IMG/VR virus record: IMGVR_UViG_3300045988_139610
Length of the DNA: 64,000 bases
Direction: 5' to 3' (one strand)
Source of the DNA: a virus
Shown here: one piece after another, positions 1 through 64,000 of the stretch
Layout: each line of letters opens with the position of its first letter
Numbering within the stretch: the stretch's first letter is position 1
Program-made: the position numbers and the translations under genes
Notes under the pieces: model-generated
The model's database searches: none
What the model was told of the DNA's origin: nothing
Seen by the model: only the letters and a program-made list of their open reading frames with translations

Positions 1-164
1 TATCTATTTCCTTCCTTTTTAGATAAATAATAACAACCTGCTACTGTATATGCCATTACAACTCCACTAACTGGTAAACTTAATCCTGCTATTGCTAACA
101 TAGCTCCAACTCCACCTATTGTTAATACATTTGCACTCGCAATACTTATTTTATTTTTATTCAT
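1..164 (-). CDS. small hydrophobic protein, 3' end cut by window edge
   Basis: ATG at 162-164 with AGGAGGG upstream (173-180). Hand translation MNKNKISIASANVLTIGGVGAMLAIAGLSLPVSGVVMAYTVAGCYYLSKKEGNR.. is largely hydrophobic. Absent from the ORF track because it is truncated. Confidence 0.4.
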   Translation of the reverse strand, partial: MNKNKISIASANVLTIGGVGAMLAIAGLSLPVSGVVMAYTVAGCYYLSKKEGNR

Positions 165-178
165 ACTCTTTATCCCTC

Positions 179-409
179 CTAATCTATTAATTCTAATTCA
201 CTCTCTTTCCAACAAACATCATTATTTGTATCTAAACAATAATAATTTTCTGAAATGAATTTACTTGGTAAAAATTTATCAACTATTATTCCTATCTTTA
301 CATTGTAACATTCCATGATTTCATTTTCCAAATCTTTGTTATCTTTTAATATTTTATTTAATTCTTCCTCTGTTATTATTAATTTAACTAAATCTCCTAT
401 ACTAAACAT
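179..409 (-). CDS. hypothetical protein; stand-alone copy of a ~65-aa GDxV...W..ELELI domain
   Basis: Track ORF is 179..448, but AAGGAGG lies 9 nt before the internal ATG at 407-409 (MFSIGDLVKL..). The N-terminal IGDxVK and C-terminal WKESELELI resemble the N-terminal domains of ORFs 875..1612 and 2155..2664. Confidence 0.5.
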   Translation of the reverse strand: MFSIGDLVKLIITEEELNKILKDNKDLENEIMECYNVKIGIIVDKFLPSKFISENYYCLDTNNDVCWKESELELID

Positions 410-410
410 A

Positions 411-614
411 TTATTTAGCCTCCTTTTTATAAAATTTATTCCAATCATCTATAATTGTTTTACCTATTGTAAAACTTACTGTTAAAAATAAAATAATGCT
501 TAATAAAATCCAACCATATTCATTATATAAAGCAAATAAAATAAGTCCTACAGTAAATCCTAATGGAATAGCACCGACCAATATAGGTTTTAAAACATCT
601 ATTATGTTTCTCAT
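411..614 (-). CDS. small membrane protein (two hydrophobic helices)
   Basis: 67 aa with two hydrophobic stretches, ILVGAIPLGFTVGLILFAL and WILLSIILFLTVSFTI. Its ATG abuts the stop of the upstream small ORF (TAATATG). Confidence 0.5.
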   Translation of the reverse strand: MRNIIDVLKPILVGAIPLGFTVGLILFALYNEYGWILLSIILFLTVSFTIGKTIIDDWNKFYKKEAK

Positions 615-615
615 A

Positions 616-792
616 TTAATCCTCCTCCTTTAAAAATAATTTTATACCTTCATAACAATTACTTTCTTTATGTGAAATACTTAGACACTTATTATCTGAT
701 TGGTATTTACATATATTACATAATTTATATTCACCTAATACTTTTGCTAATTGTTCTAATGTTAATGTATGTAATATTTCATATCTATTCAT
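616..792 (-). CDS. small Cys-containing protein (58 aa)
   Basis: Hand translation MNRYEILHTLTLEQLAKVLGEYKLCNICKYQSDNKCLSISHKESNCYEGIKLFLKEED. Below the track cut-off. First ORF after a class-B promoter. Confidence 0.45.
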   Translation of the reverse strand: MNRYEILHTLTLEQLAKVLGEYKLCNICKYQSDNKCLSISHKESNCYEGIKLFLKEED

Positions 793-804
793 TTTATCAC
801 GTCC

Positions 805-849
805 TTTCTATACTTATATATTAACGGATAGTATAAAGAAATTACCTAT
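805..849 (-). promoter_or_regulatory. class-B phage promoter/leader (ATAGGTAAT-N15-GTTAATA...), degenerate copy
   Basis: Sense strand GATAGGTAATTTCTTTATACTATCCGTTAATATATAAGTATAGAAAGGACGTGAT, with the same N15 spacing as the other copies. Confidence 0.5.
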
Positions 850-874
850 CCGTCATAAAATTTATTAATTATTT

Positions 875-1612
875 TTATTTAGTACCCGACGAACCAATCC
901 CACTCTTTCTAATTATATTACAATTATCTTCATCTGCTAATAAATATTTCTTGAATATCCCTTGCAAAATTCTTTCTCCTGCTTTTAATTCTACTGTTTT
1001 ATCTGTTAAATTTTTAAATTTAAGCCCTATATTCCCATCATTATCTGGATTACCATAATAATCACTATCTATAATTCCACATGTATTTACTAACATTAAT
1101 CCTTTTTTAAATCCAATGATACTTCTAGGTACTATTTCCAAATATTCATTATATAACATATATGCTTTGATATCTGTTTGTATTGCTTCGGATATACCAT
1201 GAGGTGGTATTTTAATATCTATTGGAGTTGATATATCATATCCTGCTGATTCACTAGTGGCACGTGTAGGTATTCTTATATCTACATTTGGATGTTTTCT
1301 AAATTCATCAGACACAATTTCAAATCCCCTTACCTTTTGTGAGACACTTTCCTCTATTTTTAATGTATTTGTTGTATAATCTACACCTAATATTTTAATT
1401 TCTGATTCATTTACTAATTCTAACGCATCTCCATACCAAAAATAATCAACATCGTTTAACACATAACATTTACCAAAGATAGCATTATAACGTATATCTA
1501 TTATTTCAAATTCCTTCCCTCTATATTTTAACATCTCTGGAATTATATCATGAAAATTATATTCATTTAAATCCTCTCTTATTCTTACTTTATCACCTAT
1601 ATTAAAATTCAT
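875..1612 (-). CDS. dut: dUTPase with an extra ~75-aa N-terminal domain
   Basis: Trimeric dUTPase motifs AGYDIS, IVPRS, GIIDSDYYG and C-terminal RKSGIGSSG. The N-terminal part FNIGDKVRI...FWYGDALELV is shared with ORFs 2155..2664 and 179..409. Confidence 0.85.
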   Translation of the reverse strand: MNFNIGDKVRIREDLNEYNFHDIIPEMLKYRGKEFEIIDIRYNAIFGKCYVLNDVDYFWYGDALELVNESEIKILGVDYTTNTLKIEESVSQKVRGFEIVSDEFRKHPNVDIRIPTRATSESAGYDISTPIDIKIPPHGISEAIQTDIKAYMLYNEYLEIVPRSIIGFKKGLMLVNTCGIIDSDYYGNPDNDGNIGLKFKNLTDKTVELKAGERILQGIFKKYLLADEDNCNIIRKSGIGSSGTK

Positions 1613-1629
1613 ATTACATCTCTCCTTTA

Positions 1630-2127
1630 TTAATAATTTATATATTTTAACACATCTAAATCATTCATTAATATACCTATATTTTTGAACTCTTTATACG
1701 GTATACTTTTACGCTTGTTATTTTCTTTAAACTTTTTGATTGCTAGCCCACTCACCAAATACACTTCTTTAAATTCTCTAAATTCTATTATAAAGAATAC
1801 ATTATTTGCATAGTTTTGAATCTCATCAATTAAATCGTATTGATAGTCTTTTATATTTGAAAGAGGAAATGAAGTTTTATTAGCTGTTGTTTTAGCCTCA
1901 AATACTATGCTTTTTCCATTAGGTAATATACCTATGTAATCTAGACAAGGTGATTGTTTCTTAGGAAAAGCCGATATAATTTTAGCTCCTTTTCTTAATA
2001 CAGTAAATTCAGTTGGAATCTTAAATATATAAGCCTTTCCTTCTTTTCTATATTTTTCAAATTGTTTTGTTAATCTATTTTCAAATTTAGCACCTATTTT
2101 ATTACTTTTATTTGGTATAAGAATCAC
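1630..2127 (-). CDS. recU: RecU-type Holliday junction resolvase
   Basis: LDYIGIL..IVFEAKTTANKTSFPLSNIKDYQYDLI closely parallels the recalled B. subtilis RecU core [22 protein letters not shown]. Confidence 0.8.
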   Translation of the reverse strand: MILIPNKSNKIGAKFENRLTKQFEKYRKEGKAYIFKIPTEFTVLRKGAKIISAFPKKQSPCLDYIGILPNGKSIVFEAKTTANKTSFPLSNIKDYQYDLIDEIQNYANNVFFIIEFREFKEVYLVSGLAIKKFKENNKRKSIPYKEFKNIGILMNDLDVLKYINY

Positions 2128-2154
2128 TTCCTTTCTTTTTAGATTATTAAAAAC

Positions 2155-2664
2155 TTATTTATTTTTGTCTTGCAATTTTTTAAGTCTTTCTATCTCTCTA
2201 TTTAAATACCAAAATCCTTTTTGAAGGTCTTCGAGTTCTTTATTTGGGTCTTTTTTTCCTGCTCGGGACACATATTTTATTACGTTTCCTCTAGCAAAAT
2301 TTAATTGTTTATCTTCTATAAAATCCATAACTTCTATGTTGCCATCTGTATAATGTGATGGATGATTAACAACATCATCTTCAATTTCTTTAGATATTTC
2401 AGAATCTTTCAAATCTGATTCATTTACTTTGTTCTCTTCTATTTTCGTATTCATATTATCATTCTCTTTTATTAATTCTAATACATTTTCTGACCAATCC
2501 CAGACTTGTTCATCTATATCTAACTTTATTATACCTTTACCAAAAGTACTTGTTACAATTGCCTCTTTATCTACAAACCCTTCCATATAACAATTACATC
2601 CAAATTCGCATTTACTCAAATCTCCTTTTATTCTAACTTTATCACCAACATTAAATTTGTTCAT
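2155..2664 (-). CDS. DUF3310 (SaV-like) protein with the shared N-terminal GDKVRI domain
   Basis: C-terminal HPSHYTDGNIEVMDFIEDKQLNFARGNVIKYVSRAGKK..EDLQKGFWYL matches the recalled DUF3310 pattern. The N-terminus FNVGDKVRIKGDL...VWDWSENVLELI is the shared domain. Confidence 0.6.
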   Translation of the reverse strand: MNKFNVGDKVRIKGDLSKCEFGCNCYMEGFVDKEAIVTSTFGKGIIKLDIDEQVWDWSENVLELIKENDNMNTKIEENKVNESDLKDSEISKEIEDDVVNHPSHYTDGNIEVMDFIEDKQLNFARGNVIKYVSRAGKKDPNKELEDLQKGFWYLNREIERLKKLQDKNK

Positions 2665-2734
2665 TAAATATCATCTCCTTAAAATTTGTTATTTTTATTA
2701 ATATTTTATTTAGAGTATATTTTATCACCTCCTT

Positions 2735-2778
2735 CCTTATATTACTGTATTAGCGTTAGTTATTTAAAAATTACCTAT
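2735..2778 (-). promoter_or_regulatory. class-B phage promoter/leader
   Basis: Sense AATAGGTAATTTTTAAATAACTAACGCTAATACAGTAATATAAGGAAGGAGGTGAT. Confidence 0.6.
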
Positions 2779-2796
2779 TCACCACAAATTTATTAA

Positions 2797-2970
2797 TTAT
2801 TTTCCGTATTCATCATTAATAAATTTAAAAATTGATATTATATCACATAAACATTCAGCCCCAGAACAGCTACGCATATTACATGTTTCGTCAAAGATAC
2901 AATCTTTACATTTTACAGTCCTTAATGCTTCATACAAACTATCTAAAGCTAAATTGAAATCGTCTCCCAT
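2797..2970 (-). CDS. small Cys-rich protein (57 aa)
   Basis: Hand translation MGDDFNLALDSLYEALRTVKCKDCIFDETCNMRSCSGAECLCDIISIFKFINDEYGK. The stop lies inside the 17-mer. Confidence 0.5.
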   Translation of the reverse strand: MGDDFNLALDSLYEALRTVKCKDCIFDETCNMRSCSGAECLCDIISIFKFINDEYGK

Positions 2971-2984
2971 AACATACCTCCTAT

Positions 2985-3218
2985 TTATTCTTCGTTTAAA
3001 TCTTTCATTATAAATAAACTGTTATTATCATTATCTGAAATTATTACATATCTACCTTCATTATTTATATTTATATTAGATGATAATTTGATATATTTTC
3101 CTGTTTGTAATGCATTAATATATAATTCACCTGTCATACTATCAAAATCCAAACTAACTCTCTCTCCTATCACTTCTTGTAAGTGATTTATTTTTGAATC
3201 TATGAATAACATTACCAT
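2985..3218 (-). CDS. hypothetical protein
   Basis: ORF in the co-directional array with AAGGAG upstream. No recognisable motif. Confidence 0.45.
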   Translation of the reverse strand: MVMLFIDSKINHLQEVIGERVSLDFDSMTGELYINALQTGKYIKLSSNININNEGRYVIISDNDNNSLFIMKDLNEE

Positions 3219-3260
3219 AACAACATCATCTCCTTAAAATTTATTATTTTTATTAATATT

Positions 3261-3599
3261 TTATTTTTTTGTAAATTCGTATAATATTTGTATAACTTCT
3301 TCGTTATTCCTTTTTATAATTAAAGGTAAGCAAGCATAATTGTTATATATTACAACTTTATCTATTCTAAAATCATTTATTTGTGAATTTAACACAATAC
3401 GTTCTAACTCTTTTAACACTTCATAATATGTTTCTGTCTTGTCCCCATGTTCATTTATAAGCATACCAATTGGTGTAACTCTCATTTCTTTTGTGAATAA
3501 AGAATTTCCATCATAAACGGCTTCTATTTTAGTTGTCAAGTCATATTCCTCTAAATTTATATTTGTTTTCATATAAAATAATTCATAAAATTCATTCAA
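3261..3599 (-). CDS. hypothetical protein
   Basis: ORF directly behind a class-B promoter. TTG start 6 nt after GGAGGTGAT. Confidence 0.5.
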   Translation of the reverse strand: MNEFYELFYMKTNINLEEYDLTTKIEAVYDGNSLFTKEMRVTPIGMLINEHGDKTETYYEVLKELERIVLNSQINDFRIDKVVIYNNYACLPLIIKRNNEEVIQILYEFTKK

Positions 3600-3615
3600 C
3601 TTTTATCACCTCCTT

Positions 3616-3660
3616 CCTTATATTATTGTATTAACATGACTTACTTAAAAATTACCTATG
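3616..3660 (-). promoter_or_regulatory. class-B phage promoter/leader
   Basis: Sense CATAGGTAATTTTTAAGTAAGTCATGTTAATACAATAATATAAGGAAGGAGGTGAT. Confidence 0.6.
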
Positions 3661-3674
3661 TTTATTAATTATTT

Positions 3675-4172
3675 TTAATTTATATATTCAAATTCATAAT
3701 CGTAATTATTTTTCTTTTGTCCTTTCAGTATTGAAGTTATAGTTTTTCTATTTAATTGTAACTGTTCTGCACATGAACGTATAGATTTAAAAATATATGT
3801 TTCTCCTGTTATTTTATGTGTTACCTTAACCTCGCATCTATATGTACTTTTATAAAGATTATTATCGTATGCATGTTGAGTATTCTTTTTATTTGAAGTC
3901 CATTCTAAATTCTCAACATTGTTGTTTAATTTATTCCCGTCAATATGATTGACCATATTATTATTTTCTGATTTACCTTTAACAAATGCTTCAGCAACCA
4001 AAATATGTACTCTTTTATAGCATCTCTTTTTATTTTTTCTTAATATGACTTGTTTATATCCTACATCATCTATTCATTGACATAATTCTTTATACTTAGA
4101 TTTAACTTTAGATATAACTCTTCCGTCATCTGTAATAAAATAATTTTTAAACCCCTCAATTTCTCTTTCCAT
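3675..4172 (-). pseudogene. HNH (HNH_3/NUMOD4-like) homing endonuclease interrupted by one in-frame TGA
   Basis: ATG at 4170-4172 after GGGGTGA. MEREIEGFKNYFITDDGRVISKVKSKYKELCQ-TGA(4074-4076)-IDDVGYKQVILRKNKKRCYKRVHILVAEAF..NHIDGNKLNNNVENLEW all lie in one frame of 166 codons. Confidence 0.7.
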
Positions 4173-4305
4173 ACTATTCACCCCAAATTTATTAATTATT
4201 TTTAACCCTTAACCTATATAGCATATTATCCAAATAATTTAATCATCATTAATTTTGATAATTGTTTTTCTAATGTTTCTAATATACCATACATATTATC
4301 ACCTC

Positions 4306-7300
4306 CTAACATTTTGAGAATCCACATTTACATTGTAAACAAGACCCCACAGTTGATAATTCTTCACCACACTCTGGACATTTATGATATCTACTTGCAA
4401 ATGCAGTTTCTCCATATTCTTTTATATAATCTAAATCTTCTTTAGTTAATGCGTTTTCTTCGATTTCTTTTTGCTTATCATGATTGTAATAATTTAAATC
4501 TACTAATTCTTTTAATACTTCTTCTTGTAAATCATTTTCTACATCAAGCAAACAATATAATATTGATGCACCACAGCTATTTCCTTTTGAAACTTCTATA
4601 CCTTTGCCTTTGGCTCTAACATAACTAGGACAAGTTCCAGCACCCTTAAATGATTTTTCTAATGATTTTAAATTACCTCCTATTCTTAAATCATGACTCA
4701 TTGCTATAGCTAAATTTTGTATCCCTAAAGCACATCCACCTTTAGATGAATTGGTAACATAAAAATCAAATATTCTCTTTTCTGTAGGTATAATTCCTAT
4801 ATGTAAAGTCATAGAACCACAACCACTTTTTATTTTTCTACGAATTTCAATTATTGATTCTGGTCTTTTTTCCCATTCACCTCTTAATAATTGTTCCTTT
4901 TCTTTATTATCTTTTTCGTTATCTATTGTTAATATACCTTTTCTTATTTCATTAGGTCTAAATATAGTACAACCACTTATACCATTTTTCCAACATTTAG
5001 TGTAAACATCTTTAGTATCTTCAAATGAATATTCAGTAGGAATATTAATTGTTTTACTACAACTCATATCAACATGATAAGACACTGTGCTTAATATGTT
5101 AACGTGGTCATCAACTGATAATTCCATAGCTGTAACAAATTTATTTTTATCAACTATATTTTCTTCAGAATTAAATTCTAACCATTTTTCATAAACATAG
5201 TCTCTCATTTTAAAAATTTCTATATTTTCGTCGTCCTGCCCACCTATTTTTATTTGTCTGTCATATTCTAAACTAAATATAGGTTCTAATGAAGAAGAAC
5301 AGTTATTACCATATGAAAGAGAAAGAGTCCCAGCAGGAGCTACACTTATCAATCTCCCATTACGTATACCATAAAATAAAATTTTATCTTTTATTTTTTC
5401 CCATTCTGGATATTTTTCAATATGTTTTCTTATAAAATTACTTTCAACGAATTTATTTTTGTCTAAAAAATTAAATGAACCTTTTTCTTTGGCTAAATCA
5501 CAGCTTGTATCGTAAGCATTTAAAGATATAAAATTCATCAATTCATCTGTAAATTTTATCGATTCTTCACTCCCGTATCTCATATTTAACATTGCAAACG
5601 TATCGGCTAATCCTGTTATTCCTAAACCAATAGTTCTTATATTTTTTTGATAATTTTCAAATTGTTTTAAAGGATAATTGTTAATATCTATTATATTATC
5701 CAACATTCTAACTGCGACGTTTATAACCTTTTGTAATTTATCGTAATCCATTTTCGCATCTTTTGTAAATGGGGCAATTACAAAATTGTGTAAAAATAAA
5801 CTCCCTAAATTACAAGCACCCATATAATCTTTTTTAATTCCTTCATCGTCATATAATATTCCACTAATATATTCAGCACAGTTATGTGCAACATATCCTT
5901 CTATTATGCCCCAATGATTTTTAGGTTCTGTAAAATCATATACTAATTTTTTACCATTATCTTTAATACTTCTTACATAAGGTACTCTTGATTTTATTAA
6001 TTTATTAAGTTTTATTTTTTTATAAGTTTGATAAAACCCTATAAATTGTGCAAATATTAATATGTCATCATATTTATTTATATTTACATCATAACTTTCT
6101 CTACATTCATATTCTCCATTTTTAAATTCTACCATATGTTTTTTATTTATTGTTAAATTTGCTGTTATTCCAAAATCTTTTTCTAAGGTATTTATAAGTT
6201 CTGTGGCAAATTCTTTACAAGTTGTTTTATAACTTACCCTTTTATTTGAATTAACACACCCATTGGCTGAAAAACAACCTTGTAAAAAGTTTGCCTTTTG
6301 ATTTAAATCCCATTCATTATAAGCTTTAGGCATTGCTCTATTTGGTAAAATTTCTTGTGAGAATTGAAATTTTTTCAGTAAATCATTATATCCTTGTAAA
6401 TATATTTCTCTATATGATTTCACAGTATACTTGTCATTTTCAAATAGATATCTTACGTCACCATCTTTCTCACCTATATTAACTTCAATGCCTTCATGTG
6501 ATTCACTATTTAATCTACTTAACTGTCCATCACCTTGTATAAATCCTAATTTAATATATAAATCGTCATCTTTGATTGTTTTATATATTTTTGGCATAAT
6601 TTTTTTACTTTTTAAATCTTTAGCTTTACATTCTTCTCCGTCTATTGTCATAAATCTATGGTCTGGAGTACAAGTTATTTCTTTTCCATTTGAAAATTTT
6701 AATTTAATTGTATCTTTTTCTCCATTACACCATACTTTTCCTTTTGTTATCTCACCGTCATAACTATAAATTAAAGGTTCTGTATTACATAATTCTTCCA
6801 ATGTTTTATAACCATCTTGTGTTAATAGTTTCATATCTCCTGTAAAACATGGGTTGGTAGTTACTATATTTTCCATGTAATAAAGATTGTTATTTTTATT
6901 CATGTTGTCATAATATAAAACTCCGTATTCACCTGTGTTATAAGCTTTTGTTATAATCAAATCCCACAGTTCTTTAGCATTAACTTCTTTTTTTGTTTTC
7001 CATTTTGACTCTTCATTAATTATTTCACCGTAATCACTCATACAAGGGTATCTTAAATATATTTTTTGATTATTTTCTACAGCCTTCATAAAATTATCAT
7101 CTACTAAAACTGATAAATTAAAATGAGTCAATCGTCCTTCGTCCCATGATTTTGATTCTAAAAAATCATATATATCTGGATGATAAATGCATAAACAACC
7201 CATATTAGCTCCTCTACGACTTCCTTGTAGGACGGTATGAGTTTGACTATCAAATGCATTCATAAAACTAACTACACCACTCGCTACAGCGTCATTTGAA

Positions 7301-7650
7301 GTAGGTGTACCGTTAGGTCTCAATAAACTAAAATTGTACCCTGTTCCTCCACCTGCTTTTTGTGTTATAGCACCGTATTTAACATAATCAAATATTCCTT
7401 CCATGGAATCTGGTACTAAATTTAAAGTAAAACAATTATTAAGAGTCAATGTTTTCCCTATACCAGAATTACTCATAGTTCTTCCAGCAGGATAAAATAA
7501 TCCTTCTAACATAATTTTTTTAAATTCTTCACATTCTTTTTCATTAGTACTCACATATTTTGCCACTCTTTCTATAGACTCATTGAAAGATTCATTGTTT
7601 TTTCTATATCTATCTTCCCATATTTGTTTTGAAATTAAATTAGTTATCAT
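4306..7650 (-). CDS. nrdJ: ribonucleotide reductase, class II (NrdJ)-like, carrying an intein
   Basis: N-terminal IWEDRYRKNNE..ERVAKYV and GGGTGYNFS. The active-site NPC(A)E motif is split by 323 aa. C-terminal CPECG..CLQCKC zinc ribbon. No NrdB-like gene in the window. The class assignment is less certain than the RNR call. Confidence 0.85.
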   Translation of the reverse strand: MITNLISKQIWEDRYRKNNESFNESIERVAKYVSTNEKECEEFKKIMLEGLFYPAGRTMSNSGIGKTLTLNNCFTLNLVPDSMEGIFDYVKYGAITQKAGGGTGYNFSLLRPNGTPTSNDAVASGVVSFMNAFDSQTHTVLQGSRRGANMGCLCIYHPDIYDFLESKSWDEGRLTHFNLSVLVDDNFMKAVENNQKIYLRYPCMSDYGEIINEESKWKTKKEVNAKELWDLIITKAYNTGEYGVLYYDNMNKNNNLYYMENIVTTNPCFTGDMKLLTQDGYKTLEELCNTEPLIYSYDGEITKGKVWCNGEKDTIKLKFSNGKEITCTPDHRFMTIDGEECKAKDLKSKKIMPKIYKTIKDDDLYIKLGFIQGDGQLSRLNSESHEGIEVNIGEKDGDVRYLFENDKYTVKSYREIYLQGYNDLLKKFQFSQEILPNRAMPKAYNEWDLNQKANFLQGCFSANGCVNSNKRVSYKTTCKEFATELINTLEKDFGITANLTINKKHMVEFKNGEYECRESYDVNINKYDDILIFAQFIGFYQTYKKIKLNKLIKSRVPYVRSIKDNGKKLVYDFTEPKNHWGIIEGYVAHNCAEYISGILYDDEGIKKDYMGACNLGSLFLHNFVIAPFTKDAKMDYDKLQKVINVAVRMLDNIIDINNYPLKQFENYQKNIRTIGLGITGLADTFAMLNMRYGSEESIKFTDELMNFISLNAYDTSCDLAKEKGSFNFLDKNKFVESNFIRKHIEKYPEWEKIKDKILFYGIRNGRLISVAPAGTLSLSYGNNCSSSLEPIFSLEYDRQIKIGGQDDENIEIFKMRDYVYEKWLEFNSEENIVDKNKFVTAMELSVDDHVNILSTVSYHVDMSCSKTINIPTEYSFEDTKDVYTKCWKNGISGCTIFRPNEIRKGILTIDNEKDNKEKEQLLRGEWEKRPESIIEIRRKIKSGCGSMTLHIGIIPTEKRIFDFYVTNSSKGGCALGIQNLAIAMSHDLRIGGNLKSLEKSFKGAGTCPSYVRAKGKGIEVSKGNSCGASILYCLLDVENDLQEEVLKELVDLNYYNHDKQKEIEENALTKEDLDYIKEYGETAFASRYHKCPECGEELSTVGSCLQCKCGFSKC
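5881..6849 (-). mobile_element. intein with LAGLIDADG homing endonuclease domain inside the RNR gene
   Basis: Starts with Cys (CFTGDMKLL, codon 268) and ends ..GYVAHN, followed by +1 Cys (CAEY). LAGLIDADG blocks LGFIQGDGQ and FLQGCFSANGC. Confidence 0.8.
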
Positions 7651-7675
7651 ATAACCACTCCTTTATTAATTATTT

Positions 7676-8443
7676 TTAATCTGTTATTTCAACTTCATAA
7701 GAATACATACCGTCATATAGCCTTTTAGGTATTAAGTCAAAGTAATAATCTGCTACTTCTTTAATATTCTTTTCTTTATAATATTTATATATTTCAAATC
7801 CTTTCTTTTGAGTTTCATAATAGCCTAAATATTCACATTTCGATTTTCCTGTTTCTGGATTAATCATATTACAACGTATTACATATTTACCATTTACAGG
7901 AGTTGTTCCTATCAGAGAATCACCTCTTGATTTATCACATTTAGTAAATAAACTATTGATTGTATGTGGCACAAAAATACAAGTTTCTGGACTATAAATT
8001 TTATTACCTTTAACTAATATATCTTTGTCCAAATGCATCCTTTCCCCTTCTACTTCATAATAATTTTCATAATACCATTTAGCGAAATTCTGAAAGTTAT
8101 GCCATTCATCACAAACTTCGCATCCAATGTAAGTCGGATTTCTTTTATGGAATTTATCAGAATAACATCTTTTTAGCATATCGTGCCAAACATCATAACA
8201 TTTTGTAGCCTTACTATTTTTACTTACTTTATATTTACCTTCCCCTAAATACCCCACTCCATATATACTTCTCTCATAAGGACATTTTATTTCACCTTTT
8301 TTAAAATTTCTATATGCTTTATTTTTAACCGTCCAATCATATTGAGGAAAATAAACGTCTATATCTATAGCCTTCCTATAATTAATAATTATCATCTCAC
8401 TTCCGAAGTTATTTATATTCTTTTCACCAGTTCTATCATTCAT
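7676..8443 (-). CDS. free-standing homing-endonuclease-like protein with AP2-type C-terminal domain (paralog 1 of 4)
   Basis: Shares NINNFGSEM, CPYER, GVGYLGEGKYKVS, W..ML.RCY, LDKDILVKGNKIYSPETCI and GTTPVNGKY...LGYY.T...F..YK.YKE with 20481.., 24088.. and 54633... Confidence 0.55.
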   Translation of the reverse strand: MNDRTGEKNINNFGSEMIIINYRKAIDIDVYFPQYDWTVKNKAYRNFKKGEIKCPYERSIYGVGYLGEGKYKVSKNSKATKCYDVWHDMLKRCYSDKFHKRNPTYIGCEVCDEWHNFQNFAKWYYENYYEVEGERMHLDKDILVKGNKIYSPETCIFVPHTINSLFTKCDKSRGDSLIGTTPVNGKYVIRCNMINPETGKSKCEYLGYYETQKKGFEIYKYYKEKNIKEVADYYFDLIPKRLYDGMYSYEVEITD

Positions 8444-8456
8444 ATTATCACCTCCT

Positions 8457-8499
8457 TCATATTACTATATTAACAAAACTTTTATAAAAATTACCTATA
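8457..8499 (-). promoter_or_regulatory. class-B phage promoter/leader
   Basis: Sense TATAGGTAATTTTTATAAAAGTTTTGTTAATATAGTAATATGAAGGAGGTGATAATATG(gene start). Confidence 0.6.
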
Positions 8500-8502
8500 A
8501 AT

Positions 8503-8883
8503 TTAATTATTTATATACCAAACACCGAATATTTCTTTAAGACTAAACATACTACACTCATTCCATTTATTATATTCTGTATCAAAATAATGTACATTTT
8601 CATTCCCTTTGGGGGACATTACATACTTTATTTCACTATAACAGCTTTCTATCTCTTTCCCTTCTTTTAAGGCTTTCATAGCCTCCTCAAAAGTATATTT
8701 TTTCTTGTCTAATACAAATATGTCATCTAACATTACACCAATTTTTTCAAACTCACCATTAAATTTAAAATGTATAACATTTGAAGATTTTTCTATTTTC
8801 GCCAATCTTCTATCATCATATTTATTAATCCATGTTTCACCTTCTTTAATTGTATTCATTACCTCTTGAAATGTTTTCTCCAT
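8503..8883 (-). CDS. hypothetical protein with tandem TF.E.M..(I/L)KEG repeats (possibly DUF2829-like)
   Basis: AAAGGAGGAGATATT precedes the ATG at 8881-8883 (MEKTFQEVMNTIKEGETW..). The second repeat is YTFEEAMKALKEGKEIE. Confidence 0.45.
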   Translation of the reverse strand: MEKTFQEVMNTIKEGETWINKYDDRRLAKIEKSSNVIHFKFNGEFEKIGVMLDDIFVLDKKKYTFEEAMKALKEGKEIESCYSEIKYVMSPKGNENVHYFDTEYNKWNECSMFSLKEIFGVWYINN

Positions 8884-8896
8884 AATATCTCCTCCT

Positions 8897-9361
8897 TTAA
8901 TATAAATTAATAACACCATAATCAATAAACATATTTTCTGGTTCTTTATTGATTATTTTCTTTGCCTTATCTAAATCAATCTCTTTGAATTTATTATAAT
9001 TCATATCAAATAATACACAGCTATACTTTAAATGATATGTTAATTCTAAATATTTCTCATATGATATTACTCTAAATTGTAAATGTATGTTTATATCTAA
9101 ATTATCAAAATAAAATTTTAATACAACTAAATAAAAATCTTTACATTTAATTTTATCATACGATAATGATGTTTCAAATGTATTAATAGCAGTCAATAAC
9201 TTATCTAACATAATATCTATATTTCTATCTGATACAACTAGAATTATATTTGTTAAATCAATTAAATTACAATATTCACTTTCTATATTAAATTTCCAGC
9301 AATTTAATAAATCATGTATTGTATCTATTGTTTCTGTTTTATTCCTTTGTATTACATCCAA
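8897..9361 (-). CDS. hypothetical protein
   Basis: ORF directly behind a class-B promoter, TTG start after GGGGTGAT. Confidence 0.5.
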   Translation of the reverse strand: MDVIQRNKTETIDTIHDLLNCWKFNIESEYCNLIDLTNIILVVSDRNIDIMLDKLLTAINTFETSLSYDKIKCKDFYLVVLKFYFDNLDINIHLQFRVISYEKYLELTYHLKYSCVLFDMNYNKFKEIDLDKAKKIINKEPENMFIDYGVINLY

Positions 9362-9372
9362 TTTACATCACC

Positions 9373-9417
9373 CCTTATATTTAATATATTAACAATTAAT
9401 GAGTAAAAATTACCTAT
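9373..9417 (-). promoter_or_regulatory. class-B phage promoter/leader
   Basis: Sense CATAGGTAATTTTTACTCATTAATTGTTAATATATTAAATATAAGGGGTGAT. Confidence 0.6.
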
Positions 9418-9419
9418 GA

Positions 9420-9638
9420 ATTTGAATTTTTATTATTGTCACTTTGAATTTATGAATGTAATGAATAAATGAAAAAGTGAAGAGGAAAGAGTTTAATCGG
9501 TTTTAAATTAAACTCTTGACGAATAGCTCCCTATATAATACTTTTTTATAAGAGATAACTATTTTTAATATTGAAATATCATAATTTTATCGTATTATTT
9601 TAAAAGTGTATTTTTAATTTTGTTGCTTTTTATCTTAA
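9420..9638 (-). repeat. conserved non-coding element E1 downstream of SF2 helicase-like gene (partner E2 at 59121..59361)
   Basis: Blocks shared with E2: TTTATCGTATTATTTTA (9586-9602), TATAAGAGA, GAATAGCTC (9521-9529). 11-bp perfect hairpin at 9487-9517. Confidence 0.6.
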
Positions 9639-10847
9639 TTATTGTTGTAACCAATTTTCTAATAAATTTCTCATTCTTTTAGATGGTATATAAATATTAA
9701 TTTTCTTTCCATCTCTTAACTGTGACCTAAATATCCATTGAATCAATTCTGATAATGCAAATGTATTCTCATCGACTTTAACGTCTTTACTCCTAAAGAA
9801 TTTTAATATCATTGGATTATTGAATATGTTTACTATATATGCTAAATTTTTCTTATGTCTATATTCATTAGTTGCTCTAGCATTACAGCTTACGAAACCT
9901 TTAGTGTATCCTTTACCTTTACATTTAGATTTATAATCTTTAAATGTAGTCCACATATTTTCTTGACTTTTTGATTTTACTTTATGTTGAAAATAATTTA
10001 GTATATTATTTTTTAATACATCAAATCCATCTCCCTTGCTTTCATCTTGTTTCATATACCAAGATTTACTTAACGCATATTTATCTTCACCTATTTTATT
10101 TAACTTTTTATCGTCACATATATTTACTAATTCTTTTATATGAGATAAATCTTCATGTTTATTATAATCCACAATTTCATATTTGTTATTAATTTTATTC
10201 ACTGATTTATATTCATACTCGACATTATTCATATCGTAATAATACCTTTGTATTTGCCCTGTAAACATATAAGTTAAGATATAAGTGTGCTTTAAAGCTC
10301 TCATAATAGAGACTGGGAAAGTCCATAATATAAAGCAATTATCATATATGTAACAATCTCCTTTTTCAATTGCATTTTTATATTTAAATAATGTCCCTTT
10401 GTAATTTTTATCAATCCATGTTAACTTACCATCTTCAGATACATCAACTTTATCTCTAAGCAATATTTCTCTATCTGATTTAGTTATTTTTATTTCTTCT
10501 AAAACATTAAATACCTCGTCAAGTATTAAAGTGTAATTATACTCTTTTAGATATTTCAAAGTGCTTTCATCTATCATAGCAAATAGTGAATGCGTGGATA
10601 CGATATTCTTACCTTGACTTAACAATTTGTTAAAGTCTTTTAATTTAGAACCTTCACCTCTGTCTGTTTTAGGTTCATAGAAAGCTCTATCTACACACCC
10701 ATCTAACACTCTTTGTATTTCATCTAAATAAGGTGTAATGTAAATAAATTTTTTATTTGTGTTTGTATTCATATAATCGATTGCCCAGCTTGTTTTACCT
10801 GCTCCTGGTATGCAATCAACTACTGTTACTTTGCATTGATTTTCCAT
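9639..10847 (-). CDS. SF2 helicase-like P-loop ATPase (paralog 1)
   Basis: Walker A PGAGKTS, ITPYL, STHSLF, Walker B LILDEVF, RATN, and motif VI-like LIQWIFRSQLRD. Confidence 0.6.
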   Translation of the reverse strand: MENQCKVTVVDCIPGAGKTSWAIDYMNTNTNKKFIYITPYLDEIQRVLDGCVDRAFYEPKTDRGEGSKLKDFNKLLSQGKNIVSTHSLFAMIDESTLKYLKEYNYTLILDEVFNVLEEIKITKSDREILLRDKVDVSEDGKLTWIDKNYKGTLFKYKNAIEKGDCYIYDNCFILWTFPVSIMRALKHTYILTYMFTGQIQRYYYDMNNVEYEYKSVNKINNKYEIVDYNKHEDLSHIKELVNICDDKKLNKIGEDKYALSKSWYMKQDESKGDGFDVLKNNILNYFQHKVKSKSQENMWTTFKDYKSKCKGKGYTKGFVSCNARATNEYRHKKNLAYIVNIFNNPMILKFFRSKDVKVDENTFALSELIQWIFRSQLRDGKKINIYIPSKRMRNLLENWLQQ

Positions 10848-10851
10848 AATA

Positions 10852-11436
10852 TTACTCTCCTTTATTAATTATTTTTTCTTTTTCAAAGCAATGTTTACAC
10901 ATGGACTTATATCTTTCATTACCGCCTATTTCGATTTGTTCTCCGTCTAGAAGTATTTCTCCGTTTTCGTTTATGCGTGCGTTTATTGTTGCCTTTTTGC
11001 CACATGCACAAACTGTTTTTAACTCTCTAATATCGTCAGCTAATTCAAATAATGCTTTACTTCCTTCAAAGAAGCATTGTCTAAAGTCTGTTTTTAATCC
11101 GAAGCAAACTACTGTATATTTAAGAGAGATTTCGTATAATTCTCTTACTTGTTTTTGTGTTAAAAATTGAGCTTCGTCGACCATTATTATAGTTTGTTGT
11201 TGAAAACTATCTGTAAAATTAAAATCTTTATCAATTAACTCACATTCTGTTTCTAAGCCTATCCTTGAAGAAATTGTATTTCCCCTTTTATTAGTTTTAA
11301 AACTCTTTCTAGTATCTAACGAAGGTTTATATACTATTACTTTATACCCTGCTTTTTCATAATTATATTTCCAAGTGAGAAGTTGTAAACTTTTACCAGA
11401 CCCCATTGTACCATAACAAAATATTAATTTACTCAT
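10852..11436 (-). CDS. tdk: thymidine kinase
   Basis: GTMGSGKS, VDEAQFL, and zinc-site Cys pairs CACGKKA and CKHC. Confidence 0.9.
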   Translation of the reverse strand: MSKLIFCYGTMGSGKSLQLLTWKYNYEKAGYKVIVYKPSLDTRKSFKTNKRGNTISSRIGLETECELIDKDFNFTDSFQQQTIIMVDEAQFLTQKQVRELYEISLKYTVVCFGLKTDFRQCFFEGSKALFELADDIRELKTVCACGKKATINARINENGEILLDGEQIEIGGNERYKSMCKHCFEKEKIINKGE

Positions 11437-11451
11437 TTTGTTCCTCCTTTA

Positions 11452-12492
11452 TTAATTATTTTTTAATAATAAATTTACAAATAATTCTTCCAAAACATTA
11501 ACAACTATACTATTTCCTGCTTGTTTATATAGTTGAGTATCACTAATTTTATTTTCTTTTAATTTAAAATAATCTTTATCGTCAAATCCCATCAATCTAA
11601 AACATTCTAGTGGTGTCAGCCTTCTTATATCATAGTTATTTATTTCATTAATTTTTTCTAATAAATCATTACTTGATAAAAATTTATTAGTATATTCTAT
11701 ATATTCATATGGTAAATCTATATCAATAATATAATTGTCGTCCATTCTACTTCCCGCTTTAGTAGTTAAAGTATATGCTATATTGGCATTCTTTTTAACA
11801 TGAGGTCTAAACTTAAATGTATTTCCTTTTTGTTCCTGTTTAAAACTATTATTTATATAAAAATCTTTTGTTTTTAATAAATTATATTTTTTATCTACAT
11901 TTTCTTCTAACAAGTCTTTTAATGTTATGGTAAGTTCTTTTTCTTCTGGAAATTCATAAGGTTTATGTTTACCTAATACACTTATACAATATATTCGTCT
12001 TCTATTTTGAGGAATTCCATAATCTATAGCGTTTAATACTTTATAATAAGATGTATATCCTATCTCTTCTAATACGTCGATATATTTTTGAAAATTATGT
12101 ATATGTTTTTTATGTAACACATTCCTTACGTTTTCCCAAATAACATATTTTGGTTTACAATGTTTTATTATCTCAACGCTATTCCACATCAAACTACTTT
12201 TTGTTCCACTACCTTCGTCAGCTCCATCTTGTGCCCCTACACTTGAAAAGCTTTGACAAGGTGACCCATGTGTTATAATATCTATATTTTTGGGCAAATC
12301 AAATATGTTTATTTTTGTTATATCTTTTAAATTTAATTCTTCTGATACGTTATGTATTATACTATAAGATTTACTGGCAAATTTATCTATTTCACAATAA
12401 TTAACCAATTCATAATCAACACCTATATTGTTCAATGCTTTTTCAAAAGCACCTATCCCACTAAATAAACTTAACATCCTCAACTTTTCCAT
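11452..12492 (-). CDS. dcm: DNA (cytosine-5) methyltransferase
   Basis: C5-MTase motifs FSGIGAFE (I), GSPCQSFS (IV), ENV (VI), QNRRR (VIII) and GNS (X). Confidence 0.9.
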   Translation of the reverse strand: MEKLRMLSLFSGIGAFEKALNNIGVDYELVNYCEIDKFASKSYSIIHNVSEELNLKDITKINIFDLPKNIDIITHGSPCQSFSSVGAQDGADEGSGTKSSLMWNSVEIIKHCKPKYVIWENVRNVLHKKHIHNFQKYIDVLEEIGYTSYYKVLNAIDYGIPQNRRRIYCISVLGKHKPYEFPEEKELTITLKDLLEENVDKKYNLLKTKDFYINNSFKQEQKGNTFKFRPHVKKNANIAYTLTTKAGSRMDDNYIIDIDLPYEYIEYTNKFLSSNDLLEKINEINNYDIRRLTPLECFRLMGFDDKDYFKLKENKISDTQLYKQAGNSIVVNVLEELFVNLLLKNN

Positions 12493-12520
12493 AATATTAC
12501 CTCCTTTTAATTTATTATAT

Positions 12521-12563
12521 CTTATATTACAGTATTAACATAACTTACTTAAAAATTACCTAT
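12521..12563 (-). promoter_or_regulatory. class-B phage promoter/leader
   Basis: Sense CATAGGTAATTTTTAAGTAAGTTATGTTAATACTGTAATATAAG. Confidence 0.55.
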
Positions 12564-12609
12564 GGATGAAAATTATTTTATTAATTATTTTCATCGCCCT
12601 ATATTAATA

Positions 12610-12637
12610 AGTATACCATATTGTAAAAATTTGTCAA
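12610..12637 (-). promoter_or_regulatory. class-A sigma-A-type promoter
   Basis: Sense TTGACA-N16-TATACT. Confidence 0.6.
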
Positions 12638-12644
12638 TACTTTT

Positions 12645-12682
12645 TTAAATAAAAAATCACCACCTTTTTACAGATGGTGATG
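12645..12682 (-). terminator. rho-independent terminator after the DGQHR gene
   Basis: Sense ATCACCA-loop-TGGTGAT followed by TTTTTTATTT, starting 4 nt after the stop. Confidence 0.7.
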
Positions 12683-12685
12683 AAA

Positions 12686-13810
12686 TTATAAATTACTATA
12701 AAACTCTTGTTTAAACACCCTTATCATTAATGCTCTTGATTGTTTAGTGTTAATTGTGATATAAGTTTCTTTTCCTTCTTTAATTATGCAATCCCAAATA
12801 CTATTAGACTTTGAAAAATCTATTTCTTCTAAAGCTTTCAATTCTTCTTTCCACTTGCCAGATTTTCGCTTCATGTATAAATCTTCTGCTAGTGATATAT
12901 AAGCATGGAACATAATATCTTCACATTCTAATGATTCTTTTCTAATTAATATACGTCCTTCTCCATCTTTCATGTGGGGGAATAAACAAAATAGTTCATT
13001 GAAAAATGAAGATAAAAACATATATATTTCCTTCTCTTCTGATTCATTTTTAATTGAGGGGAACGATTCATCTATTGCCATTTTTAGGGTATTAAAAGTT
13101 ACTATGTGTTCCATATCATCTTTGCTTACGCTATTTTTTCTTACGTCAATCATGCCTTTAAGAACAGAATGTTCATTTAACCTTAATATGATTCGGTTGC
13201 TAGCTTTAGTGCTGTCAAAACTCTCGGCTAAAGATTTACTTATTTTTAATCCTTTAGACATTTGAGAAAACACAATCTTGGCTTTAGAATCACTGTAATG
13301 AGTTAACATAATTGGAAATATAGTATTTTTCACATTCTTAATTAATTCTTCATCGCCAAGTATTTGAGAAGATTTATAAGCTCGGTAACATGCTTTAACT
13401 CTATGATTTCCGTCTAATAAAGCTATGCTTCCTTTAATAAAAAGTTCTCTTTTATCTTTATTATAATTAATTAATCCTTTACCATTATTAAGCACATTGA
13501 ATGTTAATTGAGTAGTTCCTAGTTGCCCTTTTAATATTAAATTCTGCATTTCTAATATGTTTGATTGTTTTGTTATTGTTTCTTCTTTTATTTTATTATT
13601 AATTTTTTTATATTTCACTCCACGTTGAGTAGGAATGTAATATGTCAATTCCTCTTTATCCCACATTCTACCGATTTCTTCTGCTGATAGGTGTGTAAGA
13701 TATTTGTTATTGCCTAAATCTATTACATCTTTAAAAGTTTTAAGTACGAAAAATTCTTTTTCATTTTCTTTATAAATATTATTTTTATTTATAATTTTCA
13801 CATTAATCAC
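12686..13810 (-). CDS. DGQHR-domain (DndB-like / ParB-nuclease-fold) protein
   Basis: LLDGNHRVKA (DG[QN]HR motif) and upstream IPTQRGV (QR motif). The real start is probably the GTG at 13799-13801, 5 nt after AGAGGTGA. Confidence 0.5.
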   Translation of the reverse strand: MINVKIINKNNIYKENEKEFFVLKTFKDVIDLGNNKYLTHLSAEEIGRMWDKEELTYYIPTQRGVKYKKINNKIKEETITKQSNILEMQNLILKGQLGTTQLTFNVLNNGKGLINYNKDKRELFIKGSIALLDGNHRVKACYRAYKSSQILGDEELIKNVKNTIFPIMLTHYSDSKAKIVFSQMSKGLKISKSLAESFDSTKASNRIILRLNEHSVLKGMIDVRKNSVSKDDMEHIVTFNTLKMAIDESFPSIKNESEEKEIYMFLSSFFNELFCLFPHMKDGEGRILIRKESLECEDIMFHAYISLAEDLYMKRKSGKWKEELKALEEIDFSKSNSIWDCIIKEGKETYITINTKQSRALMIRVFKQEFYSNL

Positions 13811-13821
13811 CTCTTATATAA

Positions 13822-13850
13822 ATGATAACATATAAGATGATTAATGTCAA
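13822..13850 (-). promoter_or_regulatory. class-A sigma-A-type promoter for the DGQHR gene
   Basis: Sense TTGACA-N17-TATCAT, directly preceded by the 17-mer. Confidence 0.65.
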
Positions 13851-13871
13851 TACTATCTTTAAATTTATTAA

Positions 13872-14607
13872 TTATTTTCTTTTATAATTTTTATAATACT
13901 CCTTCTTTATTTCTTTTTTCTTTTTCAATATTCTGACTCTGCTATACTCTACTTGCTCCTTGTCTATTTCACTTGCAATGTAATAAATATTTTCATTAAT
14001 TGTTGCTAAACATGTACTCCCAGTCCCACAAAACGTGTCAAAGACAATTCCTCTTTTTTTCACATACATATTTAATAATTCTTTTACTAATTCAGTTGAA
14101 AATACATGATGATTAAATGTTTTAACTCCTTTGTCTCTAACTGGTGCATTAATTATATTAGATATATTAGTATATGTTTTTTGTCCGTTCTCTCTGTGGC
14201 TTTTAACCTTTTTGTTAGTCTTGTAAGTTTTGAATTCATTCTTTCTGCAAAATAAATGTATTTGTGATACATTTTTTGTTGATTGATTACAACTCATATT
14301 ATCTGGTAAAATACCAACTTTATTCCAATATATAATGTCACCTAATTGAAATTCTGTATTCATTTCTATTTCATTTATTATTTGGAATATTTCACTTGGT
14401 TTCTTTCTGTTATATGGGATTTCAATTAATATTGTTCCATTATCTACTAATATTTTATCAAACTGTTGAAATAGATTTATGTAGTCCTCCTTAGATAAGT
14501 TAGGGAGGACTTTGAGTCAGTATAACATCTACTTTGAAATTTTCTTCAACCATTTGTTCCATTAGAGAAAAACAATCTGTATTATATATTACATTTTTTT
14601 CAATCAT
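13872..14607 (-). pseudogene. beta-class N4-C/N6-A DNA methyltransferase disrupted at the (S/D)PPY motif
   Basis: ATG at 14605-14607. MIEKNVIYNTDCFSLMEQMVEENFKVDVILTQSPP-TAA(14500-14502). The +1 frame continues NLSKEDYINLFQQFDKILVDNG.. into track ORF 13872..14363, which carries motif I FDTFCGTGST. Total length is 736 nt (3n+1). Confidence 0.7.
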
Positions 14608-14624
14608 ATCATTCTCCTTTTATA

Positions 14625-15359
14625 TTAATCTCTTTTTTTTGGACTTCCACAATTCATTTTACCTTCTGGACAAGACCCATATTGACAAGGTGCTCCTATT
14701 TTACTAAATAACAATGGTGCTTCTTCTCTGCATATTTCTAACATTTTCTCTGCAAGTTCTCTAATTTCTTCTTGTGCTCTATTACAACATCTTTTACTAA
14801 AGAAATTATATAAACTTCTAACATTCATTGTAACTATTATTTTAGTTTCTGAAGCATTAGGTAAAACATATCTTGCATTTTCATTAGCCACTTTAGTTGA
14901 ATTCATGCCATAAGTAGGATAATCATTTTCTTCAACATATTGTTTTATATTTTTTTGCCATTTTAAGTACATAGCATGAATTGAGTGCATATCATTTTCG
15001 TATTCTTTAACATAATCTTCTCCCATTTCTTTAATTATGCTAGGAGTTATAAATTCAAATTTACCTTCTTCTTCCTTAACATATCTTTGAGATTGTTGAC
15101 TGTAAGATGCTATTCTATGTCTTACTAATTGATGAGTTAAAGCTCTACTAACACCTTCCACTGCAAATGAAAAACTACAATGTTCTAATGGAGACTCATG
15201 TCCCATATCTATTAATCTTTTTATAAAACCTTGTATTTTATCTTCTGTTAAACCTTCTTCTAATTCGTCTATACCTACAGGACTATAACATAATTTACCT
15301 GCCATAGCTATAACTTCTTCTACATTTCCATATTTCCCAATTAATTTTACTTTCATCAT
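14625..15359 (-). CDS. thyX: flavin-dependent thymidylate synthase
   Basis: ThyX signature LTHQLVRHRIASYSQQSQRY (RHRxxSxxxxSxR). Confidence 0.9.
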   Translation of the reverse strand: MMKVKLIGKYGNVEEVIAMAGKLCYSPVGIDELEEGLTEDKIQGFIKRLIDMGHESPLEHCSFSFAVEGVSRALTHQLVRHRIASYSQQSQRYVKEEEGKFEFITPSIIKEMGEDYVKEYENDMHSIHAMYLKWQKNIKQYVEENDYPTYGMNSTKVANENARYVLPNASETKIIVTMNVRSLYNFFSKRCCNRAQEEIRELAEKMLEICREEAPLLFSKIGAPCQYGSCPEGKMNCGSPKKRD

Positions 15360-15392
15360 ATTATCATTCTCCTTTTTTATTAATTATTTTTA

Positions 15393-15644
15393 TTATATTC
15401 TATCTAACATTTCTTGCATAACTTTTATTGAATCTTCTAAGAATTTTTTATCTACCAAATCTATATTTATATAATCTGGTACAGTAATTACGTCTCCTTT
15501 GAATATTTTCCTAACACGATTATGAAAATCTGAAAGTTCTTCGTCCGTAGCTATTGGTTCTCCGTCAATTGTTTTATATCTAAATAAAAGTATATCTCCT
15601 TCTTTTGGCTTTAATACGTTTATTTCGTATTCTAATTTATCCAT
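15393..15644 (-). CDS. hypothetical protein
   Basis: AAAGGAGGATTTATT precedes the ATG at 15642-15644 (MDKLEYE..). The track ORF extends further upstream. Confidence 0.5.
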   Translation of the reverse strand: MDKLEYEINVLKPKEGDILLFRYKTIDGEPIATDEELSDFHNRVRKIFKGDVITVPDYINIDLVDKKFLEDSIKVMQEMLDRI

Positions 15645-15660
15645 AATAAATCCTCCTTTA

Positions 15661-15963
15661 TTAATTATTTTCATTTTCAAAATCTTTTAATACTTCTAAC
15701 ATTGCTTTATTTCCATTTTTGTCTTTAAATATATTAAATATAAAAAATGTACTGTTTTCAATTAAAGTAAATAAGTTATAGATAGGTAATATAGAATTTA
15801 TTATTATTTTTTTTCGTTTAATATGTCTGTCATATATTATTATTCCTAATTGATGTGCTAACAGCACATCAACAAATTCTGTATTTTTATTTAAATCATT
15901 TTTTAGTTTTAATCCTAATATTATATTTAAAATACTTATTACTCCATATATTTTTAATAACAT
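15661..15963 (-). CDS. hypothetical protein, hydrophobic N-terminus
   Basis: ORF in the array. IYGVISILNIILGL is a hydrophobic stretch. Ends ..NN* inside the 17-mer. Confidence 0.45.
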   Translation of the reverse strand: MLLKIYGVISILNIILGLKLKNDLNKNTEFVDVLLAHQLGIIIYDRHIKRKKIIINSILPIYNLFTLIENSTFFIFNIFKDKNGNKAMLEVLKDFENENN

Positions 15964-16317
15964 TTATTCCACCTCACTTTCATAAACATTTATTACTCGG
16001 AATATTGGCAATACAGATGATATTTCGTCATATTTTTTTTCATATATTGTACCTTCTGCTATTTCGCATAGAAAAATTGTTTTTAATTTATTTGTAACAC
16101 CCATATCGTCTATTGTTGTTTCTACTATAGATATATTATACAAATTATTACTATTGGTGATAACACTTAATAAAAATTTTCTGATTTCGTTTGTAAATAC
16201 TTCATTATCTATATACAATAATACGTCTTTTCCTTTTTTATAAATTTTATAACCATTTATAGTCCTTAAATATAAATCATTTATTTTTATATGGTCTATA
16301 TTTTTAATACAATACAT
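15964..16317 (-). CDS. hypothetical protein
   Basis: ORF in the array, behind a class-B promoter plus leader. Confidence 0.5.
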   Translation of the reverse strand: MYCIKNIDHIKINDLYLRTINGYKIYKKGKDVLLYIDNEVFTNEIRKFLLSVITNSNNLYNISIVETTIDDMGVTNKLKTIFLCEIAEGTIYEKKYDEISSVLPIFRVINVYESEVE

Positions 16318-16383
16318 ATTATTCTCCTCCTTATTTGTTATTTTTATTAATATTTTATTTACATTTTACATTTTTATCGCCTC

Positions 16384-16427
16384 CTTATATTACTATATTA
16401 ACTAAAGTTATTTAAAAATTACCTATG
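16384..16427 (-). promoter_or_regulatory. class-B phage promoter/leader with ATG-TAA start-stop unit
   Basis: Sense CATAGGTAATTTTTAAATAACTTTAGTTAATATAGTAATATAAGGAGGCGATAAAAATGTAA (ATG 16369-16371, TAA 16366-16368). Confidence 0.6.
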
Positions 16428-16429
16428 AT

Positions 16430-19400
16430 TTAATAAATTTTATAACTTTCTACTATAAGTTCTTTCTCTTCAGTTTGAATCCATTTATCATCTACCTTTT
16501 TCTTTTTATGTTTCCATTGTGCATCTTTTATGCCAATTATATCACCTAGTTTAAGAGGGTTTAATTTAAAATGCTTTTTATATATCTTAATAGTAGTTGA
16601 TTTACCTTTAGAAAGTGAATAAAGGGTTATTTTAGGTGCATATTTGGTATCAATGTCAACTACAAGATATTTGTTACCAAATGATTTATCTTTAATATCA
16701 CAGCTACCAGTAAATTCAAAATAGTCTTGTATAAGTTGTGCTGTGTTATTTTCTTTATTTTTTACTTTAGATTCCATATATTTAAGCATAGGTAATGTAT
16801 TATTGAATTTAAACATTTTATCTGACTCTTTTATAGCAAATTTAGTAAATATTTTATTTAAATTAGGATATTTCTCTTTAGATATTTGTTTCTTACCATA
16901 AAAGGTTTGATATAATTCGTATACTTTTAATAATTTAGGTATTGTTCCAAAGGTAGAGAAAAAATCAAGTCTAATTAATATATTTATATTTTTACTATTT
17001 ATTTTATTTCCTATGTCTATTAATAAATCTATGAAGGAATCATATTGATTATCTTTGAGATTATATAAAATTTCACCTGCATTTTTAGATATAAATTTAA
17101 TTGAGGACAAACCTTTATAAATGGAATTAGTTTCTTTATCCATAAAATATTCACTTTTAGAATATCTAAATTTAGGATTTTTTAAATTAATGTTAAGTTT
17201 TTCTGCATAATCAACTATTTTCTTAGTTTTGTCTATATCTCCCTCATATATATTAAACATTGTTGTTAAAAATTCTAGTGGGTAATAATATCTCAAATAA
17301 CCACATATATATCCTATATAACTGTACGCTTGGCTGTGATTTAAACTAAATAAATATGATGACGCATCATATATTACTTTTAAGAAATCTACAATTATCT
17401 TGTTAGACTCTTCTTCGGACAAACCATATTCATCTTTCATTGTTTTGGTGAAGCCCTCTTTTATTTTAGGTATATATTGTTCTGTCCCAGTTTTTTTAGC
17501 AAATCCACGTCTTACGATATCAGCCTCGCCCATTGAAAATCCACAAAATTTATTTAAGAATTCTATAATTTGTTCTTGATAAACTAAATACCCTAATGTT
17601 GGACTTAAAAATTCATTTAAAGCTTTATGTCCGTTATCTTTAAATATACCTTTTGATAATTGTTCTCTATATGACGCTCCAGCAGGTCTAATAGCCCCAT
17701 TTCCAACAGAAAATAAATCTATATATTTAAAATTAGGATTATATTTTTTTACATTAGCTATAGTTTCATCTGAAAATAAATCTTTTATATAATTCTCTCC
17801 TGTTCCCTCCCATTGGAATATACCTAATGTATTATCTCTGATTGATTTCCATACCTTTTCATCATCTGGTACATTGTTAGGATTTAATCGTTTTATGCCT
17901 AGCAACTCACACGTTTTATTTATTAATGTAATATTGTCTAATGCTAACAAATCTAGTTTTACATAATTTTGACTATCTATTTCTTTCATATTTAACATTG
18001 TAACAGGATAATCACAAGTAGACAAACTCATTAACCCCATATTTTCGTCTAATGGTTCGGGAGAACACACTAAGCCACAAGGATGAGTTCCAACCGATAC
18101 TATTGTTCCATTTATTATGTCTACATATTCAAATAATTGAGGATATAACGCTCTATATTCTTCTTCTTTATTTTCTATATTATCACATATTTCATTTATT
18201 TCACTTAAAGGAATCTCCAAAGCTCTACCCACGTCTCTTATAGACCCTTTTAGGGCGACAGTATTAAATGTGATAATGTCTGCACAATATAAACCTTCTT
18301 TATTATATATATATTCTTTTATAAATTTTCTATCATCTTTATCCCAGTCTGTGTCTATATCAGCTAAACTGACTCTTTCTACATTCATAAATCTTTGAAA
18401 ATTTAACTTATGTTTTATTGAATCCATGTCGGTTAAGCCAATTATATAAGCAACTAAACTACCACTCACACTCCCTCTACTATATCCAGGAAGTCTATTA
18501 TTTTGTCTTGCATAAGATTTTATATCTTCATCTAATAATAAAAAGTCAATAGCTTTATTATGTTTATATGTTTTTAACTCCTCTTTGATTCTAGGTAGAT
18601 ATTCAGTCTTAAAATTATCTAATTTATTTAATCCCTTTTCTTTTATTCCTTTATTAATTTTTTCTTTTAATAATTCTTCGGGATTATCCCATAATTTAGG
18701 ATACTTATACTCTCTATTTATATCAAAAGTTTCGATACTGTTAGCTATTTTGTTGGTATTTTCTAATGCTTTTAAAACTTCATTCATAGGAATTGCATTT
18801 TGCCTTTGATACATATCTATTAATTCATCATATGTTTTAAATGTTATATCCCATTTATCTTCATCACTAAAATTTATTTTTTTTGCTTGCTGAAGAATCT
18901 TTCTGCCTTTTGCATGAACTTCATTTAATGCATGTGTATCTGTTCCAACGGTTAAATTTAAGTCGTTTTCTTTTGCTAGTTTAAATAATTTTTGATTTAA
19001 TTTAACTTGTTTTTCATCTAAATGATGTTGTATTTCAAGATAACATCTATTTTTATTTTTTATAAAAAATTTTAAATATCTATCTTGAATGTATTTGTCT
19101 GCTTTCCCAAATATCCCACCTAAACAAGCTGAAGTGATTATAATATTGTCGCTAGTTTGTTCTAATTCATCAAGAGTTATTCTTGGAGTATAATAAAAAT
19201 GATTGTCTTTTCTATTAAATGACTTGCTTATTAATTTATTTAACTCTTTAACACCATCATAGTTTTTAGCATAGAGACAACAATGATAGTTGTCCCTAAT
19301 TTTTTCATCTAGCATTTCTGTTAAATAAGCCTCTATTCCATGTATGTATTTTAAGCCATATTTTTCACAGTTTTCTTTCTTTTTAGCCCAGTTTAAAATA

Positions 19401-19543
19401 TTTCCATGTTCTGTAAATGCAATAGCTTTCATGCCCAATTCTGATGCTCTTTTTATATAATCTTCTGATTTTGTTACAGAATCTATGTTTGTTGTAGCTG
19501 TAGATAAATCAGTATGAAGATGTAGTATTGTATAGTTTTCCAT
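16430..19543 (-). CDS. dnaE: DNA polymerase III alpha subunit (DnaE-type) with PHP domain
   Basis: PHP HLHTDLS and AFTEHGN. Palm motif GYSRGSVSGSLVAYIIGLTDMD..FQRFMNVERVSLADIDTDW. Confidence 0.9.
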   Translation of the reverse strand: MENYTILHLHTDLSTATTNIDSVTKSEDYIKRASELGMKAIAFTEHGNILNWAKKKENCEKYGLKYIHGIEAYLTEMLDEKIRDNYHCCLYAKNYDGVKELNKLISKSFNRKDNHFYYTPRITLDELEQTSDNIIITSACLGGIFGKADKYIQDRYLKFFIKNKNRCYLEIQHHLDEKQVKLNQKLFKLAKENDLNLTVGTDTHALNEVHAKGRKILQQAKKINFSDEDKWDITFKTYDELIDMYQRQNAIPMNEVLKALENTNKIANSIETFDINREYKYPKLWDNPEELLKEKINKGIKEKGLNKLDNFKTEYLPRIKEELKTYKHNKAIDFLLLDEDIKSYARQNNRLPGYSRGSVSGSLVAYIIGLTDMDSIKHKLNFQRFMNVERVSLADIDTDWDKDDRKFIKEYIYNKEGLYCADIITFNTVALKGSIRDVGRALEIPLSEINEICDNIENKEEEYRALYPQLFEYVDIINGTIVSVGTHPCGLVCSPEPLDENMGLMSLSTCDYPVTMLNMKEIDSQNYVKLDLLALDNITLINKTCELLGIKRLNPNNVPDDEKVWKSIRDNTLGIFQWEGTGENYIKDLFSDETIANVKKYNPNFKYIDLFSVGNGAIRPAGASYREQLSKGIFKDNGHKALNEFLSPTLGYLVYQEQIIEFLNKFCGFSMGEADIVRRGFAKKTGTEQYIPKIKEGFTKTMKDEYGLSEEESNKIIVDFLKVIYDASSYLFSLNHSQAYSYIGYICGYLRYYYPLEFLTTMFNIYEGDIDKTKKIVDYAEKLNINLKNPKFRYSKSEYFMDKETNSIYKGLSSIKFISKNAGEILYNLKDNQYDSFIDLLIDIGNKINSKNINILIRLDFFSTFGTIPKLLKVYELYQTFYGKKQISKEKYPNLNKIFTKFAIKESDKMFKFNNTLPMLKYMESKVKNKENNTAQLIQDYFEFTGSCDIKDKSFGNKYLVVDIDTKYAPKITLYSLSKGKSTTIKIYKKHFKLNPLKLGDIIGIKDAQWKHKKKKVDDKWIQTEEKELIVESYKIY

Positions 19544-19556
19544 CTGTCTTCCCCTC

Positions 19557-19600
19557 CTTATATTAGTGTATTAACATTAGTACACAGAAAATTACCTATA
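19557..19600 (-). promoter_or_regulatory. class-B phage promoter/leader
   Basis: Sense TATAGGTAATTTTCTGTGTACTAATGTTAATACACTAATATAAGGAGGGGAAGACAGATG(dnaE start). Confidence 0.6.
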
Positions 19601-19610
19601 AATTTATTAA

Positions 19611-20456
19611 TTATTTTCTTTTATTATAATACTTACATTGCCCACTTACCCCACATAAATTTTTACAGAAGAAAACATTCTTTTCTGGTTTCCATTCATT
19701 TAATTCTTTAGCATTATTAATATTTTCTAAACTGTCTTTAACATAATCTTCAAATATTTTATAATTTTCTTCATTAAATGGAATAGATATAAAATATCTT
19801 TCATAATCCCCCATTTCTTCTAAAGGTATATCTTTACGTTCTTTAACAGTAGTTTTGCCTTTTTTTCTAGCATACTTAATCATATCAAACTTTGTCTCCA
19901 CTATTTTATACCCTGGATAATTTATTTCCATTGCTTTAGAATAGAGCATCAGTTGATGACACTTCTCTACTAAATGTGCTTTTGTAAATCCACTTTTACT
20001 GCTTGTTTTATAATCTACTATAGTTATTTCTTTTTTTTCATGGTCTAAAATAGCTAAATCTATATATCCCATAATAGTTATACCACATAATTTTATTTCA
20101 AACTCTTGTTCTATTAAACATTCTTTGTTTGTAAAATCTAATGGTTCAAAATACTCCAGATATAGCTCTACGTCTTTAATGTAATTGTTTTTAGCGTTTT
20201 CAGTTGGAAATTTTAATTCATCAACAAATTCTAATATATCAATTTCACTCCTCCATTCTTCTAATGCTTTCTCCTTTGTCGTTTTTCCATGTTCTAAAGA
20301 CTCCATAATACTATGGAACTTAGAACCTAATACACCGTATACACCATTACTTCTTTTAACATGGTCTTGATATATAAGTTTATAGCTATATGGACAATTA
20401 TGAAATGTACCTAATTTAGAATAGCTAAATCTCTCTTTTTTATTTTCTGTTTCCAT
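19611..20456 (-). CDS. PD-(D/E)XK nuclease, Cas4/RecB-like with Cys cluster
   Basis: N-terminal CPYSYK, GYIDLAIL..ITIVDYKTS (D..DxK), and C-terminal CKNLCGVSGQC. Confidence 0.7.
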   Translation of the reverse strand: METENKKERFSYSKLGTFHNCPYSYKLIYQDHVKRSNGVYGVLGSKFHSIMESLEHGKTTKEKALEEWRSEIDILEFVDELKFPTENAKNNYIKDVELYLEYFEPLDFTNKECLIEQEFEIKLCGITIMGYIDLAILDHEKKEITIVDYKTSSKSGFTKAHLVEKCHQLMLYSKAMEINYPGYKIVETKFDMIKYARKKGKTTVKERKDIPLEEMGDYERYFISIPFNEENYKIFEDYVKDSLENINNAKELNEWKPEKNVFFCKNLCGVSGQCKYYNKRK

Positions 20457-20480
20457 ACAATCACTCCTTATTAATTATTT

Positions 20481-21260
20481 TTAGTCAGTTATTTCAACTT
20501 TATAAATATATAACGCTTGATATAATTCACTTGGTATTTTTCTTTTGAAGTAATCTGCAACTTCTTTTATGTTTCTCTCTTTGTAGTATTTATATATCTG
20601 AAATGCTTCCAACTCCGTATCATAATAACCTAAATGTTCTTGTTTTGATTTTCCAGTTTTTGGATTAATTATACGACATAGCACTCTATATTTACCATTT
20701 ACAGGAGTTGTCCCTATAACTGATTTACCTCTTTTATTGTCATTTTTAGTAAATAAGCCGTTGATAGTTTGAGGTACATATATGCAAGTCTCTGGGGAGT
20801 ATATTTTATTCCCTTTAACTAAAATGTCTTTATCTAAACACATTACTTCGTTTTTAACTGTATAATAGTTCTCACTATCCCAACTTCCAAAGTTTTGAAA
20901 ATTATGGAATTCTTCTGATGCTTCACATCCTATATATGTCGGTTCTTTTCCTTGATATTTGTCATCATAACATCTTTGTAACATATTATACCAACTTTGA
21001 AATACTCTAGTTAATTTCCCATTTTCGCTTACTTTATATTCCCCTTCGCCTAAATAGCCTATTTCAAAATATCTTCTTTCATATGGGCATTTTATATTTC
21101 CCTTTTTAAAATTTTGATATTTTGCTCCTTTAAAAGTCCAATTATATTCTGGAAAATATACATCAATATCCATACATCCTCTATACTCGACTATAACCAT
21201 CTCACTACCAAAGTTATTTATATTTCTTTCTCCTATCCTATTAATTTGATTTCTTCCCAT
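20481..21260 (-). CDS. homing-endonuclease-like protein, AP2-type C-terminus (paralog 2 of 4)
   Basis: Same motif set as 7676..8443. GGAGG lies 9 nt before the ATG at 21258-21260 (MGRNQINRIGE), inside the primase 3' end. Confidence 0.55.
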   Translation of the reverse strand: MGRNQINRIGERNINNFGSEMVIVEYRGCMDIDVYFPEYNWTFKGAKYQNFKKGNIKCPYERRYFEIGYLGEGEYKVSENGKLTRVFQSWYNMLQRCYDDKYQGKEPTYIGCEASEEFHNFQNFGSWDSENYYTVKNEVMCLDKDILVKGNKIYSPETCIYVPQTINGLFTKNDNKRGKSVIGTTPVNGKYRVLCRIINPKTGKSKQEHLGYYDTELEAFQIYKYYKERNIKEVADYFKRKIPSELYQALYIYKVEITD

Positions 21261-21265
21261 ATTAA

Positions 21266-22279
21266 TCATCCTCCTATAATACATTCATCACAAAGTTTTT
21301 CAAATATTTCTTTCCCCTGGTCTGATGGAGATACTTTACTTCCTTTTTTCATATATTTATTTTCTTTATCAATCATTACTTTTATTTTTATATCTCGCAT
21401 AAAACAGCACGATTTAATAGTTTGAATATCTCGTTTTATAGCGTCTATTATTAAACCTTCGTCCATACACAAGACTATTTCTGAAACACCTAATTTTAAT
21501 AATTGTTCTACTTGAGTTATACTTATTTGGTTACCCCCTAATGCCGTAGTATTATGTACTCCGAAACTATCACATTGAAGCACAGATTTCTCTGCCTCGA
21601 AGATATATACCTCTTTACTTTCTTTGATGTATTCTTTATTCTGATATAGACCATAAAGATATTTGTGCTTAGGAAAAGGGATTAAAGGAAGGTATTTGAA
21701 ATTTGTTATTTCGTCTGAATCCAAATCTATACGACCCATGACTCCTATAATTTCTCCATGTTCATTATAATGAGGTATTGTAATGCGATTGTTCTCTTCA
21801 GAAAATCCTATATTAAATTTAACTTGACTCGAAGGTAATATACCGTCATCTGCGAAACGTTTAAACCATTTATAACCACTATTATATTCTTCTAAAACAC
21901 TTTCATCATAAGTCACTTCCTTTTCTTCATCTTCATAAGGTACATATAAGCTATCGAAGAAACCATCAAATAATACCTCTTCCTCTGGTTGATAATTACC
22001 TTCTATTTTCTTACCTAACATAGTTTGTGTTGTTTTTAATACTTCTCTATAGGTTAAACCTGTATGAGTAGCTATTAAACCGAATAAATCCCCATTATAA
22101 GACGTTGTAAAATCTGTAGCTGATAAATTATCATTTAATTTGATTCTACATCCACTAGGGTTATCTCCTCCTACTTTTGCACACCTAATCTCTTTATCTG
22201 TTATATTAATACTATGATAATTATAATAACTTAATATTTTTTCGATTTGTTCTGGATTATTTTTTAAATACTCTTTCAT
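21266..22279 (-). CDS. dnaG: DNA primase (Toprim domain)
   Basis: Toprim-like YIFEAEKSVLQ and LCMDEG. Sits directly downstream of dnaB. Ends with a genuine TGA stop (21266-21268). Confidence 0.65.
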   Translation of the reverse strand: MKEYLKNNPEQIEKILSYYNYHSINITDKEIRCAKVGGDNPSGCRIKLNDNLSATDFTTSYNGDLFGLIATHTGLTYREVLKTTQTMLGKKIEGNYQPEEEVLFDGFFDSLYVPYEDEEKEVTYDESVLEEYNSGYKWFKRFADDGILPSSQVKFNIGFSEENNRITIPHYNEHGEIIGVMGRIDLDSDEITNFKYLPLIPFPKHKYLYGLYQNKEYIKESKEVYIFEAEKSVLQCDSFGVHNTTALGGNQISITQVEQLLKLGVSEIVLCMDEGLIIDAIKRDIQTIKSCCFMRDIKIKVMIDKENKYMKKGSKVSPSDQGKEIFEKLCDECIIGG

Positions 22280-22292
22280 ATAGGCTTTTCAC

Positions 22293-23852
22293 CTACTTTT
22301 TACCAAATTTATTATTTTGTTGATTAATATTCTTTCTAACAGGTCTGCACATACATCTTTCTTGGAATGTTCCACTAAAAGTATTAAAGCTCATTATAAT
22401 CGCTTCTTGAGTGTCCACTGCTGTAAGTGTATCTCTTGATTTTGCAATAAATAAAATTCTATAATGATTATTTGGATTTAATGTCACCTCTTCTTCTTCC
22501 CACTTACCTGTTTTTTCGTTCTTTACTCTTCTAAATGGATGACAATAAAATGGACTATCTTTATCTAGTTCTTGAGGGTATAAAGCTCTCATCATATATA
22601 ATCCATGCAAAATCTCGTTTATGGCTTTTGCACCACTCAACATCGACAGCGTTAAGAACAATTCACCGTCATAAGTTTGTGAAGTTTGAATACAACATAA
22701 TCCAACTACATCATACTTTTTACATAATGTATGCAACTCTCTTGAATCTCTAATTAAATCTTTATAAGATGCTTCTCCATTTCCTTTAAACTCTTGTTTA
22801 AATGTATCATATATAACAGCTGATATATTATGAGAATTTTTATATTTTCTAACTAATTTAGATAATCCACCCATATTAGTATCTAACATACTCGCTATAA
22901 TAATTTTATCTGATAAATTTTCATCATAATATTTTTTAGCTTGCTTAACCATTTCAATGTCTTCTTCTGATAATGTTCCACTTTTTATTTTTCTTTTATT
23001 AATCTTTTTATAATCCAATACGTTACATAATATATATACAATAAATGTCGTAAAGAAGTCTTCTATTTTTTGTTCATTAGTTACACAAAGAATTGTGTTA
23101 TCGTTAGTAGCTAAAGATAATATTAAGTTACTCATCCACGTTGTCTTACCACAGTTAACATTCGCGCTTAGCATTGATAAAGTCTGACGTTTCAGACCTA
23201 GTACCTCTTTACTAAGATAAGGCATAAAATTTGTATCTCCAACTTTATCAAACATTAGACCAATTTCCCCACCTTGTAATAAATTATCTATATATGAATC
23301 TGGTATATATCCTGTATGCTCTTTAATAGAATTATCTATGGATGTTTTAATATAATTATTTTCTCTGCTCTCTCTAAATGCTATTATTTCTTCACAAGTC
23401 ATATTTTTGAATAGTTCTAACCAAGATATGTTAATTATTCCTTTCTTAGTTTCTACTTGTATTTCTTGCTCTAAATTCAATCCATCGGCATAATAATTAA
23501 TTAATAAATTACTTTTTTGTAAATCATCTAAATAAGATTCAAAGTTTTTTAAATCTACAGTTCTTCTTAAAGTTTCAATTATTTTAAAACCACCATATTC
23601 TCTATATTGTTTTAATATATCGGCATTACAATTTAATCTGATTTCTGTGTCGTTTATTTTGTTAATTTTTTTATTAGATAATGTTTTTAATATCGTAAAT
23701 AAAAAACTCCCTTCTTCTGATATAAACAGCTCACTATCTATATCATAATCGTTTAATAGTACTGGGTCTTCGTATAAACAACCTAAAACACAGGCTTCTG
23801 AAGATTTTCTTCCTGTCTTTAGATAGTCTGGTAAATCATTATAATTTAACAT
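22293..23852 (-). CDS. dnaB: replicative DNA helicase, DnaB family
   Basis: DnaB-like N-terminus EACVLGCLYEDPVLL. Walker A SANVNCGKTTW. RecA-like core. Confidence 0.8.
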   Translation of the reverse strand: MLNYNDLPDYLKTGRKSSEACVLGCLYEDPVLLNDYDIDSELFISEEGSFLFTILKTLSNKKINKINDTEIRLNCNADILKQYREYGGFKIIETLRRTVDLKNFESYLDDLQKSNLLINYYADGLNLEQEIQVETKKGIINISWLELFKNMTCEEIIAFRESRENNYIKTSIDNSIKEHTGYIPDSYIDNLLQGGEIGLMFDKVGDTNFMPYLSKEVLGLKRQTLSMLSANVNCGKTTWMSNLILSLATNDNTILCVTNEQKIEDFFTTFIVYILCNVLDYKKINKRKIKSGTLSEEDIEMVKQAKKYYDENLSDKIIIASMLDTNMGGLSKLVRKYKNSHNISAVIYDTFKQEFKGNGEASYKDLIRDSRELHTLCKKYDVVGLCCIQTSQTYDGELFLTLSMLSGAKAINEILHGLYMMRALYPQELDKDSPFYCHPFRRVKNEKTGKWEEEEVTLNPNNHYRILFIAKSRDTLTAVDTQEAIIMSFNTFSGTFQERCMCRPVRKNINQQNNKFGKK

Positions 23853-23922
23853 ATCACATCACCTCTTTCTTCAACCAATTTCTTATGTCCCTCATTATAA
23901 TACATTTTCTATCACTCCTTTC

Positions 23923-23966
23923 CTTATATTATCGTATTAACATTAATTCACTAAAAATTACCTATG
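23923..23966 (-). promoter_or_regulatory. class-B phage promoter/leader with 19-codon leader ORF overlapping the dnaB start
   Basis: Sense CATAGGTAATTTTTAGTGAATTAATGTTAATACGATAATATAAGGAAAGGAGTGATAGAAAATG. The leader ORF MYYNEGHKKLVEERGDVIC ends at a TAA overlapping the dnaB ATG. Confidence 0.55.
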
Positions 23967-24045
23967 AATTTATAAAAATTTTGACCTTTTATGCGCCGTT
24001 CTAAGCGTTTTAAATTTCTTCATTGATAATTTATACCTTACAAAT

Positions 24046-24074
24046 ATAGCTCAAGTCGATTAAACTTGAGCTAT
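24046..24074 (-). terminator. 11-bp perfect hairpin after HE paralog 3 (weak T-tract)
   Basis: ATAGCTCAAGT-7 nt-ACTTGAGCTAT followed by ATTTGT. Confidence 0.4.
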
Positions 24075-24087
24075 TTATTAATTATTT

Positions 24088-24879
24088 TTAATCTGTTATT
24101 TCTACCTTATAATTGTATAATGTATCATATAATTTTCTTGGTATTAAATTTTTATAATATTCTGCAACCTCTTTAATATATTGTTCTTTGAATTCTTTAT
24201 AAACTTTAAATGCTTTTTGTGGTGTATCATACGACCCTAAATATTTTGTTTTACTTTTATTTTCTTCAAAATCATATATACTAAAACTTGCTTGAAATTT
24301 TTTATCTCGTTTATTATAATGTACGCCTATAGGATATTCCCCTCGTTTATTACCCCTTTTAGTAAATAATATATTTATATTATTGGGTACAAACACGCAA
24401 TTATCTGGTGAATATATTTTATTCCCTTTATTTAGAATATCTTTATCTAAACACATTTTTTCATTATCAACCTCATAATAATTATTATCATACCACTCTG
24501 CAAAATTCTGAAAACACAACCATTCTTCACAGACTTTGCAATTAATATATGTTGGACGTTTTTTATGAAGTTTATCATCGTAACATCTTTTTAGCATATC
24601 GTGCCAAACATCATAACATTTTGTATTTTTACAATTTTCACTTACTTTATATTTACCTTCCCCTATATAAGCAACACCATAAACTCTTCTCTCATATGGA
24701 CAACTAATTTTGCCTTTTTTGAAATTATCATATGATACATTCTTGGCAATCCAATTATATTCTGTGAAACAAACATCAATATCTCTATTCATTCTGTATC
24801 CCACTATTATCATCTTACTACCAAAGTTATTGTAACCAATTTCCCCAACTCTATCTATCTTACTCCCCATAACCATCAC
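24088..24879 (-). CDS. homing-endonuclease-like protein, AP2-type C-terminus (paralog 3 of 4)
   Basis: Same motif set: CPYERRVYGVAYIGEGKYKVS, WHDMLKRCY, LDKDILNKGNKIYSPDNC. Confidence 0.55.
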   Translation of the reverse strand: MMVMGSKIDRVGEIGYNNFGSKMIIVGYRMNRDIDVCFTEYNWIAKNVSYDNFKKGKISCPYERRVYGVAYIGEGKYKVSENCKNTKCYDVWHDMLKRCYDDKLHKKRPTYINCKVCEEWLCFQNFAEWYDNNYYEVDNEKMCLDKDILNKGNKIYSPDNCVFVPNNINILFTKRGNKRGEYPIGVHYNKRDKKFQASFSIYDFEENKSKTKYLGSYDTPQKAFKVYKEFKEQYIKEVAEYYKNLIPRKLYDTLYNYKVEITD

Positions 24880-24929
24880 CCCTTTATTAATTATTATATC
24901 ATAACCAAATTATTTATCAATAGATTTTA

Positions 24930-25985
24930 TTAATTATTTTTTATATTCTTTTTATAATAATTAAACAAACTATTAGGGTCTTTTCTTTGTCTTTCTACTT
25001 CATGCCAGTCCATTTTTCCTCTAACTTTCCAGTCCCCGTATCCTCCTTGTTCAACATGACAATCTTGGTTTAATCCCATATTTATTTCATCACCGTAATA
25101 TATACAAACATCACCATCTAATGAAAATAACATATCAACGGCTTTAAATAACTTATTCATATCATGTTCTACAGAATTGCTAATTCTGCTCATATCATGA
25201 TTACATAAGAAGTTGACATCATATTTTGGGTCATTTTTAATTACTAATGGATTTCCTGTGTTTAAGGAATGTTTCATCCAACCAGATTCTTCAAAATTAA
25301 AAGTTTTCATTCCTGTTTCTTTGGCATATTTATTACTTATTTCATATGTATCCCAAGCCTCTCCAACTATATAAGCGTTTGGTTTTATTTTATAAACTTC
25401 GTCACAAAACCATTTCCAAAATTCAATCGGATTACCAGATGCATAGATTATAGCATCTAATCTAAATCCATCTACTTTATGGTCTATTAACCAAAACTTT
25501 ATTATATCTTTTATCATATCTTTTACTGTTTCAGATTGATTGTTTAACTGTGGCATGTCATAACTCCATTTTGCTAAATAATATTTCTGATTATCATGAC
25601 ATATTCTCCATTGATTATTTTGTTGATTGTTACTCCAGAAGTAACAATCATTTTGCCCTTTTATACTTTCTTTAAATAATTCATTTTGTGTACTTGTATG
25701 ACATAATACTAAATCCAATAGAATTTCTAATCCATTTTCATGTGCTACTTCTACAAATCTATCAAAATCTTCTAATGTTCCGTATTCTTTTTTAATATCT
25801 GTGTAATCTATTATATCGTATCCATGTTGATTGCAAGAAGGGAAGATAGGAGTTAGCCATAGGGTAGTAACTCCTAATTCAACAAAGTAAGGAATTTTCT
25901 TTTCCAAATCTTTTAAGTCTTTACAAAATGCTGGAAAATATATCTCATAAATTATTCTTCTTTTTTTATTCTGCACAAAAATCAC
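24930..25985 (-). CDS. glycoside hydrolase family 13 (alpha-amylase catalytic domain) protein, short, no signal peptide
   Basis: GH13 regions WLTPIF..HGYDIIDY, DLVLCH (I), DGFRLDAI (II), VGEAWD (III) and FLCNHDMSR (IV). The catalytic Asp/Glu/Asp positions are present. Confidence 0.8.
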   Translation of the reverse strand: MIFVQNKKRRIIYEIYFPAFCKDLKDLEKKIPYFVELGVTTLWLTPIFPSCNQHGYDIIDYTDIKKEYGTLEDFDRFVEVAHENGLEILLDLVLCHTSTQNELFKESIKGQNDCYFWSNNQQNNQWRICHDNQKYYLAKWSYDMPQLNNQSETVKDMIKDIIKFWLIDHKVDGFRLDAIIYASGNPIEFWKWFCDEVYKIKPNAYIVGEAWDTYEISNKYAKETGMKTFNFEESGWMKHSLNTGNPLVIKNDPKYDVNFLCNHDMSRISNSVEHDMNKLFKAVDMLFSLDGDVCIYYGDEINMGLNQDCHVEQGGYGDWKVRGKMDWHEVERQRKDPNSLFNYYKKNIKNN

Positions 25986-25996
25986 CTCTTATATTA

Positions 25997-27121
25997 TTAT
26001 TTAAATCCAATAGTTGATTTTTTTACTTTTTTATCTCTAACCATTCTTTCTATTGTATGTAATAAACAATTTTGATTAATTTTACGTAAACCTTTATCTA
26101 CGGCATATATACCACTATGATTACAAACTGTATGAATAAATGCTCCATTTTTACCTTCTGTTATTTTAGCTAATAATTCGTAATCTATATCGTCCTCATG
26201 TTTAAGTTTGTTAACATATAATTTAAATAGTTCAACTCTTAATTCATAAGAAGGCAAAGGAATAGTTATAACCTTATCGAATCTCCCTTCTCTAATTAAT
26301 GCTGGGTCTAATTGTTCTACTAAATTCGTTGCTCCTATAACTATAATCTTATTATCACTTGCTTCATTCATACAAGATAATAATTTGTTCATTGCACTTC
26401 TATATTCCTTGTTATCGTCTCCTTCACGATTTACACCTATAGCGTCAATTTCATCTATAAAAAGAATTCCTCCACCTTTATTTTTTAAGTCATCAAATAT
26501 TTTTTGCACCTTTTTACTCGACTCCCCTACGTATTTTTCGGCAAAATCTGACGCTACTATAGATTTAAAATTCATATTAGATTCACTAGCTATTGATTTA
26601 GCTAACAATGTTTTACCAGTACCAGGTGACCCTTCTAGTAATATTCCACTTGGCAATTCACATCCAATCTCTTTATATTTTTCCATATTTTTTACAAAGT
26701 TTATTGTACTAAGCACGTCCTCTTTTATTTCTTTGTCAAGTATTACATCGTCTAATTTACATTCTTTTGTTTCTTTTTTACTTGTGTTATTCAACTTCCA
26801 TCTATCATAAGCTTTTTCATAATCTTCAATAATAGGTATGCTCATTGATTCTCCATATTTAAATTTTAATATTTGTTTACATAATAATATTGCTATTCTT
26901 GTTAAGGTATCTTTATTGGTGGTTTCTAATTCTTCATAATCTATGAATTGATAAGCACTAAAATCACTAATTAAGATACATTCTTCAATGTCTGGTTTAA
27001 GTTTTGTAGAAGTTAGAATGTCTAATTTTTCAAAAGCAAATAATAAACATTCAAAATCTACCGTTAATTGATATAAATCCTCGTTTGCAAGAAAATATCT
27101 TTTTCTATTTTTTTCATCCAT
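25997..27121 (-). CDS. AAA+ ATPase (FtsH/Cdc48-type AAA module, no protease domain)
   Basis: Walker A GSPGTGKT, Walker B ILFIDEID, SRH GATN..LDPALIREGRFD. Confidence 0.85.
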   Translation of the reverse strand: MDEKNRKRYFLANEDLYQLTVDFECLLFAFEKLDILTSTKLKPDIEECILISDFSAYQFIDYEELETTNKDTLTRIAILLCKQILKFKYGESMSIPIIEDYEKAYDRWKLNNTSKKETKECKLDDVILDKEIKEDVLSTINFVKNMEKYKEIGCELPSGILLEGSPGTGKTLLAKSIASESNMNFKSIVASDFAEKYVGESSKKVQKIFDDLKNKGGGILFIDEIDAIGVNREGDDNKEYRSAMNKLLSCMNEASDNKIIVIGATNLVEQLDPALIREGRFDKVITIPLPSYELRVELFKLYVNKLKHEDDIDYELLAKITEGKNGAFIHTVCNHSGIYAVDKGLRKINQNCLLHTIERMVRDKKVKKSTIGFK

Positions 27122-27148
27122 AATATCAACCCCCTATTGTATTATTAA

Positions 27149-27370
27149 TTATTTTTCAAATATAATATCGTTCTTTAATTCTTCTACAGCCCTCTCTACT
27201 GTTTTCCATACGCTTAATTTTGCCAATATTATTTTTTTCTCAATTTCTAATTGCACCTTAGTATCTTCGCTAAATTCACATTCATTATTTAATAAATTAT
27301 TTATACTATCTAACAAATTATTTAAATATTCCTGCTCTTTTCTCATTTGAAACTCTAATATATTTTCCAT
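27149..27370 (-). CDS. hypothetical protein (helical)
   Basis: ORF in the array. No motif. Confidence 0.45.
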   Translation of the reverse strand: MENILEFQMRKEQEYLNNLLDSINNLLNNECEFSEDTKVQLEIEKKIILAKLSVWKTVERAVEELKNDIIFEK

Positions 27371-27383
27371 AAATTAGACCTCC

Positions 27384-27680
27384 TTATTGTTTTAACATAT
27401 TTAATATATCTCTAATTAAACTCATATAATAAATTAGTTCTTCCTCATTATTTAAAGTAAATTCCCATACACTGTTATATATGTCTTTTAACATATCTAT
27501 ATTATTTTTAAAATTATTACAACACGCTTTGCTTATTTCATCTAGATTTTCCAAATTTTCAATATTCATATCTTCAGCCTGTTTCTTTATAACTCTTTTG
27601 AAGTCATCTTTAGTTATTGGTGAAAGTCTATCATATTCATCGAATAATTCTTTAATTTCCTTTTTATATATTTCATCCAT
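27384..27680 (-). CDS. hypothetical protein
   Basis: ORF in the array. No motif. Confidence 0.45.
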   Translation of the reverse strand: MDEIYKKEIKELFDEYDRLSPITKDDFKRVIKKQAEDMNIENLENLDEISKACCNNFKNNIDMLKDIYNSVWEFTLNNEEELIYYMSLIRDILNMLKQ

Positions 27681-27695
27681 AAGATTATTACCTCC

Positions 27696-28256
27696 TTATA
27701 ATCCTAATATGTCGTCAATATCCCTAGGCGCTTTTTTCTTTACATTAACTACTATATCGAAATCATCTACAAAACTTGGTTCTACTTCTTTAACTTCTTC
27801 TGTTTTTTCTTTAGGTTCTTGTTTATCTAGTTGATTCTCGGCTATATAATGTTGTAATTGATTTTCTAACATTGATAAACAATATTTAATTCTTGAATTA
27901 ACGGTTTTAAAATCTATATTGTTTAATATATCTAACATATCTTTCTCATATTTATTAATAAATTCATATATTAATTCATCTTCAAATTTATCAGTAATTA
28001 TTTTATATGTAGAAGAAAAATATATGGATTTCTCTTTTTCTTTTAAATCACACAATTCTCTCACTTTATCTCTCGCTAATTTTTTTACTTGTTTTAACCA
28101 TTGCTTTCTAATTATTTCTTCATTCTTTTTATCAAAACATTCTTTATTACAATAATATCTGTTTTTAATTTCTAAGTTATCATTGAGATATTCTTCTATG
28201 AAAGCGTCTTTTTTATCTATCTTATTTTTACAATATCGACAAGTTACTTTTGACAT
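27696..28256 (-). CDS. hypothetical protein with N-terminal zinc ribbon
   Basis: CRYCKNK..(27 aa)..CNKEC. Overlaps the upstream DHH gene end by 13 nt. Confidence 0.5.
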   Translation of the reverse strand: MSKVTCRYCKNKIDKKDAFIEEYLNDNLEIKNRYYCNKECFDKKNEEIIRKQWLKQVKKLARDKVRELCDLKEKEKSIYFSSTYKIITDKFEDELIYEFINKYEKDMLDILNNIDFKTVNSRIKYCLSMLENQLQHYIAENQLDKQEPKEKTEEVKEVEPSFVDDFDIVVNVKKKAPRDIDDILGL

Positions 28257-29176
28257 TTAATCACTTCCTTTATATCAAAAATATCATTTATAAAATTATT
28301 TAATTTAACATTGTTTAATGGAAAACCACTAGCTTTTGGATGACCTCCTCCACCAAATTGTTTAGCTATATCTGTTAAATTAATATCATCTTTAACAGTT
28401 CTTAATGATACCGTTTCTTTTTTAATTATAGCTACAAAATCTAATTCTTCATGTCTTTCACATAATATATTTCCTAATTCACTTGTGTAAGAGTCAGCCA
28501 TAACTATACCTATTTTATAAAGTTTAAAATCTTTAATTATAAGTTCTTTTTCTTTTATATTAATGTAATTATCTATTTCTTTTTGTTTTATTTCTAATAT
28601 TAATTTATCTGTTTCGCTAAATAATTCTTTATTATCTTTTATTCTATGCACCATATCATTAACGAATTTTTCTCTACCTAATATATAAAGCAAATCACTT
28701 AACTGTTTAGCTTCTTCGTTTCTAAATATTTCTTTCCATTCCCAAGTGTCATATTGTCTTACTAATTCAACAAAATCTTCAAGAGATTCATTATACAATC
28801 CTTTATTTAGTAATTTATCTAACAAATAAATAAAAGATAGATGTGTACCACTATCTTTTAATCCATCTAACATGTGTGTTGTTACATTTGCGAATGAATA
28901 TTTATTTAAATGAGTTGCTGACGGATGATGGTCTAATAATTGTACTTTTAAACCTTCTTTATTTATTATCTCTGCTAATTCTTCGTTTACAGATAAATCT
29001 GTTATAAATAATTGCTCGTAAATTCCAAATCTTAGTTCTTCCAATGATTGTTCTACGATGTCATTGACTTCATTATTTCCTACTGAAAGGACATCCGCTT
29101 TATCACCATATAAAAGTTTAAATACTACTTCACATCCTATCCCATCTAAATCGTTATGTGTTATTAATTTAATCAT
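28244..29176 (-). CDS. DHH/DHHA1 family phosphoesterase
   Basis: HNDLDGIGC, ITDLS, LLDHH, and DHHA1 GGGGHPKASGF. Confidence 0.8.
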   Translation of the reverse strand: MIKLITHNDLDGIGCEVVFKLLYGDKADVLSVGNNEVNDIVEQSLEELRFGIYEQLFITDLSVNEELAEIINKEGLKVQLLDHHPSATHLNKYSFANVTTHMLDGLKDSGTHLSFIYLLDKLLNKGLYNESLEDFVELVRQYDTWEWKEIFRNEEAKQLSDLLYILGREKFVNDMVHRIKDNKELFSETDKLILEIKQKEIDNYINIKEKELIIKDFKLYKIGIVMADSYTSELGNILCERHEELDFVAIIKKETVSLRTVKDDINLTDIAKQFGGGGHPKASGFPLNNVKLNNFINDIFDIKEVIKCQK

Positions 29177-29286
29177 ATATTAATCCTCCTCTTTAAATCT
29201 ATAATTTGTTTAGGTTTTCTATTACACGCTCCAAACATTTAATCACCTCCACAGGGGAGTGGAGATTAATTAATCTCCACTATTTA

Positions 29287-30378
29287 TTATTGTAATTTCG
29301 ATAAAATTTCAGTTAATTGTTTAGCATCTAATGATGCAACGCTTTTAACACCTTTTTCTTTCATATAATCTTTTACTATATTTTTATTTTCTGTTGTTTT
29401 AAGTTTGTCTTTTAATTGAGACTTTAACTCATCTACTGATTTTTGTTCTTCTTCTTTTTCTTGTTGTTCAACTTCTTGTTGTACTTGTTTTAAATCTTTT
29501 TCAGCTTGTTTCTTTTCTTCTTCTACTTCTTTTTTAACTTGTTCTTTATCTATTGGTCTGGTTGCTGAATTCCTCATACCTTCTTTTAATGTTTGTAAAA
29601 AGTTTTTAGCAAACTCTTTTGGGTCATCATTAACCACTAAATATTCGGGTACAGAATTTGAAGAGAATCTTGTTCCAGCTTCTACATATCCATCACCTCT
29701 AAAATACAAACGTCTTTCTGTTCCATTTAATTTTCCATCTATTATCGTTTTTTCAATTGTTCCAGTAAGAATTATATCAAATATATCACTGAATATATTT
29801 TCGTAAGTATTTGGTAAATTACTGGTTAATACCATATAACCCTCATCTGGATTCATATTTTTTTCTGTTATCGTCTTGATTTTAGTATGTGAGATTGCCA
29901 TGACACCAAAACCAGCTTTGTATAAAGTTGTAAAGTATTCTTTCAATAATGATTTGACTTTAGCTTGTCCAGAACCAAATCCATTATAGCATTGATTAAT
30001 TGACTTAGCAGGTTTACCTGTTTCTATTTGTGAAAGTCTGCAAACTTCCTTTTCTGCTATGCTTATTATTTCATCTACCGTATCGAAAGCCACCATTTCT
30101 ATATTATGTTCTTTACCTTTTTCTTTAATTAACCATTGTTGTAATTCTCTTAATTCTTTCCAAGTATCAGCATGAGTACATTGTAATTCATCCAGTAATG
30201 TCTCACCAAATTCATTCCCCAAAGAGATTAACAATCCTTTTTCTGGTTTATTATCATATTCTTCTAATATTATATTTCTGAATAAAGTTGATTTTCCCCA
30301 TTTTGGGATTGCCCTTAAATACATTCTCAATTTATTTATATCGTTTGTACTTTTATTTATTTTTATTTTTATACTCAT
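29287..30378 (-). CDS. RecA-fold ATPase, Sak4/AAA_24-like, with Glu/Lys-rich tail
   Basis: Walker A AIPKWGKST, Walker B MVAFDTVDE, C-terminal EEEKKQAEKDLKQVQQEVEQQEKEEE. The family assignment is by pattern only. Confidence 0.5.
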   Translation of the reverse strand: MSIKIKINKSTNDINKLRMYLRAIPKWGKSTLFRNIILEEYDNKPEKGLLISLGNEFGETLLDELQCTHADTWKELRELQQWLIKEKGKEHNIEMVAFDTVDEIISIAEKEVCRLSQIETGKPAKSINQCYNGFGSGQAKVKSLLKEYFTTLYKAGFGVMAISHTKIKTITEKNMNPDEGYMVLTSNLPNTYENIFSDIFDIILTGTIEKTIIDGKLNGTERRLYFRGDGYVEAGTRFSSNSVPEYLVVNDDPKEFAKNFLQTLKEGMRNSATRPIDKEQVKKEVEEEKKQAEKDLKQVQQEVEQQEKEEEQKSVDELKSQLKDKLKTTENKNIVKDYMKEKGVKSVASLDAKQLTEILSKLQ

Positions 30379-30464
30379 TACACATCTCTCCTTTTATTAA
30401 TTATTTTTAATTTGTTATTTTTATTTATATCTTATAACTAATATATTCTACATTTTAATCACCC

Positions 30465-30508
30465 CTTATATTATCGTATTAACAATTCTAACTTCAAAAT
30501 TACCTATG
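30465..30508 (-). promoter_or_regulatory. class-B phage promoter/leader with ATG-TAG start-stop unit
   Basis: Sense CATAGGTAATTTTGAAGTTAGAATTGTTAATACGATAATATAAGGGGTGATTAAAATGTAG (ATG 30451-30453). Confidence 0.6.
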
Positions 30509-30517
30509 ATTTAAAAT

Positions 30518-30643
30518 TTATCTATTCATATAATATACATTAAATTCCATATCTTCACTTATTATTGTAATCTTAGGATATCTATCTGCTATTTCTTTTA
30601 CTTTATTTACAGCACCGTATACATTATGAGTTGTATATTTTTC
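30518..30643 (-). pseudogene. C-terminal fragment of a ~75-aa phage gene split by the IS
   Basis: Reads EKYTTHNVYGAVNKVKEIADRYPKITIISEDMEFNVYYMNR*, in frame with the fragment at 32445..32554 once the IS and one TSD copy are removed. Confidence 0.7.
30636..30643. repeat. target-site duplication, left copy (TATTTTTC)
   Basis: Identical 8-mer at 32445-32452, immediately flanking the IS ends. Confidence 0.8.
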
Positions 30644-30683
30644 GGGTATACAACTTTAATTGTGGAAAAGAAAAGAGAGTGAA

Positions 30684-31997
30684 TTAAAATTTATCACTCT
30701 CTAATACCTCTAGTAGTTGTGGAATATCTACTCCGAAACCTTCTGTTAATTTTGTACTTCCTACGAAATCATTCCAACTAAATGCCGTAGTAAATGTATA
30801 TGTTTTGTTACTTGTATTTGCTCTTGTATATTTAGGTTTTCTAGTAGCACTTGTACCGAATAACACCTTTGCTCTAAGCACTTCAAATGAGTAACCTCTC
30901 CCAGCTTTCTCGATGTTCTTAATCAAGTTGTTTAAACTCTCTGTATAAGCATTTGTAATTCTACATGTAAAGTAATTAAATATCTCATACTGCCAGTTAT
31001 CAACTGTTTTGATTACATCTTGGTAGTATTTCATATCCTTTGGAACTGCTTTTTTCCAGTCCTCATAAGCCTTTAAAGCATCTTCTCGATTATCATGTTT
31101 ATAGATATCCCTAAATTGTTCTTTTAACTCATAGGCTAACTTTAACTGTGGAAAATCTAGAAACATTAGCTGCATATCCCAAATCTGTTTAGGTTCTAAA
31201 TCTTCCTTATTCCTTAATAGCAAGAATCTATCCTTTAACAGCTTAGACCTTTGCTTTCTGTCTAGAGAACCTTTAAATGACTTTCTCTCACCTTCTAAAG
31301 CATTATTAACTAATTGTATTACATGGAATCTGTCAACTATTACCTGAGCTTTTGGCAACTCCTCATAGACTGCCTCTTTGTAGTATCTCCACATATCTAT
31401 GGTTACTACTTCTATGTTATTCTTATTAGGCAATTTGCTCAGAAAAGCCTTTACATCGGACTTCTTACGGCTTGGCTGGATATCCAATACCTTACGTCCA
31501 ATTATATCGGTATAAACGGCTCTCATGCTTTTATTTAGATGTGCTTCGTCTATGCCTAATATAACTGGAGTGAGGAATGTCATATCCTTTTCTAACCTTT
31601 CTATGTAAGCATTAAATATTCTCTTTACTGTAGTAGGAGAAACACTATATTCTTCTGCTATATTGGCGAATGGCTTTTTAAGGGATTCTTTTTCTATTTG
31701 CTCTCTTAAACGAATAGTGATTTTATCTCTATCGTCAATACTTTTGTAATGTTGACTAAATGTAGTACCGCAGTATCTGCATTTATATCTATGTGTATGT
31801 ATTTCAATCCCTACACGTTTCCCAAAGCTGTTCAAATCCCTCACAAATCTCTTTGATTTGCCATGCTTATAATATTCAACTCCACCACACTCTGGGCAAG
31901 CCACAGGCTCTTTAACTGGTTTAACTATTACTGTCATGTCATGTTCATCTTGTATTGTGTCTATAACTTCAAACTCTGGTAAATTTAGTATATTCAT
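30684..31997 (-). CDS. ISL3 family transposase
   Basis: N-terminal zinc-finger pattern CPECG..YKCRYCG, then the DDE_Tnp_ISL3-like body (IDEAHL.., VTIDMW, DRFHVI, NAYTESLN). Confidence 0.85.
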   Translation of the reverse strand: MNILNLPEFEVIDTIQDEHDMTVIVKPVKEPVACPECGGVEYYKHGKSKRFVRDLNSFGKRVGIEIHTHRYKCRYCGTTFSQHYKSIDDRDKITIRLREQIEKESLKKPFANIAEEYSVSPTTVKRIFNAYIERLEKDMTFLTPVILGIDEAHLNKSMRAVYTDIIGRKVLDIQPSRKKSDVKAFLSKLPNKNNIEVVTIDMWRYYKEAVYEELPKAQVIVDRFHVIQLVNNALEGERKSFKGSLDRKQRSKLLKDRFLLLRNKEDLEPKQIWDMQLMFLDFPQLKLAYELKEQFRDIYKHDNREDALKAYEDWKKAVPKDMKYYQDVIKTVDNWQYEIFNYFTCRITNAYTESLNNLIKNIEKAGRGYSFEVLRAKVLFGTSATRKPKYTRANTSNKTYTFTTAFSWNDFVGSTKLTEGFGVDIPQLLEVLESDKF

Positions 31998-32043
31998 TTT
32001 ATGATATCTCCTTAAGCTACTAACTCAAATCTATATTCTAGTT

Positions 32044-32298
32044 TTATTCCTTATAATTTTTAGGGTATCTATAAAATACCATCTTGGTTATAGCGTGGAA
32101 GGTACAAGGCGCTCCCTTATCAACTGTTATAATATTCAATAATGGCACTTCTTTTTTATGATAATTTACTGGGTATAAATGTATATCATTATTTATTTCC
32201 ATAAGAACAGATGTGTTAAATTCTACATATTTTATATTATCATTATAATAAAAACTAGGATTTAAAATATCTCCCTTTTTAAATACTTTATATTTCAT
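32044..32298 (-). CDS. hypothetical 84-aa protein carried inside the IS
   Basis: AGGAGG lies 6 nt before the ATG. Sits between the transposase gene and the right IS end. Confidence 0.5.
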   Translation of the reverse strand: MKYKVFKKGDILNPSFYYNDNIKYVEFNTSVLMEINNDIHLYPVNYHKKEVPLLNIITVDKGAPCTFHAITKMVFYRYPKNYKE

Positions 32299-32444
32299 AA
32301 TAACCTCCTAAATAATATGTTTTACTAAATTATATCACAGTTCTAGTTGCAATTTCCACAGTTAAAGTTATTTTGAATAATAAATTTTATATTCACTTTT
32401 CAATGTACGTTTTCTTACTAATCCACAGTTATAGTTTCATACCC

Positions 32445-32452
32445 TATTTTTC
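32445..32452. repeat. target-site duplication, right copy (TATTTTTC)
   Basis: See the left copy. Confidence 0.8.
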
Positions 32453-32554
32453 TAAGTATTCTAAAACTTCCTCATTCTCATCTATTTTATATAATTGAAT
32501 CAAATATAAATCTTTTGTATTGATATAATCAACATATAACTTCAACTCTTCCAC
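32445..32554 (-). pseudogene. N-terminal fragment of the IS-split gene
   Basis: GTG at 32552-32554, 8 nt after GGAAGGAG. (M)EELKLYVDYINTKDLYLIQLYKIDENEEVLEYLEK, then the IS end. Confidence 0.65.
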
Positions 32555-32617
32555 ATTACCAACTCCTTCCTAGAGGGAATTAATTCCCTCTTTATAATTT
32601 TATTAATTATTTTCAAT

Positions 32618-33748
32618 CTAAAAATCGAATAATTCGTCCTCGTCATCATCACCATCTGATAATATATCTAAATCTCCGTCCTCATCTAATAATTCTGGTT
32701 TAGGTTCATTACCTTTACTTAATAACTCGTTTAATGTTAAAGGTACTGGTATTGCTCCTTTACTATATCCTCTACCTATTGAAGATATTTCCATTCTTCT
32801 TTGCATAGACCCCATTCCTGCACCATATTGTTGTTTCAAATCTTCAATATCCATTAATCCGTACTTAACAAGTTCTTTTTCTTCATCGCTTAACATATCT
32901 TCATTAAATGGCACTTCTTCATGTCTATTTATTAATCTAACTCTATACCCCATTTTACATAATTCATTATCGTCAAAGTTATCTAATAGCATTTTATCTA
33001 TTAATTTAGCCATTTTCTTAGCTTTCTCACTATCCTCACCTAATGGGTATTCAAATGATTGATAAAATCCTATATCAGCCTTTTTCTTAGAATTATACTC
33101 TGGTATATATCCATTTATAACTAATAGATTCTCTTCTTCTAATCTGCTATCGTCTAAACAATCTTCTGTTATATAAAATTCTACGTTTGCTAATGCTTTT
33201 TCTTCCGCCTCGTCATTTATAACATATATTCTTTGCACATTGTAATTTGTATAAATCTTTTCTTCGTGTGTTTTAGGATTAGTATAACTTGAATATTCTA
33301 TATTACCTTGTACTTTAAATTTTTTGTCTTTATAAGCATCTGATTTTAATATTGAGTGTACTGCCATTGAATAATCAAATTCATTACTGCACTCTACTCT
33401 TTCTTCGTTTTCGTCTACGAATACCAGTTTACGGAAGTTTGCGATTCTATCTTCATATTTTTCTCTGTCTTTATATTTAAAGTTAGTTGATTCAAATTTA
33501 CCGTCATTATCTAATATGGTATATATAGTTGAATCATTAACATTAAGTGTCCCATCTGAAGTTCTTTTGACATTATTCATGAAAGATTTTATTTGAAGAT
33601 TAAAGTTATCTTTATCACATTTCATATTCAAATTTAATTGTCTAATATTACAACCAGAATCTAATAGTTTATCACTAAAAGCTTTTCTATTTTCTCTATC
33701 TGGTGCTATTGATAATTTTCCAATCATAACAAAATTTAAATTACTCAT
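32618..33748 (-). CDS. putative ssDNA-binding protein (acidic C-terminal tip)
   Basis: The C-terminus DEDGDLDILSDGDDDEDELFDF resembles SSB interaction tails. Located beside the recombinase-like ATPase. OB fold not verified. Confidence 0.4.
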   Translation of the reverse strand: MSNLNFVMIGKLSIAPDRENRKAFSDKLLDSGCNIRQLNLNMKCDKDNFNLQIKSFMNNVKRTSDGTLNVNDSTIYTILDNDGKFESTNFKYKDREKYEDRIANFRKLVFVDENEERVECSNEFDYSMAVHSILKSDAYKDKKFKVQGNIEYSSYTNPKTHEEKIYTNYNVQRIYVINDEAEEKALANVEFYITEDCLDDSRLEEENLLVINGYIPEYNSKKKADIGFYQSFEYPLGEDSEKAKKMAKLIDKMLLDNFDDNELCKMGYRVRLINRHEEVPFNEDMLSDEEKELVKYGLMDIEDLKQQYGAGMGSMQRRMEISSIGRGYSKGAIPVPLTLNELLSKGNEPKPELLDEDGDLDILSDGDDDEDELFDF

Positions 33749-33827
33749 ATATACATCTCTCCTTTATTAATCATTTTTATTAATATTTTATTTTGGCACT
33801 TCATATATTTTACATTTTAATCACCTC

Positions 33828-33870
33828 TTATATTAGTATATTAACATAACCATATATAAAATTACCTATG
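33828..33870 (-). promoter_or_regulatory. class-B phage promoter/leader with ATG-TAA start-stop unit
   Basis: Sense CATAGGTAATTTTATATATGGTTATGTTAATATACTAATATAAGAGGTGATTAAAATGTAA (ATG 33813-33815). Confidence 0.6.
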
Positions 33871-33893
33871 AATTATTATTTTTTATATCTTAA

Positions 33894-34025
33894 ACTATAT
33901 ATTATTTCTCCTATTATTAATGACACTAAAACTACTACATAAGGAGTTACAAATTCTACTCGAAAAATTAATACTAGAGATAAGATTATAATAATACATC
34001 TTATAATCAAATCTTTTAAATTCAT
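33894..34025 (-). CDS. possible 43-aa hydrophobic peptide
   Basis: GAAGGAGGTGAAGAGAA precedes the ATG. MNLKDLIIRCIIIILSLVLIFRSR... The ATG overlaps the TGA of the upstream small ORF (ATGA). Confidence 0.3.
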
Positions 34026-34198
34026 TTCTCTTCACCTCCTTCTATTAACTCAAAAAATTTACCGATACTATATATTCTATCACAATATTCAACTAAGTAT
34101 TTTTCTCTATCTCTTTGTCTTAAATCCATTCTTGCAGAATATATTGTGTTATAAACTTTCACTACTTTTAAACTACCATTAGTTATTAATTTTATCAT
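34022..34198 (-). CDS. small hypothetical protein (58 aa)
   Basis: Hand translation MIKLITNGSLKVVKVYNTIYSARMDLRQRDREKYLVEYCDRIYSIGKFFELIEGGEEK. Below the track cut-off. Confidence 0.45.
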   Translation of the reverse strand: MIKLITNGSLKVVKVYNTIYSARMDLRQRDREKYLVEYCDRIYSIGKFFELIEGGEEK

Positions 34199-34262
34199 AT
34201 TAACATCTCTCCTTTTTTTTATTAATTATTTTTATTTACTTCCTATTTCATATTAATTTCTT

Positions 34263-34427
34263 CTATTCTAACTCTTCCAATGTTCCTTCTACGAATACTG
34301 TCTTGACGCACTCTTTAGTGTCTTTATAATAAAAGAAACATTTCTCGCATTGTTTGTTAGATAACAACTCACACACTTCATTTGAATCAAGCTTTTTCAA
34401 TATATCTTTTAATTCTTCTATTGTCAT
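34263..34427 (-). CDS. small Cys-containing protein (54 aa)
   Basis: MTIEELKDILKKLDSNEVCELLSNKQCEKCFFYYKDTKECVKTVFVEGTLEELE. Driven by a class-A promoter. Confidence 0.45.
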   Translation of the reverse strand: MTIEELKDILKKLDSNEVCELLSNKQCEKCFFYYKDTKECVKTVFVEGTLEELE

Positions 34428-34454
34428 ATTAAATCTCACTCCTTAACATAAATA

Positions 34455-34482
34455 AGTATATCATATTGTAAATATTCGTCAA
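34455..34482 (-). promoter_or_regulatory. class-A sigma-A-type promoter
   Basis: Sense TTGACG-N16-TATACT, preceded by the 17-mer. Confidence 0.6.
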
Positions 34483-34491
34483 TACTTTTTA

Positions 34492-35265
34492 TTAATTATT
34501 TTCGGCTTTTTCTATTCTATTTTTAGCTATATTAAAGTAATTCTCATCTAGTTCAATTCCTATAAATTTACGATTAGTATTCATACAAGCAACCCCTGTA
34601 CTACCACTGCCCATAGTAAAATCTAATACTAAATCATTTTCATTAGTATATGTCTTAATCCAATATTCAAGTAATTTAATAGGTTTTTGTGTAGGATGTA
34701 TCCTATTTAAATTATTACATTCTCCTATAATTTTACTTAAACTATATAAATTTGTAGGATATCTTTTTGTATTATCATAATTTTTACTAAGTTTTGTAAT
34801 ATGTTTCCCATAATTATTGCTCGAATAACCTTCTTTGCTAATTGGTCTAATATTTTTTTGTTCTGCGTCAGTCATTTGAGGATTGTATATTGGTAATTTT
34901 TTATAAAAGACGCATATATCTTCTGTTCTTTTTAAAGGCATTCGTTTAGCATTAAGAAAACCACTTGGTAATTGTTTGTCCCATGTTATCCTATATTTAA
35001 ATTCTTTTAAATTACTACATATTAATTTACTTGTAAACGGCTCATCTGAAAATAATAATATAGGTGTATTTTTATTAATTAGTTTATGTATTTTTCCCCA
35101 CATACAATTAAAAGGAATTATTTCATCCCATTTATTTCTCGATGTTATTCCATATGGAATATCTGTAAATATCATATCAACTTTCATACCTTTTTCGATT
35201 AACATATCCATCACTTCTAAGCAATCGCCTTGATATAATTTATATCTTTCATTTTCTATACCCAT
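34492..35265 (-). CDS. DNA methyltransferase, beta class (N6-adenine or N4-cytosine)
   Basis: Motif IV IFTDIPYG and motif I LDFTMGSGSTGVAC, in the order IV->I. Confidence 0.85.
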   Translation of the reverse strand: MGIENERYKLYQGDCLEVMDMLIEKGMKVDMIFTDIPYGITSRNKWDEIIPFNCMWGKIHKLINKNTPILLFSDEPFTSKLICSNLKEFKYRITWDKQLPSGFLNAKRMPLKRTEDICVFYKKLPIYNPQMTDAEQKNIRPISKEGYSSNNYGKHITKLSKNYDNTKRYPTNLYSLSKIIGECNNLNRIHPTQKPIKLLEYWIKTYTNENDLVLDFTMGSGSTGVACMNTNRKFIGIELDENYFNIAKNRIEKAENN

Positions 35266-35277
35266 ATTAATACCTCC

Positions 35278-35439
35278 TTAATATAATCTCCTTTTATGTT
35301 TATCTTTTCTAGTATAAGTCTTTTTACTTTTCTTTATCCCAGTGCCTCTTTTAACTTCTTGTAGATGTTCATGTATGTTTTCTATTTTACCAACATGATT
35401 GAAATCCTTACCTTTTAATGTAAATTTTATCTTTTTCAT
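35278..35439 (-). CDS. small basic protein (53 aa)
   Basis: MKKIKFTLKGKDFNHVGKIENIHEHLQEVKRGTGIKKSKKTYTRKDKHKRRLY. Below the track cut-off. Confidence 0.4.
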   Translation of the reverse strand: MKKIKFTLKGKDFNHVGKIENIHEHLQEVKRGTGIKKSKKTYTRKDKHKRRLY

Positions 35440-35510
35440 TCTTATCACCTTCCTATAAATACATTATATCACATTGAAATATAATATCGATACCTTTTAT
35501 TAATTATTTT

Positions 35511-37395
35511 CTATATTACAAACACATTATTTTTCTTATCTATTATAGTAACCTTTTTACTCATATCAGAGAATAAAAATGATTCTTCAGCTTTAAATTT
35601 TAATTGTTCTTTAGCTTCATTACTACCATGATGAATTAAAATTTTTTGGCAATTCAATCCTTTCATATAATTAATTAATTCATCTTGTTGAATATGTCCA
35701 CTGAAGGTTTTACAAATAACTATTTCACATCTTATATTCACTCTTTTGTTTTCAATAGTAACACTTTTAGCTCCTTGTTGTATTTTTCCTGCTAACGTTG
35801 CAGGTGAAGAATACCCAACAAATATGATGCAATCTTTGCTTTTACCTGCTATTTCTTTTAAATATTCAACGGAATGCCCACCACAAAACATTCCCGATGA
35901 AGATATAATCACACATGGTTCTTTTTGTTTGGCTAAAACTTGAGTTTTTTTATAATTGTCAACAAATATAAAGTTTTCCCAACTTAATACTCTTTTCCAA
36001 CGTTCAAGTAAATCTCCTTCTAATATATTCTCATACACTTTATTTATTTCATTAGTTAATCTACTATCCACTATAACTTTTACATTTTTAAATTCTTTCT
36101 CATCTTTAAACATATGATATAATAAATCCATTATAGACTGACTTCTATCGTAACTGAAACAAGGAATCAGTACTCTATTCCCATTATAGACAACTTCTCT
36201 TATTTTAGCCAATAAATTAAAGATTTCTTGTTTATGCTCTTTCTTTGTAAATCCATCACTTCTATCTCCATAAGTAGATTCTAAAATTGCTATATTACAT
36301 TTAGATACTTGCTTTCTATCAAAAGAATACGGTTTGGATAATTGATTATTATTACTACCTAAATCACTCGAATATAATAATTTAACCACTCTTCCACTAG
36401 GTTTTTTAATGTAAAGTATTATACTTGTACTTCCACAACAATGGTTATTATCTATAAATTGTACGGATAAATTACTATCTATTTTGTGAGTTTTATTTCT
36501 CTCTACAACTTTTATACGGTCTATAGCTTTATATGTGTCTGATTCATCGTATAACAATTCATACTTTTTACCTTTATTATTCATACTTATTACATTTCTT
36601 TGATGAATAAAAGCAGAATCTAATAACATAGGTTTCATTATTTCTGAATTTTCATAAGTTGTTATTATATCACCTTGAAAACCTCTACTTATTCCAGCTG
36701 GTATATTTGCTATATGGTCAGGCATGGCAGTGTGCAACAAGCACACAACTTGCAAGGTTAAATGGTATATTGTCAATCATTTTTTTATTACTATTATAAT
36801 CTTCTACCATGTTATTAGTTTGAATTCCTCCAGATTCAAGTAATATTAAATTCCTATTACCATTGTCTAAAGGATATTCCACAGCTATACAACTACCAGT
36901 GACATCCTCTGTAGACCCACCAACACTCGTTATAATTATTTTATTTTTAAACTTTTTATTGTTAGCAAAATGATGCTTAAATTTTTTCTTTTCTATTATA
37001 TTTAAATTTTCTTTTCTATTATCTAATATATCACCATTCAGATATTCTATTTTATTATCTGAATTGGTTAAAAGGTTAGGTAAATCATAAGTATAATGCT
37101 CATCTTGTCCCACTATGTATTTACCACATCTTTTCCATATTTTATCTTTGACTAAATCTATGTCTTCAATATCTATTAAAATTGTTTCTCCTGTTTCTTC
37201 TGTGGTTAAATCGTCATACAGTACTATTTCAGCATAATTTTCATGTTTTATTATTTCATTAGCTTCATTTGAATCATGCTGATTATTTGATATACATATT
37301 CCAAATTCTCTATATTCATTCAAATGTTTATTACATAACATTTCTTTATTTTTATGTAATAGTTTTTTGCCACAAATTTTGCAGTGTCTATCCAT
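35511..37395 (-). CDS. Zn-ribbon + HNH_3-like N-terminal module fused to an MBL-fold beta-CASP nuclease; reading frame broken (+1) inside HxHxDH
   Basis: Track ORFs 36718..37395 and 35511..36776 join as ..VLVAHCHA|DHIANIPAG.. if the T of GCC-T-GAC (TGA at 36718-36720) is skipped. MBL start KIIITSVGGSTEDVTGSC. HNH_3-like IEYLNGDILDNRKENL. Confidence 0.75.
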
Positions 37396-37467
37396 ATCTT
37401 ATCTCTCCTTTATAGTTTTGTATGCTATTAATAAATCTTTTTGACACTTTATCTTTATAGTACACAA

Positions 37468-37599
37468 CTACTTCTTTGATATTTTTTCTTTTTCAGTTGT
37501 AAACATTCCTTTAGTTCTTAATTCATTATAACAACTTTCACAATAGCTAACTTCTCCATTTTTTAATTTCTTTCCACAATGAATACAATGTTTGCTCAT
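37468..37599 (-). CDS. 43-aa zinc-ribbon protein
   Basis: MSKHCIHCGKKLKNGEVSYCESCYNEL.. resembles the N-terminus of the downstream nuclease (MDRHCKICGKKL). Confidence 0.45.
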   Translation of the reverse strand: MSKHCIHCGKKLKNGEVSYCESCYNELRTKGMFTTEKEKISKK

Positions 37600-37664
37600 A
37601 TCTTTATTCTCCTTTCTAGGGAGGAATCCCTCCCTCTTCGTATTATAAAATTTATTAATTATTT

Positions 37665-38825
37665 TTAGTCATCCAAAGGTTCTTTTAAATATTCACAATC
37701 AAAGACGTCATCAGTGAATGCACATTTATGAAAGTCTGTACATTCATTAAAGTCTGGACAGAAATGGCAACAAATATTAGTTCCACGATGTAACCCACAT
37801 TCAGTTGGTTCCTCACATTCTTTTATATCTTCTTGTTTATTTTCTTTACAAGTGCAATCTTCACAAGGTACTTCACATTTACATTCATTATCTAATTCAT
37901 CTAATTTATTCTCCATATATTCACATATATCTGCTTTTTCTGCATATTCACATAATTTATCACATTTATCAAAGTTCTCACACGTATAACAACATCTATT
38001 TTCAAACTCGTCACATTTAACCTCTTCATTACATTTAAAGTCTTCACCTAATACTTCTTTGACAGCTTCTCCTAATGTCATATCTGGTTCTGTATTACCT
38101 TCTATTTCTTTTATTTTATCTTGTATTTCTTTTTCTGAAGGTTTATCTTCGTCTGGTATGATATTTACATAGGATTTCATCTCTTCGATAAAAGCGTTCC
38201 ATTCTGATTCTGTCATTTCTTCTTTTTCCATATCTTCTAATGCTTTTGCTAATCGCTCTTCTTCGCTAGGTTCTTCCTTTATTATTTTATATTCTAAAGC
38301 TTTATCAAAATCTATCCAAAAATCACGTCCTTTATATTTATCCAAAATTTCTTGAGTTAGACCAGTATCTCGAGTAACTATATCATCTAATATTTTTTGT
38401 ATTTTATTCATTCTTTTTGTTTCACTTTCTAAGTCGCTTAATTTATCCATCCTCATCATTGAAAGTTCATGATACATTAAACTACCAAATTTACTCATTG
38501 TTCTATAATCACAAGCACAAAACAAATACATACCTGCTGAAAATGCATGACTACTTACTCTTCCTTTAAATATTATACCTTGTTCCTCCTTCATTCTTTC
38601 CATTAGGTCATATATCTCTAAATATTTATATAAACTACCGCCGTTACTATTAATTCTAAATTCCACTTCATCACAATATAAAGGTAAATAATCAGATTGA
38701 TATTTTAATCTTTCATTTGTTTCAATTATAGCTTTATTTTTATCATATATATCTAATAGTTCATTAACTACATAATTTCCTAATTCATCATCAAGTTCCC
38801 CAGTAAAGTTTATTATTCTTTCCAT
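37665..38825 (-). CDS. ClpP-like serine protease with Cys-rich C-terminal extension
   Basis: ClpP-like INSNGGSLY, SHAFSAGMYLF and MYHELS. The last ~130 aa contain two 7-Cys repeats (CC-x2-C-x-[ND]F-x2-C...). Confidence 0.7.
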   Translation of the reverse strand: MERIINFTGELDDELGNYVVNELLDIYDKNKAIIETNERLKYQSDYLPLYCDEVEFRINSNGGSLYKYLEIYDLMERMKEEQGIIFKGRVSSHAFSAGMYLFCACDYRTMSKFGSLMYHELSMMRMDKLSDLESETKRMNKIQKILDDIVTRDTGLTQEILDKYKGRDFWIDFDKALEYKIIKEEPSEEERLAKALEDMEKEEMTESEWNAFIEEMKSYVNIIPDEDKPSEKEIQDKIKEIEGNTEPDMTLGEAVKEVLGEDFKCNEEVKCDEFENRCCYTCENFDKCDKLCEYAEKADICEYMENKLDELDNECKCEVPCEDCTCKENKQEDIKECEEPTECGLHRGTNICCHFCPDFNECTDFHKCAFTDDVFDCEYLKEPLDD

Positions 38826-38862
38826 AATATCTATCCTCCTAAATTTTATTAATTATTTTTAA

Positions 38863-39690
38863 TTACATATTTATTGTTAAATCATTTTCTTCATATAAAC
38901 CGTATTTAATTGCTAAATCTTTTATTACAATTAATATTGCCTCAATTAATAACTTGTCTTCGTTTATTATGTCTAATTTATTTATTTTATCTGCTTTTGT
39001 TTTACTTACACCATTTTTAATAGCATTATTTTTTCTATTTTTTAATCTAGTATTTAAATTAACTCCAAATCTGTTATCTATTTCTTTATATATTTCATCA
39101 TATACAACCTTATGATTTATACCAGTTTTATATGTTATCTTATTTACCATATTTTTCACATCTGCTCTCCAATTATCTTTCGATAATGATATTAAGTCTT
39201 GTATATTATCTAATGAATTTTGAAGTCCTTTTATATCTTTTTCCATTTGTTTCTGTTTTAATTCTTGTTCAACCATACTATCAAATAATATTTTGAATGA
39301 CTGAAGATTAGGTGATAATTCTGTTGTGTCTATTGCTTGCATTTGTGCTAATTCCATTTCGTTGAAACGTTTAACATATTTTGCTGTAAATATTATACCT
39401 TTTTCACCTGTCATTTTGTTTGCTAACATTTCACAACCCATTTTAGTACATTCATAAAACGGTTTTTTTCTATTCATACTATCTTTGTAACTTGATTTTA
39501 TAAAGTAATCAGATAGGTGTAATTCTGCACTTATCTCTATAGTCGGTTTTATACCAACTATCCCACGTTTTTCATTTCCTTCTATCATCCACATTATTTC
39601 CTTATGTTCTTTTCCCATCATCTTAGCTACTTCATAACTAGGAATTGTTTCAACTTTCTTTCCTTTATTTATATCAATTATATTACTCAT
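38863..39690 (-). CDS. Rha-family phage regulatory protein
   Basis: SYEVAKMMGKEHKEIMWMI and FYECTKMGCEMLANKMTGEKGIIFTAKYVKRFNEME match the recalled Rha pattern. ATG at 39688-39690 follows GGGAGAG. Confidence 0.7.
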   Translation of the reverse strand: MSNIIDINKGKKVETIPSYEVAKMMGKEHKEIMWMIEGNEKRGIVGIKPTIEISAELHLSDYFIKSSYKDSMNRKKPFYECTKMGCEMLANKMTGEKGIIFTAKYVKRFNEMELAQMQAIDTTELSPNLQSFKILFDSMVEQELKQKQMEKDIKGLQNSLDNIQDLISLSKDNWRADVKNMVNKITYKTGINHKVVYDEIYKEIDNRFGVNLNTRLKNRKNNAIKNGVSKTKADKINKLDIINEDKLLIEAILIVIKDLAIKYGLYEENDLTINM

Positions 39691-39775
39691 ATTTCTCACT
39701 CTCCCTTATTAATTATTTTTAATCCTTTACTATTTTTGTCGAGGTATTTCAATAAATTTACATTTTAATCACCTT

Positions 39776-39817
39776 CTTATTATAGTATTATCAAAACTGT
39801 TATTGAAATTACCTATA
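39776..39817 (-). promoter_or_regulatory. class-B phage promoter/leader with ATG-TAA start-stop unit
   Basis: Sense TATAGGTAATTTCAATAACAGTTTTGATAATACTATAATAAGAAGGTGATTAAAATGTAA (ATG 39761-39763). Confidence 0.55.
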
Positions 39818-39860
39818 ATTTAAAATTTATATTTCATATTATCTCCTCCTTATAGTAATA

Positions 39861-39888
39861 ATTATATCATACCTATATTATTTGTCAA
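39861..39888 (-). promoter_or_regulatory. class-A sigma-A-type promoter, tandem with a class-B promoter
   Basis: Sense TTGACA-N16-TATAAT. Confidence 0.65.
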
Positions 39889-39901
39889 TACATTTTATTA
39901 A

Positions 39902-40441
39902 TTATTTTTGCATTAAATCTAAAATAGTACATATATCAATATCGTTATTATTTTTTCGTAATTTATCACAATCTGGCTTATAGCAACAATTGTTACAACT
40001 GTCTATTACAAAATCTTGATACAATATGTTCAATATTCTATCTGCTTTATTAGCACACTGTGCTTTCATTCTTTTCATCATATTTTCTTCATTAATGCTA
40101 ATACTAATTTCATTCCAGCTAATTACATGACTTATTTGACAATAATTATTAAAATCTGTTCCCTTCCAATAAGGCTGTACTGAATGTTCTGTACCATCTA
40201 TAAGTTCTAATTCAATTTTCACTATATCATCAGACATAGACAATCTATTAAAAGGACTCAAGTCATTTGTAAATGAATGATATTCAATATTGTCCATCTT
40301 CTCAATAACACATTCAAAATTATAATATTCATTATCTACTTTTGATATATTCAATTTTGTAAAATTTTCAATCGGTATTTCAACATACTCACAATTTTCA
40401 CAAACGAATGTTACCGATTTTATTTCTTTTATATTATTCAT
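39902..40441 (-). CDS. hypothetical protein with C-terminal Cys cluster
   Basis: ORF in the array. The C-terminus CNNCCYKPDCDKL..DIC resembles the ClpP-tail repeat. Confidence 0.5.
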   Translation of the reverse strand: MNNIKEIKSVTFVCENCEYVEIPIENFTKLNISKVDNEYYNFECVIEKMDNIEYHSFTNDLSPFNRLSMSDDIVKIELELIDGTEHSVQPYWKGTDFNNYCQISHVISWNEISISINEENMMKRMKAQCANKADRILNILYQDFVIDSCNNCCYKPDCDKLRKNNNDIDICTILDLMQK

Positions 40442-40453
40442 AAAAACCCCTCC

Positions 40454-41713
40454 TTAATTATAACTAACTTCTTTACCTGATTCTCTAATACATTTAAAAA
40501 CTGGAAACCTTAAAGATAATCCTCCTTTATCGTTATAGGTTTCTTCAAAGTATTGTATTTCAGCTATACGATTTAAATATTCTTCTTGATTATTCCAAAT
40601 TTGTTCTCTTTGTTTATCATCAAATCCACTACCTACACCAAGCTGATAACCTTTATAATCACATATGAGATTACCTAATGTACCTTTATATTTACCGTCA
40701 CCCTCTTCAAAACCTATGATTTTTAAATCACAAGAGTTCATTACTTTTAATTTTAATAATGTTTTACTTCTTTTAAATTCATATGATTTGTCAAGATTAA
40801 TCATACATCCTTCAGCACCATTTTGTCTACATTTATTTAAAATTTCTAAAACTTTATCGTTGTCATTACCATGATATAAAATTGGAGTTACTTTTAAAAA
40901 TTCAGTTTCTTTAATGTTCTCTAATACACTTCTTCTGATTGAATAAATATCAGTCTTTTTCTTATTTTCAAATTCGTCTAATGTAATAATATCAAACACC
41001 ATATACTTAACACCTGTTTTAACTTCACTTTTAGTAGATATTATTTTCATAGTGTCTTTATATACACTCTCATAATCACTATTTATTGCTAATAATTCAC
41101 CGTCTAAACAAACATTATTTAAACCTGTTTGTTTTATTGATTTTAATACTTCAATCAATCCTGTTATTTCCTTGTTTTGTCTACTCTTCATAGTTATTTT
41201 TCCATTTTTAATAATTGTAAAGCATCTTTGACCATCAAATTTCTCTGTTACAAATTTATCACCTTTAGGTAATTTATTTAAATCAGCTTTACTGCCAAGC
41301 ATTATTTCAAATGTAAAAATCAATCCAGGTATAACTTTATTAACCGTCTTAGCATCAGCACCTATTTTTAAACTCTTAGTAAGTAATCCTCTCACAAAAT
41401 CCTGTAAATCTTCATCTAATGAATTTATATATCCTTGCACAACACCTATATTTACATCTGTTCCCGAGTTATGTAGACTTAAATAAATAAACATATCTCT
41501 TATATCATCGCAAGTATTTTCATATACTTTTACTTTTTTATTTATTTTCTTTTTACTTAATCCAGTTGTTATATTACTATCTAATAAAAATTTCAGACAT
41601 TCTAAGAATAATTCATTATCCTTATTTTGTTTAATTATTGTTTCTTTACTTTTTTTACCACTTGTATTTGAAATTTTATCAAATATTTCTTTTACCCTTT
41701 TTAATTCATTCAT
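40454..41713 (-). CDS. ATP-dependent DNA ligase
   Basis: Adenylation motif TEKFDGQRC (KxDG), then DGELL, EGCMINL and LLKLK. Confidence 0.85.
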   Translation of the reverse strand: MNELKRVKEIFDKISNTSGKKSKETIIKQNKDNELFLECLKFLLDSNITTGLSKKKINKKVKVYENTCDDIRDMFIYLSLHNSGTDVNIGVVQGYINSLDEDLQDFVRGLLTKSLKIGADAKTVNKVIPGLIFTFEIMLGSKADLNKLPKGDKFVTEKFDGQRCFTIIKNGKITMKSRQNKEITGLIEVLKSIKQTGLNNVCLDGELLAINSDYESVYKDTMKIISTKSEVKTGVKYMVFDIITLDEFENKKKTDIYSIRRSVLENIKETEFLKVTPILYHGNDNDKVLEILNKCRQNGAEGCMINLDKSYEFKRSKTLLKLKVMNSCDLKIIGFEEGDGKYKGTLGNLICDYKGYQLGVGSGFDDKQREQIWNNQEEYLNRIAEIQYFEETYNDKGGLSLRFPVFKCIRESGKEVSYN

Positions 41714-41727
41714 ATATTAATTCCTCC

Positions 41728-42192
41728 TTAATTATATAAAAAAGAATACTTTACTTTATTGTCACTATATATTCCTATTTTTACAAACTCTCTATAAAAA
41801 TCCTCATCTTTTATATTTTTTATATCCTCTTTCTTATCTAAATCAATAACCCATGAATTATCTCTGTTTCCTCTTTCACATTTCCAATTATTATCTTTCT
41901 CTATATTAATTCCAGTTAGTACAATTTTCTTTTCTTCGTTATTAAGTGAAACATTATAAGTAATATATATTCTATCTCCGTATTTTTTAAATTTTATTTT
42001 TATAATTTTTTCATTTTCTATATTATGATATGCATTTTTTATTAATCTATCAAGGTTATTTGTCAAAACTCTTATACTAGCATATGGGTGTTTAACTGTA
42101 TAAGCTAAGTCTAAAATTAAATCTTCATAAAAATTTCCTTTATAGAATTCTCTATTGATTTTCATATCAAGATATTTATTAATTTTATTCAT
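41728..42192 (-). CDS. hypothetical protein
   Basis: ORF in the array with AAGGAGG upstream. Confidence 0.5.
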   Translation of the reverse strand: MNKINKYLDMKINREFYKGNFYEDLILDLAYTVKHPYASIRVLTNNLDRLIKNAYHNIENEKIIKIKFKKYGDRIYITYNVSLNNEEKKIVLTGINIEKDNNWKCERGNRDNSWVIDLDKKEDIKNIKDEDFYREFVKIGIYSDNKVKYSFLYN

Positions 42193-42204
42193 ATTTATAC
42201 CTCC

Positions 42205-42279
42205 TTATTTATCACTTAATCTTACATCCAATATAGTTAATATAATAATCACTGCTAACAATATTAATAACCCATTCAT
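42205..42279 (-). CDS. 24-aa hydrophobic micro-peptide
   Basis: AAGGGGTGATAAT precedes the ATG. MNGLLILLAVIIILTILDVRLSDK. Confidence 0.35.
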   Translation of the reverse strand: MNGLLILLAVIIILTILDVRLSDK

Positions 42280-42356
42280 ATTATCACCCCTTATTAATCA
42301 TTCATCTATTCTATCTAAAAGTTTTTTCCATTTTTATATTCTTCCCTTTATTAATA

Positions 42357-42384
42357 ATTATATTATAAATATGTTATTTGTCAA
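42357..42384 (-). promoter_or_regulatory. class-A sigma-A-type promoter
   Basis: Sense TTGACA-N16-TATAAT, preceded by the 17-mer. Confidence 0.65.
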
Positions 42385-42619
42385 TACTTTTATTAATTAT
42401 TTTTATTTTATCTACTAAACAACTCAATTCATCCCAATTATGTAAATAAAACACATAATCATTTACATATACTTCAATTATTCCTTTTGAGAAAAAACTT
42501 CTCTCTCTAAAAATTATTCTTACTCTTAGTTGTTCATTTGCGAATATAGATATAAAATAGTTATCTTCAACTAATTTTAAATTTAGTTCTTTTTTCAGAT
42601 ATTCTATTTCTTTAATCAT
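42374..42619 (-). CDS. hypothetical protein
   Basis: ORF in the array. Reads through the 17-mer in the K-I-I-N-K frame. Confidence 0.45.
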   Translation of the reverse strand: MIKEIEYLKKELNLKLVEDNYFISIFANEQLRVRIIFRERSFFSKGIIEVYVNDYVFYLHNWDELSCLVDKIKIINKSIDK

Positions 42620-42622
42620 AAT

Positions 42623-43093
42623 TTAACACCACACCCTATGTTTCTCATGTATTTCTTCTAGCCCATCATAATCACTTATCTCCCATTCAACATCTTCTGG
42701 TATTTCTACTATTTTTAATGAGGCACAACGACCACTAGCTTTTTTACTTCCCATTTCTTCAAACAATTTTATTAAGTCTTTGTCATCTCTATCATATAAT
42801 TCATCACTTAGAAATGTACAATTCATTAACTCCTCGGGATTTTTACCTTGATATTCATATGTAACATAAATCATGTTCCAACTAGGGTTTTGATTCTCTA
42901 CAATTAAATCTCCATTTTCTTTAAATTTAAAATCTTGTATAAATTTAAAGGTATCATTGCAATCTTCGTCATACCCTCCACTATAGAAATATAATTTGTC
43001 GCATTCTCTATTTTTTATTTTACATAATTTTATTTTAAATTTATCTGATAGAGTATATCCTCCGAAACATCTATTTATTAATATTTTTCTCAT
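42623..43093 (-). CDS. hypothetical protein
   Basis: ORF in the array. No motif. Confidence 0.5.
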   Translation of the reverse strand: MRKILINRCFGGYTLSDKFKIKLCKIKNRECDKLYFYSGGYDEDCNDTFKFIQDFKFKENGDLIVENQNPSWNMIYVTYEYQGKNPEELMNCTFLSDELYDRDDKDLIKLFEEMGSKKASGRCASLKIVEIPEDVEWEISDYDGLEEIHEKHRVWC

Positions 43094-43193
43094 AATTATT
43101 CCTCCTTATAAATTAATTTTTTTATTTTTATAATAATTTACTTTTATTTTATTATTAGCATTTATATCAATAATTAAAACAAAATCACTTAGC

Positions 43194-43646
43194 TTAATCA
43201 TAATTTAACACTGAATCCTCCTTTGGTAATTCGCAATAATTCCATTTTTCAATGTCATTTTTCCCATTTTTAGACCATGATGTTCTACCAGTAAAATATG
43301 TATAAAAATTTCCATTTTCATATTTAAAAAAATGTCTCTTATACCATATTAATTGATTATCACTTACCCAAACTTTTGTATCTACGAGTACTTTGTCCCA
43401 ATCTGTTTCAATTCTTTCATATATGATTTTGCCATCAGCATCAATAACTTTCATTATATCTAATCCATAGTTAACAGCTTTATATCTCATATTTGATAAA
43501 TATAAATCTTTCATTCCTTCTAAGCTATAATCAAATTTTAACTGTCTCGCACTTTCTTTATGATATACTCCATTATCAATTATATATTTTTTCTCATTAT
43601 TTTTAAGTACTAAACACATACCATTTTTTAAATCATTTATATTCAT
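43194..43646 (-). CDS. hypothetical protein
   Basis: AAAGGAGGAATATAAT precedes the ATG at 43644-43646 (MNINDLKNG..). Confidence 0.5.
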   Translation of the reverse strand: MNINDLKNGMCLVLKNNEKKYIIDNGVYHKESARQLKFDYSLEGMKDLYLSNMRYKAVNYGLDIMKVIDADGKIIYERIETDWDKVLVDTKVWVSDNQLIWYKRHFFKYENGNFYTYFTGRTSWSKNGKNDIEKWNYCELPKEDSVLNYD

Positions 43647-43711
43647 ATTATATTCCTCCTTTATTAATTTATACTTATATATTAACATAAACTAATTAAA
43701 AATAACCCTTA

Positions 43712-44206
43712 TTAATTATTTTTATCATCTAACAAATTAACTTCTTCAATATCATAATACTCGCAATCAGCACAACATGGAGATTCGCAACTTAATAAGC
43801 TATTCAATTCAGAAAGTTCAGATGGGTCTAAACTTTCTTTTCCATGAAGTTTACATTTATGAATTGTAAATTCAACTGAAGGTGTATTACTTTGTTGTAA
43901 AACACATATTCTTAAAAGAGTATAAACATCTATTATACCTTCATTACCTTCTGTAGTCATAGCTTGTATAATCTTATTTTTGTAATAATACGATATTGAT
44001 ATATTATAATTTCCATCTATTTTAGCTAATAATGTGAAATGTTTAGCATCTCCTATATTCGTATCTATATATTCGTATAAATCTTTAGATGTTAATTTTA
44101 TTGTCACCTCCAATACATTAAGTCCTTTTAATTTTTCAACCTTTTCCTCTACCTCGCTTATTATTAATTCTTCCAATTTATTTGCGAATAACTCATTTTT
44201 GTTCAT
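43712..44206 (-). CDS. hypothetical protein with C-terminal CC-x2-C motif
   Basis: ORF behind a class-A promoter. C-terminus LSCESPCCADCEYYD. Confidence 0.5.
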   Translation of the reverse strand: MNKNELFANKLEELIISEVEEKVEKLKGLNVLEVTIKLTSKDLYEYIDTNIGDAKHFTLLAKIDGNYNISISYYYKNKIIQAMTTEGNEGIIDVYTLLRICVLQQSNTPSVEFTIHKCKLHGKESLDPSELSELNSLLSCESPCCADCEYYDIEEVNLLDDKNN

Positions 44207-44230
44207 ATTATCTACCCCCTTATATTAATA

Positions 44231-44260
44231 ATTATACTATTTTTTTATTTATATTGTCAA
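44231..44260 (-). promoter_or_regulatory. class-A sigma-A-type promoter
   Basis: Sense TTGACA-N18-TATAAT. Confidence 0.6.
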
Positions 44261-44355
44261 TACTTTTTATTAATTATTTTTATTAACTTTTCTTAATTTT
44301 TAACAATTAATTAGTGTGCTGTATGCACCTCCTCTATAGAAATGTATTTAATCCT

Positions 44356-45185
44356 TTAATTTTCTTCTATATCTATGTCAGTTATTGTTTTAAATATGTC
44401 TTTATTGAAGTTAGGTAATGAAGTAAATGCATTTTTTTCTTTATCATTTATATAATTCCACATATTTCTCCATGCCTCTTTATAATTTAATTCTTTTAAA
44501 TAACCTCTAGCAATTTTATAATTGGGATGTTTTTCTTTTTCTTCATCTGTCATTTCATATTCATTAACCCATAGAGTTAATTTAAAATAGTTATTTATTA
44601 TTTCAAATACACAACTTTTTTCCATGTGTCTAATGTCCAATCACTTTCTTTATTAAATAGTTTAATCGTTTCATGTTTATCATTATCGTCAGTGCAAAAG
44701 CATCCTAATTTTTTATTGCCTAAATTACAGTCTCCAATGTTATAATTACCTTTATTATAATTACCACTATTCCAATTTCCAGTATTCCAATCTCCAGTAT
44801 TCCAATCTCCAGGATTATAATCTCCAGTATTATAATTTCCAGTATTATAACTACCTGTGTTTTTAATACCTGTGTTACCTTCACCAGTATTAACCATATC
44901 TAATACTTCATGCCAGCTTAATTCTTTTATTATTTTTATTTCATTTGTTACACATTTATTATTTGAACAATCACTTTTTTCTATAATTTCACCAGTAGCT
45001 TCTATTATAGCTACTTTGTTTTCTGGGTCAAAAGTGTAATAATTAAAACAATCAACTAGCTTTTTACAAAAATGAAATCCTGCTTCACATATATCTATTT
45101 TCCCTTCATGTCTATATGTTTCTCCTACCTTATATTGAAAACCTCTGCAAGTCCAATCTGAATTAAATACTTTATATCCTTTCAT
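44356..45185 (-). CDS. DUF7666-like N-terminus + NTGxW five-residue repeats; frame broken (-1) at an A6 run
   Basis: Track ORFs 44598..45185 and 44356..44640 overlap. ..SDWTLDTWKK|SCVFEIINNY.. is continuous if one A of TGGAAAAAAGT (44616-44621) is re-read. Confidence 0.55.
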
Positions 45186-45285
45186 ATCTTTCTCTCCTTT
45201 TCATTAATAATTTTCTTGCTCTATCCATTCTTTTTCTTCTTTATCCCATACCCTAAACTTTAAGTTTTTCATATTACCACCCTCC

Positions 45286-45328
45286 TTATATTACTATATT
45301 AACATTAGCGTCATAAAAATTACCTATG
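45286..45328 (-). promoter_or_regulatory. class-B phage promoter/leader
   Basis: Sense CATAGGTAATTTTTATGACGCTAATGTTAATATAGTAATATAAGGAGGGTGGTAATATG (22-codon ORF MKNLKFRVWDKEEKEWIEQENY). Confidence 0.6.
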
Positions 45329-45360
45329 ATTATTATTTTATATTATTTTCATCCTCCTTT

Positions 45361-45388
45361 AAAAAATTAGAGGGAAATTAATCCCTCT
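45361..45388 (-). terminator. rho-independent terminator after the ParR-like gene
   Basis: Sense AGAGGGA-TTAATT-TCCCTCT followed by AATTTTTT. Confidence 0.7.
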
Positions 45389-45637
45389 TTATAAATTTAG
45401 GTCATCTAATGAAAAGTCAAATTCATCTTGTTTCCTTTCTTCTACCTTTACAGTTTCACGTGAAACGTCTGTTATTACTGTCGCTCCATTAGCTAAATAG
45501 CTTTGTTCAATCTGCATGTGTAATCTTAACAAATCTTTTATATATCCCGTTTTGCTAGTTTTCCCATTTAAAAATTCTATAATATCTTTATCTTTTTCAT
45601 TGAAGGTCAATCTAACCTCTTTAATAGTCTTCTTCAT
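45389..45637 (-). CDS. ParR-like ribbon-helix-helix adaptor (putative)
   Basis: 82 aa immediately downstream of parM. The N-terminus KEVRLTFNEKDKDIIEFLNG..GYIKDLLRLHM fits a strand-helix-helix pattern. Confidence 0.4.
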   Translation of the reverse strand: MKKTIKEVRLTFNEKDKDIIEFLNGKTSKTGYIKDLLRLHMQIEQSYLANGATVITDVSRETVKVEERKQDEFDFSLDDLNL

Positions 45638-45645
45638 AATATCAC

Positions 45646-46560
45646 CTACTTATATATTTTATTAGCTATATTTAATAAACCTTGTGCTTGTAAAGTTATA
45701 TCTTCAGATGATATTGTTTGTTGATATATCTTTTTCATTGTAGGTGATATAATTTTAGCTCCACCACCAATAATGAGAATATTTGAATTCTTGATGTTAT
45801 TTGCTTGCCCTTTTATTTCATTTACTAAATTAACTATAAATTTCTTAACTAACTCTTCTTTGTATTTGAAATCACCTACTAATAAAGATTCTTCATTATC
45901 AAATATTCTTTTTGTTTGTTCTAATGATAATGATAAATCATATGTTAAGTTAAGATATTCTCTACAAGAATTGTATAAATCAAACAATCCTAATCTTATA
46001 CTAAATCCATCTTTTAATTGCATTTTATTATCGTAGATTGTAATATCGCATGTATTCCCACCTATATCCACAACCATCGTGTCTACATTTTTATTTAATT
46101 TATTCATTATACCTTGTATAGATTTGATTGAATAAGACTCTGGAAGTATTGTAACATTCTCAATTACTATGCTTCTTTTAATCCCATTTATAATTATAGT
46201 CTTTTTATTATTCTTTTTAATATAATCTTCCATTTTATCTTTCTTTTTATATTGATTAACAGGACAACAAGTTACCAAATTGATATTGTTTTCCGTATCT
46301 TTTGTAGCATTTGCTATACAATAATAAAGTAATATTAAATAATTGTCTTTTTTATATTTTAAAAGTTCATTTTCATACTTTCCTTCACCAATTAAATAAC
46401 CCTCATCATCTATAGTGAATTTTTGATTTTGTGAAAAGTCATCTAAACCATTTTCGCATTGTTTAATTCTCGATTCACAAATACAACTCCCATTATTAGA
46501 TATAGCTATTGATGTTAAATTACCGATGTCTACTCCTATATTGATAATATTTTTACTCAT
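45646..46560 (-). CDS. parM: actin-like segregation ATPase (ParM/Alp family)
   Basis: Actin-fold motifs GVDIGNLTS, VVDIGGNTCD and IIGGGAKI. ATG at 46558-46560 follows GGAGAG. Confidence 0.7.
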   Translation of the reverse strand: MSKNIINIGVDIGNLTSIAISNNGSCICESRIKQCENGLDDFSQNQKFTIDDEGYLIGEGKYENELLKYKKDNYLILLYYCIANATKDTENNINLVTCCPVNQYKKKDKMEDYIKKNNKKTIIINGIKRSIVIENVTILPESYSIKSIQGIMNKLNKNVDTMVVDIGGNTCDITIYDNKMQLKDGFSIRLGLFDLYNSCREYLNLTYDLSLSLEQTKRIFDNEESLLVGDFKYKEELVKKFIVNLVNEIKGQANNIKNSNILIIGGGAKIISPTMKKIYQQTISSEDITLQAQGLLNIANKIYK

Positions 46561-46620
46561 AATATCACTCTCCAAAATATTGATTATTATACACCTCTAC
46601 CCTATAGGTTATATAATAAA

Positions 46621-46683
46621 AAATACGACATAAATTAATAATGATTTTCAATTAATACATTACAATAATTTTATATCGTATTT
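46621..46683. promoter_or_regulatory. candidate parC-like inverted repeat upstream of parM
   Basis: AAATACGACAT (46621-46631) and ATATCGTATTT (46673-46683) are reverse complements at 10 of 11 positions, 41 nt apart. Confidence 0.3.
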
Positions 46684-46845
46684 ACCTCCTTTACTTTAAT
46701 ATATGCTCTAATTACAAAAATGTTGACTATATATTCATATATTTTGTAAAAATATTTATCACAATCTCTTTCCCTGTTCTCTCTAGGATGTCCAAAATCC
46801 TTGTTAAATGCCATTCTAAGGGTTCTGCATTAGTTAAAGGAGTAA

Positions 46846-47520
46846 TTAATCCTCAAACATATTGATTTGAATACTTGGTTTGTAATCATTACAAATATCA
46901 ATTAATAATTTCACGTTATTTCTGGAATAATTTAAATCTTCCCATTTGGATACTCCGACCTCATAGAAAAACATTTCTTTTATAATATTATAATCTTTAT
47001 TAACTTTACTAATACCTAAATGTTCTTTAATTATTTTACCGTAATCAAATACATCTTTTGCTCTTATACCAACTAAATGTTTTATTTCTTCTATTTGTTT
47101 ATCTTGTTCCTCAATCTTATATTTCATATCTTCAACTAATTGATTCATATCGTTTAATAATTCTGGAAACTCATTAAAATCTTGTATTTCATATTTACCT
47201 GTTTTTCTTATTTGTGGTAATACTTCATCCATAACCCACTCTTCAAATTTTTGTGCTGAAGGTAATTTACTACCTATTATTAATCTGTATAAATCACCTT
47301 CATTGATTAAAGTTGTTTGAGTTTTAACCACCTTGCCATTTTGGCAATGTGATATCATTTCTTTTCTTTTATGTTTACACTTTTTAGATATAGTAGCACT
47401 TGGGTCTGAATATCCTAAAATCGACGCTATATCTTTACCTACAAACCAAGGTTCATTACTTATATTTATCACTCTTATTTTCCCAAATTCATCATTGTTA
47501 AATAACATTAATTCGTTCAT
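46846..47520 (-). CDS. BRO-N domain antirepressor-like protein
   Basis: LMLFNNDEFGKIRVINISNEPWFVGKDIASILGYSDPS matches the recalled Bro-N pattern. Confidence 0.75.
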   Translation of the reverse strand: MNELMLFNNDEFGKIRVINISNEPWFVGKDIASILGYSDPSATISKKCKHKRKEMISHCQNGKVVKTQTTLINEGDLYRLIIGSKLPSAQKFEEWVMDEVLPQIRKTGKYEIQDFNEFPELLNDMNQLVEDMKYKIEEQDKQIEEIKHLVGIRAKDVFDYGKIIKEHLGISKVNKDYNIIKEMFFYEVGVSKWEDLNYSRNNVKLLIDICNDYKPSIQINMFED

Positions 47521-47623
47521 AATATCTCCTCCTATTTTATTAATTATTTTTACTTAAACTTTCTAAATCTCCATAAAATTCCATCATATCATCCTCTCAA
47601 ACCTAGTAATATCAATTGTTCGT

Positions 47624-47680
47624 ATAAAAGTGTACCCGCTTTGCATGAAAGTGTACCTGCTTTACATAAAAGTGTACCCT
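47624..47680. repeat. three 21-bp direct repeats (iteron-like)
   Basis: AAAGTGTACC at 47627, 47648 and 47669. Units are ATAAAAGTGTACCCGCTTTGC, ATGAAAGTGTACCTGCTTTAC and ATAAAAGTGTACCCT... Confidence 0.8.
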
Positions 47681-47681
47681 A

Positions 47682-47710
47682 ATAAATAGATAAATATATA
47701 AATAGATAAA
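47682..47710. repeat. two ATAAATAGATAAA 13-mers in a pure A/T stretch (possible DNA-unwinding element)
   Basis: Copies at 47682-47694 and 47698-47710, adjacent to the iterons. Confidence 0.6.
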
Positions 47711-47720
47711 AAAATAAATA

Positions 47721-48617
47721 TTAATCTCTTTTTTCTCTTTCTTCTTTTTCTCTTCTTCTTTCTATATATTCTTCATACGATATAAGTCGAATGTAAGTTA
47801 CAGAAGTATAAACTATCTTCCCATTTTTATTTTGTATTTTTTCTGTTTTCGTATATTTTTCAATTAAATCAATATCCCTTAATAAATCAAGAGTTTTATT
47901 AAGTTCTTTTTTATTTTTCCCACTATCTGAATTCAATCCAATATTATTGTTTATGCTTTCTTTTATTATTCTTGTAAAAGTTTTAGTGTTGCATCTATAT
48001 TTCAACAACATATAAACTTTTATAGTTGACGATTTTAAATCATTAAGTAATGTTTTTAATATTTCTTCTTCTATAGTAACATATTTACGTCCGTCTTTAT
48101 TCTTATAATTAATTATATATGTAGTTTTTCCATTTATAATTTTCGCAACAACTAAGCTACTTTCTAATTTGGCTAATTTCTTTATATTCCTTTTAACAGT
48201 GTCAAATTTATTTTTACTATACTCTTCAATTTTAGATTGGTTAAGTATTAAATCATCTTCTGTGATATATCTATGGTCTTCACCTTTAGTATATTTACTA
48301 AATAAGGTCATCAAACCATATGTGTTATAATCGCATTTCTTATCCTTCATGTTCTTTTCATCTGTACTTATTGGGAATCTAATAATATTGTCTTTAGACA
48401 TACCGATAGCAACTGTGTCTTTATCTATTATTAAATCTTTTATATCATCGTCTACACCAATCATTTCACCTATTAAATCATAATCTAATTCTCTTTGAGA
48501 TTCAGTATCATCTATATCTGGAATCTCATTAAACTGATTTCCTATTAAATCATAATTTAATTGTTTTTGATAATCTAATTCTTCCAAGTTATCACCTCCT
48601 TTACCACCATAACGCAT
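47721..48617 (-). CDS. putative plasmid-type replication initiator (winged-helix-like repeats)
   Basis: Lies immediately upstream of the iterons. The basic C-terminal half has a two-domain look. N-terminal LDY.LIG repeats. A TTG at 48585-48587 behind AAGGAGGTGATAAC may be the real start. No family motif verified. Confidence 0.4.
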   Translation of the reverse strand: MRYGGKGGDNLEELDYQKQLNYDLIGNQFNEIPDIDDTESQRELDYDLIGEMIGVDDDIKDLIIDKDTVAIGMSKDNIIRFPISTDEKNMKDKKCDYNTYGLMTLFSKYTKGEDHRYITEDDLILNQSKIEEYSKNKFDTVKRNIKKLAKLESSLVVAKIINGKTTYIINYKNKDGRKYVTIEEEILKTLLNDLKSSTIKVYMLLKYRCNTKTFTRIIKESINNNIGLNSDSGKNKKELNKTLDLLRDIDLIEKYTKTEKIQNKNGKIVYTSVTYIRLISYEEYIERRREKEEREKRD

Positions 48618-49008
48618 ATTTTATTAAATCATATATTTTCCATATAGATTCTATTTTATCTATCACTTCTTGTTCTTTTCTCTTTTTATCAAAAGGTTCT
48701 AATGTTAGTTCTAATCTTAATCCCTCAAGAATTTTATTTATACATTCTTCTTGTGTTAATTCTTCCTCATTATATTTAAATGTGTGGAAACTTAAATTTA
48801 CTATTCCTTTAGTTATTTCTTTATATTTGCATAAACGTTCATATAATAATAAATTCATAGTAAAATTTAAATCCCATGTTTCTCTTTCATCAAAACCATC
48901 TTCATATATTTCCTCTGTCCAATATTTTTCTCTTGAATCACCTTTATTCCATCCCCACGGAGTTTCTTTTAATTCTATTCCTATTTCTTTAAGATATCTT
49001 CTGCCCAT
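48601..49008 (-). CDS. hypothetical protein
   Basis: ORF in the array. Confidence 0.5.
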   Translation of the reverse strand: MGRRYLKEIGIELKETPWGWNKGDSREKYWTEEIYEDGFDERETWDLNFTMNLLLYERLCKYKEITKGIVNLSFHTFKYNEEELTQEECINKILEGLRLELTLEPFDKKRKEQEVIDKIESIWKIYDLIKYALWW

Positions 49009-49115
49009 TTTTTATACCTCCTAATAAAAATTTCATTTTATTTGACTTTATCTCTTTTAAAAATTATAAAATTTTACCTCTTTGTTTAATAGTATTAAGT
49101 TATTGCTTTTTTGTC

Positions 49116-49295
49116 TCAAGATAGTCTCTTTCCCTTATAGTTTATAGCTACATTTAAATAATCTAATGTTGTTTCTAAACATACATATTCTTCATAGTCT
49201 GGATTTATATCATTTTTCACTTTTTCAATAATATCATATGCTTTTCTTAATTCTTCTCTTTTATCTTCTTTTAACAAAATATAATTTTCATTCAT
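49116..49295 (-). CDS. small hypothetical protein (59 aa)
   Basis: MNENYILLKEDKREELRKAYDIIEKVKNDINPDYEEYVCLETTLDYLNVAINYKGKRLS. Below the track cut-off. Confidence 0.4.
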   Translation of the reverse strand: MNENYILLKEDKREELRKAYDIIEKVKNDINPDYEEYVCLETTLDYLNVAINYKGKRLS

Positions 49296-49322
49296 GTCTT
49301 ACCACCCCTTTATTAATTATTT

Positions 49323-49508
49323 TCACATATCTGACTTTTCCATAAGTTGTTTAAAATCCTCAAATTCATCGAGTATTTTATTTATATCTTTATTTAATTC
49401 ACAATCATTACAGGAATGATTGCATATACTTTGACTATCACATATTGTTGCTATGACTAATTCTTTTATTTCTTCTAATTTATCTAACATTTCTTCTATA
49501 TACATCAT
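49323..49508 (-). CDS. small Cys-rich protein
   Basis: ICDSQSICNHSCNDCELNKD. Confidence 0.45.
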   Translation of the reverse strand: MMYIEEMLDKLEEIKELVIATICDSQSICNHSCNDCELNKDINKILDEFEDFKQLMEKSDM

Positions 49509-49536
49509 ATTATTATTCTCCTTTTATTAATTATTT

Positions 49537-49707
49537 TTATCTATCGCTTAATTGAGTAACAGATACATTTTCGATAACTCTTTCGTCTTTAGTTTCTAGT
49601 ATATATTTAAAGTTAACCAAGTCGTATGTTACCCCTGTAACTCTACATTTTATTTTCTTAGTTCCTTTCTTTGGTCGGTAATAAATCCAATCATTAATAT
49701 TAAACAT
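49537..49707 (-). CDS. small hypothetical protein (56 aa)
   Basis: MFNINDWIYYRPKKGTKKIKCRVTGVTYDLVNFKYILETKDERVIENVSVTQLSDR. Behind a class-A promoter. Confidence 0.45.
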   Translation of the reverse strand: MFNINDWIYYRPKKGTKKIKCRVTGVTYDLVNFKYILETKDERVIENVSVTQLSDR

Positions 49708-49731
49708 AATATTTACCCCCTTATACTTATA

Positions 49732-49759
49732 ATTATAATACTTTTATTTATATTGTCAA
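49732..49759 (-). promoter_or_regulatory. class-A sigma-A-type promoter
   Basis: Sense TTGACA-N16-TATAAT. Confidence 0.65.
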
Positions 49760-49792
49760 TGCTTTATTAATTATTTTTACTTCAATGTCTTA

Positions 49793-50524
49793 TTAATAAT
49801 TTATTGCATTTTCTTTATTCACAAAGAAATGTATTCCAGTACTGCATTCATTCCATCTATTATTATCAAAATTATCCACACTTACTATTTCTCCAACTTT
49901 GTATATGAAATTGCTGTCATAACTACTTCTTATTTCTTTTACTTTATCTCCCGTTTCAATGTTTTCTATATCTAATACTTTAGCTTTATCACATCTACAT
50001 TTTGCAGTAGTCGCACTACTTCTTTTAGAATCTTCTAATATCAATAACTTAACTATACATCCATTAGCTTTCTTATATCCTATAAAACTACCAGTTTCTG
50101 GACAAGCTAAATTATAACCAATAGTATGAATATTTGTTTTTATATCTTTTAAATTAGCACTACTTAAATCAGCACATCTCAAATTAGTATCTTTTAAATT
50201 AGAATAGCTTAAATTAGAATAGCTTAAATCTGCATTACTTAAATTAGTATATCTTAAATCAGCATATCTTAAATCTGCACATCTTAAATTGACACATCTT
50301 AAATCAGTATATCTTAAATTAGTATATCTTAAATCTGCATATTTTAAATTAACACATCTTAAATTAGTATTACTTAAATTAGCATTTTTTAAATTAGCGT
50401 TTTTTAAATTAGCACCACTTAAATCAACATTACTTAAATTAGCACGTTTTCCTCCTTCTCTTTTTAACCACAATTCATGTTCCTTTAATATTTTATTTAA
50501 TTCTTCTTGATTTATATTTTTCAT
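49793..50524 (-). CDS. pentapeptide-repeat protein with DUF5758-like C-terminal domain
   Basis: About 20 A(D/N)LxY-type repeats (ANLKNANLSNTNLRCVNLKYADLRYTNL..). C-terminus ..CSTGIHFFVNKENAINY. Confidence 0.75.
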   Translation of the reverse strand: MKNINQEELNKILKEHELWLKREGGKRANLSNVDLSGANLKNANLKNANLSNTNLRCVNLKYADLRYTNLRYTDLRCVNLRCADLRYADLRYTNLSNADLSYSNLSYSNLKDTNLRCADLSSANLKDIKTNIHTIGYNLACPETGSFIGYKKANGCIVKLLILEDSKRSSATTAKCRCDKAKVLDIENIETGDKVKEIRSSYDSNFIYKVGEIVSVDNFDNNRWNECSTGIHFFVNKENAINY

Positions 50525-50540
50525 ATTTATTTCTCCTTTA

Positions 50541-51116
50541 TTAATTATTTTTAATTTCTTTTATTATATCTTTAATTAAATTGATTTTTCTATTAATTGT
50601 CACACTACTTACATTTAATTTTTTAGATATATTTTTTTGCTTGTATCCATCCATTAACATATCCATAATTATATGTAATTCTTCTGCATTAATCTTATTA
50701 AATTTATTAATATTTCTTTTTTTTATTATACTATCAAATTCATTCATTAATTCTATATATTCGATATTTTGATATTCTAAATCTATTTTTCCTATAGTAT
50801 CTAATAGAGTAGTCTGTTCTTTATCATCGTCAGATATATTAACATCCATAGATATAAGCATATCTTTGTCTCTATAATAAGTGTTTCTTAAATAGACATT
50901 GTATGAATTGTATATAATTGCACAAATAAATTTTTTAATATCCCCTTTAGACTCATCAAATTTATTTCTAGATTCCCAAAGTTGTAGTAACGAATATTGA
51001 ATCATATCTTCTTTAATTTTGAAAAATCCATTATAATTTTTATTATATATCTTACCAGCTAATTCTAAAGATAAATTTACATATTCTGTATCACTTATCA
51101 TTGTTTTACTCATCAC
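50541..51116 (-). CDS. small sigma-70-family factor (regions 2 and 4 only), copy 1
   Basis: 191 aa. Region-2-like LLQLWESRNKFDESKGDIKKFICAIIYNSY. Region-4 HTH EELHIIMDMLMDGYKQKNISKKLNVSSVTINRKINLIK. Confidence 0.6.
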   Translation of the reverse strand: MMSKTMISDTEYVNLSLELAGKIYNKNYNGFFKIKEDMIQYSLLQLWESRNKFDESKGDIKKFICAIIYNSYNVYLRNTYYRDKDMLISMDVNISDDDKEQTTLLDTIGKIDLEYQNIEYIELMNEFDSIIKKRNINKFNKINAEELHIIMDMLMDGYKQKNISKKLNVSSVTINRKINLIKDIIKEIKNN

Positions 51117-51193
51117 TTTACCCCCTATAGTTTATTAATTATTTTTATCTATACATAGATTGTATGATATTGTAATGATATTTGCCACCTCCT

Positions 51194-51784
51194 TTATTCA
51201 TTATTTTTTATTTCTGTAATTATATCTTTTATTCTATTGACTTTCTTATTAACATTCGTACTGCTTACTCCTAACATTTTGCTGATTTCGCATTTATTAT
51301 AGCCTTCATATAGTTTATTAATTATAAAATGTAACTCATCCAAATCTATTTTTCTACTTGTATGTTTATTTCTCTCTTCAACTATATTATTAAATTTATT
51401 TATAAACTCTTGTTTTTCAATATTTTTATAGTTGATATCTTCTTTAAGAAAATGACTAATTAATTTATTATATTCCTTTCTACAATCCAGTAATGTATCA
51501 TTCATTGTATATATTCCTTCAGCAGAAATAACTTTACCTTTATTTTTATATACAAAGTCTCTCACATATTTTGTCATGCTCTTCCATGCAATAGCATTAA
51601 GATAAGTATTTAATGAAACATTTTTGCTTTCATCATATCTTTTTATGGCACTACACATTTGCATATAAGCATATGATTGCATATCGTCTTTAAATAGAGA
51701 GAATGTTTTAAATCGTTTATTCCATATTCCCTTTGTTATTTTTATCATCAATCTTCCTTGTTCTTCTGAAATTTTTTCTTTCAT
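51194..51784 (-). CDS. small sigma-70-family factor, copy 2 (tandem paralog)
   Basis: 196 aa with the same layout. HTH DELHFIINKLYEGYNKCEISKMLGVSSTNVNKKVNRIK. Confidence 0.6.
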   Translation of the reverse strand: MKEKISEEQGRLMIKITKGIWNKRFKTFSLFKDDMQSYAYMQMCSAIKRYDESKNVSLNTYLNAIAWKSMTKYVRDFVYKNKGKVISAEGIYTMNDTLLDCRKEYNKLISHFLKEDINYKNIEKQEFINKFNNIVEERNKHTSRKIDLDELHFIINKLYEGYNKCEISKMLGVSSTNVNKKVNRIKDIITEIKNNE

Positions 51785-51816
51785 GTTTTCTTCCCCTTGT
51801 TTATCTTATACTATAT

Positions 51817-51845
51817 ATCATATGAACTTACTTGCCAAAAGTCAA
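51817..51845 (-). promoter_or_regulatory. class-A sigma-A-type promoter of the sigma-factor gene
   Basis: Sense TTGACT-N17-TATGAT. Confidence 0.6.
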
Positions 51846-51858
51846 TACCTTTGACAAG
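51831..51858. promoter_or_regulatory. dyad CTTGCCAAA-N10-TTTGACAAG overlapping the -35
   Basis: The half-sites are reverse complements at 8 of 9 positions. Confidence 0.4.
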
Positions 51859-51874
51859 ATTTTATTAATTATTT

Positions 51875-52486
51875 TTAATTATCTTCTTCCCTACACCATT
51901 TTCTAAATACAATATGATATTCATCTTCCCACAAATCTAAAACAAATCCTTTATTTACATCAGTTACATCGACAAGACTTTCGTTACAACAATACATCCA
52001 ATCTTTTATATCTTTTTTATCAACTAAATTTACGTCAAAATAATATTCCTTATTTTTATTAAATATAAGCTCTTTTGAATGATTATTTATAGGTTTATCT
52101 TCTAAATTATCTAATAATGAAAATCCTGCATCTGTCCAATGGTCATTTTTATCTATACCAAAAAATATTTTTCCTTCAAATTCTTTAGGTTTACTGCCTT
52201 TTAGACTTGATTTTGTTTGTATTGTTCCTATAACATCATTTATAATGTCATTCCCATATACATTTTCTGTTTCTGTGGATTTAACATCTACTTCTATTTT
52301 ATTGCAACTATAAGGAAATACAACGTATTCCTCACCTTCTACTTTAACAATGCCTATATATTCAGTTTCTGGCTCTACAATTAATCCATCACATACACTT
52401 GTCCAAGTAAATTTCTCACCATTATAAAGATAATACTTATTTTCACTAAAGACATATAATGCTTTTAAATCAAATTTATCTAACAT
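51875..52486 (-). CDS. hypothetical protein
   Basis: ORF in the array. The C-terminus YHIVFRKWCRE resembles the C-terminus of 54196..54549 (YIVFVNWCKE). Confidence 0.5.
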   Translation of the reverse strand: MLDKFDLKALYVFSENKYYLYNGEKFTWTSVCDGLIVEPETEYIGIVKVEGEEYVVFPYSCNKIEVDVKSTETENVYGNDIINDVIGTIQTKSSLKGSKPKEFEGKIFFGIDKNDHWTDAGFSLLDNLEDKPINNHSKELIFNKNKEYYFDVNLVDKKDIKDWMYCCNESLVDVTDVNKGFVLDLWEDEYHIVFRKWCREEDN

Positions 52487-52540
52487 ATTTTCTCCTCCTT
52501 ATATTCGATTTTAAGACTTTCCACGTTGATACTTAACTAA

Positions 52541-52804
52541 TTAATCCTCGTATTTCCAATTGTCGCTTAAAAACTTTACTGATTCGTCACAACATAATTC
52601 AGCCTTAATCATATTCCAGCTTAATAAATTACATTCACTTAAATACATCATATTATTTGTATAATTATTTATTTGTTCCTCACTCATTCCTAATGTTTTT
52701 ATAATATATTTTTTTGAATACCATACTTCACCGTGATTAGATACATCTTCTGTTACATAATCTATTAAATTTAATATCTGTTTTAAACTTAATATTTCAT
52801 TCAT
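52541..52804 (-). CDS. hypothetical protein
   Basis: ORF in the array. Confidence 0.45.
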   Translation of the reverse strand: MNEILSLKQILNLIDYVTEDVSNHGEVWYSKKYIIKTLGMSEEQINNYTNNMMYLSECNLLSWNMIKAELCCDESVKFLSDNWKYED

Positions 52805-52821
52805 ATTAAAACCTCCTTTTA

Positions 52822-53250
52822 TTAATTATTTTCTTCTACTTCTTTTGTTATACCTAAATAACTTCCTCCAATGCTTTCCACCCATGTTATAAATTCTTCA
52901 ATAAATCTTTCTTCGTCCATTTCAGATATAACAATTCCGTTTATTTCCACGCTGTGAGGTTTTCTTTCTTTGACAAAATCTTTCCAATCAATAATAGGTA
53001 AATGACTATAATTTTTCTTATAAAAATTAACGGTTCCATAAACTAAAGTTTTATGTTCTTCTTTATATTGATATCGTAAACAAGAGTTATATCCATATTC
53101 ATTATACATTGTGTATAATAATGAAAATAGATTTTCTTCTTCTGGTAAACAAACTTTACTTTGTTCATAAAAATCTCTTACATCATTAATTTCTTCAAAA
53201 TGGATTATTAATTCCCCATCTTTAAATTTTTTCCAATTTGCTTTGTTCAT
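52822..53250 (-). CDS. hypothetical protein
   Basis: ORF behind a class-A promoter. Confidence 0.5.
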   Translation of the reverse strand: MNKANWKKFKDGELIIHFEEINDVRDFYEQSKVCLPEEENLFSLLYTMYNEYGYNSCLRYQYKEEHKTLVYGTVNFYKKNYSHLPIIDWKDFVKERKPHSVEINGIVISEMDEERFIEEFITWVESIGGSYLGITKEVEENN

Positions 53251-53274
53251 AATATCTACCTCCCTATACTTATA

Positions 53275-53303
53275 ATTATATAACCTTCAATATCATTTGT
53301 CAA
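53275..53303 (-). promoter_or_regulatory. class-A sigma-A-type promoter
   Basis: Sense TTGACA-N17-TATAAT. Confidence 0.65.
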
Positions 53304-53315
53304 TAAGTTTATTAA

Positions 53316-53900
53316 TTATTTTAGCTTTAAATTATGTAATTTTTTAATTTTTTCTTTTTTCTCACCATTGCTTTCAGTATAATACTTTTCATTATATCGT
53401 TTAATACTTGCCTCATCTTTTATAGGTTTTTCTTTTTGTATATAATTACTTAAAGCATCCAATATCGTATTGTAAGCTTTATCAAATCCGTATAATTTAC
53501 GATTTTCATTTTCTGTAATTCTACGCTTAGTTAATTGATTTTTCATATTATTTAAAAATTCTAATTGTTTTGTTTCTTCTAATTCTCCTAAGTCTAATTC
53601 TTCAAGTTGATGATATAATTTATTTTTAACATTACCATAATTATGTTCTTCTCTTGTTACTTCTACTTGGTATTTACCAAGCTCTATTAAGTCATCTATA
53701 AGATTATTATATAACTTTTCAAAAGACTTTTTACCTGTATGTTTTACGAATTGCACTTTATCATCTTTATAAACTGTTATTTCAGCAGGTATATTTGAAT
53801 ATTCTTGTTTAATTTCATTATATTTTTCCATACACTCTTTATAACTATCTGCTTTCAAAGAGAAACTGCCATATTTTAATCCAATTTTTATTTTATACAT
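53316..53900 (-). CDS. hypothetical protein
   Basis: ORF in the array. Confidence 0.5.
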   Translation of the reverse strand: MYKIKIGLKYGSFSLKADSYKECMEKYNEIKQEYSNIPAEITVYKDDKVQFVKHTGKKSFEKLYNNLIDDLIELGKYQVEVTREEHNYGNVKNKLYHQLEELDLGELEETKQLEFLNNMKNQLTKRRITENENRKLYGFDKAYNTILDALSNYIQKEKPIKDEASIKRYNEKYYTESNGEKKEKIKKLHNLKLK

Positions 53901-53937
53901 CTTCTTTCCCCCTTATACATTATTTTATTAATTATTT

Positions 53938-54156
53938 TTATACTTCTAAATCAAATCCCCTTAAATGATTATAATAACTTTCTCTTTTATCTGCTCTGTC
54001 TAACACATCCACTCTACATTGAAGAAAATCTATAACCTTTTCTAAAAAATCATCATCAAAATCTTGATTAATTTCTTTACAATATATAGCGTCTTCTTCT
54101 ACGCTATTTGCTACTATTTCGTACGCTTCTTTAACATTCATAGTACCTAATCTCAT
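53938..54156 (-). CDS. hypothetical protein
   Basis: ORF in the array. Confidence 0.45.
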   Translation of the reverse strand: MRLGTMNVKEAYEIVANSVEEDAIYCKEINQDFDDDFLEKVIDFLQCRVDVLDRADKRESYYNHLRGFDLEV

Positions 54157-54195
54157 ATTAATTTCCCCCTTTTATTTTATCTTTTGTATATTATA

Positions 54196-54549
54196 TTATA
54201 CTTCTTTGCACCAATTCACAAATACTATGTAGGCTTCACCTTTATCATTGAAACAATAACCATTTTTTTTATTTTCAACTTTAACAGGTTTACCATCTAT
54301 TTCTATTTGCCATCCACTCAACTCTCCTAGATGTTTTGATATTAATCTCTTATCAAATACATATTGTTTTCCTACTTCAAACTCTTCTACTTTGTTTCCT
54401 AAGCACATACATTGACTAGGTAAAATTATTTTTTCTTCACCGTTTTCTGGTATAATCCCAGTAAATTCATCCACAAGTGTTACAAGCTCTCCTTTGTATA
54501 TATAATTTTTGCTTGAATCAAATAAATCAACTTTCTTCATATTTACCAA
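54196..54549 (-). CDS. hypothetical protein
   Basis: ORF behind a class-A promoter. Partial similarity to 51875..52486. Confidence 0.5.
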   Translation of the reverse strand: MVNMKKVDLFDSSKNYIYKGELVTLVDEFTGIIPENGEEKIILPSQCMCLGNKVEEFEVGKQYVFDKRLISKHLGELSGWQIEIDGKPVKVENKKNGYCFNDKGEAYIVFVNWCKEV

Positions 54550-54576
54550 CTCCTTTTTATTTATTATTATGTATTA

Positions 54577-54606
54577 AGTATATCATAACCAAATTATCTT
54601 TGTCAA
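54577..54606 (-). promoter_or_regulatory. class-A sigma-A-type promoter
   Basis: Sense TTGACA-N18-TATACT. Confidence 0.6.
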
Positions 54607-54632
54607 TACTTTTTATTAATTATTTATAAAGT

Positions 54633-55409
54633 TTAATCATCTATTTCTACTTCATATTCATACATTGCATCATATAGCTTTTGTGGTATATGCTCTTTGT
54701 AATAATCTGCTACTTCTTTAATGTTACGTTCTTTATAATATTTATATACTTCAAATCCTTTTTCCTGTGTATCATATAATCCCAGGTATTTTAGTTTAGA
54801 TTTACCAGTGCTAGGGTTAAGTAATCTACAATGCACTATATATTTACCATTTACAGGAGTTGTACCTATAACTGATTCACCTCTTATATTATCGTTTTTG
54901 ATAAATAACTTGTTTATTGTTTGTGGTACATAAATACAAGTCTCTGGTGAATATATTTTGTTATGTTTAACTAAAATATCTTTATCAAGACACATTTGTT
55001 GCCCTTCTATTTGATAAAAATTATCTTTATTCCACATTCCGAAATTTTGAAAATTATGAAATTCTTCTGAAACGGTACAATTGATATAAGTAGGGTGTTT
55101 TTCATGGTATTTTCTATCATAACATCTTTGCATCATATTGTGCCAAACATTATAGATTCTAGTATTTTTACCATTTTCTCTTGCTTTATATTCCCCTTCT
55201 CCCAGATAACCAACTCCATATACGTTTCTCTCATAAGGGCAACTAATTTTACCATTTTTAAAATGGTCATATGTTACCCCTTTAGCAATCCAATCATACT
55301 CTGGAAAATATACATCAATATTCATACATCCATTATAGTCTACAATTACCATTTTGCTACCAAAATTATTTGTTCCCTCTTCTCTTGTTCTATTAATTTT
55401 AGTCGCCAT
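54633..55409 (-). CDS. homing-endonuclease-like protein, AP2-type C-terminus (paralog 4 of 4)
   Basis: Same motif set as 7676..8443. Confidence 0.55.
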   Translation of the reverse strand: MATKINRTREEGTNNFGSKMVIVDYNGCMNIDVYFPEYDWIAKGVTYDHFKNGKISCPYERNVYGVGYLGEGEYKARENGKNTRIYNVWHNMMQRCYDRKYHEKHPTYINCTVSEEFHNFQNFGMWNKDNFYQIEGQQMCLDKDILVKHNKIYSPETCIYVPQTINKLFIKNDNIRGESVIGTTPVNGKYIVHCRLLNPSTGKSKLKYLGLYDTQEKGFEVYKYYKERNIKEVADYYKEHIPQKLYDAMYEYEVEIDD

Positions 55410-55430
55410 AATATATCATCCCCTTATTAA

Positions 55431-55742
55431 TTATTTATAAATTTTATAATATGTAAGAAGGTCGTACATTCCCTTTGTTCCTCTTATAATAAACCACTTT
55501 TTAAATTGCTTCTTACTTATATGAGTATATATCTTTACACATTCTGAATCTGGTACATCCTCAAATATAACATTATTGAATAAGAAGTTTTTAAATGTTT
55601 CATAATCTGATTGATTATAAAGTGTATCTATTATCTTGCAATTTCTTTGTTGTTGAATTTTTATATTTCTAATTCTTTCTTTATTTTTTTCAATTATATT
55701 CCCACCTGCACAATTAATAGGTTCTATTATCATATTTATCAT
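55431..55742 (-). CDS. hypothetical protein
   Basis: ORF in the array. Confidence 0.45.
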   Translation of the reverse strand: MINMIIEPINCAGGNIIEKNKERIRNIKIQQQRNCKIIDTLYNQSDYETFKNFLFNNVIFEDVPDSECVKIYTHISKKQFKKWFIIRGTKGMYDLLTYYKIYK

Positions 55743-55809
55743 TCATCCCCCTTGTTTTTATTTTATATATATATTATATGATGTTTATTATAATTTATCA
55801 ACTGTTTTA

Positions 55810-55899
55810 TTAATTATTTTTATAATTAATTATGAATAATAAAAAGCCCATTGCCCCACCAACTAAACTTATAAACATAAATGCTAATACATATTTCAT
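55810..55899 (-). CDS. 29-aa hydrophobic micro-peptide
   Basis: AAAAGGGGTGATAAAT precedes the ATG. MKYVLAFMFISLVGGAMGFLLFIINYKNN ends in the 17-mer. Has its own class-A promoter. Confidence 0.4.
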   Translation of the reverse strand: MKYVLAFMFISLVGGAMGFLLFIINYKNN

Positions 55900-55920
55900 A
55901 TTTATCACCCCTTTTATATA

Positions 55921-55949
55921 ATAATAGTACATTTGGATATATTTGTCAA
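55921..55949 (-). promoter_or_regulatory. class-A sigma-A-type promoter
   Basis: Sense TTGACA-N17-TATTAT. Confidence 0.55.
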
Positions 55950-55960
55950 TAAGAATGAGC

Positions 55961-55988
55961 AAAAAAATAGACTAGATAATTCTAGTCT
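55961..55988 (-). terminator. rho-independent terminator
   Basis: Sense AGACTAGA-ATTA-TCTAGTCT followed by ATTTTTTT. Confidence 0.7.
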
Positions 55989-56014
55989 TTATATTATTAT
56001 TAATTATTTTTAGA

Positions 56015-56755
56015 TTATGCCAATTTCTTTAAATCCTCTTCTTCAAATTCTATTTCTAATAATTTACTTATCTCATACACACCTTTAGGTGAAAATTTTA
56101 ATTGTGAATAATTATGTTCATTATTACTTCCTACAATAAGTTTATACCATGATTTATCTACATCACTATAAGGTAACCAACTCGTTCCCTTTTTATATAT
56201 TATTTTATTTTCATTTAATATCTTGTTTAATTTTTGTGCTGATGACAATTTAAATAATTTAGCTACTTGCGTACTCGAATAACAACCATTTGAATTAAGA
56301 AAATCGTCAAACCAACTTGCCTTCTCGTCTCTTTGTTTTGACAGTTCGGCTCTTCGTCTTTCAATTTCAATTCTTTCTTCTTTAGTTAAATTTGGGTCTA
56401 ATGATTTCAATATCAATCTATCTAATTCAGAAACCTGCTCTTCTAGCGTATTTATATATTCAATCATTTTGGCTCTAACATAAACCGATTCACTAGCACA
56501 CATTTGCAATATACCATCTTTATTCATTTCATATGTAGGATATTCTTTACCTCTAGTATTTATATAAGTTGACTCCTTAAAATTTAGGAGTGAATCTTTT
56601 AACTTTAATTCTTGCAGAATATTAACTTCTTTTCTTATTTTAGTTAAGAAGTTATCTTCTCTCAACTCTTTTCTATTACCTTCCATTTTTCTTAATTCAT
56701 TAATTTTAGCACATAATTCTACGTGATTCATTTTACATTCTTTTAATTCTAACAT
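56015..56755 (-). CDS. antirepressor-like protein (Rha-like N-terminal part, KilAC-like C-terminal part)
   Basis: YEMNKDGILQMCAS.. and the C-terminal YSSTQVAKLFKLSSAQKLNKILNENKIIYKKGTSWLPY fit recalled patterns. Confidence 0.55.
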   Translation of the reverse strand: MLELKECKMNHVELCAKINELRKMEGNRKELREDNFLTKIRKEVNILQELKLKDSLLNFKESTYINTRGKEYPTYEMNKDGILQMCASESVYVRAKMIEYINTLEEQVSELDRLILKSLDPNLTKEERIEIERRRAELSKQRDEKASWFDDFLNSNGCYSSTQVAKLFKLSSAQKLNKILNENKIIYKKGTSWLPYSDVDKSWYKLIVGSNNEHNYSQLKFSPKGVYEISKLLEIEFEEEDLKKLA

Positions 56756-56849
56756 ATTATCATTCTCCTTTTTATTTATTATTTTTATTGATATTTCATT
56801 AACTTTATTAATTATTTTTTATCAACACTCAATTTACATCAACTCCTTT

Positions 56850-56892
56850 CTTATATTACTATATTAACAATTAGTATTGAAAAATTACCTAT
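56850..56892 (-). promoter_or_regulatory. class-B phage promoter/leader
   Basis: Sense TATAGGTAATTTTTCAATACTAATTGTTAATATAGTAATATAAGAAAGGAGTTGAT. Confidence 0.6.
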
Positions 56893-56920
56893 AAAAACAA
56901 AAAAAGAAACCAGAGATTTT

Positions 56921-57793
56921 CTAGTTTCTTGAAGAGTTCATACCATAATATAAACGATGATACTTTAAGCTTAGTTCGTTAGCGTTCATATTGTATCCAT
57001 TTATATCAAGATAACTCTTTGTATTTTGTATAGTCCATACAATATTATCTAATACTTGTAATACAAACATGTCATACATGATGCCTGATTGGTATATTCC
57101 TGTAGCTGTTAATGTAACATTTAATCCTCCATGTTGTAATTCTTTTGTTAAAACAGTCAATTTTCCACTCAAATTGCTACGTTTCATTGGTTCTAAACCA
57201 TTGTTAGTATATCTATTACATAATGTCTTGAATAAATACTCACTGCTCATGTTCAAGTCATAATACATAACATTTCGACTTCTTGTTGTATTAACATATA
57301 CTTCTTGTTCTATCGTGTCTTTAACTAACTCTTTCATTATATCGTCGCATAGTATTTTATTTCCATTTACATTAATATAACTGTAGTCTTCAGCTACGTC
57401 AGAAACCTTAATCTCTAATAGGTCTTTAAATCCTTTACCTAATACTTTATTAAATATCATGTATATTAATAATTTATCTTGTGCATTTATAAGTGAATTA
57501 ATTACATCTAATATTTGAGTTTTTGTGAAGTATTTAGATTCGTCAAAATATAAACATTTTTGCATTAATTCATCTTCTTTTAAATCGTATTTAATTCCCT
57601 TTGTATCTAATACTTCTTTTAAAATTCTAAATCCATCGTAGAAACTACTTCTATTAATTGTCTTTAGATTTTTTATAGCGAAATCTTTTATCACTTCTTC
57701 ATTTATATTTTTTTCACCTATTTCATTAATTAAATCGTTCACCTTATTTTCCATTCTATTCATTTTAATTTGTTTATCACACATCTTAGTCAT
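56921..57793 (-). CDS. hypothetical protein
   Basis: ORF behind an operator-flanked promoter. The stretch LLIYMIFNKVLGKGFKDLLEIKVSDV faintly recalls a tyrosine-recombinase core, but no catalytic residues were identified. Confidence 0.5.
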   Translation of the reverse strand: MTKMCDKQIKMNRMENKVNDLINEIGEKNINEEVIKDFAIKNLKTINRSSFYDGFRILKEVLDTKGIKYDLKEDELMQKCLYFDESKYFTKTQILDVINSLINAQDKLLIYMIFNKVLGKGFKDLLEIKVSDVAEDYSYINVNGNKILCDDIMKELVKDTIEQEVYVNTTRSRNVMYYDLNMSSEYLFKTLCNRYTNNGLEPMKRSNLSGKLTVLTKELQHGGLNVTLTATGIYQSGIMYDMFVLQVLDNIVWTIQNTKSYLDINGYNMNANELSLKYHRLYYGMNSSRN

Positions 57794-57806
57794 TTTAACT
57801 CCTTCC

Positions 57807-57854
57807 TTAGTTGTCTTGCTTAGTATATCATAAAATATATTTTAAGACAACTAA
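57807..57854 (-). promoter_or_regulatory. promoter TTGTCT-N17-TATACT bracketed by a perfect 11-bp inverted repeat
   Basis: TTAGTTGTCTT (57807-57817) and AAGACAACTAA (57844-57854). -10 at 57822-57827, -35 at 57845-57850. Confidence 0.55.
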
Positions 57855-57935
57855 CTTTATTAATTTTCTTTATATATTATACACAGATTGGAGTTTAAAT
57901 ATACCAACTTTTATTAATTATTTTTTAAAATAAGC

Positions 57936-57963
57936 AAAAAAAATAAGAGGTATAAAACCTCTT
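57936..57963 (-). terminator. rho-independent terminator
   Basis: Sense AAGAGGT-TTTAT-ACCTCTT followed by ATTTTTTTT. Confidence 0.75.
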
Positions 57964-57974
57964 GAAAGCAATAG

Positions 57975-58775
57975 TTATTTAATTCTGTTTTCAATTCCCT
58001 TCTCTCTTATTTGTAATTCTTCTTTATTAATTATTTTCAATATATTAAGGATGTCTTTGTTTTTATTTACTTGTTCTGCAAATTCACTAAAGAATATTAT
58101 ATTATTGTTTACTCCAATTCTGGCTACACCTAAATCAGCACATTTGTTAACAAAATTATCATTAGGTCTAAATCTTCTATTTTTGTTTATTATTGTATAA
58201 TCTCCTAAATTCAAATATTCATCTAGGTATCTAAATAATGTACTTGGCAACAAATTATCTATATTTATCTTTTTAACTATCTGAGTGACTCCATAAGCCT
58301 TTCTACGTCTTTCATAATGTAATCTATCCTTTAATTTATTAAGTTTATTTTGAAGTGAATCTAATTGTTCTTTAGATATATTGTTATCTATATAAAATCC
58401 ATTTCTTCTTATTTCATCTAAAAGATATATCATTTCTATTTTATATTCTGCACCAAGTCTACTGTTCATGATTATATAATTTATCATTGTAAAGTTTCCG
58501 AATATTTCACCTGCATTATTAACTTTGTCAAAGTTTCGGATTACATTTAATTTTACCTCTGAATTTGTTACCAATTTCGTGTTTTGTTCTAAGAAATTCG
58601 GAGTACATTTAGAATGTACGCTAAAATCCTCAAGTTTCTTTCTTGTGTTTGATAAAGTTTGTCTACTTAATGGTAAATCATTCATTGCATACCATGTTTC
58701 ATCACCTATTTTTATTGCTCTCAAATTATATTTTTCTATTAATTCATCAAATAAATTTTGTACTTTATTGCTCAT
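57975..58775 (-). CDS. hypothetical protein
   Basis: ORF in the array. No secure motif. Confidence 0.5.
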   Translation of the reverse strand: MSNKVQNLFDELIEKYNLRAIKIGDETWYAMNDLPLSRQTLSNTRKKLEDFSVHSKCTPNFLEQNTKLVTNSEVKLNVIRNFDKVNNAGEIFGNFTMINYIIMNSRLGAEYKIEMIYLLDEIRRNGFYIDNNISKEQLDSLQNKLNKLKDRLHYERRRKAYGVTQIVKKINIDNLLPSTLFRYLDEYLNLGDYTIINKNRRFRPNDNFVNKCADLGVARIGVNNNIIFFSEFAEQVNKNKDILNILKIINKEELQIREKGIENRIK

Positions 58776-58793
58776 AATATCACCCCTTCTTTA

Positions 58794-59051
58794 TTAATTA
58801 TTTTTATCTATATAATTGAATACTAGAAAATCATTATCCTTTTTATTATACAGTAATTGTAGATGATGCCAGGTAAGTTGAGTGTTATAATATAAATCTT
58901 GAAAAGCCAATACTATCAATTCTTCATTATTTGGAATGTTCAGTATTTCAGAAAACTCTTCTAGAGTATAATTAACAATCAGAGTATCTTCCAATCTTTT
59001 TCTACTGTGTTCTATAAAGTCATTGACTTGTTTTTGTTTTAATATATACAT
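58794..59051 (-). CDS. hypothetical protein
   Basis: ORF behind a class-A promoter. Confidence 0.5.
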   Translation of the reverse strand: MYILKQKQVNDFIEHSRKRLEDTLIVNYTLEEFSEILNIPNNEELIVLAFQDLYYNTQLTWHHLQLLYNKKDNDFLVFNYIDKNN

Positions 59052-59070
59052 AATATCTCCTCCTTTATTA

Positions 59071-59099
59071 ATTATATTATAATTTACAAATTAAGTCAA
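59071..59099 (-). promoter_or_regulatory. class-A sigma-A-type promoter
   Basis: Sense TTGACT-N17-TATAAT. Confidence 0.65.
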
Positions 59100-59120
59100 T
59101 AAATTTATTAATTATTTTTA

Positions 59121-59361
59121 TAGTCAATTTTGAATTATGAACTTGTGAATAATGAAAAAATTGTGACGAATGAACTAATTGATTTTTGATTAGTTCATGA
59201 GGAATAGCTCACTGCAAGTGCAATTATAATTAATTATTTTATACTATTACTTTTTAATACCTCTACTATAAGAGATTGTAATTTTTACCTTTAAAATGTG
59301 CTATATTTATCGTATTATTTTAACTATGTATTTTTAAATTTATCACTTTTAAAGTACTATG
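59121..59361 (-). repeat. conserved non-coding element E2 (partner of E1 at 9420..9638)
   Basis: Shares TTTATCGTATTATTTTA (59307-59323), TATAAGAGAT and GAATAGCTC (59202-59210). 10-bp perfect hairpin at 59170-59198 whose stem sequence differs from that of E1. Confidence 0.6.
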
Positions 59362-60565
59362 TTATTGGTTTAACCAAGATTCTAATAATTTTCTCATTCT
59401 AATTGAAGGTATATAAATATTAATCTTTTGATTATCTCTAATTCTACTTCTAAACATCCATTGAATTAACATTGATAATGCATAGTCATTTTCTTCTATT
59501 GTCACTCCCTTACCTTTAAAGAATTTATTAATCATTGGGTTATTATAGATATTAATCAAATAAGCTAAATTTTCTTTATGTTTATAATCATTTGTTGCTC
59601 TTATATTTAAGGATACAAACCCTTTAGTATATCCTTTACCTTTGATTTGACTCTCAAAATCTTTAAATGTCGTATACATATTATCTGATGATTTTCCTTT
59701 ACATATATTTCTAAAATAATTTACAGTATTATTTTTAAGTTCCTTCATTATTTCTTTTTTATCTGCTTTCATATACCATGATTTAGATAACGCTGTTGTT
59801 TTATCTCCTATATTATTTAATTTTCCATCATAAATATTTATTAAATCTTTATATTTGTTTCCACCTTCCTCTTTGTAATTTTTTAATCTATATTGTCTAT
59901 CTCCTATATCTATAACTGACTTATATTCATATTCTACTTGATTCATATCATAGTAATAAGCTTGAATTTGACTTTTAAATTTATAAGTTAATATATAAAT
60001 ATGTTTAAATGCTTTAAATATGTTGACGGGAAATGTCCATAGAATCATCGTATTTTCAAATAAATATACATCTCCATTTTCGCAACTATTTTTTAAACTG
60101 GTAAATTTACCAACATAACCAGAATCTATCCAATGTACTTTATCTTCTTCGTCAACTTCTATTGTTCCATGCTCTAATAACATACTTATGTCAGATTTAG
60201 AGATTTTTAAATCTTCTATCACATCAAAGACTTCGTCGAGAAATAAAATATATTCTCCCTTTTCTATTTCATCTATAACCTCTTTTGATATTCCTTTAAA
60301 TAAACTATGCGTAGATACAATGTTATACCCTTCTTTTAATAATTCATAAAAATGATTCTTTTTACTTCCTTTCCCTAATCTTTCATTAGGTTTCTTAAAT
60401 TCTCTATTATCACATTCTTTTTCAATCCTATCTAGCTCTGTAAGAAATGGAGTTATAAAAATAAATCTATCAAATATTTCCTCCTTCATATATTGTATTG
60501 CGTAACTTGTTTTACCAGCTCCAGGTGGGACAATCAACCACCGTTATTTTACATTGTTCATTCAT
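59362..60565 (-). CDS. SF2 helicase-like P-loop ATPase (paralog 2); frame broken (+1) just before Walker A
   Basis: ATG at 60563-60565 behind AAAGGAG gives MNEQCKITVVDC, then CCC ACC TGG AGC TGG TAA. Skipping one C (run at 60527-60529) gives ..VVDCPPGAGKTS.., colinear with paralog 1 (..VVDCIPGAGKTS..). Length is 1204 nt (3n+1). Confidence 0.6.
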
Positions 60566-60708
60566 AATATCATCTCCTTTATATTATAATTTAATAAAGA
60601 GGATAAGTAACGTTGTTTTTAATTGTGACACAACAAAACCTTATCCACTTTATTAATTGTTATTATTGTATTAACATAACTTTAAGTAAAATTACTTATG
60701 AATTAAAA

Positions 60709-61614
60709 TTAATCCCAAACATTATTTACCATTTTCTTTTTAGTATCTGTATTAGGATGGTAATAAAAAGAGTAGGTTGTTTGTGGATTACTATGTCCAG
60801 CTAGCTTTGCTGTTTCTGTAACATTAAATCCATTCTCCATATATGCCGTTAAACTTGTATGGCGTGCCGTATGAGGCGTAAAATTTGTAATTCCTACACT
60901 TTTAGTTATGTTTGATATTATTTTTTCAAGTCCACTTGAAGACAAACGTTGTTTATAACTTGATATAAATAGTGAATTATCTTTTGCATTTATTTTTAAT
61001 CTTTCATCAAGATATTTATTATATAAATCTAAAGCTTTATCGCTTAATACACATTGCTTTTTACTGCCACCTTTTTGAGTAATAGTATATTCTCCTGTTT
61101 CTCTATCTATTGTATCAACGTTTAAACTTCTTATTTCAAAATTTCTAAGTGCATTTTGGAATAAAATTTCTACAATTAAAATATTTCTTAAATTGTTAAA
61201 ATTCTTTTTCAAATTATATTCTGATTTTACATAATTTCTAATCTTTGTTATGTTTTTTGTATCTTCTGCGTGACCTTTAGATTCAATTCTTAATTGTTTA
61301 AGTTCCTTACTAGCATTAAAATCAATAATCCTAAATGCACATAGATAACCATAAAATGATTTACAACTAGCTATCCTTCTGTTAAGACTTTGATTAGATA
61401 ATCCTTCATTTCTTTTTTTGTTTAACCAATTTTGTAATTGGATTATAGTAGAATTTTGTATATCATCTATTCTTTTAAATCCACAATACTCAATCATTTC
61501 CTTTACTACTGGAATATATGATTTAATACTTTTAGGTGATAAGTTTTTTATATCCTTCAAGTATGCTATATAATTATTTATTAATCTTTCCATATTATTA
61601 ACTTTTTCCATCAT
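60709..61614 (-). CDS. tyrosine recombinase (XerC/D-like integrase)
   Basis: SAM-like N-domain YIAYLKDIKNLSPKSIKSY. Catalytic ALRNFEIRSL (R), HTARHT (HxxR), LAGHS and ..TYSFYYH (Y). Confidence 0.85.
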   Translation of the reverse strand: MMEKVNNMERLINNYIAYLKDIKNLSPKSIKSYIPVVKEMIEYCGFKRIDDIQNSTIIQLQNWLNKKRNEGLSNQSLNRRIASCKSFYGYLCAFRIIDFNASKELKQLRIESKGHAEDTKNITKIRNYVKSEYNLKKNFNNLRNILIVEILFQNALRNFEIRSLNVDTIDRETGEYTITQKGGSKKQCVLSDKALDLYNKYLDERLKINAKDNSLFISSYKQRLSSSGLEKIISNITKSVGITNFTPHTARHTSLTAYMENGFNVTETAKLAGHSNPQTTYSFYYHPNTDTKKKMVNNVWD

Positions 61615-61647
61615 CTTTTCCTCCCTTTAATATCTTATATATGTATA

Positions 61648-61676
61648 AGTATATATCATATGGTATATTTTGTCAA
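61648..61676 (-). promoter_or_regulatory. class-A sigma-A-type promoter of the recombinase gene
   Basis: Sense TTGACA-N17-TATACT. Confidence 0.65.
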
Positions 61677-61710
61677 TAGATTTATTAATAATTTTTACAA
61701 TCTTTTTGAA

Positions 61711-61744
61711 CTATAAAAGAATAGACTAGAATAAAATCTAGCCT
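61711..61744 (-). terminator. probable terminator after the lipoprotein gene
   Basis: Sense AGGCTAGA-TTTTAT-TCTAGTCT (one G-U pair) followed by ATTCTTTTAT. The stem sequence is nearly the same as the terminator at 55961..55988. Confidence 0.5.
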
Positions 61745-61779
61745 ATCAATTAATATTATTTGTCATCATTTTAGTTCTT

Positions 61780-62262
61780 TTATTGATTCATGTTATCTGC
61801 TATGTTAAATACAATTTCACCATCTTTTATTATCAAATAACAAGTTCCCTCCCTATCCTTTGCGTCACAAATTTGAATTGTAAAGCTAACATTAGTGTAA
61901 CCTTTGTCGTTTAAGTATTCTTTTAAGGTACTAGATGTTTCTTTTAATGTATCTAACAGATTATCCCATTTACCAGTATATATAGCATTAGATACCTCAT
62001 CATATTGGAAATAGTTAGTTAATACTAAACCATCTTTTTCCATTTTATAAACGTAATCTTTTCCATAGAATATTTCATCCACCTTATTTTCGGTTAAATA
62101 ATATGCTATTTCTACCAGTTGTTGTTTTTGTTTATCTTTTGCTTCCTCATCCATTTGTTGAGTTGTATTTTCTGGCACAGAATCAAGTTCAACATCTTTG
62201 CATCCTATCATAGATATTGATAACATCCCTGTTAATATTAGTACTGATAATTTTTTATTCAT
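61780..62262 (-). CDS. lipoprotein
   Basis: AAGGAGG lies 9 nt before the ATG at 62260-62262. Signal peptide MNKKLSVLILTGMLSISMIGC with lipobox Cys. Confidence 0.7.
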   Translation of the reverse strand: MNKKLSVLILTGMLSISMIGCKDVELDSVPENTTQQMDEEAKDKQKQQLVEIAYYLTENKVDEIFYGKDYVYKMEKDGLVLTNYFQYDEVSNAIYTGKWDNLLDTLKETSSTLKEYLNDKGYTNVSFTIQICDAKDREGTCYLIIKDGEIVFNIADNMNQ

Positions 62263-62294
62263 AATTACCAACCTCCTTATGTTTTATATCATTA

Positions 62295-62324
62295 ATTATA
62301 TCATATTTCACTATCATTTGTCAA
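62295..62324 (-). promoter_or_regulatory. class-A sigma-A-type promoter
   Basis: Sense TTGACA-N18-TATAAT with a TG extension. Confidence 0.65.
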
Positions 62325-62332
62325 CAGTTTTA

Positions 62333-62944
62333 TTAATTATTTTCACCATCATTTACCATTATATTGTTTAATTTAATATATCCTTTTTCTTTATTATCAT
62401 ATATTCTTAATTTACCATAATCATCTTGATGTCTTCCATATAATAACAATTGAATTATTTTCTCTTTTGATAATCTATCTCTAGTGCCAACTAATTTTCC
62501 ACATTCATTACAATATATATGATAACGGTGATAATCTTTTTCTAATTCTAGATTAGGTGTAAAAAATTCATCATCATTCACTTTGTATTTACAGCAAAGT
62601 TCTTTCCATTCTTTATAATGACTTGTATTTCTACCATGTTTCTTGTCAGACAATAAATGGATTAATTCATGTTGGATAATATGTTTAACCGTATCATTAT
62701 CATATGAGTTAATACGTTTACTAAATTTAAATTTCACTGGTGATATAAACTCACCACTTCTCTTATATTTGCCACTAAAATAGCCCATGCTTGATTTAAG
62801 TCTACCGTCTATTGATATTGGAATAATATCAATTACATCACCAATTGTTTCTCTATCATCTTTATCCATTTTTAATACAAAATCCTTCATGTAATTTCTT
62901 ATTTCGTCTGATGTCCAGGTCTTATTAACACTTTTCCCCATCAT
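62333..62944 (-). CDS. SprT-like zinc metalloprotease
   Basis: HExxH in IIQHELIHLL. C-terminal CNECGKLV zinc-ribbon-like motif. Confidence 0.6.
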   Translation of the reverse strand: MMGKSVNKTWTSDEIRNYMKDFVLKMDKDDRETIGDVIDIIPISIDGRLKSSMGYFSGKYKRSGEFISPVKFKFSKRINSYDNDTVKHIIQHELIHLLSDKKHGRNTSHYKEWKELCCKYKVNDDEFFTPNLELEKDYHRYHIYCNECGKLVGTRDRLSKEKIIQLLLYGRHQDDYGKLRIYDNKEKGYIKLNNIMVNDGENN

Positions 62945-63081
62945 TCAATCCCCCAATATTATTTATTAATTATTTTTACTATCATTGCCAAGAGCTTTTA
63001 AAAAATTTATTAATTATTTTTATTAATTATTTTGATAATCTTTTTAGCAGGTTTTAAAGGATTACCTGCAAACCTTTTATA

Positions 63082-63519
63082 TTATGGTAGTAATGTATAC
63101 ATACCACTTTTTAGCATCTTTATTAAACCAGTTAATGTTGTTGTGCTAGTGTATGGAAATACATGTACTGGATAATGTGCATAACCACCACTGTAGCTCA
63201 TACCTGTATAAGTAATAATACCAGTTGATGTTGTTGATACTATCAACAAAGATGTAGGAATTTTAGCACTATGCACACATACGTATTTGTGGTGAGTACC
63301 ACGCAATGCTATTTTATAACCTACAAGGTAAGGCAACATTGTTGCTGGAGTACTAGACGCTTTTAGAGTGCAAATTACTTTGCTTATGTGTGGTTTTACA
63401 GTTGCTGGAGTAATGTATGTTATTACTGGTGATGTTGATACTGGTTTACTTGATAAACTTTTTGCTAATGCTAAAGTAGTCATTGTTACTGTGCTTGGTA
63501 ATGTTATATATTTGCTCAT
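63082..63519 (-). CDS. Thr/Ser/Pro-rich hypothetical protein (compositional outlier)
   Basis: 145-aa ORF with A/T-ending codons (ACA, CCA, GTA, TCA), GAAAGGGG upstream, and its own class-A promoter. Confidence 0.5.
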   Translation of the reverse strand: MSKYITLPSTVTMTTLALAKSLSSKPVSTSPVITYITPATVKPHISKVICTLKASSTPATMLPYLVGYKIALRGTHHKYVCVHSAKIPTSLLIVSTTSTGIITYTGMSYSGGYAHYPVHVFPYTSTTTLTGLIKMLKSGMYTLLP

Positions 63520-63557
63520 ATTATAAAACCCCTTTCAATTATCTTAATCTTAATATT

Positions 63558-63586
63558 ATCATATATGATTTTAACTAAGATGTCAA
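63558..63586 (-). promoter_or_regulatory. class-A sigma-A-type promoter
   Basis: Sense TTGACA-N17-TATGAT. Confidence 0.65.
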
Positions 63587-63657
63587 GAGCTTTTTAAAAA
63601 ATTTATTAATTATTTTTACTATCATTTCAAGAGCTGGAAGGTTATTTAAAACCCTCC

Positions 63658-63969
63658 TTAATTACCATTCTTTTTCATATATTCAAAATCTCTAATTCTA
63701 TATTTTATTTCATATTCCATACCACACAATGCATCTGAAATCTTATCTGTTAAATCTTCAATTGTATTTTCTTTGTCAATTTCGACTATATCCTCTAATA
63801 AATAATCTATCATAATTAATTTTTTTTCTATTTTATTACGTTCATCATGAGTCAAATATCTAGCAGTAGCATATATGCATTTTTCTTCTTGTTCGTATTC
63901 ACAATTACCTCCCCACATCTTATTATAATCACAATTTACACATACATTTTTATCCATAATAATTATCAT
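63658..63969 (-). CDS. small Cys-rich protein
   Basis: VCVNCDYNKMWGGNCEYEQEEKCIY. The true start may be the ATG at 63955-63957 (MDKNV..). Confidence 0.5.
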   Translation of the reverse strand: MIIIMDKNVCVNCDYNKMWGGNCEYEQEEKCIYATARYLTHDERNKIEKKLIMIDYLLEDIVEIDKENTIEDLTDKISDALCGMEYEIKYRIRDFEYMKKNGN

Positions 63970-64000
63970 CTCCTTATATAAACAATATCATATTTAGCCA

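Follow-up and report, generated by a model that had tools for sequence, protein, structure and literature searches.

M1, a repeated two-box element of a human-gut phage-plasmid: a candidate phage-specific promoter class probably read by a phage sigma factor

Results

The window analysed here (64,000 nucleotides) lies on a 133.6 kb contig from a human-gut metagenome; the contig is an uncultured phage-plasmid of ~134 kb. It carries repeated copies of a two-box element, M1, which is probably a phage-specific promoter class, with the phage sigma factor sigma-a as its most probable reader. The source element encodes Rep_3, ParM-like and integrase-like proteins and, judged by its genes, is temperate-looking. 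Its relatives form a family of 125-141 kb phage-plasmids.

The M1 core spans 31 bases and consists of two boxes, ATAGGTAAT-N15-GTTAATA; the family-wide core is cATAGGTAATTT, 12 variable nt and TGTTAATA. A pattern search detected 14 copies on the minus (coding) strand of the window, 12 exact and two with one mismatch in the second box (Table 1). This number was matched in 0 of 100 dinucleotide shuffles. When both strands were scanned with a 44-nt-wide position weight matrix, the 14 copies scored 29-55 bits, and two degenerate copies were added, giving 16. One of them (5' end 60699, 26 bits) is a third one-mismatch copy, altered in the first box; the other (43710, 20 bits) is weak and was missing from the original list. 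No other site in the window reached at least 12 bits on either strand, and the best score over 50 shuffles was 13.9 bits. The spacer length was constant in 16/16 copies, and all copies are intergenic and point in the direction of the genes. The original prediction of 14 copies with one orientation, an invariant 15-nt spacer and a degenerate copy near 60655-60700 was thus borne out. Its coordinates (805, 2735 and so on) match ours, being the low plus-strand ends of the elements including the leader, and the strand that it left unstated is the minus strand.

Table 1. M1 copies and sigma genes in the window (the 5' end of a minus-strand feature is its higher coordinate; SD, Shine-Dalgarno)
Feature	Position	Strand	Context
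M1 core, exact	819..849	-	leader TATAAGTATAGAAAGGACGTGAT, then ATG at 792, 58-aa ORF
M1 core, second box GCTAATA	2748..2778	-	SD without start codon; 84-nt leader to DUF3310 gene, start 2664
M1 core, exact	3629..3659	-	SD, then TTG at 3599, 112-aa ORF
M1 core, exact	8468..8498	-	SD, ATG at 8443 of HNH homing endonuclease; next, ribonucleotide reductase gene 4306-7650
M1 core, exact	9387..9417	-	SD; ATG-TAA overlaps TTG start at 9361, 154-aa ORF
M1 core, exact	12533..12563	-	93 nt past terminator, just past sigma-A-type promoter; SD displaced; ATG at 12492 of C5 DNA methylase, then thymidine kinase
M1 core, exact	16396..16426	-	SD, two ATG-TAA start-stops, leader to ATG at 16317, 117-aa ORF
M1 core, exact	19569..19599	-	SD, then ATG at 19543, DNA polymerase III alpha
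M1 core, exact	23935..23965	-	SD, 19-codon ORF (start 23905), then DnaB-like helicase (start 23852)
M1 core, exact	30477..30507	-	SD, ATG-TAG start-stop, leader to AAA_24 (Sak4-like) gene, start 30378
M1 core, exact	33839..33869	-	SD, ATG-TAA start-stop, leader to 376-aa ORF, start 33748
M1 core, second box GATAATA	39786..39816	-	directly behind sigma-A-type promoter and 5-codon ORF; SD, ATG-TAA, then antirepressor-like gene, start 39699/39690
M1 core, exact	45297..45327	-	42 nt past terminator 45388-45369; SD, truncated yopX-like ORF, 22 aa
M1 core, exact	56862..56892	-	12 nt past terminator 56930-56904; SD, ATG-TAA, leader to Rha/KilAC antirepressor-like gene, start 56755
Degenerate M1, ATAAGTAAT	60669..60699	-	without TAATATAAGG; 160-nt hairpin leader to phrog_2467 paralog, start 60537
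Weak variant AAGGGTTAT-N15-GTTAATA	43680..43710	-	kept in relatives; upstream of 150-aa ORF, start 43646
sigma-a	50541..51116	-	two-domain sigma-70-family protein, sigma-H/ECF-like; probable M1 reader
sigma-b	51194..51784	-	sigma-a paralog, 37% identity; slot mosaic between family members
sigma-A-type promoter TTGACT-N17-TATGAT	51817..51845	-	precedes sigma-b/sigma-a pair

The surroundings of M1 fit a promoter. Three of the six minus-strand terminators have an M1 copy within 100 nt downstream, and the remaining ones precede sigma-A-type promoters. In relatives, the M1 copies of the opposite arm are inverted along with their genes and head the terminase-containing arm. M1 does precede replication and nucleotide-metabolism operons, as had been claimed, but it is not confined to them: two antirepressor-like genes, homing endonucleases, small unknown ORFs and, in relatives, the packaging/structural arm also follow it. 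A conserved non-coding element of ~250 nt lies upstream of the copy at 9387..9417.

The genes behind M1 change within the family. Orthologous M1 copies with their SD lead to yopX, an HNH gene, nothing or an ATG-stop in different relatives; the yopX-like ORF truncated behind 45297..45327 is intact in relatives, and at the 60669..60699 site relatives have an intact box with an HNH gene next. Within the structural arm of relatives, M1 travels with inserted genes. Such variability would suit an element that is not primarily a promoter but a protein-binding boundary or recombination cassette, either a repressor operator or a homology block for gene and homing-endonuclease swaps. We regard this as highly improbable: the strict co-orientation with genes, the fixed distance to the SD, the placement after terminators and a two-box geometry equal to that of the source phage's sigma-A promoters are all expected for a promoter. 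If M1 also had a role in shuffling, this would come on top of its promoter function rather than replace it.

Sequence conservation also pointed to a promoter. At an orthologous terminator-following site in 10 genomes, the boxes were 0.98-1.00 pairwise identical, whereas the 12-nt spacer and the upstream flank reached only 0.48 and 0.46. In a set of 175 unique copies from the family, conservation at the box positions was 92-100%, and the spacer length was fixed. Conserved boxes around a drifting spacer suggest a bipartite site read by a protein.

The M1 boxes do not fit sigma-A. As originally noted, the -35 box is unlike TTGACA (the hexamer AGGTAA has 2/6 matches), and textbook promoters (TTGACA-N16-18-TATAAT) co-exist with M1 in the window. 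Read as TTAATA, the -10 box is without A-11 and T-7; read as TAATAY, it has a C at position -7 in 53% of the 175 family copies, which is poor for sigma-A. On the other hand, 93% of family copies have a T just before the invariant G, so host sigma-A could read M1 through an extended -10 (TG-T-TAATAY), with the ATAGGTAATTT box bound by a phage activator or sigma appropriator. TGn is also frequent in the sigma-A-type promoters of the source phage, and the TG-to-SD distance is equal in both classes. This resembles T4 middle promoters, where a MotA box is combined with a sigma-70 -10 element by sigma appropriation: a phage-specific upstream box takes the -35 place and an A/T-rich -10-like element is kept. 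The M1 box sequence is different from that of T4, however, and phage sigma genes are present, which provide a simpler reader. The register is off by 1 nt when judged by the shared downstream module, and no MotA/AsiA-like protein was identified in an analysis that included no specific search for one. We consider the extended -10 reading unlikely.

Promoters of two other sigma groups each resemble M1 in one box. Sigma-H promoters of Bacillus and Clostridia have the consensus RNAGGAWWW ... RNNGAATWW (PMC8510167), and the first M1 box ATAGGTAAT fits its -35 part at 8/9 positions. If a host sigma-H-type alternative sigma read M1 with no phage factor, expression would be tied to the host transition state. 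This is very unlikely, because the second box is GTTAATA rather than GAAT, the boxes lie 14 nt apart instead of 11-12, and the motif occurs only in a phage family that encodes sigma-H-like sigmas; among 185,579 representative bacterial genomes, it turned up only on two small contigs of one MAG. The second box matches the -10 element GTTAAT read by BotR-type sigmas (PMC4031146). TcdR, BotR, TetR and UviA are group-5 sigmas of clostridial toxin and bacteriocin genes, whose -10 elements (GTTAAT / GTTATA) have a conserved initial G as in M1 (PMC4031146). Like the phage sigmas, they are small (~180-190 aa), AT-rich clostridial proteins on mobile elements. Their -35 element is TTTACA, whereas that of M1 is AGGTAAT; sigma-a and sigma-b are without the region 4.2 SRQ motif, and an HMM search with both gave no family-level match to group-5 sigmas.

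Both phage sigma-like ORFs, which had been proposed as candidate readers, are real sigma-70-family proteins encoded behind a sigma-A-type promoter. Sigma-a passed the NCBIfam sigma-70 model (43.5 bits, cutoff 42.9), matched the PHROG sigma factor family (4e-13) and had sigma-H as its best PDB sequence match. Its structure model was of moderate confidence (pLDDT 71.5). A fold search with it ranked the B. subtilis SigH model first with a very high match probability, followed by ECF sigmas; the best fold E-value was weak (9e-3), and the structural support for a sigma-H/ECF-like fold is soft.

The two sigmas are not equal candidates, as they had originally been treated. The sigma-a helices of region 2 (IIYNSY) and region 4.2 (VTINRKIN) are invariant across the family, like M1. 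Genomes with identical M1 boxes differ in the sigma-b slot, where 2-3 region-2 alleles and 2 region-4 alleles are combined in mosaic fashion, which favours sigma-a as the putative reader. Another phage factor could read M1 instead, either sigma-b, a bona fide paralog adjoining sigma-a, or a 395-aa protein that has a sigma region-4/GerE-type HTH and is encoded on the other arm of relatives, downstream of M1 copies. We judged this quite unlikely, since the region-2/region-4 alleles of the sigma-b slot are 39-100% identical where the M1 boxes are identical, and the 395-aa protein, itself behind M1, could not start the cascade.

The reader most favoured by these comparisons remains sigma-a. True M1 copies and sigma-a relatives were found only in the 125-141 kb family, and pCD1602_4, the nearest GenBank relative, has neither. 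This co-distribution is weak evidence for their pairing, because co-occurrence in a single clade counts as a single event in the phylogeny, set against one negative outgroup.

The conserved part of M1 does run through the SD, but less uniformly than had been claimed, with TAATATAAGG exact in 8 copies. Nor is this half specific to the class. The same module stands behind the sigma-A-type promoters at 44260, 49759, 53303 and 39888, and the layout past the second box is common to the two classes: 3 nt, then TAATATAAGG/TAAGTATAAGG, with the SD 10-12 nt past the box. The downstream half TAATATAAGGAGGTGAT is therefore a leader module common to both promoter classes. Conservation that reaches the predicted start region is unusual among sigma-dependent promoters and is explained by this shared leader. 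Only about half of the copies have a real gene directly behind the SD, and in 5-6 copies the SD leads only to an ATG-stop. A search of M1 for RNA structure and Rfam families detected none, and no stem-loop. STAB-SD and ribosome-protected 5' ends have been described in Bacillus (PMC4113751, PMC5737220), and the ATG-stop copies similarly have a perfect SD near the predicted 5' end with no real ORF.

Discussion

Position, orientation, terminators, the conservation of boxes and spacing, and a geometry shared with sigma-A promoters all argue for M1 as a promoter; this reading, the start position and the factor are inferred from sequence. Host sigma-A RNA polymerase would transcribe an early operon with two small sigma-H/ECF-like genes, as suggested by the sigma-A-type promoter at 51845. 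A phage sigma, most probably sigma-a, would then bring the host core polymerase to M1, with region 4 contacting AGGTAAT in the -35 position and region 2 contacting GTTAATA in the -10 position, 16-17 bp apart. Transcription would start ~6-9 nt downstream, within TAATATAAGG, so the RNA would begin a few bases before the perfect SD AAGGAGGTGAT. At the ATG-stop copies, the leader may, speculatively, hold a ribosome at the predicted 5' end as a STAB-SD-like stabiliser; at the others it would initiate translation of the first gene.

Repeated promoter cassettes are familiar from T4-type phages, whose PeSLs, early sigma-70 promoters that include a stem-loop, are reportedly "mobile regulatory cassettes" (Arbiol et al. 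2010). M1 likewise is a repeated promoter-containing cassette beside variable genes whose content differs among relatives, but it is without a stem-loop and its box set is not that of sigma-A. In Bacillus phage SPO1, gp28 is the middle sigma and gp33/gp34 act late. The outline of the SPO1 sigma cascade (PMC13401047) resembles the scheme proposed here: host sigma-A would read the early genes, small phage sigmas would redirect the host core polymerase, and a phage-specific two-box promoter is repeated before many genes. The M1 box sequences are unrelated to those of SPO1, and SPO1 is a virulent myovirus while M1 belongs to a temperate-looking phage-plasmid. In conclusion, control through M1 would be a conventional form of phage gene regulation in a new sequence version.

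Two-box element with fixed geometry

The two-box motif ATAGGTAAT-N15-GTTAATA (M1), which the original prediction proposed to be a phage promoter and leader read by a phage-encoded or phage-modified specificity factor, was found by pattern search in 12 exact and three one-mismatch copies on the minus strand of the window. The copies are named here by their 5' ends. No dinucleotide shuffle matched this count when up to 3 mismatches were allowed. Both strands were scanned with a weight matrix of 44 nt derived from the 14 clear copies. The clear copies scored 29–55 bits, the degenerate copy 60699 scored 26 bits and the weak variant 43710 scored 20 bits; no further site of at least 12 bits was found on either window strand, and the best of 50 shuffles reached 13.9 bits. 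The spacer between the 9-mer and the 7-mer was 15 nt in 16 of 16 copies. Our results confirmed the predicted repeat with its invariant spacer length, and the predicted coordinates mark the low end of each element.

Across the family (175 unique copies), the element reads c-ATAGGTAATTT, 12 variable nt, TGTTAATA, Y-A-n, TAATATAA and a G-rich Shine-Dalgarno sequence (SD). Per-position conservation was 92–100% in ATAGGTAATTT and 93–100% in TGTTAATA. Conserved boxes at a fixed distance, as a bipartite sigma-70-family promoter requires (~16–18 bp between hexamers, of free sequence), were both present in M1; from such a promoter, box-dependent transcripts would be expected to begin 5–9 nt behind the -10 element. 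Copy 849 carries a 7-bp inverted repeat, kept in relatives, which could be an operator or a hairpin particular to that copy.

Evidence for promoter function

Every M1 copy is intergenic and lies on the coding strand. The window has a G+C content of 25% and a strong, uniform strand skew, and M1 is co-oriented with the genes because practically all of them are on the minus strand. In relatives, 12 copies are spread over the non-structural arm on one strand, and three copies at the head of the opposite arm are on the other strand, inverted together with the genes. These three point towards YpsA, a 395-aa HTH protein, terminase and structural genes. In the structural block itself (~46 kb), M1 is present in the relatives only beside inserted genes.

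Six terminator-like hairpins were found on the coding strand. Behind three of them M1 comes within 100 nt (behind two, within 42 nt), three have a sigma-A-type promoter no more than 50 nt downstream, which in one case stands ahead of its M1, and one has no listed promoter behind it. The orthologous site that follows the 56930 terminator was compared in ten genomes picked through sigma-a (the phage sigma favoured as M1 reader); pairwise identity was 0.98–1.00 for the boxes versus 0.48 for the spacer, and 0.46 for the upstream flank. Given this difference between boxes and spacer, selection acts on both boxes and the distance separating them, but not on the intervening sequence. An RNA-level explanation of M1 was rejected, with 0 pairs from RNAalifold and 0 hits in Rfam. 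Position, orientation, terminators and box conservation stand on the side of the predicted promoter, and this reading of M1 is well supported but indirect.

Shared leader and the content behind M1

The sigma-A-type promoters of this phage (TTGACA-N16-18-TATAAT) are followed by the same 3 nt and then by TAATATAAGG or TAAGTATAAGG, with the SD 10–11 nt after the -10 box. Since they carry the same downstream half, the class-specific part of M1 is the two upstream boxes, and the rest of the element is a shared leader outside the specific promoter. The SD half, originally predicted to be part of the conserved promoter, does not belong to it. The leader SD is fully complementary to the 3' tail of Firmicute 16S rRNA.

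A real start codon directly follows the SD in seven window copies, and the genes starting there encode Pol III alpha, an HNH endonuclease (before the RNR gene), a Dcm methylase and small ORFs. Five to six copies have nothing but ATG-TAA or ATG-TAG behind the SD, and a leader of 50–70 nt with a second SD precedes the gene (among these genes are the Sak4-like one, two antirepressor-like genes and ORFs of 376 and 117 aa). DnaB is preceded by a 19-codon ORF that stands behind one M1 copy, and a truncated yopX-like ORF stands behind another, 45327. With antirepressor-like genes, an HNH endonuclease and small ORFs also behind M1, the predicted temporal class is broader than the replication and nucleotide-metabolism operons named in the original prediction.

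ATG-TAA/TAG follows a AAGGAGGTGAT-type SD in 45 of the 175 unique family copies and is kept at orthologous sites in relatives; in one relative the slot is filled by a full gene. The content behind orthologous M1 and SD differs among relatives (yopX, an HNH gene, nothing, or ATG-stop), and this variation suggests that the M1 cassette also marks gene-exchange points. Shine-Dalgarno-like mRNA 5' stabilisers (STAB-SD) and ribosome-protected 5' ends have been reported in Bacillus (PMC4113751, PMC5737220). A STAB-SD pairs with the 16S 3' end, lies close to the 5' end of the mRNA and directs translation of no gene. The orphan SDs of M1, with only ATG-stop behind them and a predicted position near the 5' end, recall STAB-SD, and we hypothesise that they may act as similar 5' stabilisers.

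A second motif, AATAATTAATAA (mostly AAAAATAATTAATAAA), occurs in 53 copies on the coding strand of the whole window and in 0 on the other strand, with ~0.8 expected. Nearly all intergenic junctions contain it: 23 copies abut an SD, 13 lie 4–6 nt ahead of the -35 box of a sigma-A promoter and four lie directly before M1. Density (~1 per kb) and strand lock are the same in relatives, and few copies lie in the structural arm. The motif may be an UP-element, a translational enhancer or a stoperator-like protein site.

These elements can be joined in one reading, which we regard as speculative and rather improbable as a whole. M1, the perfect SD and the start-stop would form a portable expression cassette marking insertion slots for homing-endonuclease genes and accessory ORFs, and short-homology exchange there would lead to modular shuffling in the phage-plasmid family. 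The orphan SDs would be ribosome-held 5' stabilisers and, with the strand-locked AATAATTAATAA, the cassette would make up a family-specific 'punctuation' of the non-structural arm.

Features and their coordinates (window unless another sequence is named; L-numbers are relatives, L131 is the window's own contig)
Feature	Coordinates	Strand	Remarks
M1 copy 849	819-854	minus	inverted repeat CGGATAG ... CTATCCG across first box and spacer
AATAATTAATAA, examples	7663-7674; 20468-20479; 62330-62341	minus	also in L117-L128
Minimal ORFs (ATG then TAA/TAG)	9368-9363; 16371-16358; 30453-30448; 33815-33810; 39763-39758; 56839-56834	minus	behind perfect SD, immediately downstream of M1
yopX-like ORF	45207-45272		22 codons; intact (118 aa) in L115
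sigma-a	50541-51116	minus	191 aa
sigma-b	51194-51784	minus	196 aa; mosaic slot, as is the orthologous slot in L115 and L117-L128, in otherwise similar genomes
ParM-like gene	45646-46560		
Integrase-like protein	60709-61614		
Direct repeats, three of ~20 nt	47521-47720		GGTACACTTTyATryAAAGC; upstream of Bro-N gene, near ParM-like gene; look like iterons or centromere
Conserved non-coding element, ~250 nt	9418-9638; 59100-59361		internal hairpin; downstream of each of two phrog_2467/YonV_C paralogs; no Rfam match
Same element	L008 7330-7560		upstream of other-arm M1 in relatives
HNH homing-endonuclease paralogs (four)	7676-8443; 20481-21284; 24088-24879; 54633-55409		68-77% DNA identity; M1 directly upstream of first, sigma-A-type promoter directly upstream of third
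Ribonucleotide reductase large subunit	4306-7650		interrupted by an intein with LAGLIDADG domain
ISL3-family transposase gene	30684-31997		inserted in phage; local G+C raised to 0.31
Lysis and tail-fibre-like genes	L131 12306-20738		just past window position 1; converge on non-structural arm; M1 absent, AATAATTAATAA almost absent
G+C-rich non-coding gap, 600 nt	L133 17385-17981		structural arm, within the block of structural genes; resembles a group I intron

Comparison with known promoter classes

Housekeeping sigma-A was rejected as a fit to the M1 boxes in either possible register. AGGTAA agrees with TTGACA at 2 of 6 positions; the TTAATA register lacks A-11 and T-7, and the alternative TAATAY register has C at -7 in 53% of the 175 copies. 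Sigma-H promoters have the consensus RNAGGAWWW at -35 and RNNGAATWW at -10, 11–12 nt after the -35 (PMC8510167). The first box of M1, ATAGGTAAT, agrees with RNAGGAWWW at 8 of 9 positions (PMC8510167), but the second box, TGTTAATAY, is without GAAT and lies at a distance of 14 nt in the best register. The group-5 promoters of TcdR and BotR combine a TTTACA -35 with a GTTATA or GTTAAT -10 and are read by sigmas with SRQ in region 4.2 (PMC4031146). M1 has the identical -10 GTTAAT (PMC4031146), whereas its -35 is unlike TTTACA and neither sigma-a (VTINRK) nor its paralog sigma-b (TNVNKK) has SRQ; M1 and the two sigmas fall outside this group.

T4-type middle promoters, which work by sigma appropriation, have a MotA box at -30 and need the MotA and AsiA proteins; by inspection, M1 shows no box with the MotA sequence. 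No other class pairing GTTAATA with a different -35 box was found beyond the 43710 variant, and a late-promoter motif was sought but none was definable. No description of the M1 box sequences, of the pairing of a sigma-H-like -35 with a BotR-like -10, or of the sigma family was found in the literature searched, where string searches for the motifs returned unrelated primers only.

Candidate readers of M1

The ORFs of sigma-a and sigma-b lie side by side downstream of a sigma-A-type promoter (51845), and the two proteins share 37% identity. Sigma-a matched TIGR02937 with 43.5 bits (cutoff 42.9) and the PHROG sigma factor with 4e-13; sigma-b reached 37.1 bits, below the same cutoff, and 7e-8 with PHROG. 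By these family models, which detect region 2 and region 4, both are sigma-70-family proteins of the two-domain (sigma-H/ECF-like) kind. The best PDB sequence match of the sigma-a profile was a sigma-H structure. Its predicted model is all-helical in two blocks (pLDDT 71.5), and the fold search returned the B. subtilis SigH model first (probability 0.99) and then ECF sigmas, with E-values of 9e-3 or weaker and TM-scores of ~0.3. The top 40 PDB fold matches, all with weak E-values, were nearly all sigma factors, with a few TFIIB.

Relatives of sigma-a have at least 63% identity and invariant region-2 and region-4.2 helices. The sigma-b slot varies from 39 to 100% identity, with two or three region-2 alleles combined with two region-4 alleles, suggesting that sigma alleles have swapped domains. 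The M1 boxes are identical in the genomes that show this variation. No intergenic sequences near the terminase co-varied with the sigma-b allele types, and no promoter class was found to match them. Because the DNA-reading helices of sigma-a are invariant while the sigma-b slot varies and the M1 boxes stay identical, we infer that sigma-a is the favoured reader, from co-conservation within one clade whose sole outgroup is Clostridioides phage pCD1602_4; the whole genome of this phage has no M1 and no sigma-a or sigma-b homologue. Dependence of M1 on a phage sigma is plausible, and we lean towards it.

Distribution in a family of probable gut phage-plasmids

The phage is known from metagenomes alone, and a human-gut contig of 133,615 bp (ERZ916593 k127_3831) encodes the window proteins identically. 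When IMG/VR was scanned for the exact pattern, a group of viral contigs of 125–141 kb each had M1 many times; single matches in other, higher-GC viral contigs lacked the downstream module and were rejected as chance. Megablast of 8 kb of the window gave no DNA match among GenBank phages. The closest GenBank relative by Pol III alpha is pCD1602_4 (64% amino-acid identity), in which the sole skewed 10-mer is a coding tandem repeat. Relatives of sigma-a were absent from 185,579 representative genomes, PLSDB plasmids and GenBank phages, and no cultured host was found in these three sets. Among the representative genomes, the M1 pattern is confined to a single MAG ('uncultured Firmicutes'), in which two small contigs carry it.

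The family looks like phage-plasmids, because relatives have a Rep_3 initiator with iterons and the window has ParM-like and integrase-like genes. On the window's own contig, gene orientation flips ~700 bp beyond the low end of the window.

Discussion

Private promoters read by phage-encoded sigma factors have been known since SPO1 and T4. M1 brings no new principle; what appears to be new is the box sequences, the box pairing and the sigma family. In the proposed cascade, host sigma-A promoters would drive the phage sigma genes, whose products would turn on the M1-driven genes, namely those for replication, nucleotide metabolism, antirepressors, homing endonucleases and the head of the packaging arm. 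This resembles the classic phage sigma cascades, where host sigma-A carries out early transcription before a phage sigma takes over at a two-box promoter of its own. For low-GC Firmicutes, sigma-a and M1 together are a candidate orthogonal expression switch, and M1 matches are usable as a specific metagenome marker of this phage family. In conclusion, for these human-gut phage-plasmids of ~135 kb, a family that is widespread but uncultured, our results offer a clean map of regulation that can be tested.

Follow-up and report, generated by a model that had tools for sequence, protein, structure and literature searches.

A 17-mer that recurs in one orientation at the gene junctions of a phage early arm is probably an SPBRE-type operator of the phage's own MrpR/SroF-like repressor, amplified into a stoperator-like array, as comparison with known systems suggests. 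The window analyzed is a 64,000-nt stretch of this early arm in which every gene lies on the minus strand, and it sits in a 133,615-bp contig from a human-gut metagenome. Judged by its sequence, the phage is an uncultured temperate relative of Bacillus phage SPbeta. The gene order matching that of SPbeta comprises the genes for integrase, a YonV_C protein, an MrpR-like protein, Ant, ligase, DnaB, and PolIII alpha, followed by those for methylase, RNR with an intein, dUTPase, and RecU and then by the lysis genes.

At ≤1 mismatch, TTTATTAATTATTTT had 60 matches on both strands of the window, compared to 1.66 on average and at most 7 in dinucleotide shuffles, which confirmed the proposal of a sequence-only reading that an oriented repeat occurs here beyond chance. 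59 matches were located on the plus strand and are hence antisense to the window genes, all of which lie on the minus strand. The same reading had noticed no inverted copy, which holds except for one opposite-strand match (3575-3589) with one mismatch. 45 copies in the window were exact. The logo of the copies showed a sharply bounded 15-mer, AAAATAATTAATAAA, without conservation of the flanks; the bases preceding it were preferentially T (40/59) and A (41/59), which extends the motif to the 17-mer TAAAAATAATTAATAAA (sense strand, 5′-3′). The whole phage contains about 75 co-oriented 17-mers. The motif positions listed earlier were correct within 1 nt, and copies absent from that list include those at 12577, 58023, 8945, 24883, 27141, 33763, and 35071 as well as those at 51193, 54612, 55996, 56771, 59064, and 61681. 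The sense-oriented motif copies are:

63602..63616, minus, exact; intergenic; -35 TTGACA ~15 nt downstream
63019..63033, minus, exact; first member of a tandem cluster
63006..63020, minus, exact; 2-nt overlap with copy 63019..63033
62962..62976, minus, exact; SD-direct; ATG 17 nt away
62329..62343, minus, exact; gives stop (..NN*); -35 TTGACA at +4
61681..61695, minus, 1 mismatch; past terminator 61747-61720; -35 at +4 (recombinase gene promoter)
59104..59118, minus, exact; -35 TTGACT at +4
59064..59078, minus, 1 mismatch; adjoins SD
58790..58804, minus, exact; gives stop (..NN*); SD-direct
58023..58037, minus, exact; within CDS, stop 48 nt on
57910..57924, minus, exact; past terminator 57963-57945; repressor gene 116 nt downstream
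56804..56818, minus, exact; intergenic
56771..56785, minus, 1 mismatch; SD-direct
55996..56010, minus, 1 mismatch; begins 4 nt past stop; then intrinsic terminator 55988-55969
55806..55820, minus, exact; -35 at +4
54612..54626, minus, 1 mismatch; -35 TTGACA at +5
53924..53938, minus, exact; overlapped by stop; then SD
53308..53322, minus, exact; contains stop; -35 TTGACA at +4
52818..52832, minus, exact; ..NN* stop; adjoins SD
51861..51875, minus, exact; overlapped by stop; promoter-like site downstream
51193..51207, minus, 1 mismatch; gives stop of first sigma-like gene
51131..51145, minus, exact; SD-direct; second sigma-like gene next
50537..50551, minus, exact; ..NN* stop; adjoins SD
49763..49777, minus, exact; -35 TTGACA at +3
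49523..49537, minus, exact; overlapped by stop; adjoins SD
49309..49323, minus, exact; overlapped by stop; adjoins SD
47536..47550, minus, exact; SD-direct; Ant-like gene next
44266..44280, minus, exact; -35 TTGACA at +5
43708..43722, minus, 1 mismatch; ..NN* stop
42389..42403, minus, exact; KIINK read-through, stop 15 nt on; -35 at +4
39894..39908, minus, exact; contains stop; -35 TTGACA at +5
39705..39719, minus, 1 mismatch; adjoins SD
38845..38859, minus, exact; SD-direct; ClpP-like gene next
37651..37665, minus, exact; overlapped by stop; then hairpin, then SD
35496..35510, minus, exact; starts right at end of beta-CASP gene stop
35071..35085, minus, 1 mismatch; deep within CDS, fits chance
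34488..34502, minus, exact; ..NN* stop; -35 TTGACG at +5
34218..34232, minus, exact; SD-direct
33763..33777, minus, 1 mismatch; adjoins SD
32599..32613, minus, exact; then hairpin, then SD
30393..30407, minus, exact; adjoins SD
27141..27155, minus, 1 mismatch; contains stop; then SD
24926..24940, minus, exact; ..NN* stop; -35 at +5
24883..24897, minus, 1 mismatch; adjoins SD of paralogue 24088-24879
24074..24088, minus, exact; overlapped by stop; then terminator-like hairpin
20467..20481, minus, 1 mismatch; overlapped by stop; adjoins SD
19603..19617, minus, exact; contains stop; then ATAGGTAAT box; PolIII alpha downstream
15657..15671, minus, exact; ..NN* stop; adjoins SD
15376..15390, minus, exact; SD-direct
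13864..13878, minus, exact; contains stop; -35 TTGACA at +13
12577..12591, minus, exact; then ATAGGTAAT box
11448..11462, minus, exact; methylase gene ..NN* stop; adjoins tdk SD
10861..10875, minus, exact; KIINK, tdk stop 9 nt on; adjoins next SD
8945..8959, minus, 1 mismatch; within CDS, stop 48 nt on
7662..7676, minus, exact; overlapped by stop; adjoins RNR gene SD
4188..4202, minus, exact; intergenic; downstream of RNR gene
3661..3675, minus, exact; overlapped by stop; then ATAGGTAAT box
2789..2803, minus, exact; contains stop; then ATAGGTAAT box
861..875, minus, exact; overlaps dUTPase gene stop; then ATAGGTAAT box

Gene junctions hold 54 of the 59 sense-oriented copies. Gene interiors contained 3 copies versus 2.9 expected from synonymous-codon shuffles, so the entire excess lies within ~9 kb of junction sequence. 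A mismatch count on both strands against a shuffled background, suggested earlier as a check, hence found the motif enriched, in one orientation, and at chance level inside genes. The earlier statement that it marks almost every gene boundary goes too far: only 46 of 88 junctions carry one at ≤1 mismatch and 51 of 88 at ≤2. In the late-gene arm, outside the window, the density is about 10-fold lower (~0.1 versus 0.92 copy per kb in the window; Poisson p about 1e-8). The late-arm copies are inverted together with the late genes. Motif orientation thus tracks transcription, and motif density differs between early and late genes.

The upstream gene's stop codon is supplied by 26 copies, and one more copy directly follows a stop. 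Nine genes end with ..NN* at the motif, where ten positions had been listed, and read-through as KIINK was confirmed for Tdk and for the copy 42389..42403. The three elements said to follow the motif were all recovered. Of the 14 copies with a downstream sigma-A-type promoter, 12 have a -35 hexamer 3-5 nt past the motif; of the 24 SD-direct copies, 13 have a Shine-Dalgarno sequence at -1 or 0 nt; and the ATAGGTAAT box follows five copies. The suggested function as UP element or S1 translation enhancer fails as a general explanation, since about half of the copies have no promoter downstream, promoter-preceding copies are situated outside the mRNA of the downstream gene, and the motif is largely missing from the late genes. 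The copies at 61681 and 57910, each located between an upstream terminator and a downstream promoter, cannot act in RNA.

Two genes of the window were annotated alongside the motif copies:

56921..57793, minus, gene for a 290-aa MrpR/SroF-like integrase-fold repressor (Pfam, profile, predicted fold)
60709..61614, minus, XerC-type tyrosine recombinase gene (Pfam Phage_integrase, 3.5e-29)

The recombinase gene precedes the repressor gene, just as yopP is followed by yopR in SPbeta. The 290-aa protein has a precomputed Pfam match to PF22823 (MrpR_C_cat), which a separate hmmscan at E ≤ 0.01 did not recover, and its sequence resembles that of MrpR itself weakly (E 0.04). Its family profile matched SroF-Phi3T (9rd5) with E 1.5e-6. 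In a Foldseek search of the PDB with its AF2 model (pLDDT 90), the top seven hits were SroF and MrpR/YopR (E 5e-9 to 8e-7), with Cre and Xer behind (E ~3e-4). Based on profile, fold, and precomputed hits, the protein is an MrpR/SroF homologue. Catalytic Arg I is replaced in the alignment to XerA (4a8e), and the integrase-fold protein appears to be catalytically dead.

MrpR recognizes the 15-bp SPBRE, with about 10 sites bound both in vivo and in vitro, and is a repressor of PaimR and PyosX (PMC10516654). In our scan of SPbeta, CAAATAATATGTATA occurred ~13 times and agreed with the 15-mer of the window in 10 of 15 positions. Its copies are oriented like the gene that follows, which also holds for yonP on the other strand; they end ~5 nt upstream of the -35 region at aimR and yonX and adjoin the SD at yopM and yopV. 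The SPBRE of SPbeta is thus equivalent to the window motif in anatomy and placement, whereas the copy number is about 6-fold higher here (~75 versus ~13) and most copies lie away from promoters. SroF binds as a monomer and encircles an asymmetric A-tract box of 26 bp (bioRxiv 10.1101/2025.11.27.690993). Read as its reverse complement, this box includes TAAAAATAA, identical to the 17-mer's first 9 nt in the window; the conserved core spans 17 bp here compared to 24 bp read by SroF. C. difficile phage-plasmids encode an MrpR-like protein of ~30% identity and possess an own oriented element, TAAACTAAATAAAATA, 5 nt upstream of a TTGACA. Among the functions proposed earlier, a regulator site holds up best, together with the analogy to mycobacteriophage stoperators: the phage carries a gene for a repressor of the MrpR/SroF type, and the operator known for such repressors (SPBRE, Phi3TRE) shares the anatomy and placement of the window motif.

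By homology and analogy, the 290-aa protein is the most likely binder of the 17-mer. In this model, a single monomer of the phage's master repressor would close around each asymmetric A/T-rich site, following the examples of MrpR on SPBRE and phi3T SroF on Phi3TRE. At the 12 copies that a downstream sigma-A -35 hexamer follows at 3-5 nt, the bound monomer would shut off initiation. Stoperators of Cluster A mycobacteriophages block read-through transcription like a roadblock, in an orientation-dependent manner. Intercistronic sites, usually fused to the upstream stop and abutting the next SD, would have the same effect if bound repressor blocks elongation, which we infer from this analogy; to our knowledge, MrpR and SroF have no described role as roadblocks between cistrons. 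At the copies 55996 and 24074, a roadblock seems redundant, since a terminator or terminator-like hairpin follows immediately. As a result, the 72-kb early arm would be silent during lysogeny, in which the phage probably persists as a plasmid prophage.

Among 2.9 million viral contigs, the motif together with GGAG was found almost only in this group, on contigs of 126-140 kb, and the 17-mer is thus specific to this phage family. Ten motif-bearing relatives have a repressor with 92-97% identity and an identical motif, with PolIII alpha being only 40-44% identical. Where repressor identity falls to 48%, the motif's 5′ half changes to (W)ATAATAATTAATAA, and where it falls to 37%, to ATAAATATAAAATTAATAAA. 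These variants of distant lineages could, however, also stem from overall divergence or from a change of host. In some relatives the motif is exactly unchanged although the repressor is only 60% identical, which indicates that the two are not tightly coupled. In the PolIII relatives L003, L010, and L011 the motif was absent and repressor genes were not recovered.

The sequence-only reading had also considered a recombination hotspot. Homology-block edges do cluster on the motif, but in covering loci motif-free junctions break almost as often as those with a motif (0.44 versus 0.59; p = 0.06), which makes a recombination role weakly supported and at most secondary. As a likely side effect of the operator array, ~75 identical co-oriented 17-mers would provide short homology favoring gene-cassette exchange between related phages.

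With at most one mismatch, TTTATTAATTATTTT was found 60 times on the two strands of the 64-kb window, whereas dinucleotide-preserving shuffles averaged 1.66 matches and never exceeded 7, which confirmed the excess over background described in the sequence-only reading. All but one of the 60 matches are located on the + strand, and 45 copies are exact. Since every long ORF of the window is encoded on the - strand, with uniform base skews throughout, the sense-strand form of the motif is AAAATAATTAATAAA. A position-frequency table of the 59 copies revealed a sharply bounded element with 15 nearly invariant core positions, preceded by T in 40 and by A in 41 copies, which extends it to a 17-mer. 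Further out, the table showed no conservation on either side, and the 17-mer has no dyad symmetry beyond its central TAATTA. The copy positions read from the sequence alone were right to within 1 nt, but the list was incomplete and lacked about a dozen copies. A search of the literature with the motif as a string did not yield any paper on phages.

According to a crude gene call based on Shine-Dalgarno (SD) sequences, the window contains 89 genes and is 88% coding. Gene junctions harbor 54 of the 59 motif copies. Gene interiors, which make up 86% of the window, contain three copies compared to 2.9 expected from synonymous-codon shuffles; the copies within genes are therefore chance occurrences, and no avoidance of the motif within genes was apparent. 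The junctions, which total about 9 kb, account for the entire motif excess. The motif had been described as marking almost every gene boundary, which is too strong, because only 46 of the 88 junctions carry it with at most one mismatch and 51 with at most two. Junctions lacking it are mostly tight, with gaps of at most 20 nt. Several classes of element were rejected on the basis of this distribution and of the motif structure: a replication or packaging signal, because the motif is junction-specific and flips with the genes; a CRISPR-like or tandem array, because the copies are single and dispersed; and a classical recombinase core or attC-type site, because there is no dyad beyond the central TAATTA and the flanks are not conserved.

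With respect to the neighboring signals, 26 copies supply the stop codon of the upstream gene, TAA being present in two frames of the motif; nine genes end on it as ..NN*, and Tdk reads through it as KIINK. Sigma-A-type promoters are located downstream of 14 copies, in 12 cases with the -35 hexamer at a distance of 3-5 nt, and these 12 promoter-linked copies sit at about -40 to -56 of strong TTGACA-N16-18-TATAAT promoters. The remaining roughly 40 junction copies are away from promoters. About 24 copies lead directly to an SD sequence, 13 of them with an offset of -1 or 0, the ATAGGTAAT box follows five copies, and hairpins or terminators follow a few. The copies at 61681 and 57910 are placed after an intrinsic terminator and before the promoter that follows it, which argues for a function of the motif in DNA and not in RNA. 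An RNA-level signal at gene ends, i.e., a processing site for an endonuclease (the phage beta-CASP protein, or RNase Y or J of the host) or a two-frame stop cassette, would be in line with the 26 stop codons provided by the motif, with the terminators that follow two copies, and with the presence of a beta-CASP/RMMBL protein gene in the phage. It is nevertheless highly improbable: little transcription is expected across copies after terminators and before promoters, the motif is missing from most late-gene ends, and the exact conservation of 15-17 nt is more than a stop cassette requires. Furthermore, scans of the window found no Rfam families and no tRNAs, no RNA structure is present, and the analogy to SPbeta favors a DNA function.

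Unusual arrangements of the motif were observed at the following sites.
62962-63033, upstream of gene 62333-62944: three exact motif copies within 72 nt, two of them overlapping by 2 nt; may be a high-occupancy site.
32599-32560, - strand: motif, GC-rich hairpin without a U-tract, and SD sequence, before the gene of a 376-aa protein.
37651-37610, - strand: the same order of elements, before a 43-aa ORF (37468-37599) that follows a ClpP-like gene.
The genes following the two hairpins are apparently highly expressed, and the hairpins may serve as 5' stabilizers or processing sites.

The window is part of a 133,615-bp contig from the human gut metagenome ERZ916593, as identified by exact protein matches, and about fifteen viral contigs, 126-140 kb in size, are related to it. 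A nucleotide search with the window detected no close relative among GenBank phages, and tblastn with the RNR protein gave distant, uninformative matches only. Gene content and gene order of the window agree with Bacillus phage SPbeta. The genes for a XerC-type integrase, a YonV_C protein, the MrpR-like protein, Ant proteins, two sigma-like proteins, and a ParB-like protein are followed by those for ligase, a DnaB-like protein, PolIII alpha, a methylase, Tdk, RNR with a LAGLIDADG intein, RecU, and dUTPase. A lysis and tail module in opposite orientation follows these early genes. The nearest cultured relatives of the MrpR-like protein are encoded by plasmid-type phages of Clostridioides difficile of 130-134 kb, e.g., LIBA6276 and phiCD211 (PMC5786514). 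Two further genes deserve mention.
4306-7650, - strand: RNR large subunit with a LAGLIDADG intein, as in bnrdE of SPbeta.
30684-31997, - strand: ISL3-family transposase gene, with about 70% nucleotide identity to one that C. difficile phage-plasmids of 130-136 kb, phiCDIF1296T among them, have retained; on this basis, it appears to be conserved within the lineage and not newly inserted as an IS.

A protein that might bind the 17-mer is encoded in the window.
56921-57793, - strand: gene for the 290-aa MrpR-like protein, the candidate repressor.
Precomputed matches assign this protein and 43 of 44 database homologues to PF22823 (MrpR_C_cat). A local hmmscan of the 290-aa protein did not recover PF22823, and the assignment is based on the precomputed matches, a profile-to-PDB search, and a fold search. 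In the profile search, 30 homologues taken together matched SroF of phage phi3T (PDB 9rd5) with an E-value of 1.5e-6. An AlphaFold2 model from the single sequence was unusable (pLDDT 38) and was replaced by an alignment-based model with a pLDDT of 90, for which the best seven Foldseek matches in the PDB were SroF and MrpR/YopR (E 5e-9 to 8e-7), followed by Cre, XerA, and IntI at about E 3e-4. At the sequence level the relationship is distant, with a weak phmmer match to MrpR itself (E 0.04) and only about 15% identity to the known MrpR/SroF repressors in the structural alignment. Judging from positions read from the alignment, XerA's catalytic Arg I, R135 of the sequence GLRVSEL, corresponds to G/E in GK(G/E)(F/Y)KDL and an invariant H-x-x-R is absent, while an invariant C-terminal Tyr282 is present. 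By profile and fold, the phage encodes a protein of the MrpR/SroF repressor type with an integrase fold composed of CB and CAT domains.

In SPbeta, MrpR (= YopR, SroF) acts as master repressor. It was located by ChAP-seq at about ten sites of the SPbeta genome, all of which contain the SPbeta repeated element (SPBRE) and from which a 15-bp motif was derived, and its binding to and repression at SPBRE were demonstrated by EMSAs and lacZ fusions (PMC10516654). In the structure obtained from crystals of SroF with DNA, the CB and CAT domains of a monomer encircle a 26-bp asymmetric A-tract box, CAGTAATTTTATTTTTATTCTTAATG (bioRxiv 10.1101/2025.11.27.690993). The SPBRE core taken from the SPbeta record, CAAATAATATGTATA, shares 10 of its 15 positions with the window 15-mer, and TAAAAATAA, the first nine bases of the window 17-mer, is also present in the reverse complement of the box of phi3T (Phi3TRE), although either match could be due to chance in words composed of A and T only. 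We found about 13 SPBRE copies in the SPbeta record, each co-oriented with its downstream gene, including yonP on the other strand. They are located about 5 nt before the -35 region (aimR, yonX), inside the promoter, or abutting the SD sequence (yopM, yopV), which are the same placements as those of the window motif. In the C. difficile phage LIBA6276, an MrpR-like gene directly follows xerC. A repeat finder allowing one mismatch in 12-mers was swamped by A-rich low-complexity words, and exact 13- and 14-mer counts were used instead. LIBA6276 has an oriented element, TAAACTAAATAAAATA, with roughly ten matches in 40 kb at up to two mismatches, one of them 5 nt before a TTGACA and others upstream of the xerC and mrpR-like genes.

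The phage resembles SPbeta and phi3T in a homologous genome architecture, in a repressor homologous by fold and profile, and in an intergenic, A/T-rich and asymmetric element whose conserved core spans 15-17 bp and which is co-oriented with the downstream gene. The hallmarks of SPBRE-type elements, i.e., asymmetric A/T-rich repeats of 15-26 bp at distant intergenic sites in a common orientation, are found in the window, and 14 copies are located at early promoters. The systems differ in sequence and in copy number, with about 10-13 copies per 134 kb in SPbeta compared to about 74-75 in the approximately 72-kb early arm of the window phage. Moreover, the window motif is mostly intercistronic and not at promoters, 26 copies are fused to stop codons, and the host is a low-GC gut bacterium. 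By analogy, we consider the motif to be probably an SPBRE-class operator for an MrpR/SroF-type repressor. Most probably, this operator has been amplified about six-fold over SPbeta and is present on roughly half of the early-arm junctions.

In the mechanism that we propose, each 17-mer would be clamped by one repressor monomer. At the 12 promoter-linked copies the footprint, estimated from the 24 bp read by SroF, would extend to the -35 and UP region, preventing initiation. At the intercistronic copies the clamp might halt read-through RNA polymerase in an orientation-dependent manner, as do the stoperators of Cluster A mycobacteriophages (PMC9283540). These stoperators (L5 gp71 type) comprise more than 20 asymmetric sites, which are found in short intergenic spaces and oriented according to transcription, and an orientation-dependent block to elongation has been demonstrated for them (PMC9283540). 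The window motif likewise forms more than 20 asymmetric intergenic sites oriented with transcription. The two systems would have in common a monomeric repressor acting at many asymmetric sites, located at promoters and in short intergenic spaces, with a block of initiation at promoters and of elongation elsewhere (PMC9283540; PMC6550527), the latter demonstrated for stoperators and proposed by analogy for the window motif. Unlike the integrase-type CB and CAT clamp of the window phage, the stoperator repressor consists of an HTH and a C-terminal domain, and its 13-mer, with more than twenty sites per genome of roughly 50 kb, is not restricted to A and T. Membership in the L5 gp71 stoperators was rejected, because the candidate binder has an integrase fold and the motif is unrelated in sequence to the 13-bp consensus. 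The resemblance is convergent and not homologous, and the array is probably a functional counterpart of stoperators that relies on a protein fold unrelated to theirs. The genes for ParB-like and associated functions offer an anecdotal observation that fits the repressor model.
45389-47520, - strand: ParB-like operon, internal junctions without the motif, including a 285-nt gap at 46561-46845.
Its lack of internal copies is compatible with the model, as the genes of this operon should remain expressed in a plasmid prophage.

The motif is strongly biased toward the early arm. This arm continues upstream of the window with 15 more copies in 9.5 kb, giving the total of about 74-75 copies in about 72 kb. 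The late genes beyond the window (lysis, tail, and others) are encoded on the opposite strand and the few motif copies there are flipped likewise; only 3 copies are present in about 29 kb of the late arm, where the density of the early arm would predict 27 (Poisson p about 1e-8). A 21-mer consisting of the motif and GGAG was found almost only in this phage family when 2.9 million viral contigs were searched. The repressor is 92-97% identical in ten relatives, three of which have a PolIII alpha with only 43-44% identity and an identical motif. Comparison with more distant repressors gave the following picture.

Form of the motif in lineages with different identity of the repressor
Repressor 92-97% identical: motif identical
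Repressor 60% identical: motif identical
Repressor 48% identical: 5' half altered, (W)ATAATAATTAATAA
Repressor 37% identical: 5' half altered, ATAAATATAAAATTAATAAA

All of these lineages retain the 3' half, AATTAATAA, and the co-variation of motif and repressor is partial. A changing 5' half combined with a constant 3' half fits recognition by two domains, but could also result from general divergence. Three contigs found via their PolIII alpha (L003, L010, L011) are without the motif. In one of them, L011 (MAG contig JAEDGC010000002.1), a promoter TTGACATTTGATAA-N9-TGTATAATATAAGTAAAT occurs about 7 times in 24 kb, e.g., at 2732, 18619, and 23084, and a different operator may be contained in, or follow, its -10 region. 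Individual copies in the lysis and late regions are worth noting.
L057, 13522-13536, antisense: exact motif copy about 1.9 kb past the low-coordinate end of the window, between amidase and holin genes, with TTGACA-N17-TATAAT 18 nt later; may belong to an antisense transcription unit in the lysis module.
L083, 7522-7536; L090, 6776-6790; L092, 7441-7455: inverted orthologous copy in three relatives, located a short distance downstream of a late gene; such departures from co-orientation are rare.

These distributions also bear on a role as a signal for the host machinery, with the motif serving as an UP element for alpha-CTD before -35 regions and as an A/U-rich translational enhancer before SD sequences. 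UP elements of sigma-70/sigma-A promoters are degenerate A/T-rich DNA and occur at promoters only. The 12 copies ending 3-5 nt before a strong -35 region do resemble them in providing A-tract-rich DNA at the appropriate position, and 13 of the 24 SD-direct copies lead straight into GGAG. We regard this role as improbable, as it fits only subsets of the copies. The 17-mer is exact, confined to one phage family (as seen with the 21-mer), and mostly without a downstream promoter; 45 copies are letter-perfect over 15 nt, which is beyond the needs of A/T-richness, the 5' half varies among sub-lineages, and the late genes for virion and lysis proteins mostly lack the motif. Assignment to the UP-element class (-38 to -59, alpha-CTD) was rejected, since the position suits 12 copies only and most have no promoter. 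A translational enhancer is further contradicted by the copies preceding promoters, which are upstream of the transcription start and hence absent from the downstream mRNA, and by those at 61681 and 57910 between terminator and promoter. In Cluster K mycobacteriophages, SAS/ESAS elements contain a conserved, co-oriented 13-bp word directly before the start codons of some genes; the SAS includes the ribosome-binding site and is thought to act in translation. Unlike it, the 17-mer excludes the SD sequence, also precedes promoters and terminators, and is often part of the upstream gene end. It is possible that the proposed operator doubles as an UP element after removal of the repressor.

A second oriented element was identified in the window, the bipartite box ATAGGTAAT-N15-GYTAATA, with 13 exact copies compared to 0 expected, all of them in sense orientation and preceding genes, among them that of PolIII alpha. 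In 5 cases it is located downstream of the 17-mer.

Copies of ATAGGTAAT-N15-GYTAATA (sense strand)
819-849
2748-2778
3629-3659
8468-8498
9387-9417
12533-12563
16396-16426
19569-19599
23935-23965
30477-30507
33839-33869
45297-45327
56862-56892

This box is probably the promoter class of one phage sigma-like protein.
51194-51784, - strand: sigma-like protein.
50541-51116, - strand: sigma-like protein.
The existence of two sigma-like proteins, together with the orientation of the motif with transcription and its location immediately before genes, might suggest that the motif itself is a promoter or promoter core for such a protein or for a phage RNA polymerase, with transcription starting near its 3' end. 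Its architecture resembles that of T7-type 17-bp promoters, which are followed by purines, and of the upstream octamer of giant viruses, and at 32599 and 37651 a hairpin separates motif and SD sequence before apparently highly expressed genes. This explanation is very improbable. A contiguous 17-mer is unlike bipartite sigma promoters, for which ATAGGTAAT-N15-GYTAATA, lying downstream of the motif in five instances, is the better candidate; the fixed distance of 3-5 nt to a host-type -35 region is the behavior of an operator or UP element and not of an independent promoter; two copies stand directly before terminators; and the SPbeta counterpart is a proven repressor site (PMC10516654).

The phage family is extremely mosaic, with blocks of 75-97% nucleotide identity alternating with unalignable DNA and with PolIII alpha 40-99% identical among genomes whose neighboring genes are 93% identical. 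The motif might therefore primarily be a crossover point for cassette exchange between co-infecting relatives. Modular exchange in lambdoid and T4-like phages has been proposed to involve boundary or linker sequences, and like these the motif is a short conserved sequence at gene boundaries that coincides with edges of mosaic blocks. Of 1075 internal BLAST HSP ends in comparisons with relatives, 37% fall within 5 nt of a motif copy compared to 2.4% of random positions, and at junctions of at least 60 nt, 185 of 343 HSP ends are on the motif ± 5 nt compared to 60 expected; free-standing paralogous genes are, moreover, bracketed by motif copies. However, HSP ends are non-independent events, and BLAST extends through shared 15-mers, which draws the ends to the motif. 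Breaks in covering loci amounted to 0.59 for junctions with and 0.44 for those without the motif (Mann-Whitney p = 0.06). The expected coincidence of breakpoints with the motif was borne out by the strong raw enrichment, but the excess over motif-less junctions is weak, a point of difference from the lambdoid and T4-like linkers. In addition, the motif does not have the dyad symmetry required by a tyrosine-recombinase core, and a linker leaves the fixed -35 spacing and the low density in the late arm unexplained. A regulatory function accounts for the anatomy of the motif better than a boundary linker; cassette exchange at the motif is plausible as a side effect, but as its primary function it is quite improbable.

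A combination of both functions, in which the 17-mer array doubles as a one-operator-per-gene silencer, with the clamp blocking initiation and elongation over the whole early arm, and as a portable cassette boundary, is conceivable, although we regard it as rather doubtful. If it were true, units beginning and ending with the same co-oriented 17-mer could be swapped between co-resident phage-plasmids by short homology, and incoming genes would automatically fall under the control of the resident repressor, tying immunity specificity to mosaic evolution.

MrpR/SroF repressors and their operators have so far been studied only in SPbeta-like phages of Bacillus, with about ten sites at early promoters. 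If the motif is indeed an operator, an abundant family of uncultured human-gut phage-plasmids of about 135 kb would use this repressor class differently, with perfectly conserved operators at a density of roughly one per kilobase and mostly in intercistronic positions, and would have converged on the stoperator strategy of mycobacteriophages with an unrelated protein fold. The protein and the 17-mer could then represent an orthogonal, orientation-dependent transcriptional roadblock, the motif could be used as a sequence marker for the phage family and its immunity groups in metagenomes, and the family would provide a natural setting in which to study whether gene-cassette exchange is promoted by dense operator arrays.

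The free-standing paralogues mentioned in connection with cassette exchange, each of about 260 aa, are the following.
7676-8443, - strand: paralogue ending ...(E/K)VEITD*
20481-21284, - strand: paralogue ending ...(E/K)VEITD*
24088-24879, - strand: paralogue ending ...(E/K)VEITD*
In all three genes, which are bracketed by motif copies, the stop falls on the TA preceding a copy. They cause pile-ups of BLAST matches from many loci. A relative's copy has a faint match to an AP2 domain, and the three look like free-standing genes of the homing-endonuclease type.

What the first reader, a model, noticed from the sequence alone, without database searches (positions are those of the whole stretch)
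9420..9638. Two diverged copies of a ~230-bp non-coding element follow the two SF2 helicase-like paralogs, with a compensated hairpin
E1 (9420-9638) and E2 (59121-59361) each lie immediately 3' of a paralogous helicase-like gene. By eye the proteins are roughly 55-60 percent identical. The elements share ordered blocks. In + strand coordinates these are TTTATCGTATTATTTTA (9586 and 59307, identical 17-mers), TATAAGAGA (9547 and 59267), GAATAGCTC (9521 and 59202) and a terminal TTCA-rich stretch (sense ..TTTTTCATTTATTCATTACATTCATAAATTCAAAGTGAC.. against ..TTTTTCATTATTCACAAGTTCATAATTCAAAATTGAC..). Both have a perfect hairpin at the same relative position, but with different stem sequences (E1 AAGAGTTTAAT/ATTAAACTCTT at 9487-9517; E2 ATGAACTAAT/ATTAGTTCAT at 59170-59198). 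The structure, not the sequence, has been conserved. Gene and element therefore appear to be inherited or duplicated as one unit. Candidate roles are a cis-acting site for the ATPase (origin or loading site with TTCA-type short repeats), a structured 3' UTR or sRNA, or the end of a mobile cassette. Copy 2 lies next to the tyrosine recombinase.
Basis: seen in the sequence. Interest (0 to 1): 0.7.

Follow-up and report, generated by a model that had tools for sequence, protein, structure and literature searches.

The report
Three-hairpin element trailing phage helicase genes
Two copies of a previously undescribed, roughly 110-base folded non-coding element sit just after two related helicase-like genes of a large SPbeta-like phage; relatives keep the fold through compensating mutations, but its job is inferred rather than shown (most likely an RNA signal at the end of the helicase message).

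Summary
E1 and E2 are colinear and far more alike than real intergenic DNA from the same window (core z = 8.0). They are the only two hits of a covariance model in 64 kb (103-108 and 98-99 bits; next best 17).

I collected 23 distinct related copies from about 135-kb SPbeta-like phages or phage-plasmids. Of these, 21 lie 81-196 nt after a YonV-type gene. I confirmed that gene as an SF2 two-RecA helicase fold.

The "TTCA repeats" are not iterons. They are the arms and loops of a second, two-part hairpin (P3), which also shows compensatory changes. A mini-hairpin (P1) is present in E2 and deleted in E1.

Nothing in Rfam matches. There is no ORF, no canonical terminator, no DnaA-box cluster and no GC-skew turn. 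A more conventional iteron plus AT-rich site lies elsewhere, at 47619-47721.

Best reading (about 0.4): a cis-acting structured RNA in the helicase gene's 3' untranslated region, working in 3'-end formation, attenuation or protein binding. The origin or loading-site reading is weaker (about 0.2). This is a new motif family, of moderate interest.

The parts
9639..10847 (-). YonV-type SF2 helicase-like gene, paralog 1 (402 aa)
   Evidence: ORF. phrog_2467 at 2e-80. Homolog of SPbeta YonV at 44% identity. Pfam YonV_C on its relatives. AlphaFold pLDDT 89 with an SF2 two-RecA fold; best PDB matches are XPD, DinG, Hna and RecQ.
9550..9638 (-). E1 'block A': conserved A/T-rich spacer after the stop codon. 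It contains the invariant TAAAATAATACGATAAA and the CTCTTATAAAAAAGTATTATATAG box.
   Evidence: z = 4.3 against real intergenic DNA. Conserved across Y1-, Y2- and Y3-type loci. Possible AU-only hairpin UUUAAAAU/AUUUUAAA; the strand could not be resolved.
9436..9549 (-). E1 core as delimited by the covariance models (P2 + P3; P1 is deleted in this lineage)
   Evidence: 108 bits with model R1 and 103 bits with R2. RNA fold -17.9 kcal/mol, z = -3.2, 0 of 200 shuffles as good.
9487..9517 (-). E1 hairpin P2 (AAGAGUUUAAU / AUUAAACUCUU, loop UUAAAACCG), flanked by UUCGUC and UCCUC
   Evidence: Covariation: 96% of cells paired, 5 of 7 pairs change on both sides, 0 of 500 shuffles reach this.
9439..9480 (-). 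E1 hairpin P3: outer stem UCACUUU/AAAGUGA, internal loop UUC/UC, inner stem AUUUAU/AUAAAU, loop UCAUUACAUUC.
9362..9425 (-). Not part of the element: a copy of the phage's repeated 'class II' promoter-like module (TTCATAGGTAATTTT-N13-TGTTAATAT...AAGGGGTGATGTAA) driving the next gene
   Evidence: The same module occurs in at least 8 other intergenic gaps.
59362..60537 (-). YonV-type SF2 helicase-like gene, paralog 2 (391 aa)
59230..59361 (-). E2 'block A', with a ~40-nt insertion relative to E1
59121..59229 (-). E2 core as delimited by the covariance models (P1 + P2 + P3)
   Evidence: 99 bits with R1 and 97.6 bits with R2. RNA fold -15.4 kcal/mol, z = -2.7.
59210..59220 (-). E2 mini-hairpin P1 (CACU-UGC-AGUG)
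   Evidence: Five stem variants in the family: CAC/GUG, CACU/AGUG, ACC/GGU, UCC/GGA and UGC/GCA. L010 is a one-mismatch intermediate.
59170..59198 (-). E2 hairpin P2 (AUGAACUAAU / AUUAGUUCAU, loop CAAAAAUCA). The flanks are swapped relative to E1: UUCCUC on the 5' side and UCGUC on the 3' side.
59123..59167 (-). E2 hairpin P3 (GUCA..AUUUU / AAAAU UGAC outer stem, AUUAU/AUAAU inner stem)
59071..59119 (-). Not part of the element: a sigma-A-type promoter module (AAAAATAATTAATAAA, then TTGACT-17-TATAAT) for the next gene
   Evidence: 11 of 12 consensus match. The same module occurs in other gaps.

Best explanation
E1 and E2 are two copies of a clade-specific structured element. Its universal core is about 105-115 nt: an optional mini-hairpin P1, a conserved linker (A)GCUAUUCGUC, a 9-11-bp hairpin P2 with an A-rich loop, the linker UCCUC, and a two-part hairpin P3. 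P3's unpaired UUC, UC and UCA..UUC residues are nearly invariant. A further 90-130 nt of conserved A/T-rich spacer joins the core to the stop codon of a YonV-type SF2 helicase-like gene. The element always lies on the sense strand, and a separate promoter for the next gene follows it.

The most likely mode of action is as RNA, in cis, in the 3' untranslated tail of the helicase message. The hairpins would define, stabilise or pause the 3' end. The invariant single-stranded pyrimidine motifs would be the contact points for a protein factor: host Rho or NusA/NusG, a phage protein, or the helicase-like protein itself. That factor would decide whether transcription or the message stops there or runs on into the next unit.

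Shown: the sequence and structure conservation, the position, the orientation, the linkage to the gene, the absence of coding potential and the absence of any match to known RNA families.

Inferred: that the active form is RNA rather than single-stranded DNA, and that the function is 3'-end control.
For: 1. The structure is under selection. For P2, 96% of cells are paired, 5 of 7 pairs change on both sides, 0 of 500 shuffles reach this, and slid controls give 16-68% (MAFFT alignment A3, not fitted to the structure).
2. P3 is predicted independently in all 19 sequences folded. Watson-Crick swaps occur at several positions. Examples are CACUUU/AAAGUG, CAAUUU/AAAUUG, CACAUU/AAUGUG, CAUUUU/AAAAUG and UCUUUC/GAAAGA, and for the inner stem AUUUAU/AUAAAU versus AUUUGU/ACAAAU.
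3. On the model-fitted alignment A6, 92.6% of cells are paired, 14 of 21 pairs change on both sides, and 0 of 500 shuffles reach this.
4. The E1 and E2 cores fold better than shuffles (z = -3.2 and -2.7).
5. Position and orientation are constant. Of 23 copies, 21 lie 81-196 nt after a co-oriented YonV-type gene. Where a promoter can be recognised, as in E1 and E2, the element lies upstream of it. In L014 the next gene's ribosome-binding site follows P3 within about 35 nt with no promoter in between. The element must therefore be transcribed through there.
6. The element has no ORF of 20 aa or more.
7. On the sense strand the cores are the 2nd and 4th most C-over-G 78-nt windows in 64 kb. Their C-G values are +13 and +12, against a mean of -6.5 and sd of 5.1. 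This is the composition expected of untranslated, factor-accessible RNA.
8. Primary-sequence conservation is concentrated in unpaired positions while the stems vary. That is the usual signature of a protein-recognised folded strand.
Against: - There are no transcript data.
- P2 is not a canonical intrinsic terminator. The T-run starts 9-10 nt after the stem, and the terminator scan found nothing. Genuine terminators in this phage have G+C-containing stems and, in the clearest cases, adjacent T-runs.
- P3 is weak energetically (-0.8 to -9.3 kcal/mol).
- In the unfitted alignment and the per-sequence folds, the changes that keep P2 and P3 paired are Watson-Crick on both sides, never a G-U wobble. 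An RNA would be expected to show some wobble. This pattern fits a DNA-level hairpin or palindrome equally well.
- A structured P3 argues against a classical unstructured Rho-loading site.
- The sample is phylogenetically narrow, with about 9 independent P2 variants. Recombination between copies is evident, so counts of 'cells' overstate the number of independent events.
- More distant YonV genes lack the element: 70%, 63% and 61% identical relatives, Clostridioides phages and SPbeta.
Confidence: 0.4

Rival explanations
1. DNA-level site. The folded strand (single-stranded DNA hairpins) or the palindromes in duplex DNA act as a loading or recognition site for the adjacent SF2 helicase-like ATPase, or as a replication-associated signal such as an origin component or lagging-strand initiation site.
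For: - The link to helicase genes is strong (21 of 23 copies).
- In L195 the element follows an unrelated 515-aa SF2 helicase. There it directly abuts a 160-bp unit repeated 2.1 times, with four ~30-bp iteron-like units and a 24-nt AT-rich tandem array.
- The compensating changes in P2 and P3 are Watson-Crick, with no wobble pairs.
- In L321 a YonV gene sits directly upstream of DnaB. In L317 it lies next to a Rep_3 initiator gene.
- The replication origin of SPbeta-type phages is unknown (PMC8270828).
Against: - The supposed iterons are hairpin arms and loops, not direct repeats at helical phasing.
- DnaA boxes are not enriched or clustered near E1 or E2.
- Cumulative GC skew is monotonic through both sites.
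- There are two or three copies per genome, sometimes with an identical P2 in direct orientation (L012 and L027 on one contig).
- The window already has DnaB, primase and a Pol III alpha-like polymerase at 16.4-23.9 kb.
- A more canonical site, 3 x 21-bp direct repeats plus 8-bp-period AT repeats, lies at 47619-47721.
- No Rep_3 gene or Rep_3-type iterons occur in the window.
- XPD/DinG-like monomeric SF2 proteins are not known origin binders (my own knowledge).
Confidence: 0.2
2. The core is an independent or 3'-UTR-derived small RNA acting in trans. The single-stranded UCCUC next to P2 would be an anti-Shine-Dalgarno seed that represses target messages.
For: - UUCCUC is present in every copy, on one or the other side of P2.
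- A/T-rich -10-like boxes (TATTATATAG, TATAAT, TAATAT) lie just upstream of P1 in many copies.
- SPbeta's own yonT-yonV operon carries a small regulatory RNA, SR6 (PMC5848175). This shows that small RNAs exist in this gene neighbourhood.
Against: - No conserved -35/-10 pair is shared by all members. L195, L027 and L280 lack the box.
- The -10-like box is so close to P1 that a start there would remove P1's 5' arm.
- No terminator follows P3.
- No target was identified.
- No toxin-like ORF overlaps E1 or E2.
Confidence: 0.12
3. The element is a processive antitermination signal that acts on RNA polymerase in cis. It would resemble HK022 put (paired hairpins, two copies per genome) or lambda nut (a linear box plus a hairpin with a purine-rich loop).
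For: - There are two to three copies per genome.
- It has multiple hairpins with conserved unpaired residues.
- The P2 loop is A-rich (UUAAAACCG, AAAAGGC, GAAAACCGU, CAAAAAUCA).
Against: - The element lies at the end of a transcription unit, just before a new promoter, rather than shortly after a promoter and ahead of terminators.
- It has no sequence or model similarity to any Rfam family.
- No N- or Q-like gene was identified.
Confidence: 0.08
4. The element is a site-specific recombination site or cassette boundary. P2 (9-11-bp inverted arms, 7-9-bp spacer) would be a lox/dif-like core for the nearby tyrosine recombinase, or the element would be an attC-like 3' end of a mobile gene cassette.
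For: - The arm and spacer geometry of P2 resembles recombinase core sites.
- Homology between the two loci starts at the gene and ends exactly at the end of P3.
- A tyrosine recombinase gene (60709-61614) precedes paralog 2 here and in L014.
Against: - E1-type loci have no recombinase nearby.
- The arms differ between near-identical phages.
- Two directly repeated identical P2 sites on one 133-kb contig (L012, L027) would delete tens of kilobases between them if they were active.
- The conserved attC end motifs (RYYYAAC / GTTRRRY) are absent from the sequences read.
- P1 and P3 are unexplained by this reading.
Confidence: 0.05
5. No function. The similarity is a relic of the gene duplication, kept high by recombination (gene conversion) between copies.
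For: Mosaicism is evident. L013's 3' half is almost identical to L003's although its gene is only 72% identical. The same P2 type follows Y1-, Y2- and Y3-type genes.
Against: - Drift or conversion does not produce paired compensatory changes in three helices while keeping loops invariant.
- Third codon positions of the adjacent genes are down to 50.5% identity, while the core stands 8 sd above the intergenic background.
Confidence: 0.05

Closest known systems
Structured 3'-UTR / operon-end RNA elements (terminator and stabiliser hairpins, factor-dependent terminators in Firmicutes)
   Same: The element lies after the stop codon and before the next promoter, on the sense strand. Its hairpins are conserved in structure rather than sequence. 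A pyrimidine-rich, G-poor tail follows P2.
   Different: The T-run is 9-10 nt from the stem, so the canonical definition fails. There are three helices plus about 100 nt of conserved spacer, and strictly conserved loop sequences. That is far more information than a terminator needs.
HK022 put RNAs and lambda nut sites (cis-acting phage RNA signals present in two diverged copies per genome)
   Same: Each genome carries two or three diverged copies. Hairpins are maintained by compensation. Conserved unpaired residues are presumably read by the transcription machinery or a protein.
   Different: The position is at the end of a unit rather than after an early promoter. There is no sequence or model similarity, and no cognate N-like protein is known. 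The resemblance is recalled from my own knowledge, not tested functionally.
Rho utilisation (rut) sites
   Same: The cores show extreme C-over-G composition on the transcript strand in untranslated RNA, with UC dinucleotides every 7-9 nt.
   Different: The tract is predicted to be base-paired (P3). Its sequence is conserved far beyond what a rut site requires.
Single-strand origins (ssoA type) and iteron origins
   Same: A strand-specific, about 100-230-nt non-coding, multi-hairpin element next to replication-type genes. In L195 it is adjacent to an iteron-like array.
   Different: It has no RSB or CS-6 (TAGCGT) motifs and no true direct repeats. There are several copies per genome and no skew or DnaA-box signature. 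A better iteron site lies elsewhere in the window.
Non-coding region downstream of yonV in Bacillus SPbeta-type phages
   Same: The same gene family is followed by a long non-coding gap (about 330 nt in SPbeta) containing nested hairpins. In SPbeta, SPR and Goe14 the sequence is GGGGGTG..TTGTTCA-N19-TGAACAA..CACCCCC, with TTCGTTCCTCAC in the loop.
   Different: There is no detectable sequence or model homology (best R1 hit in that locus 23.9 bits, inside the gene). phi3T and BUCT082 carry a different element at this position. Whether these are functional analogues is untested.

Membership tests
Any Rfam 15 family | Covariance-model score at or above the family's gathering threshold | tested here: not met
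   No hits in the whole window at gathering thresholds. The only hit at E <= 10 in 9300-9700 is VrrA at 13.9 bits against a threshold of 50. No hits in 11 related loci.
Canonical intrinsic (Rho-independent) terminator | A G+C-containing hairpin followed within 0-2 nt by a run of at least 5 T in 8 | tested here: not met
   The scan found no terminator-like sites in either region. P2 is followed by UCCUCUUCAC or UCGUCACAA before the T-run.
Rho-dependent terminator (rut site) | About 70-80 nt of untranslated RNA with C>G | tested here: met
   The E1 and E2 cores rank 2nd and 4th of all 78-nt sense-strand windows, with C-G of +13 and +12 against a mean of -6.5.
Rho-dependent terminator (rut site) | The tract is largely unstructured, and termination depends on Rho | tested here: inconclusive
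   P3 is predicted to pair over most of the tract, though weakly (-0.8 to -9.3 kcal/mol). Dependence on Rho cannot be tested with these tools.
Iteron-type replication origin | Three or more direct repeats of about 17-22 bp in helical phase, next to an AT-rich unwinding region | tested here: not met
   The TTCA units are 4-5 nt long, spaced 7-10 nt apart, and form the arms and loops of hairpin P3. A site that does meet this definition lies at 47619-47721.
Iteron-type replication origin | DnaA boxes or a cognate initiator gene nearby, and a GC-skew inflection | tested here: not met
   DnaA-box matches number 31 against 27 expected, with none clustered at E1 or E2. There is no Rep_3 homolog or Rep_3-type iteron in the window. 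Cumulative skew is monotonic.
Integron attC site | Terminal inverse-core and core motifs (RYYYAAC ... GTTRRRY) bracketing an imperfect palindrome, with an IntI-type integrase | tested here: not met
   The flanks are TTCGTCA and TTCCTC, or swapped. The nearby recombinase is a generic 301-aa Phage_integrase protein with a SAM-like N-terminal domain. IntI-specific features were not examined.
lox/dif-like tyrosine-recombinase core site | Inverted 9-13-bp arms around a 6-8-bp spacer | tested here: inconclusive
   P2 has 8-11-bp arms and a 7-9-nt spacer. However, the arms vary among near-identical phages, and identical direct copies coexist on one contig.
lox/dif-like tyrosine-recombinase core site | Recombination by the cognate enzyme | not testable with these tools
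The recombinase gene accompanies only the E2-lineage copy in the window and L014.
Type I toxin-antitoxin RNA (as SR6 in the SPbeta yonT-yonV operon) | A small hydrophobic toxin ORF overlapped by an antisense RNA | tested here: not met
   No conserved ORF of 20 aa or more lies inside E1 or E2. The SR6 model hits SPbeta upstream of yonV, not this element. One relative (L009) has a 29-aa hydrophobic ORF downstream of the element; I did not follow it up.
Spo0A-binding region (0A boxes, as in phi29) | Clustered TGNCGAA boxes at regulated promoters or origins | tested here: inconclusive
   Every copy read has one perfect TGACGAA next to P2, on the opposite strand. Window-wide there are 14 boxes against 8.8 expected, and 5 of 100 shuffles reach that. 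The host, and whether it sporulates, is unknown.
YonV / PF27199 protein family (the linked gene) | Sequence homology to SPbeta YonV and the YonV_C domain, with an SF2 helicase core | tested here: met
   44% identity to YonV over 99% of the length. All 120 relatives listed carry PF27199. The fold search gives XPD, DinG, Hna and RecQ at probability 1.0, TM about 0.5.

The most novel reading that the evidence does not exclude
The element is the dedicated nucleic-acid partner of the YonV-type helicase: a folded RNA or single-stranded DNA site on which the protein encoded immediately upstream loads or acts. Gene and substrate would then form a two-part module that duplicates and recombines together. 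This would be the first functional handle on a large family of phage SF2 ATPases with no known role (about 4,500 homologs, PF27199). It would also explain why other YonV clades carry their own, different conserved elements at the same position.
Probability: 0.15. Interest if true: 0.75.

Novelty: new member of a known kind. Interest (0 to 1): 0.45.

Why it matters
SPbeta-type phages and phage-plasmids are widespread in Firmicutes. Even so, their replication and most of their gene regulation are uncharacterised, by the field's own review (PMC8270828). YonV-type helicase-like proteins form a large family with no assigned function.

A non-coding element that is maintained by compensatory evolution in three helices, and that travels with these genes, is a concrete and testable lead. 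It could be an RNA signal controlling the end of the helicase message, or the site on which the protein works.

The element is also a candidate new RNA motif family for databases such as Rfam. In addition, the analysis corrects a tempting misreading: the short 'repeats' look like iterons but are hairpin arms.

Tried and rejected
- **Rfam and tRNA.** Rfam at gathering and permissive thresholds, and a tRNA/tmRNA scan, found nothing.
- **Small ORFs.** None is conserved on either strand.
- **Promoter and terminator scans.** No terminator was found. The promoter-like hits in the E1 region are on the opposite strand, and the counts are no better than shuffles.
- **Antisense promoter.** A TTGAAA-16-TATTAT on the opposite strand, inside the invariant 17-mer, recurs in E2 and L014. 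It is not conserved in L010, L013 or L015, so I left it open.
- **Spo0A boxes.** These are not enriched window-wide.
- **DnaA boxes.** These are not enriched.
- **Rep_3 iterons.** L317's Rep_3 iterons (CCCTTAAAAACACATAT) loosely resemble the CTTAWAAAA box in block A. There is no Rep_3 gene and no matching iteron in the window.
- **Genome-collection scan.** It returned only matches in taxonomically unrelated records. None passed the hairpin plus TC[CG]TC filter, so the host could not be identified this way.
- **The 16-mer ATTGCAACGGTTTCAG.** It lies downstream of more distant yonV genes. A scan returned 50 viral contigs, none showing homology to E1 or E2 in the flanking sequence I read.
- **Strand assignment.** RNAalifold on MAFFT alignments of the full spacer could not assign a strand: -8.1 kcal/mol on the sense strand against -10.9 on the antisense.
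- **Non-coding percent identities.** I discounted the values because the presumably non-homologous 3' part also scored 79%. The intergenic-null test replaced them.
Full report
**Setting**

The window is about 25% G+C, and all substantial ORFs are on the - strand. It comes from a large SPbeta-like phage.
- It encodes a ribonucleotide reductase, thymidine kinase, Dcm methylase, thymidylate synthase, a Pol III alpha-like polymerase, an exonuclease, a primase and a DnaB-type helicase.
- It also encodes a ParM/ALP-type actin-like protein. This fits the phage-plasmid lifestyle seen in relatives that carry a Rep_3 initiator.
- The two genes that precede the finding are 9639-10847 and 59362-60537. They are 55% identical and belong to phrog_2467.
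- Both are homologs of SPbeta YonV, at 44% identity for paralog 1. Their closest database relatives are in about 132-kb Clostridioides phages.
- All 120 listed relatives carry Pfam PF27199 (YonV_C), and a few carry ResIII.
- An AlphaFold model (pLDDT 89.4, pTM 0.86) has XPD, DinG, Hna, WRN/RecQ and DEAD-box helicases as its best PDB neighbours (probability 1.0, TM about 0.5).
- 'SF2 helicase-like' is therefore correct.

The blocks and hairpins are at the stated coordinates, apart from one 17-mer that is off by one base.

I compared the two copies with 1000 random segments of real intergenic DNA from the same window:

| Region | z | Random segments scoring as high |
|---|---|---|
| Core | 8.0 | 0/1000 |
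| Spacer after the stop codon | 4.3 | 0/1000 |
| Post-hairpin block | 6.0 | 0/1000 |
| Last ~70 nt before the next gene | 2.3 | 34/1000 |

The last ~70 nt are not clearly homologous. In E1 they hold a copy of a 'class II' promoter-like module that recurs in at least 8 other gaps. In E2 they hold a sigma-A-type module (TTGACT-17-TATAAT behind AAAAATAATTAATAAA) that also recurs.

The true element therefore runs from the stop codon to about 9436 in E1 and about 59121 in E2. A covariance model built from the family finds only these two places in the window, at 108 and 99 bits. The next best hit is 17 bits.

**Relatives**

Protein-guided and pattern-guided scans of viral and metagenome collections, plus look-ups of homologous proteins, gave 23 distinct copies. 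All come from about 78-140-kb contigs of the same phage group or from short metagenome contigs.
- Of the 23, 21 lie 81-196 nt after a co-oriented YonV-type gene. These genes belong to three lineages: Y1, Y2, and a third seen in L027.
- There are two exceptions. L195 lies after an unrelated 515-aa SF2 helicase and a repeat array. L280 lies after an HNH endonuclease and a small ORF.
- The element is absent, by model search, from YonV loci that are 70%, 63%, 61% and 51% identical, from Clostridioides phages and from SPbeta.
- L321 (75% identical) keeps the spacer and a P2-like hairpin. It has a G+C-rich hairpin in place of P3.
- The element is mosaic. L013's 3' half matches L003's although their genes are 72% and 96% identical to paralog 1.
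- The same P2 sequence follows Y1, Y2 (L014) and Y3 (L027) genes. The gene and the element are thus linked by position, not by strict co-inheritance.

**Anatomy**

- It has 9 stem variants: AAGAGTTTAAT, AAGAGTTAA, AAGAATTAA, AGAGTTTGA, AGAAACTAATT, ATAAACTAATT, ATCATTTAATT, ATGAACTAAT and AAGAGTATAA.
- On a MAFFT alignment not fitted to any structure, its 7 outer pairs are 96% paired and 5 of them change on both sides. No shuffle reaches the observed values, and slid controls fall to 16-68%.
- Its loop is A-rich and partly conserved.
- Its flanks are TTCGTC(A) on the 5' side and TCCTC on the 3' side. In E2 and L195 the two are swapped.

- It is a second hairpin with four parts: an outer stem of 6-7 bp, an internal loop UUC/UC, an inner stem of 5-6 bp, and a 10-12-nt loop starting UCA and ending UUC.
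- Single-sequence folding recovers the same architecture in all 19 sequences folded.
- The 'diverged' positions are compensations. The outer stem appears as CACUUU/AAAGUG, CAAUUU/AAAUUG, CACAUU/AAUGUG, CAUUUU/AAAAUG and UCUUUC/GAAAGA. In L317 the inner stem changes from AUUUAU/AUAAAU to AUUUGU/ACAAAU.

*P1, a 3-4-bp mini-hairpin with a UGC or UAC loop*
- It precedes the linker in most copies and shows five stem variants plus a one-mismatch intermediate.
- It is deleted in the E1 lineage and truncated in L027.

*All helices together*
- A model with all the helices (21 pairs) scores every family member at 82-116 bits.
- On the resulting alignment, 92.6% of cells are paired and 14 of 21 pairs change on both sides. 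No shuffle (0 of 500) reaches these values, and slid controls give 22-56%.
- This alignment was fitted to the model, so it leans towards the structure.
- The E1 and E2 cores fold better than shuffles (z = -3.2 and -2.7).

**What the element is not**
- It matches no Rfam family and no tRNA or tmRNA.
- It is not coding.
- It is not a canonical terminator. In the clearest genuine terminators of this phage a T-run directly follows the stem.
- It is not an iteron array. The TTCA units are hairpin parts.
- It has no origin signature. DnaA boxes are not clustered there and GC skew shows no turn.
- The window has no Rep_3 gene or Rep_3 iterons.
- A better iteron plus AT-rich site lies at 47619-47721.

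**How it probably works**

The element is always on the gene strand, in untranslated sequence between a stop codon and the next promoter. In L014 it lies directly ahead of the next ribosome-binding site, so it must be transcribed there.

Its stems vary while its unpaired residues are almost invariant. On the sense strand, its cores are among the four most C-over-G 78-nt windows in 64 kb.

These features fit a folded strand read by a protein. The simplest version is an RNA module at the end of the helicase message. It would set, stabilise or regulate the 3' end, or control read-through into the next unit. I give this 0.4.

The main caveat is that the compensating changes in P2 and P3 are Watson-Crick, with no G-U pairs. 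This fits a DNA hairpin equally well.

That caveat, the helicase linkage and the L195 context keep a DNA-level loading or replication site alive at about 0.2. The other rivals are weaker:

| Rival | Confidence |
|---|---|
| Trans-acting small RNA | 0.12 |
| put/nut-like antitermination signal | 0.08 |
| Recombination site or cassette end | 0.05 |
| Non-functional relic | 0.05 |

**Wider pattern**

Other YonV clades also have long, conserved, hairpin-rich non-coding regions after the gene, but with different sequences.
- SPbeta, SPR and Goe14 share a nested-hairpin element. phi3T and BUCT082 share another.
- L313, L316, L319 and, inverted, L314 share CTAGTRATTGCAACGGTTTCAG.

This hints at a general 'YonV gene plus 3' structured element' arrangement. 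I did not test it formally.

**Verdict**

This is a real, statistically solid and previously undescribed structured element, limited to one phage clade. Its function is inferred. It is of moderate interest, and of higher interest if it proves to be the helicase's own substrate.

Noticed in passing
window gaps 449-874, 2665-3260, 12493-12685, 16318-16429, 23853-24087, 30379-30683, 33749-34491, 39700-39901, 45186-45388, 56756-56920, 60538-60708, and 9362-9425: A repeated promoter-like module occurs on the - strand: (T)TCATAGGTAATTTT - about 13 nt - (T)GTTAATAT(A)nTAATAT. In many copies it is followed by a Shine-Dalgarno sequence and a start-stop mini-ORF (AAGGrGGTGATTAAAATGTAA/TAG). It looks like a phage-specific promoter class with a conserved leader. 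The same module occurs in relatives (L195, L317).
   Followed up: partly
window gaps 33749-34491, 39700-39901, 44207-44355, 49009-49792, 61615-61779, 62945-63081, 63520-63657, 59071-59119; the motif also lies directly before many ribosome-binding sites: A second promoter class shows near-consensus sigma-A hexamers (TTGACA-17-TATAAT), in most copies behind the motif AAAAATAATTAATAAA. The same 16-mer also recurs immediately upstream of many Shine-Dalgarno sequences where no promoter is apparent. Its role is therefore unclear (UP element, translational enhancer or spacer).
   Followed up: no
window 47619-47721 (gap 47521-47720): Three tandem 21-bp direct repeats (TTYRYATRAAAGTGTACCYGC on the + strand) lie directly next to four AT-rich repeats with an 8-bp period. 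This is an iteron or centromere-like site. It sits between a Bro-N gene (46846-47520) and a 298-aa gene, about 1 kb from a ParM/ALP-type actin-like gene (45646-46575).
   Followed up: partly
window 7676-8443, 20481-21284, 24088-24879, 54633-55409: Four paralogous HNH endonuclease genes (56-68% identical to each other; phrog_953) are scattered through the replication and nucleotide-metabolism region. They look like free-standing homing endonucleases. L280 carries two more homologs next to its copy of the element.
   Followed up: no
L195 2592-2960: A 160-bp unit is repeated 2.1 times. Each unit holds two ~30-bp partly palindromic boxes (TACAATTTCAAAGTGGCCAAAACTTGGAATT). A 24-nt-period AT-rich tandem array follows. 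The whole region lies between an SF2 helicase gene and the element, and looks like an origin.
   Followed up: partly
L313 ~3800, L314 ~3860 (inverted), L316 ~1890, L319/L320 ~2770; also L325, L327, L331, L333, L339, L354 and others: More distant yonV genes are followed by a different conserved motif, CTAGTRATTGCAACGGTTTCAG(AGG). An exact 16-mer from it, with extended flanks (CTCAAACCCAGTG...), recurs in intergenic DNA of many unrelated 20-60-kb viral contigs, often inside a longer inverted repeat. In L354 it lies near a gene that reads like a large terminase; that reading is by eye and not annotated. It is not in Rfam.
   Followed up: partly
L312 4340-4420 (SPbeta), L373, L377; L374/L375 carry a different element: Downstream of yonV, Bacillus SPbeta, SPR and Goe14 share a nested-hairpin element (GGGGGTG..TTGTTCA-N19-TGAACAA..CACCCCC). 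phi3T and BUCT082 share another (CGTCCGTAAAG..CTTTACGGCCG..). Neither is annotated.
   Followed up: no
L009 ~4440-4530: Directly after its copy of the element, L009 has a 29-aa strongly hydrophobic ORF (MEDKFHKYLYIGLCCVVLSLIFIILGIVI) that resembles a type I toxin.
   Followed up: no
L317 460-650: Five iteron-like boxes ((A/T)CCCTTAAAAACACATAT) lie upstream of a divergently oriented Rep_3 initiator gene, about 1 kb from that phage's yonV gene. This marks these phages as likely phage-plasmids.
   Followed up: partly
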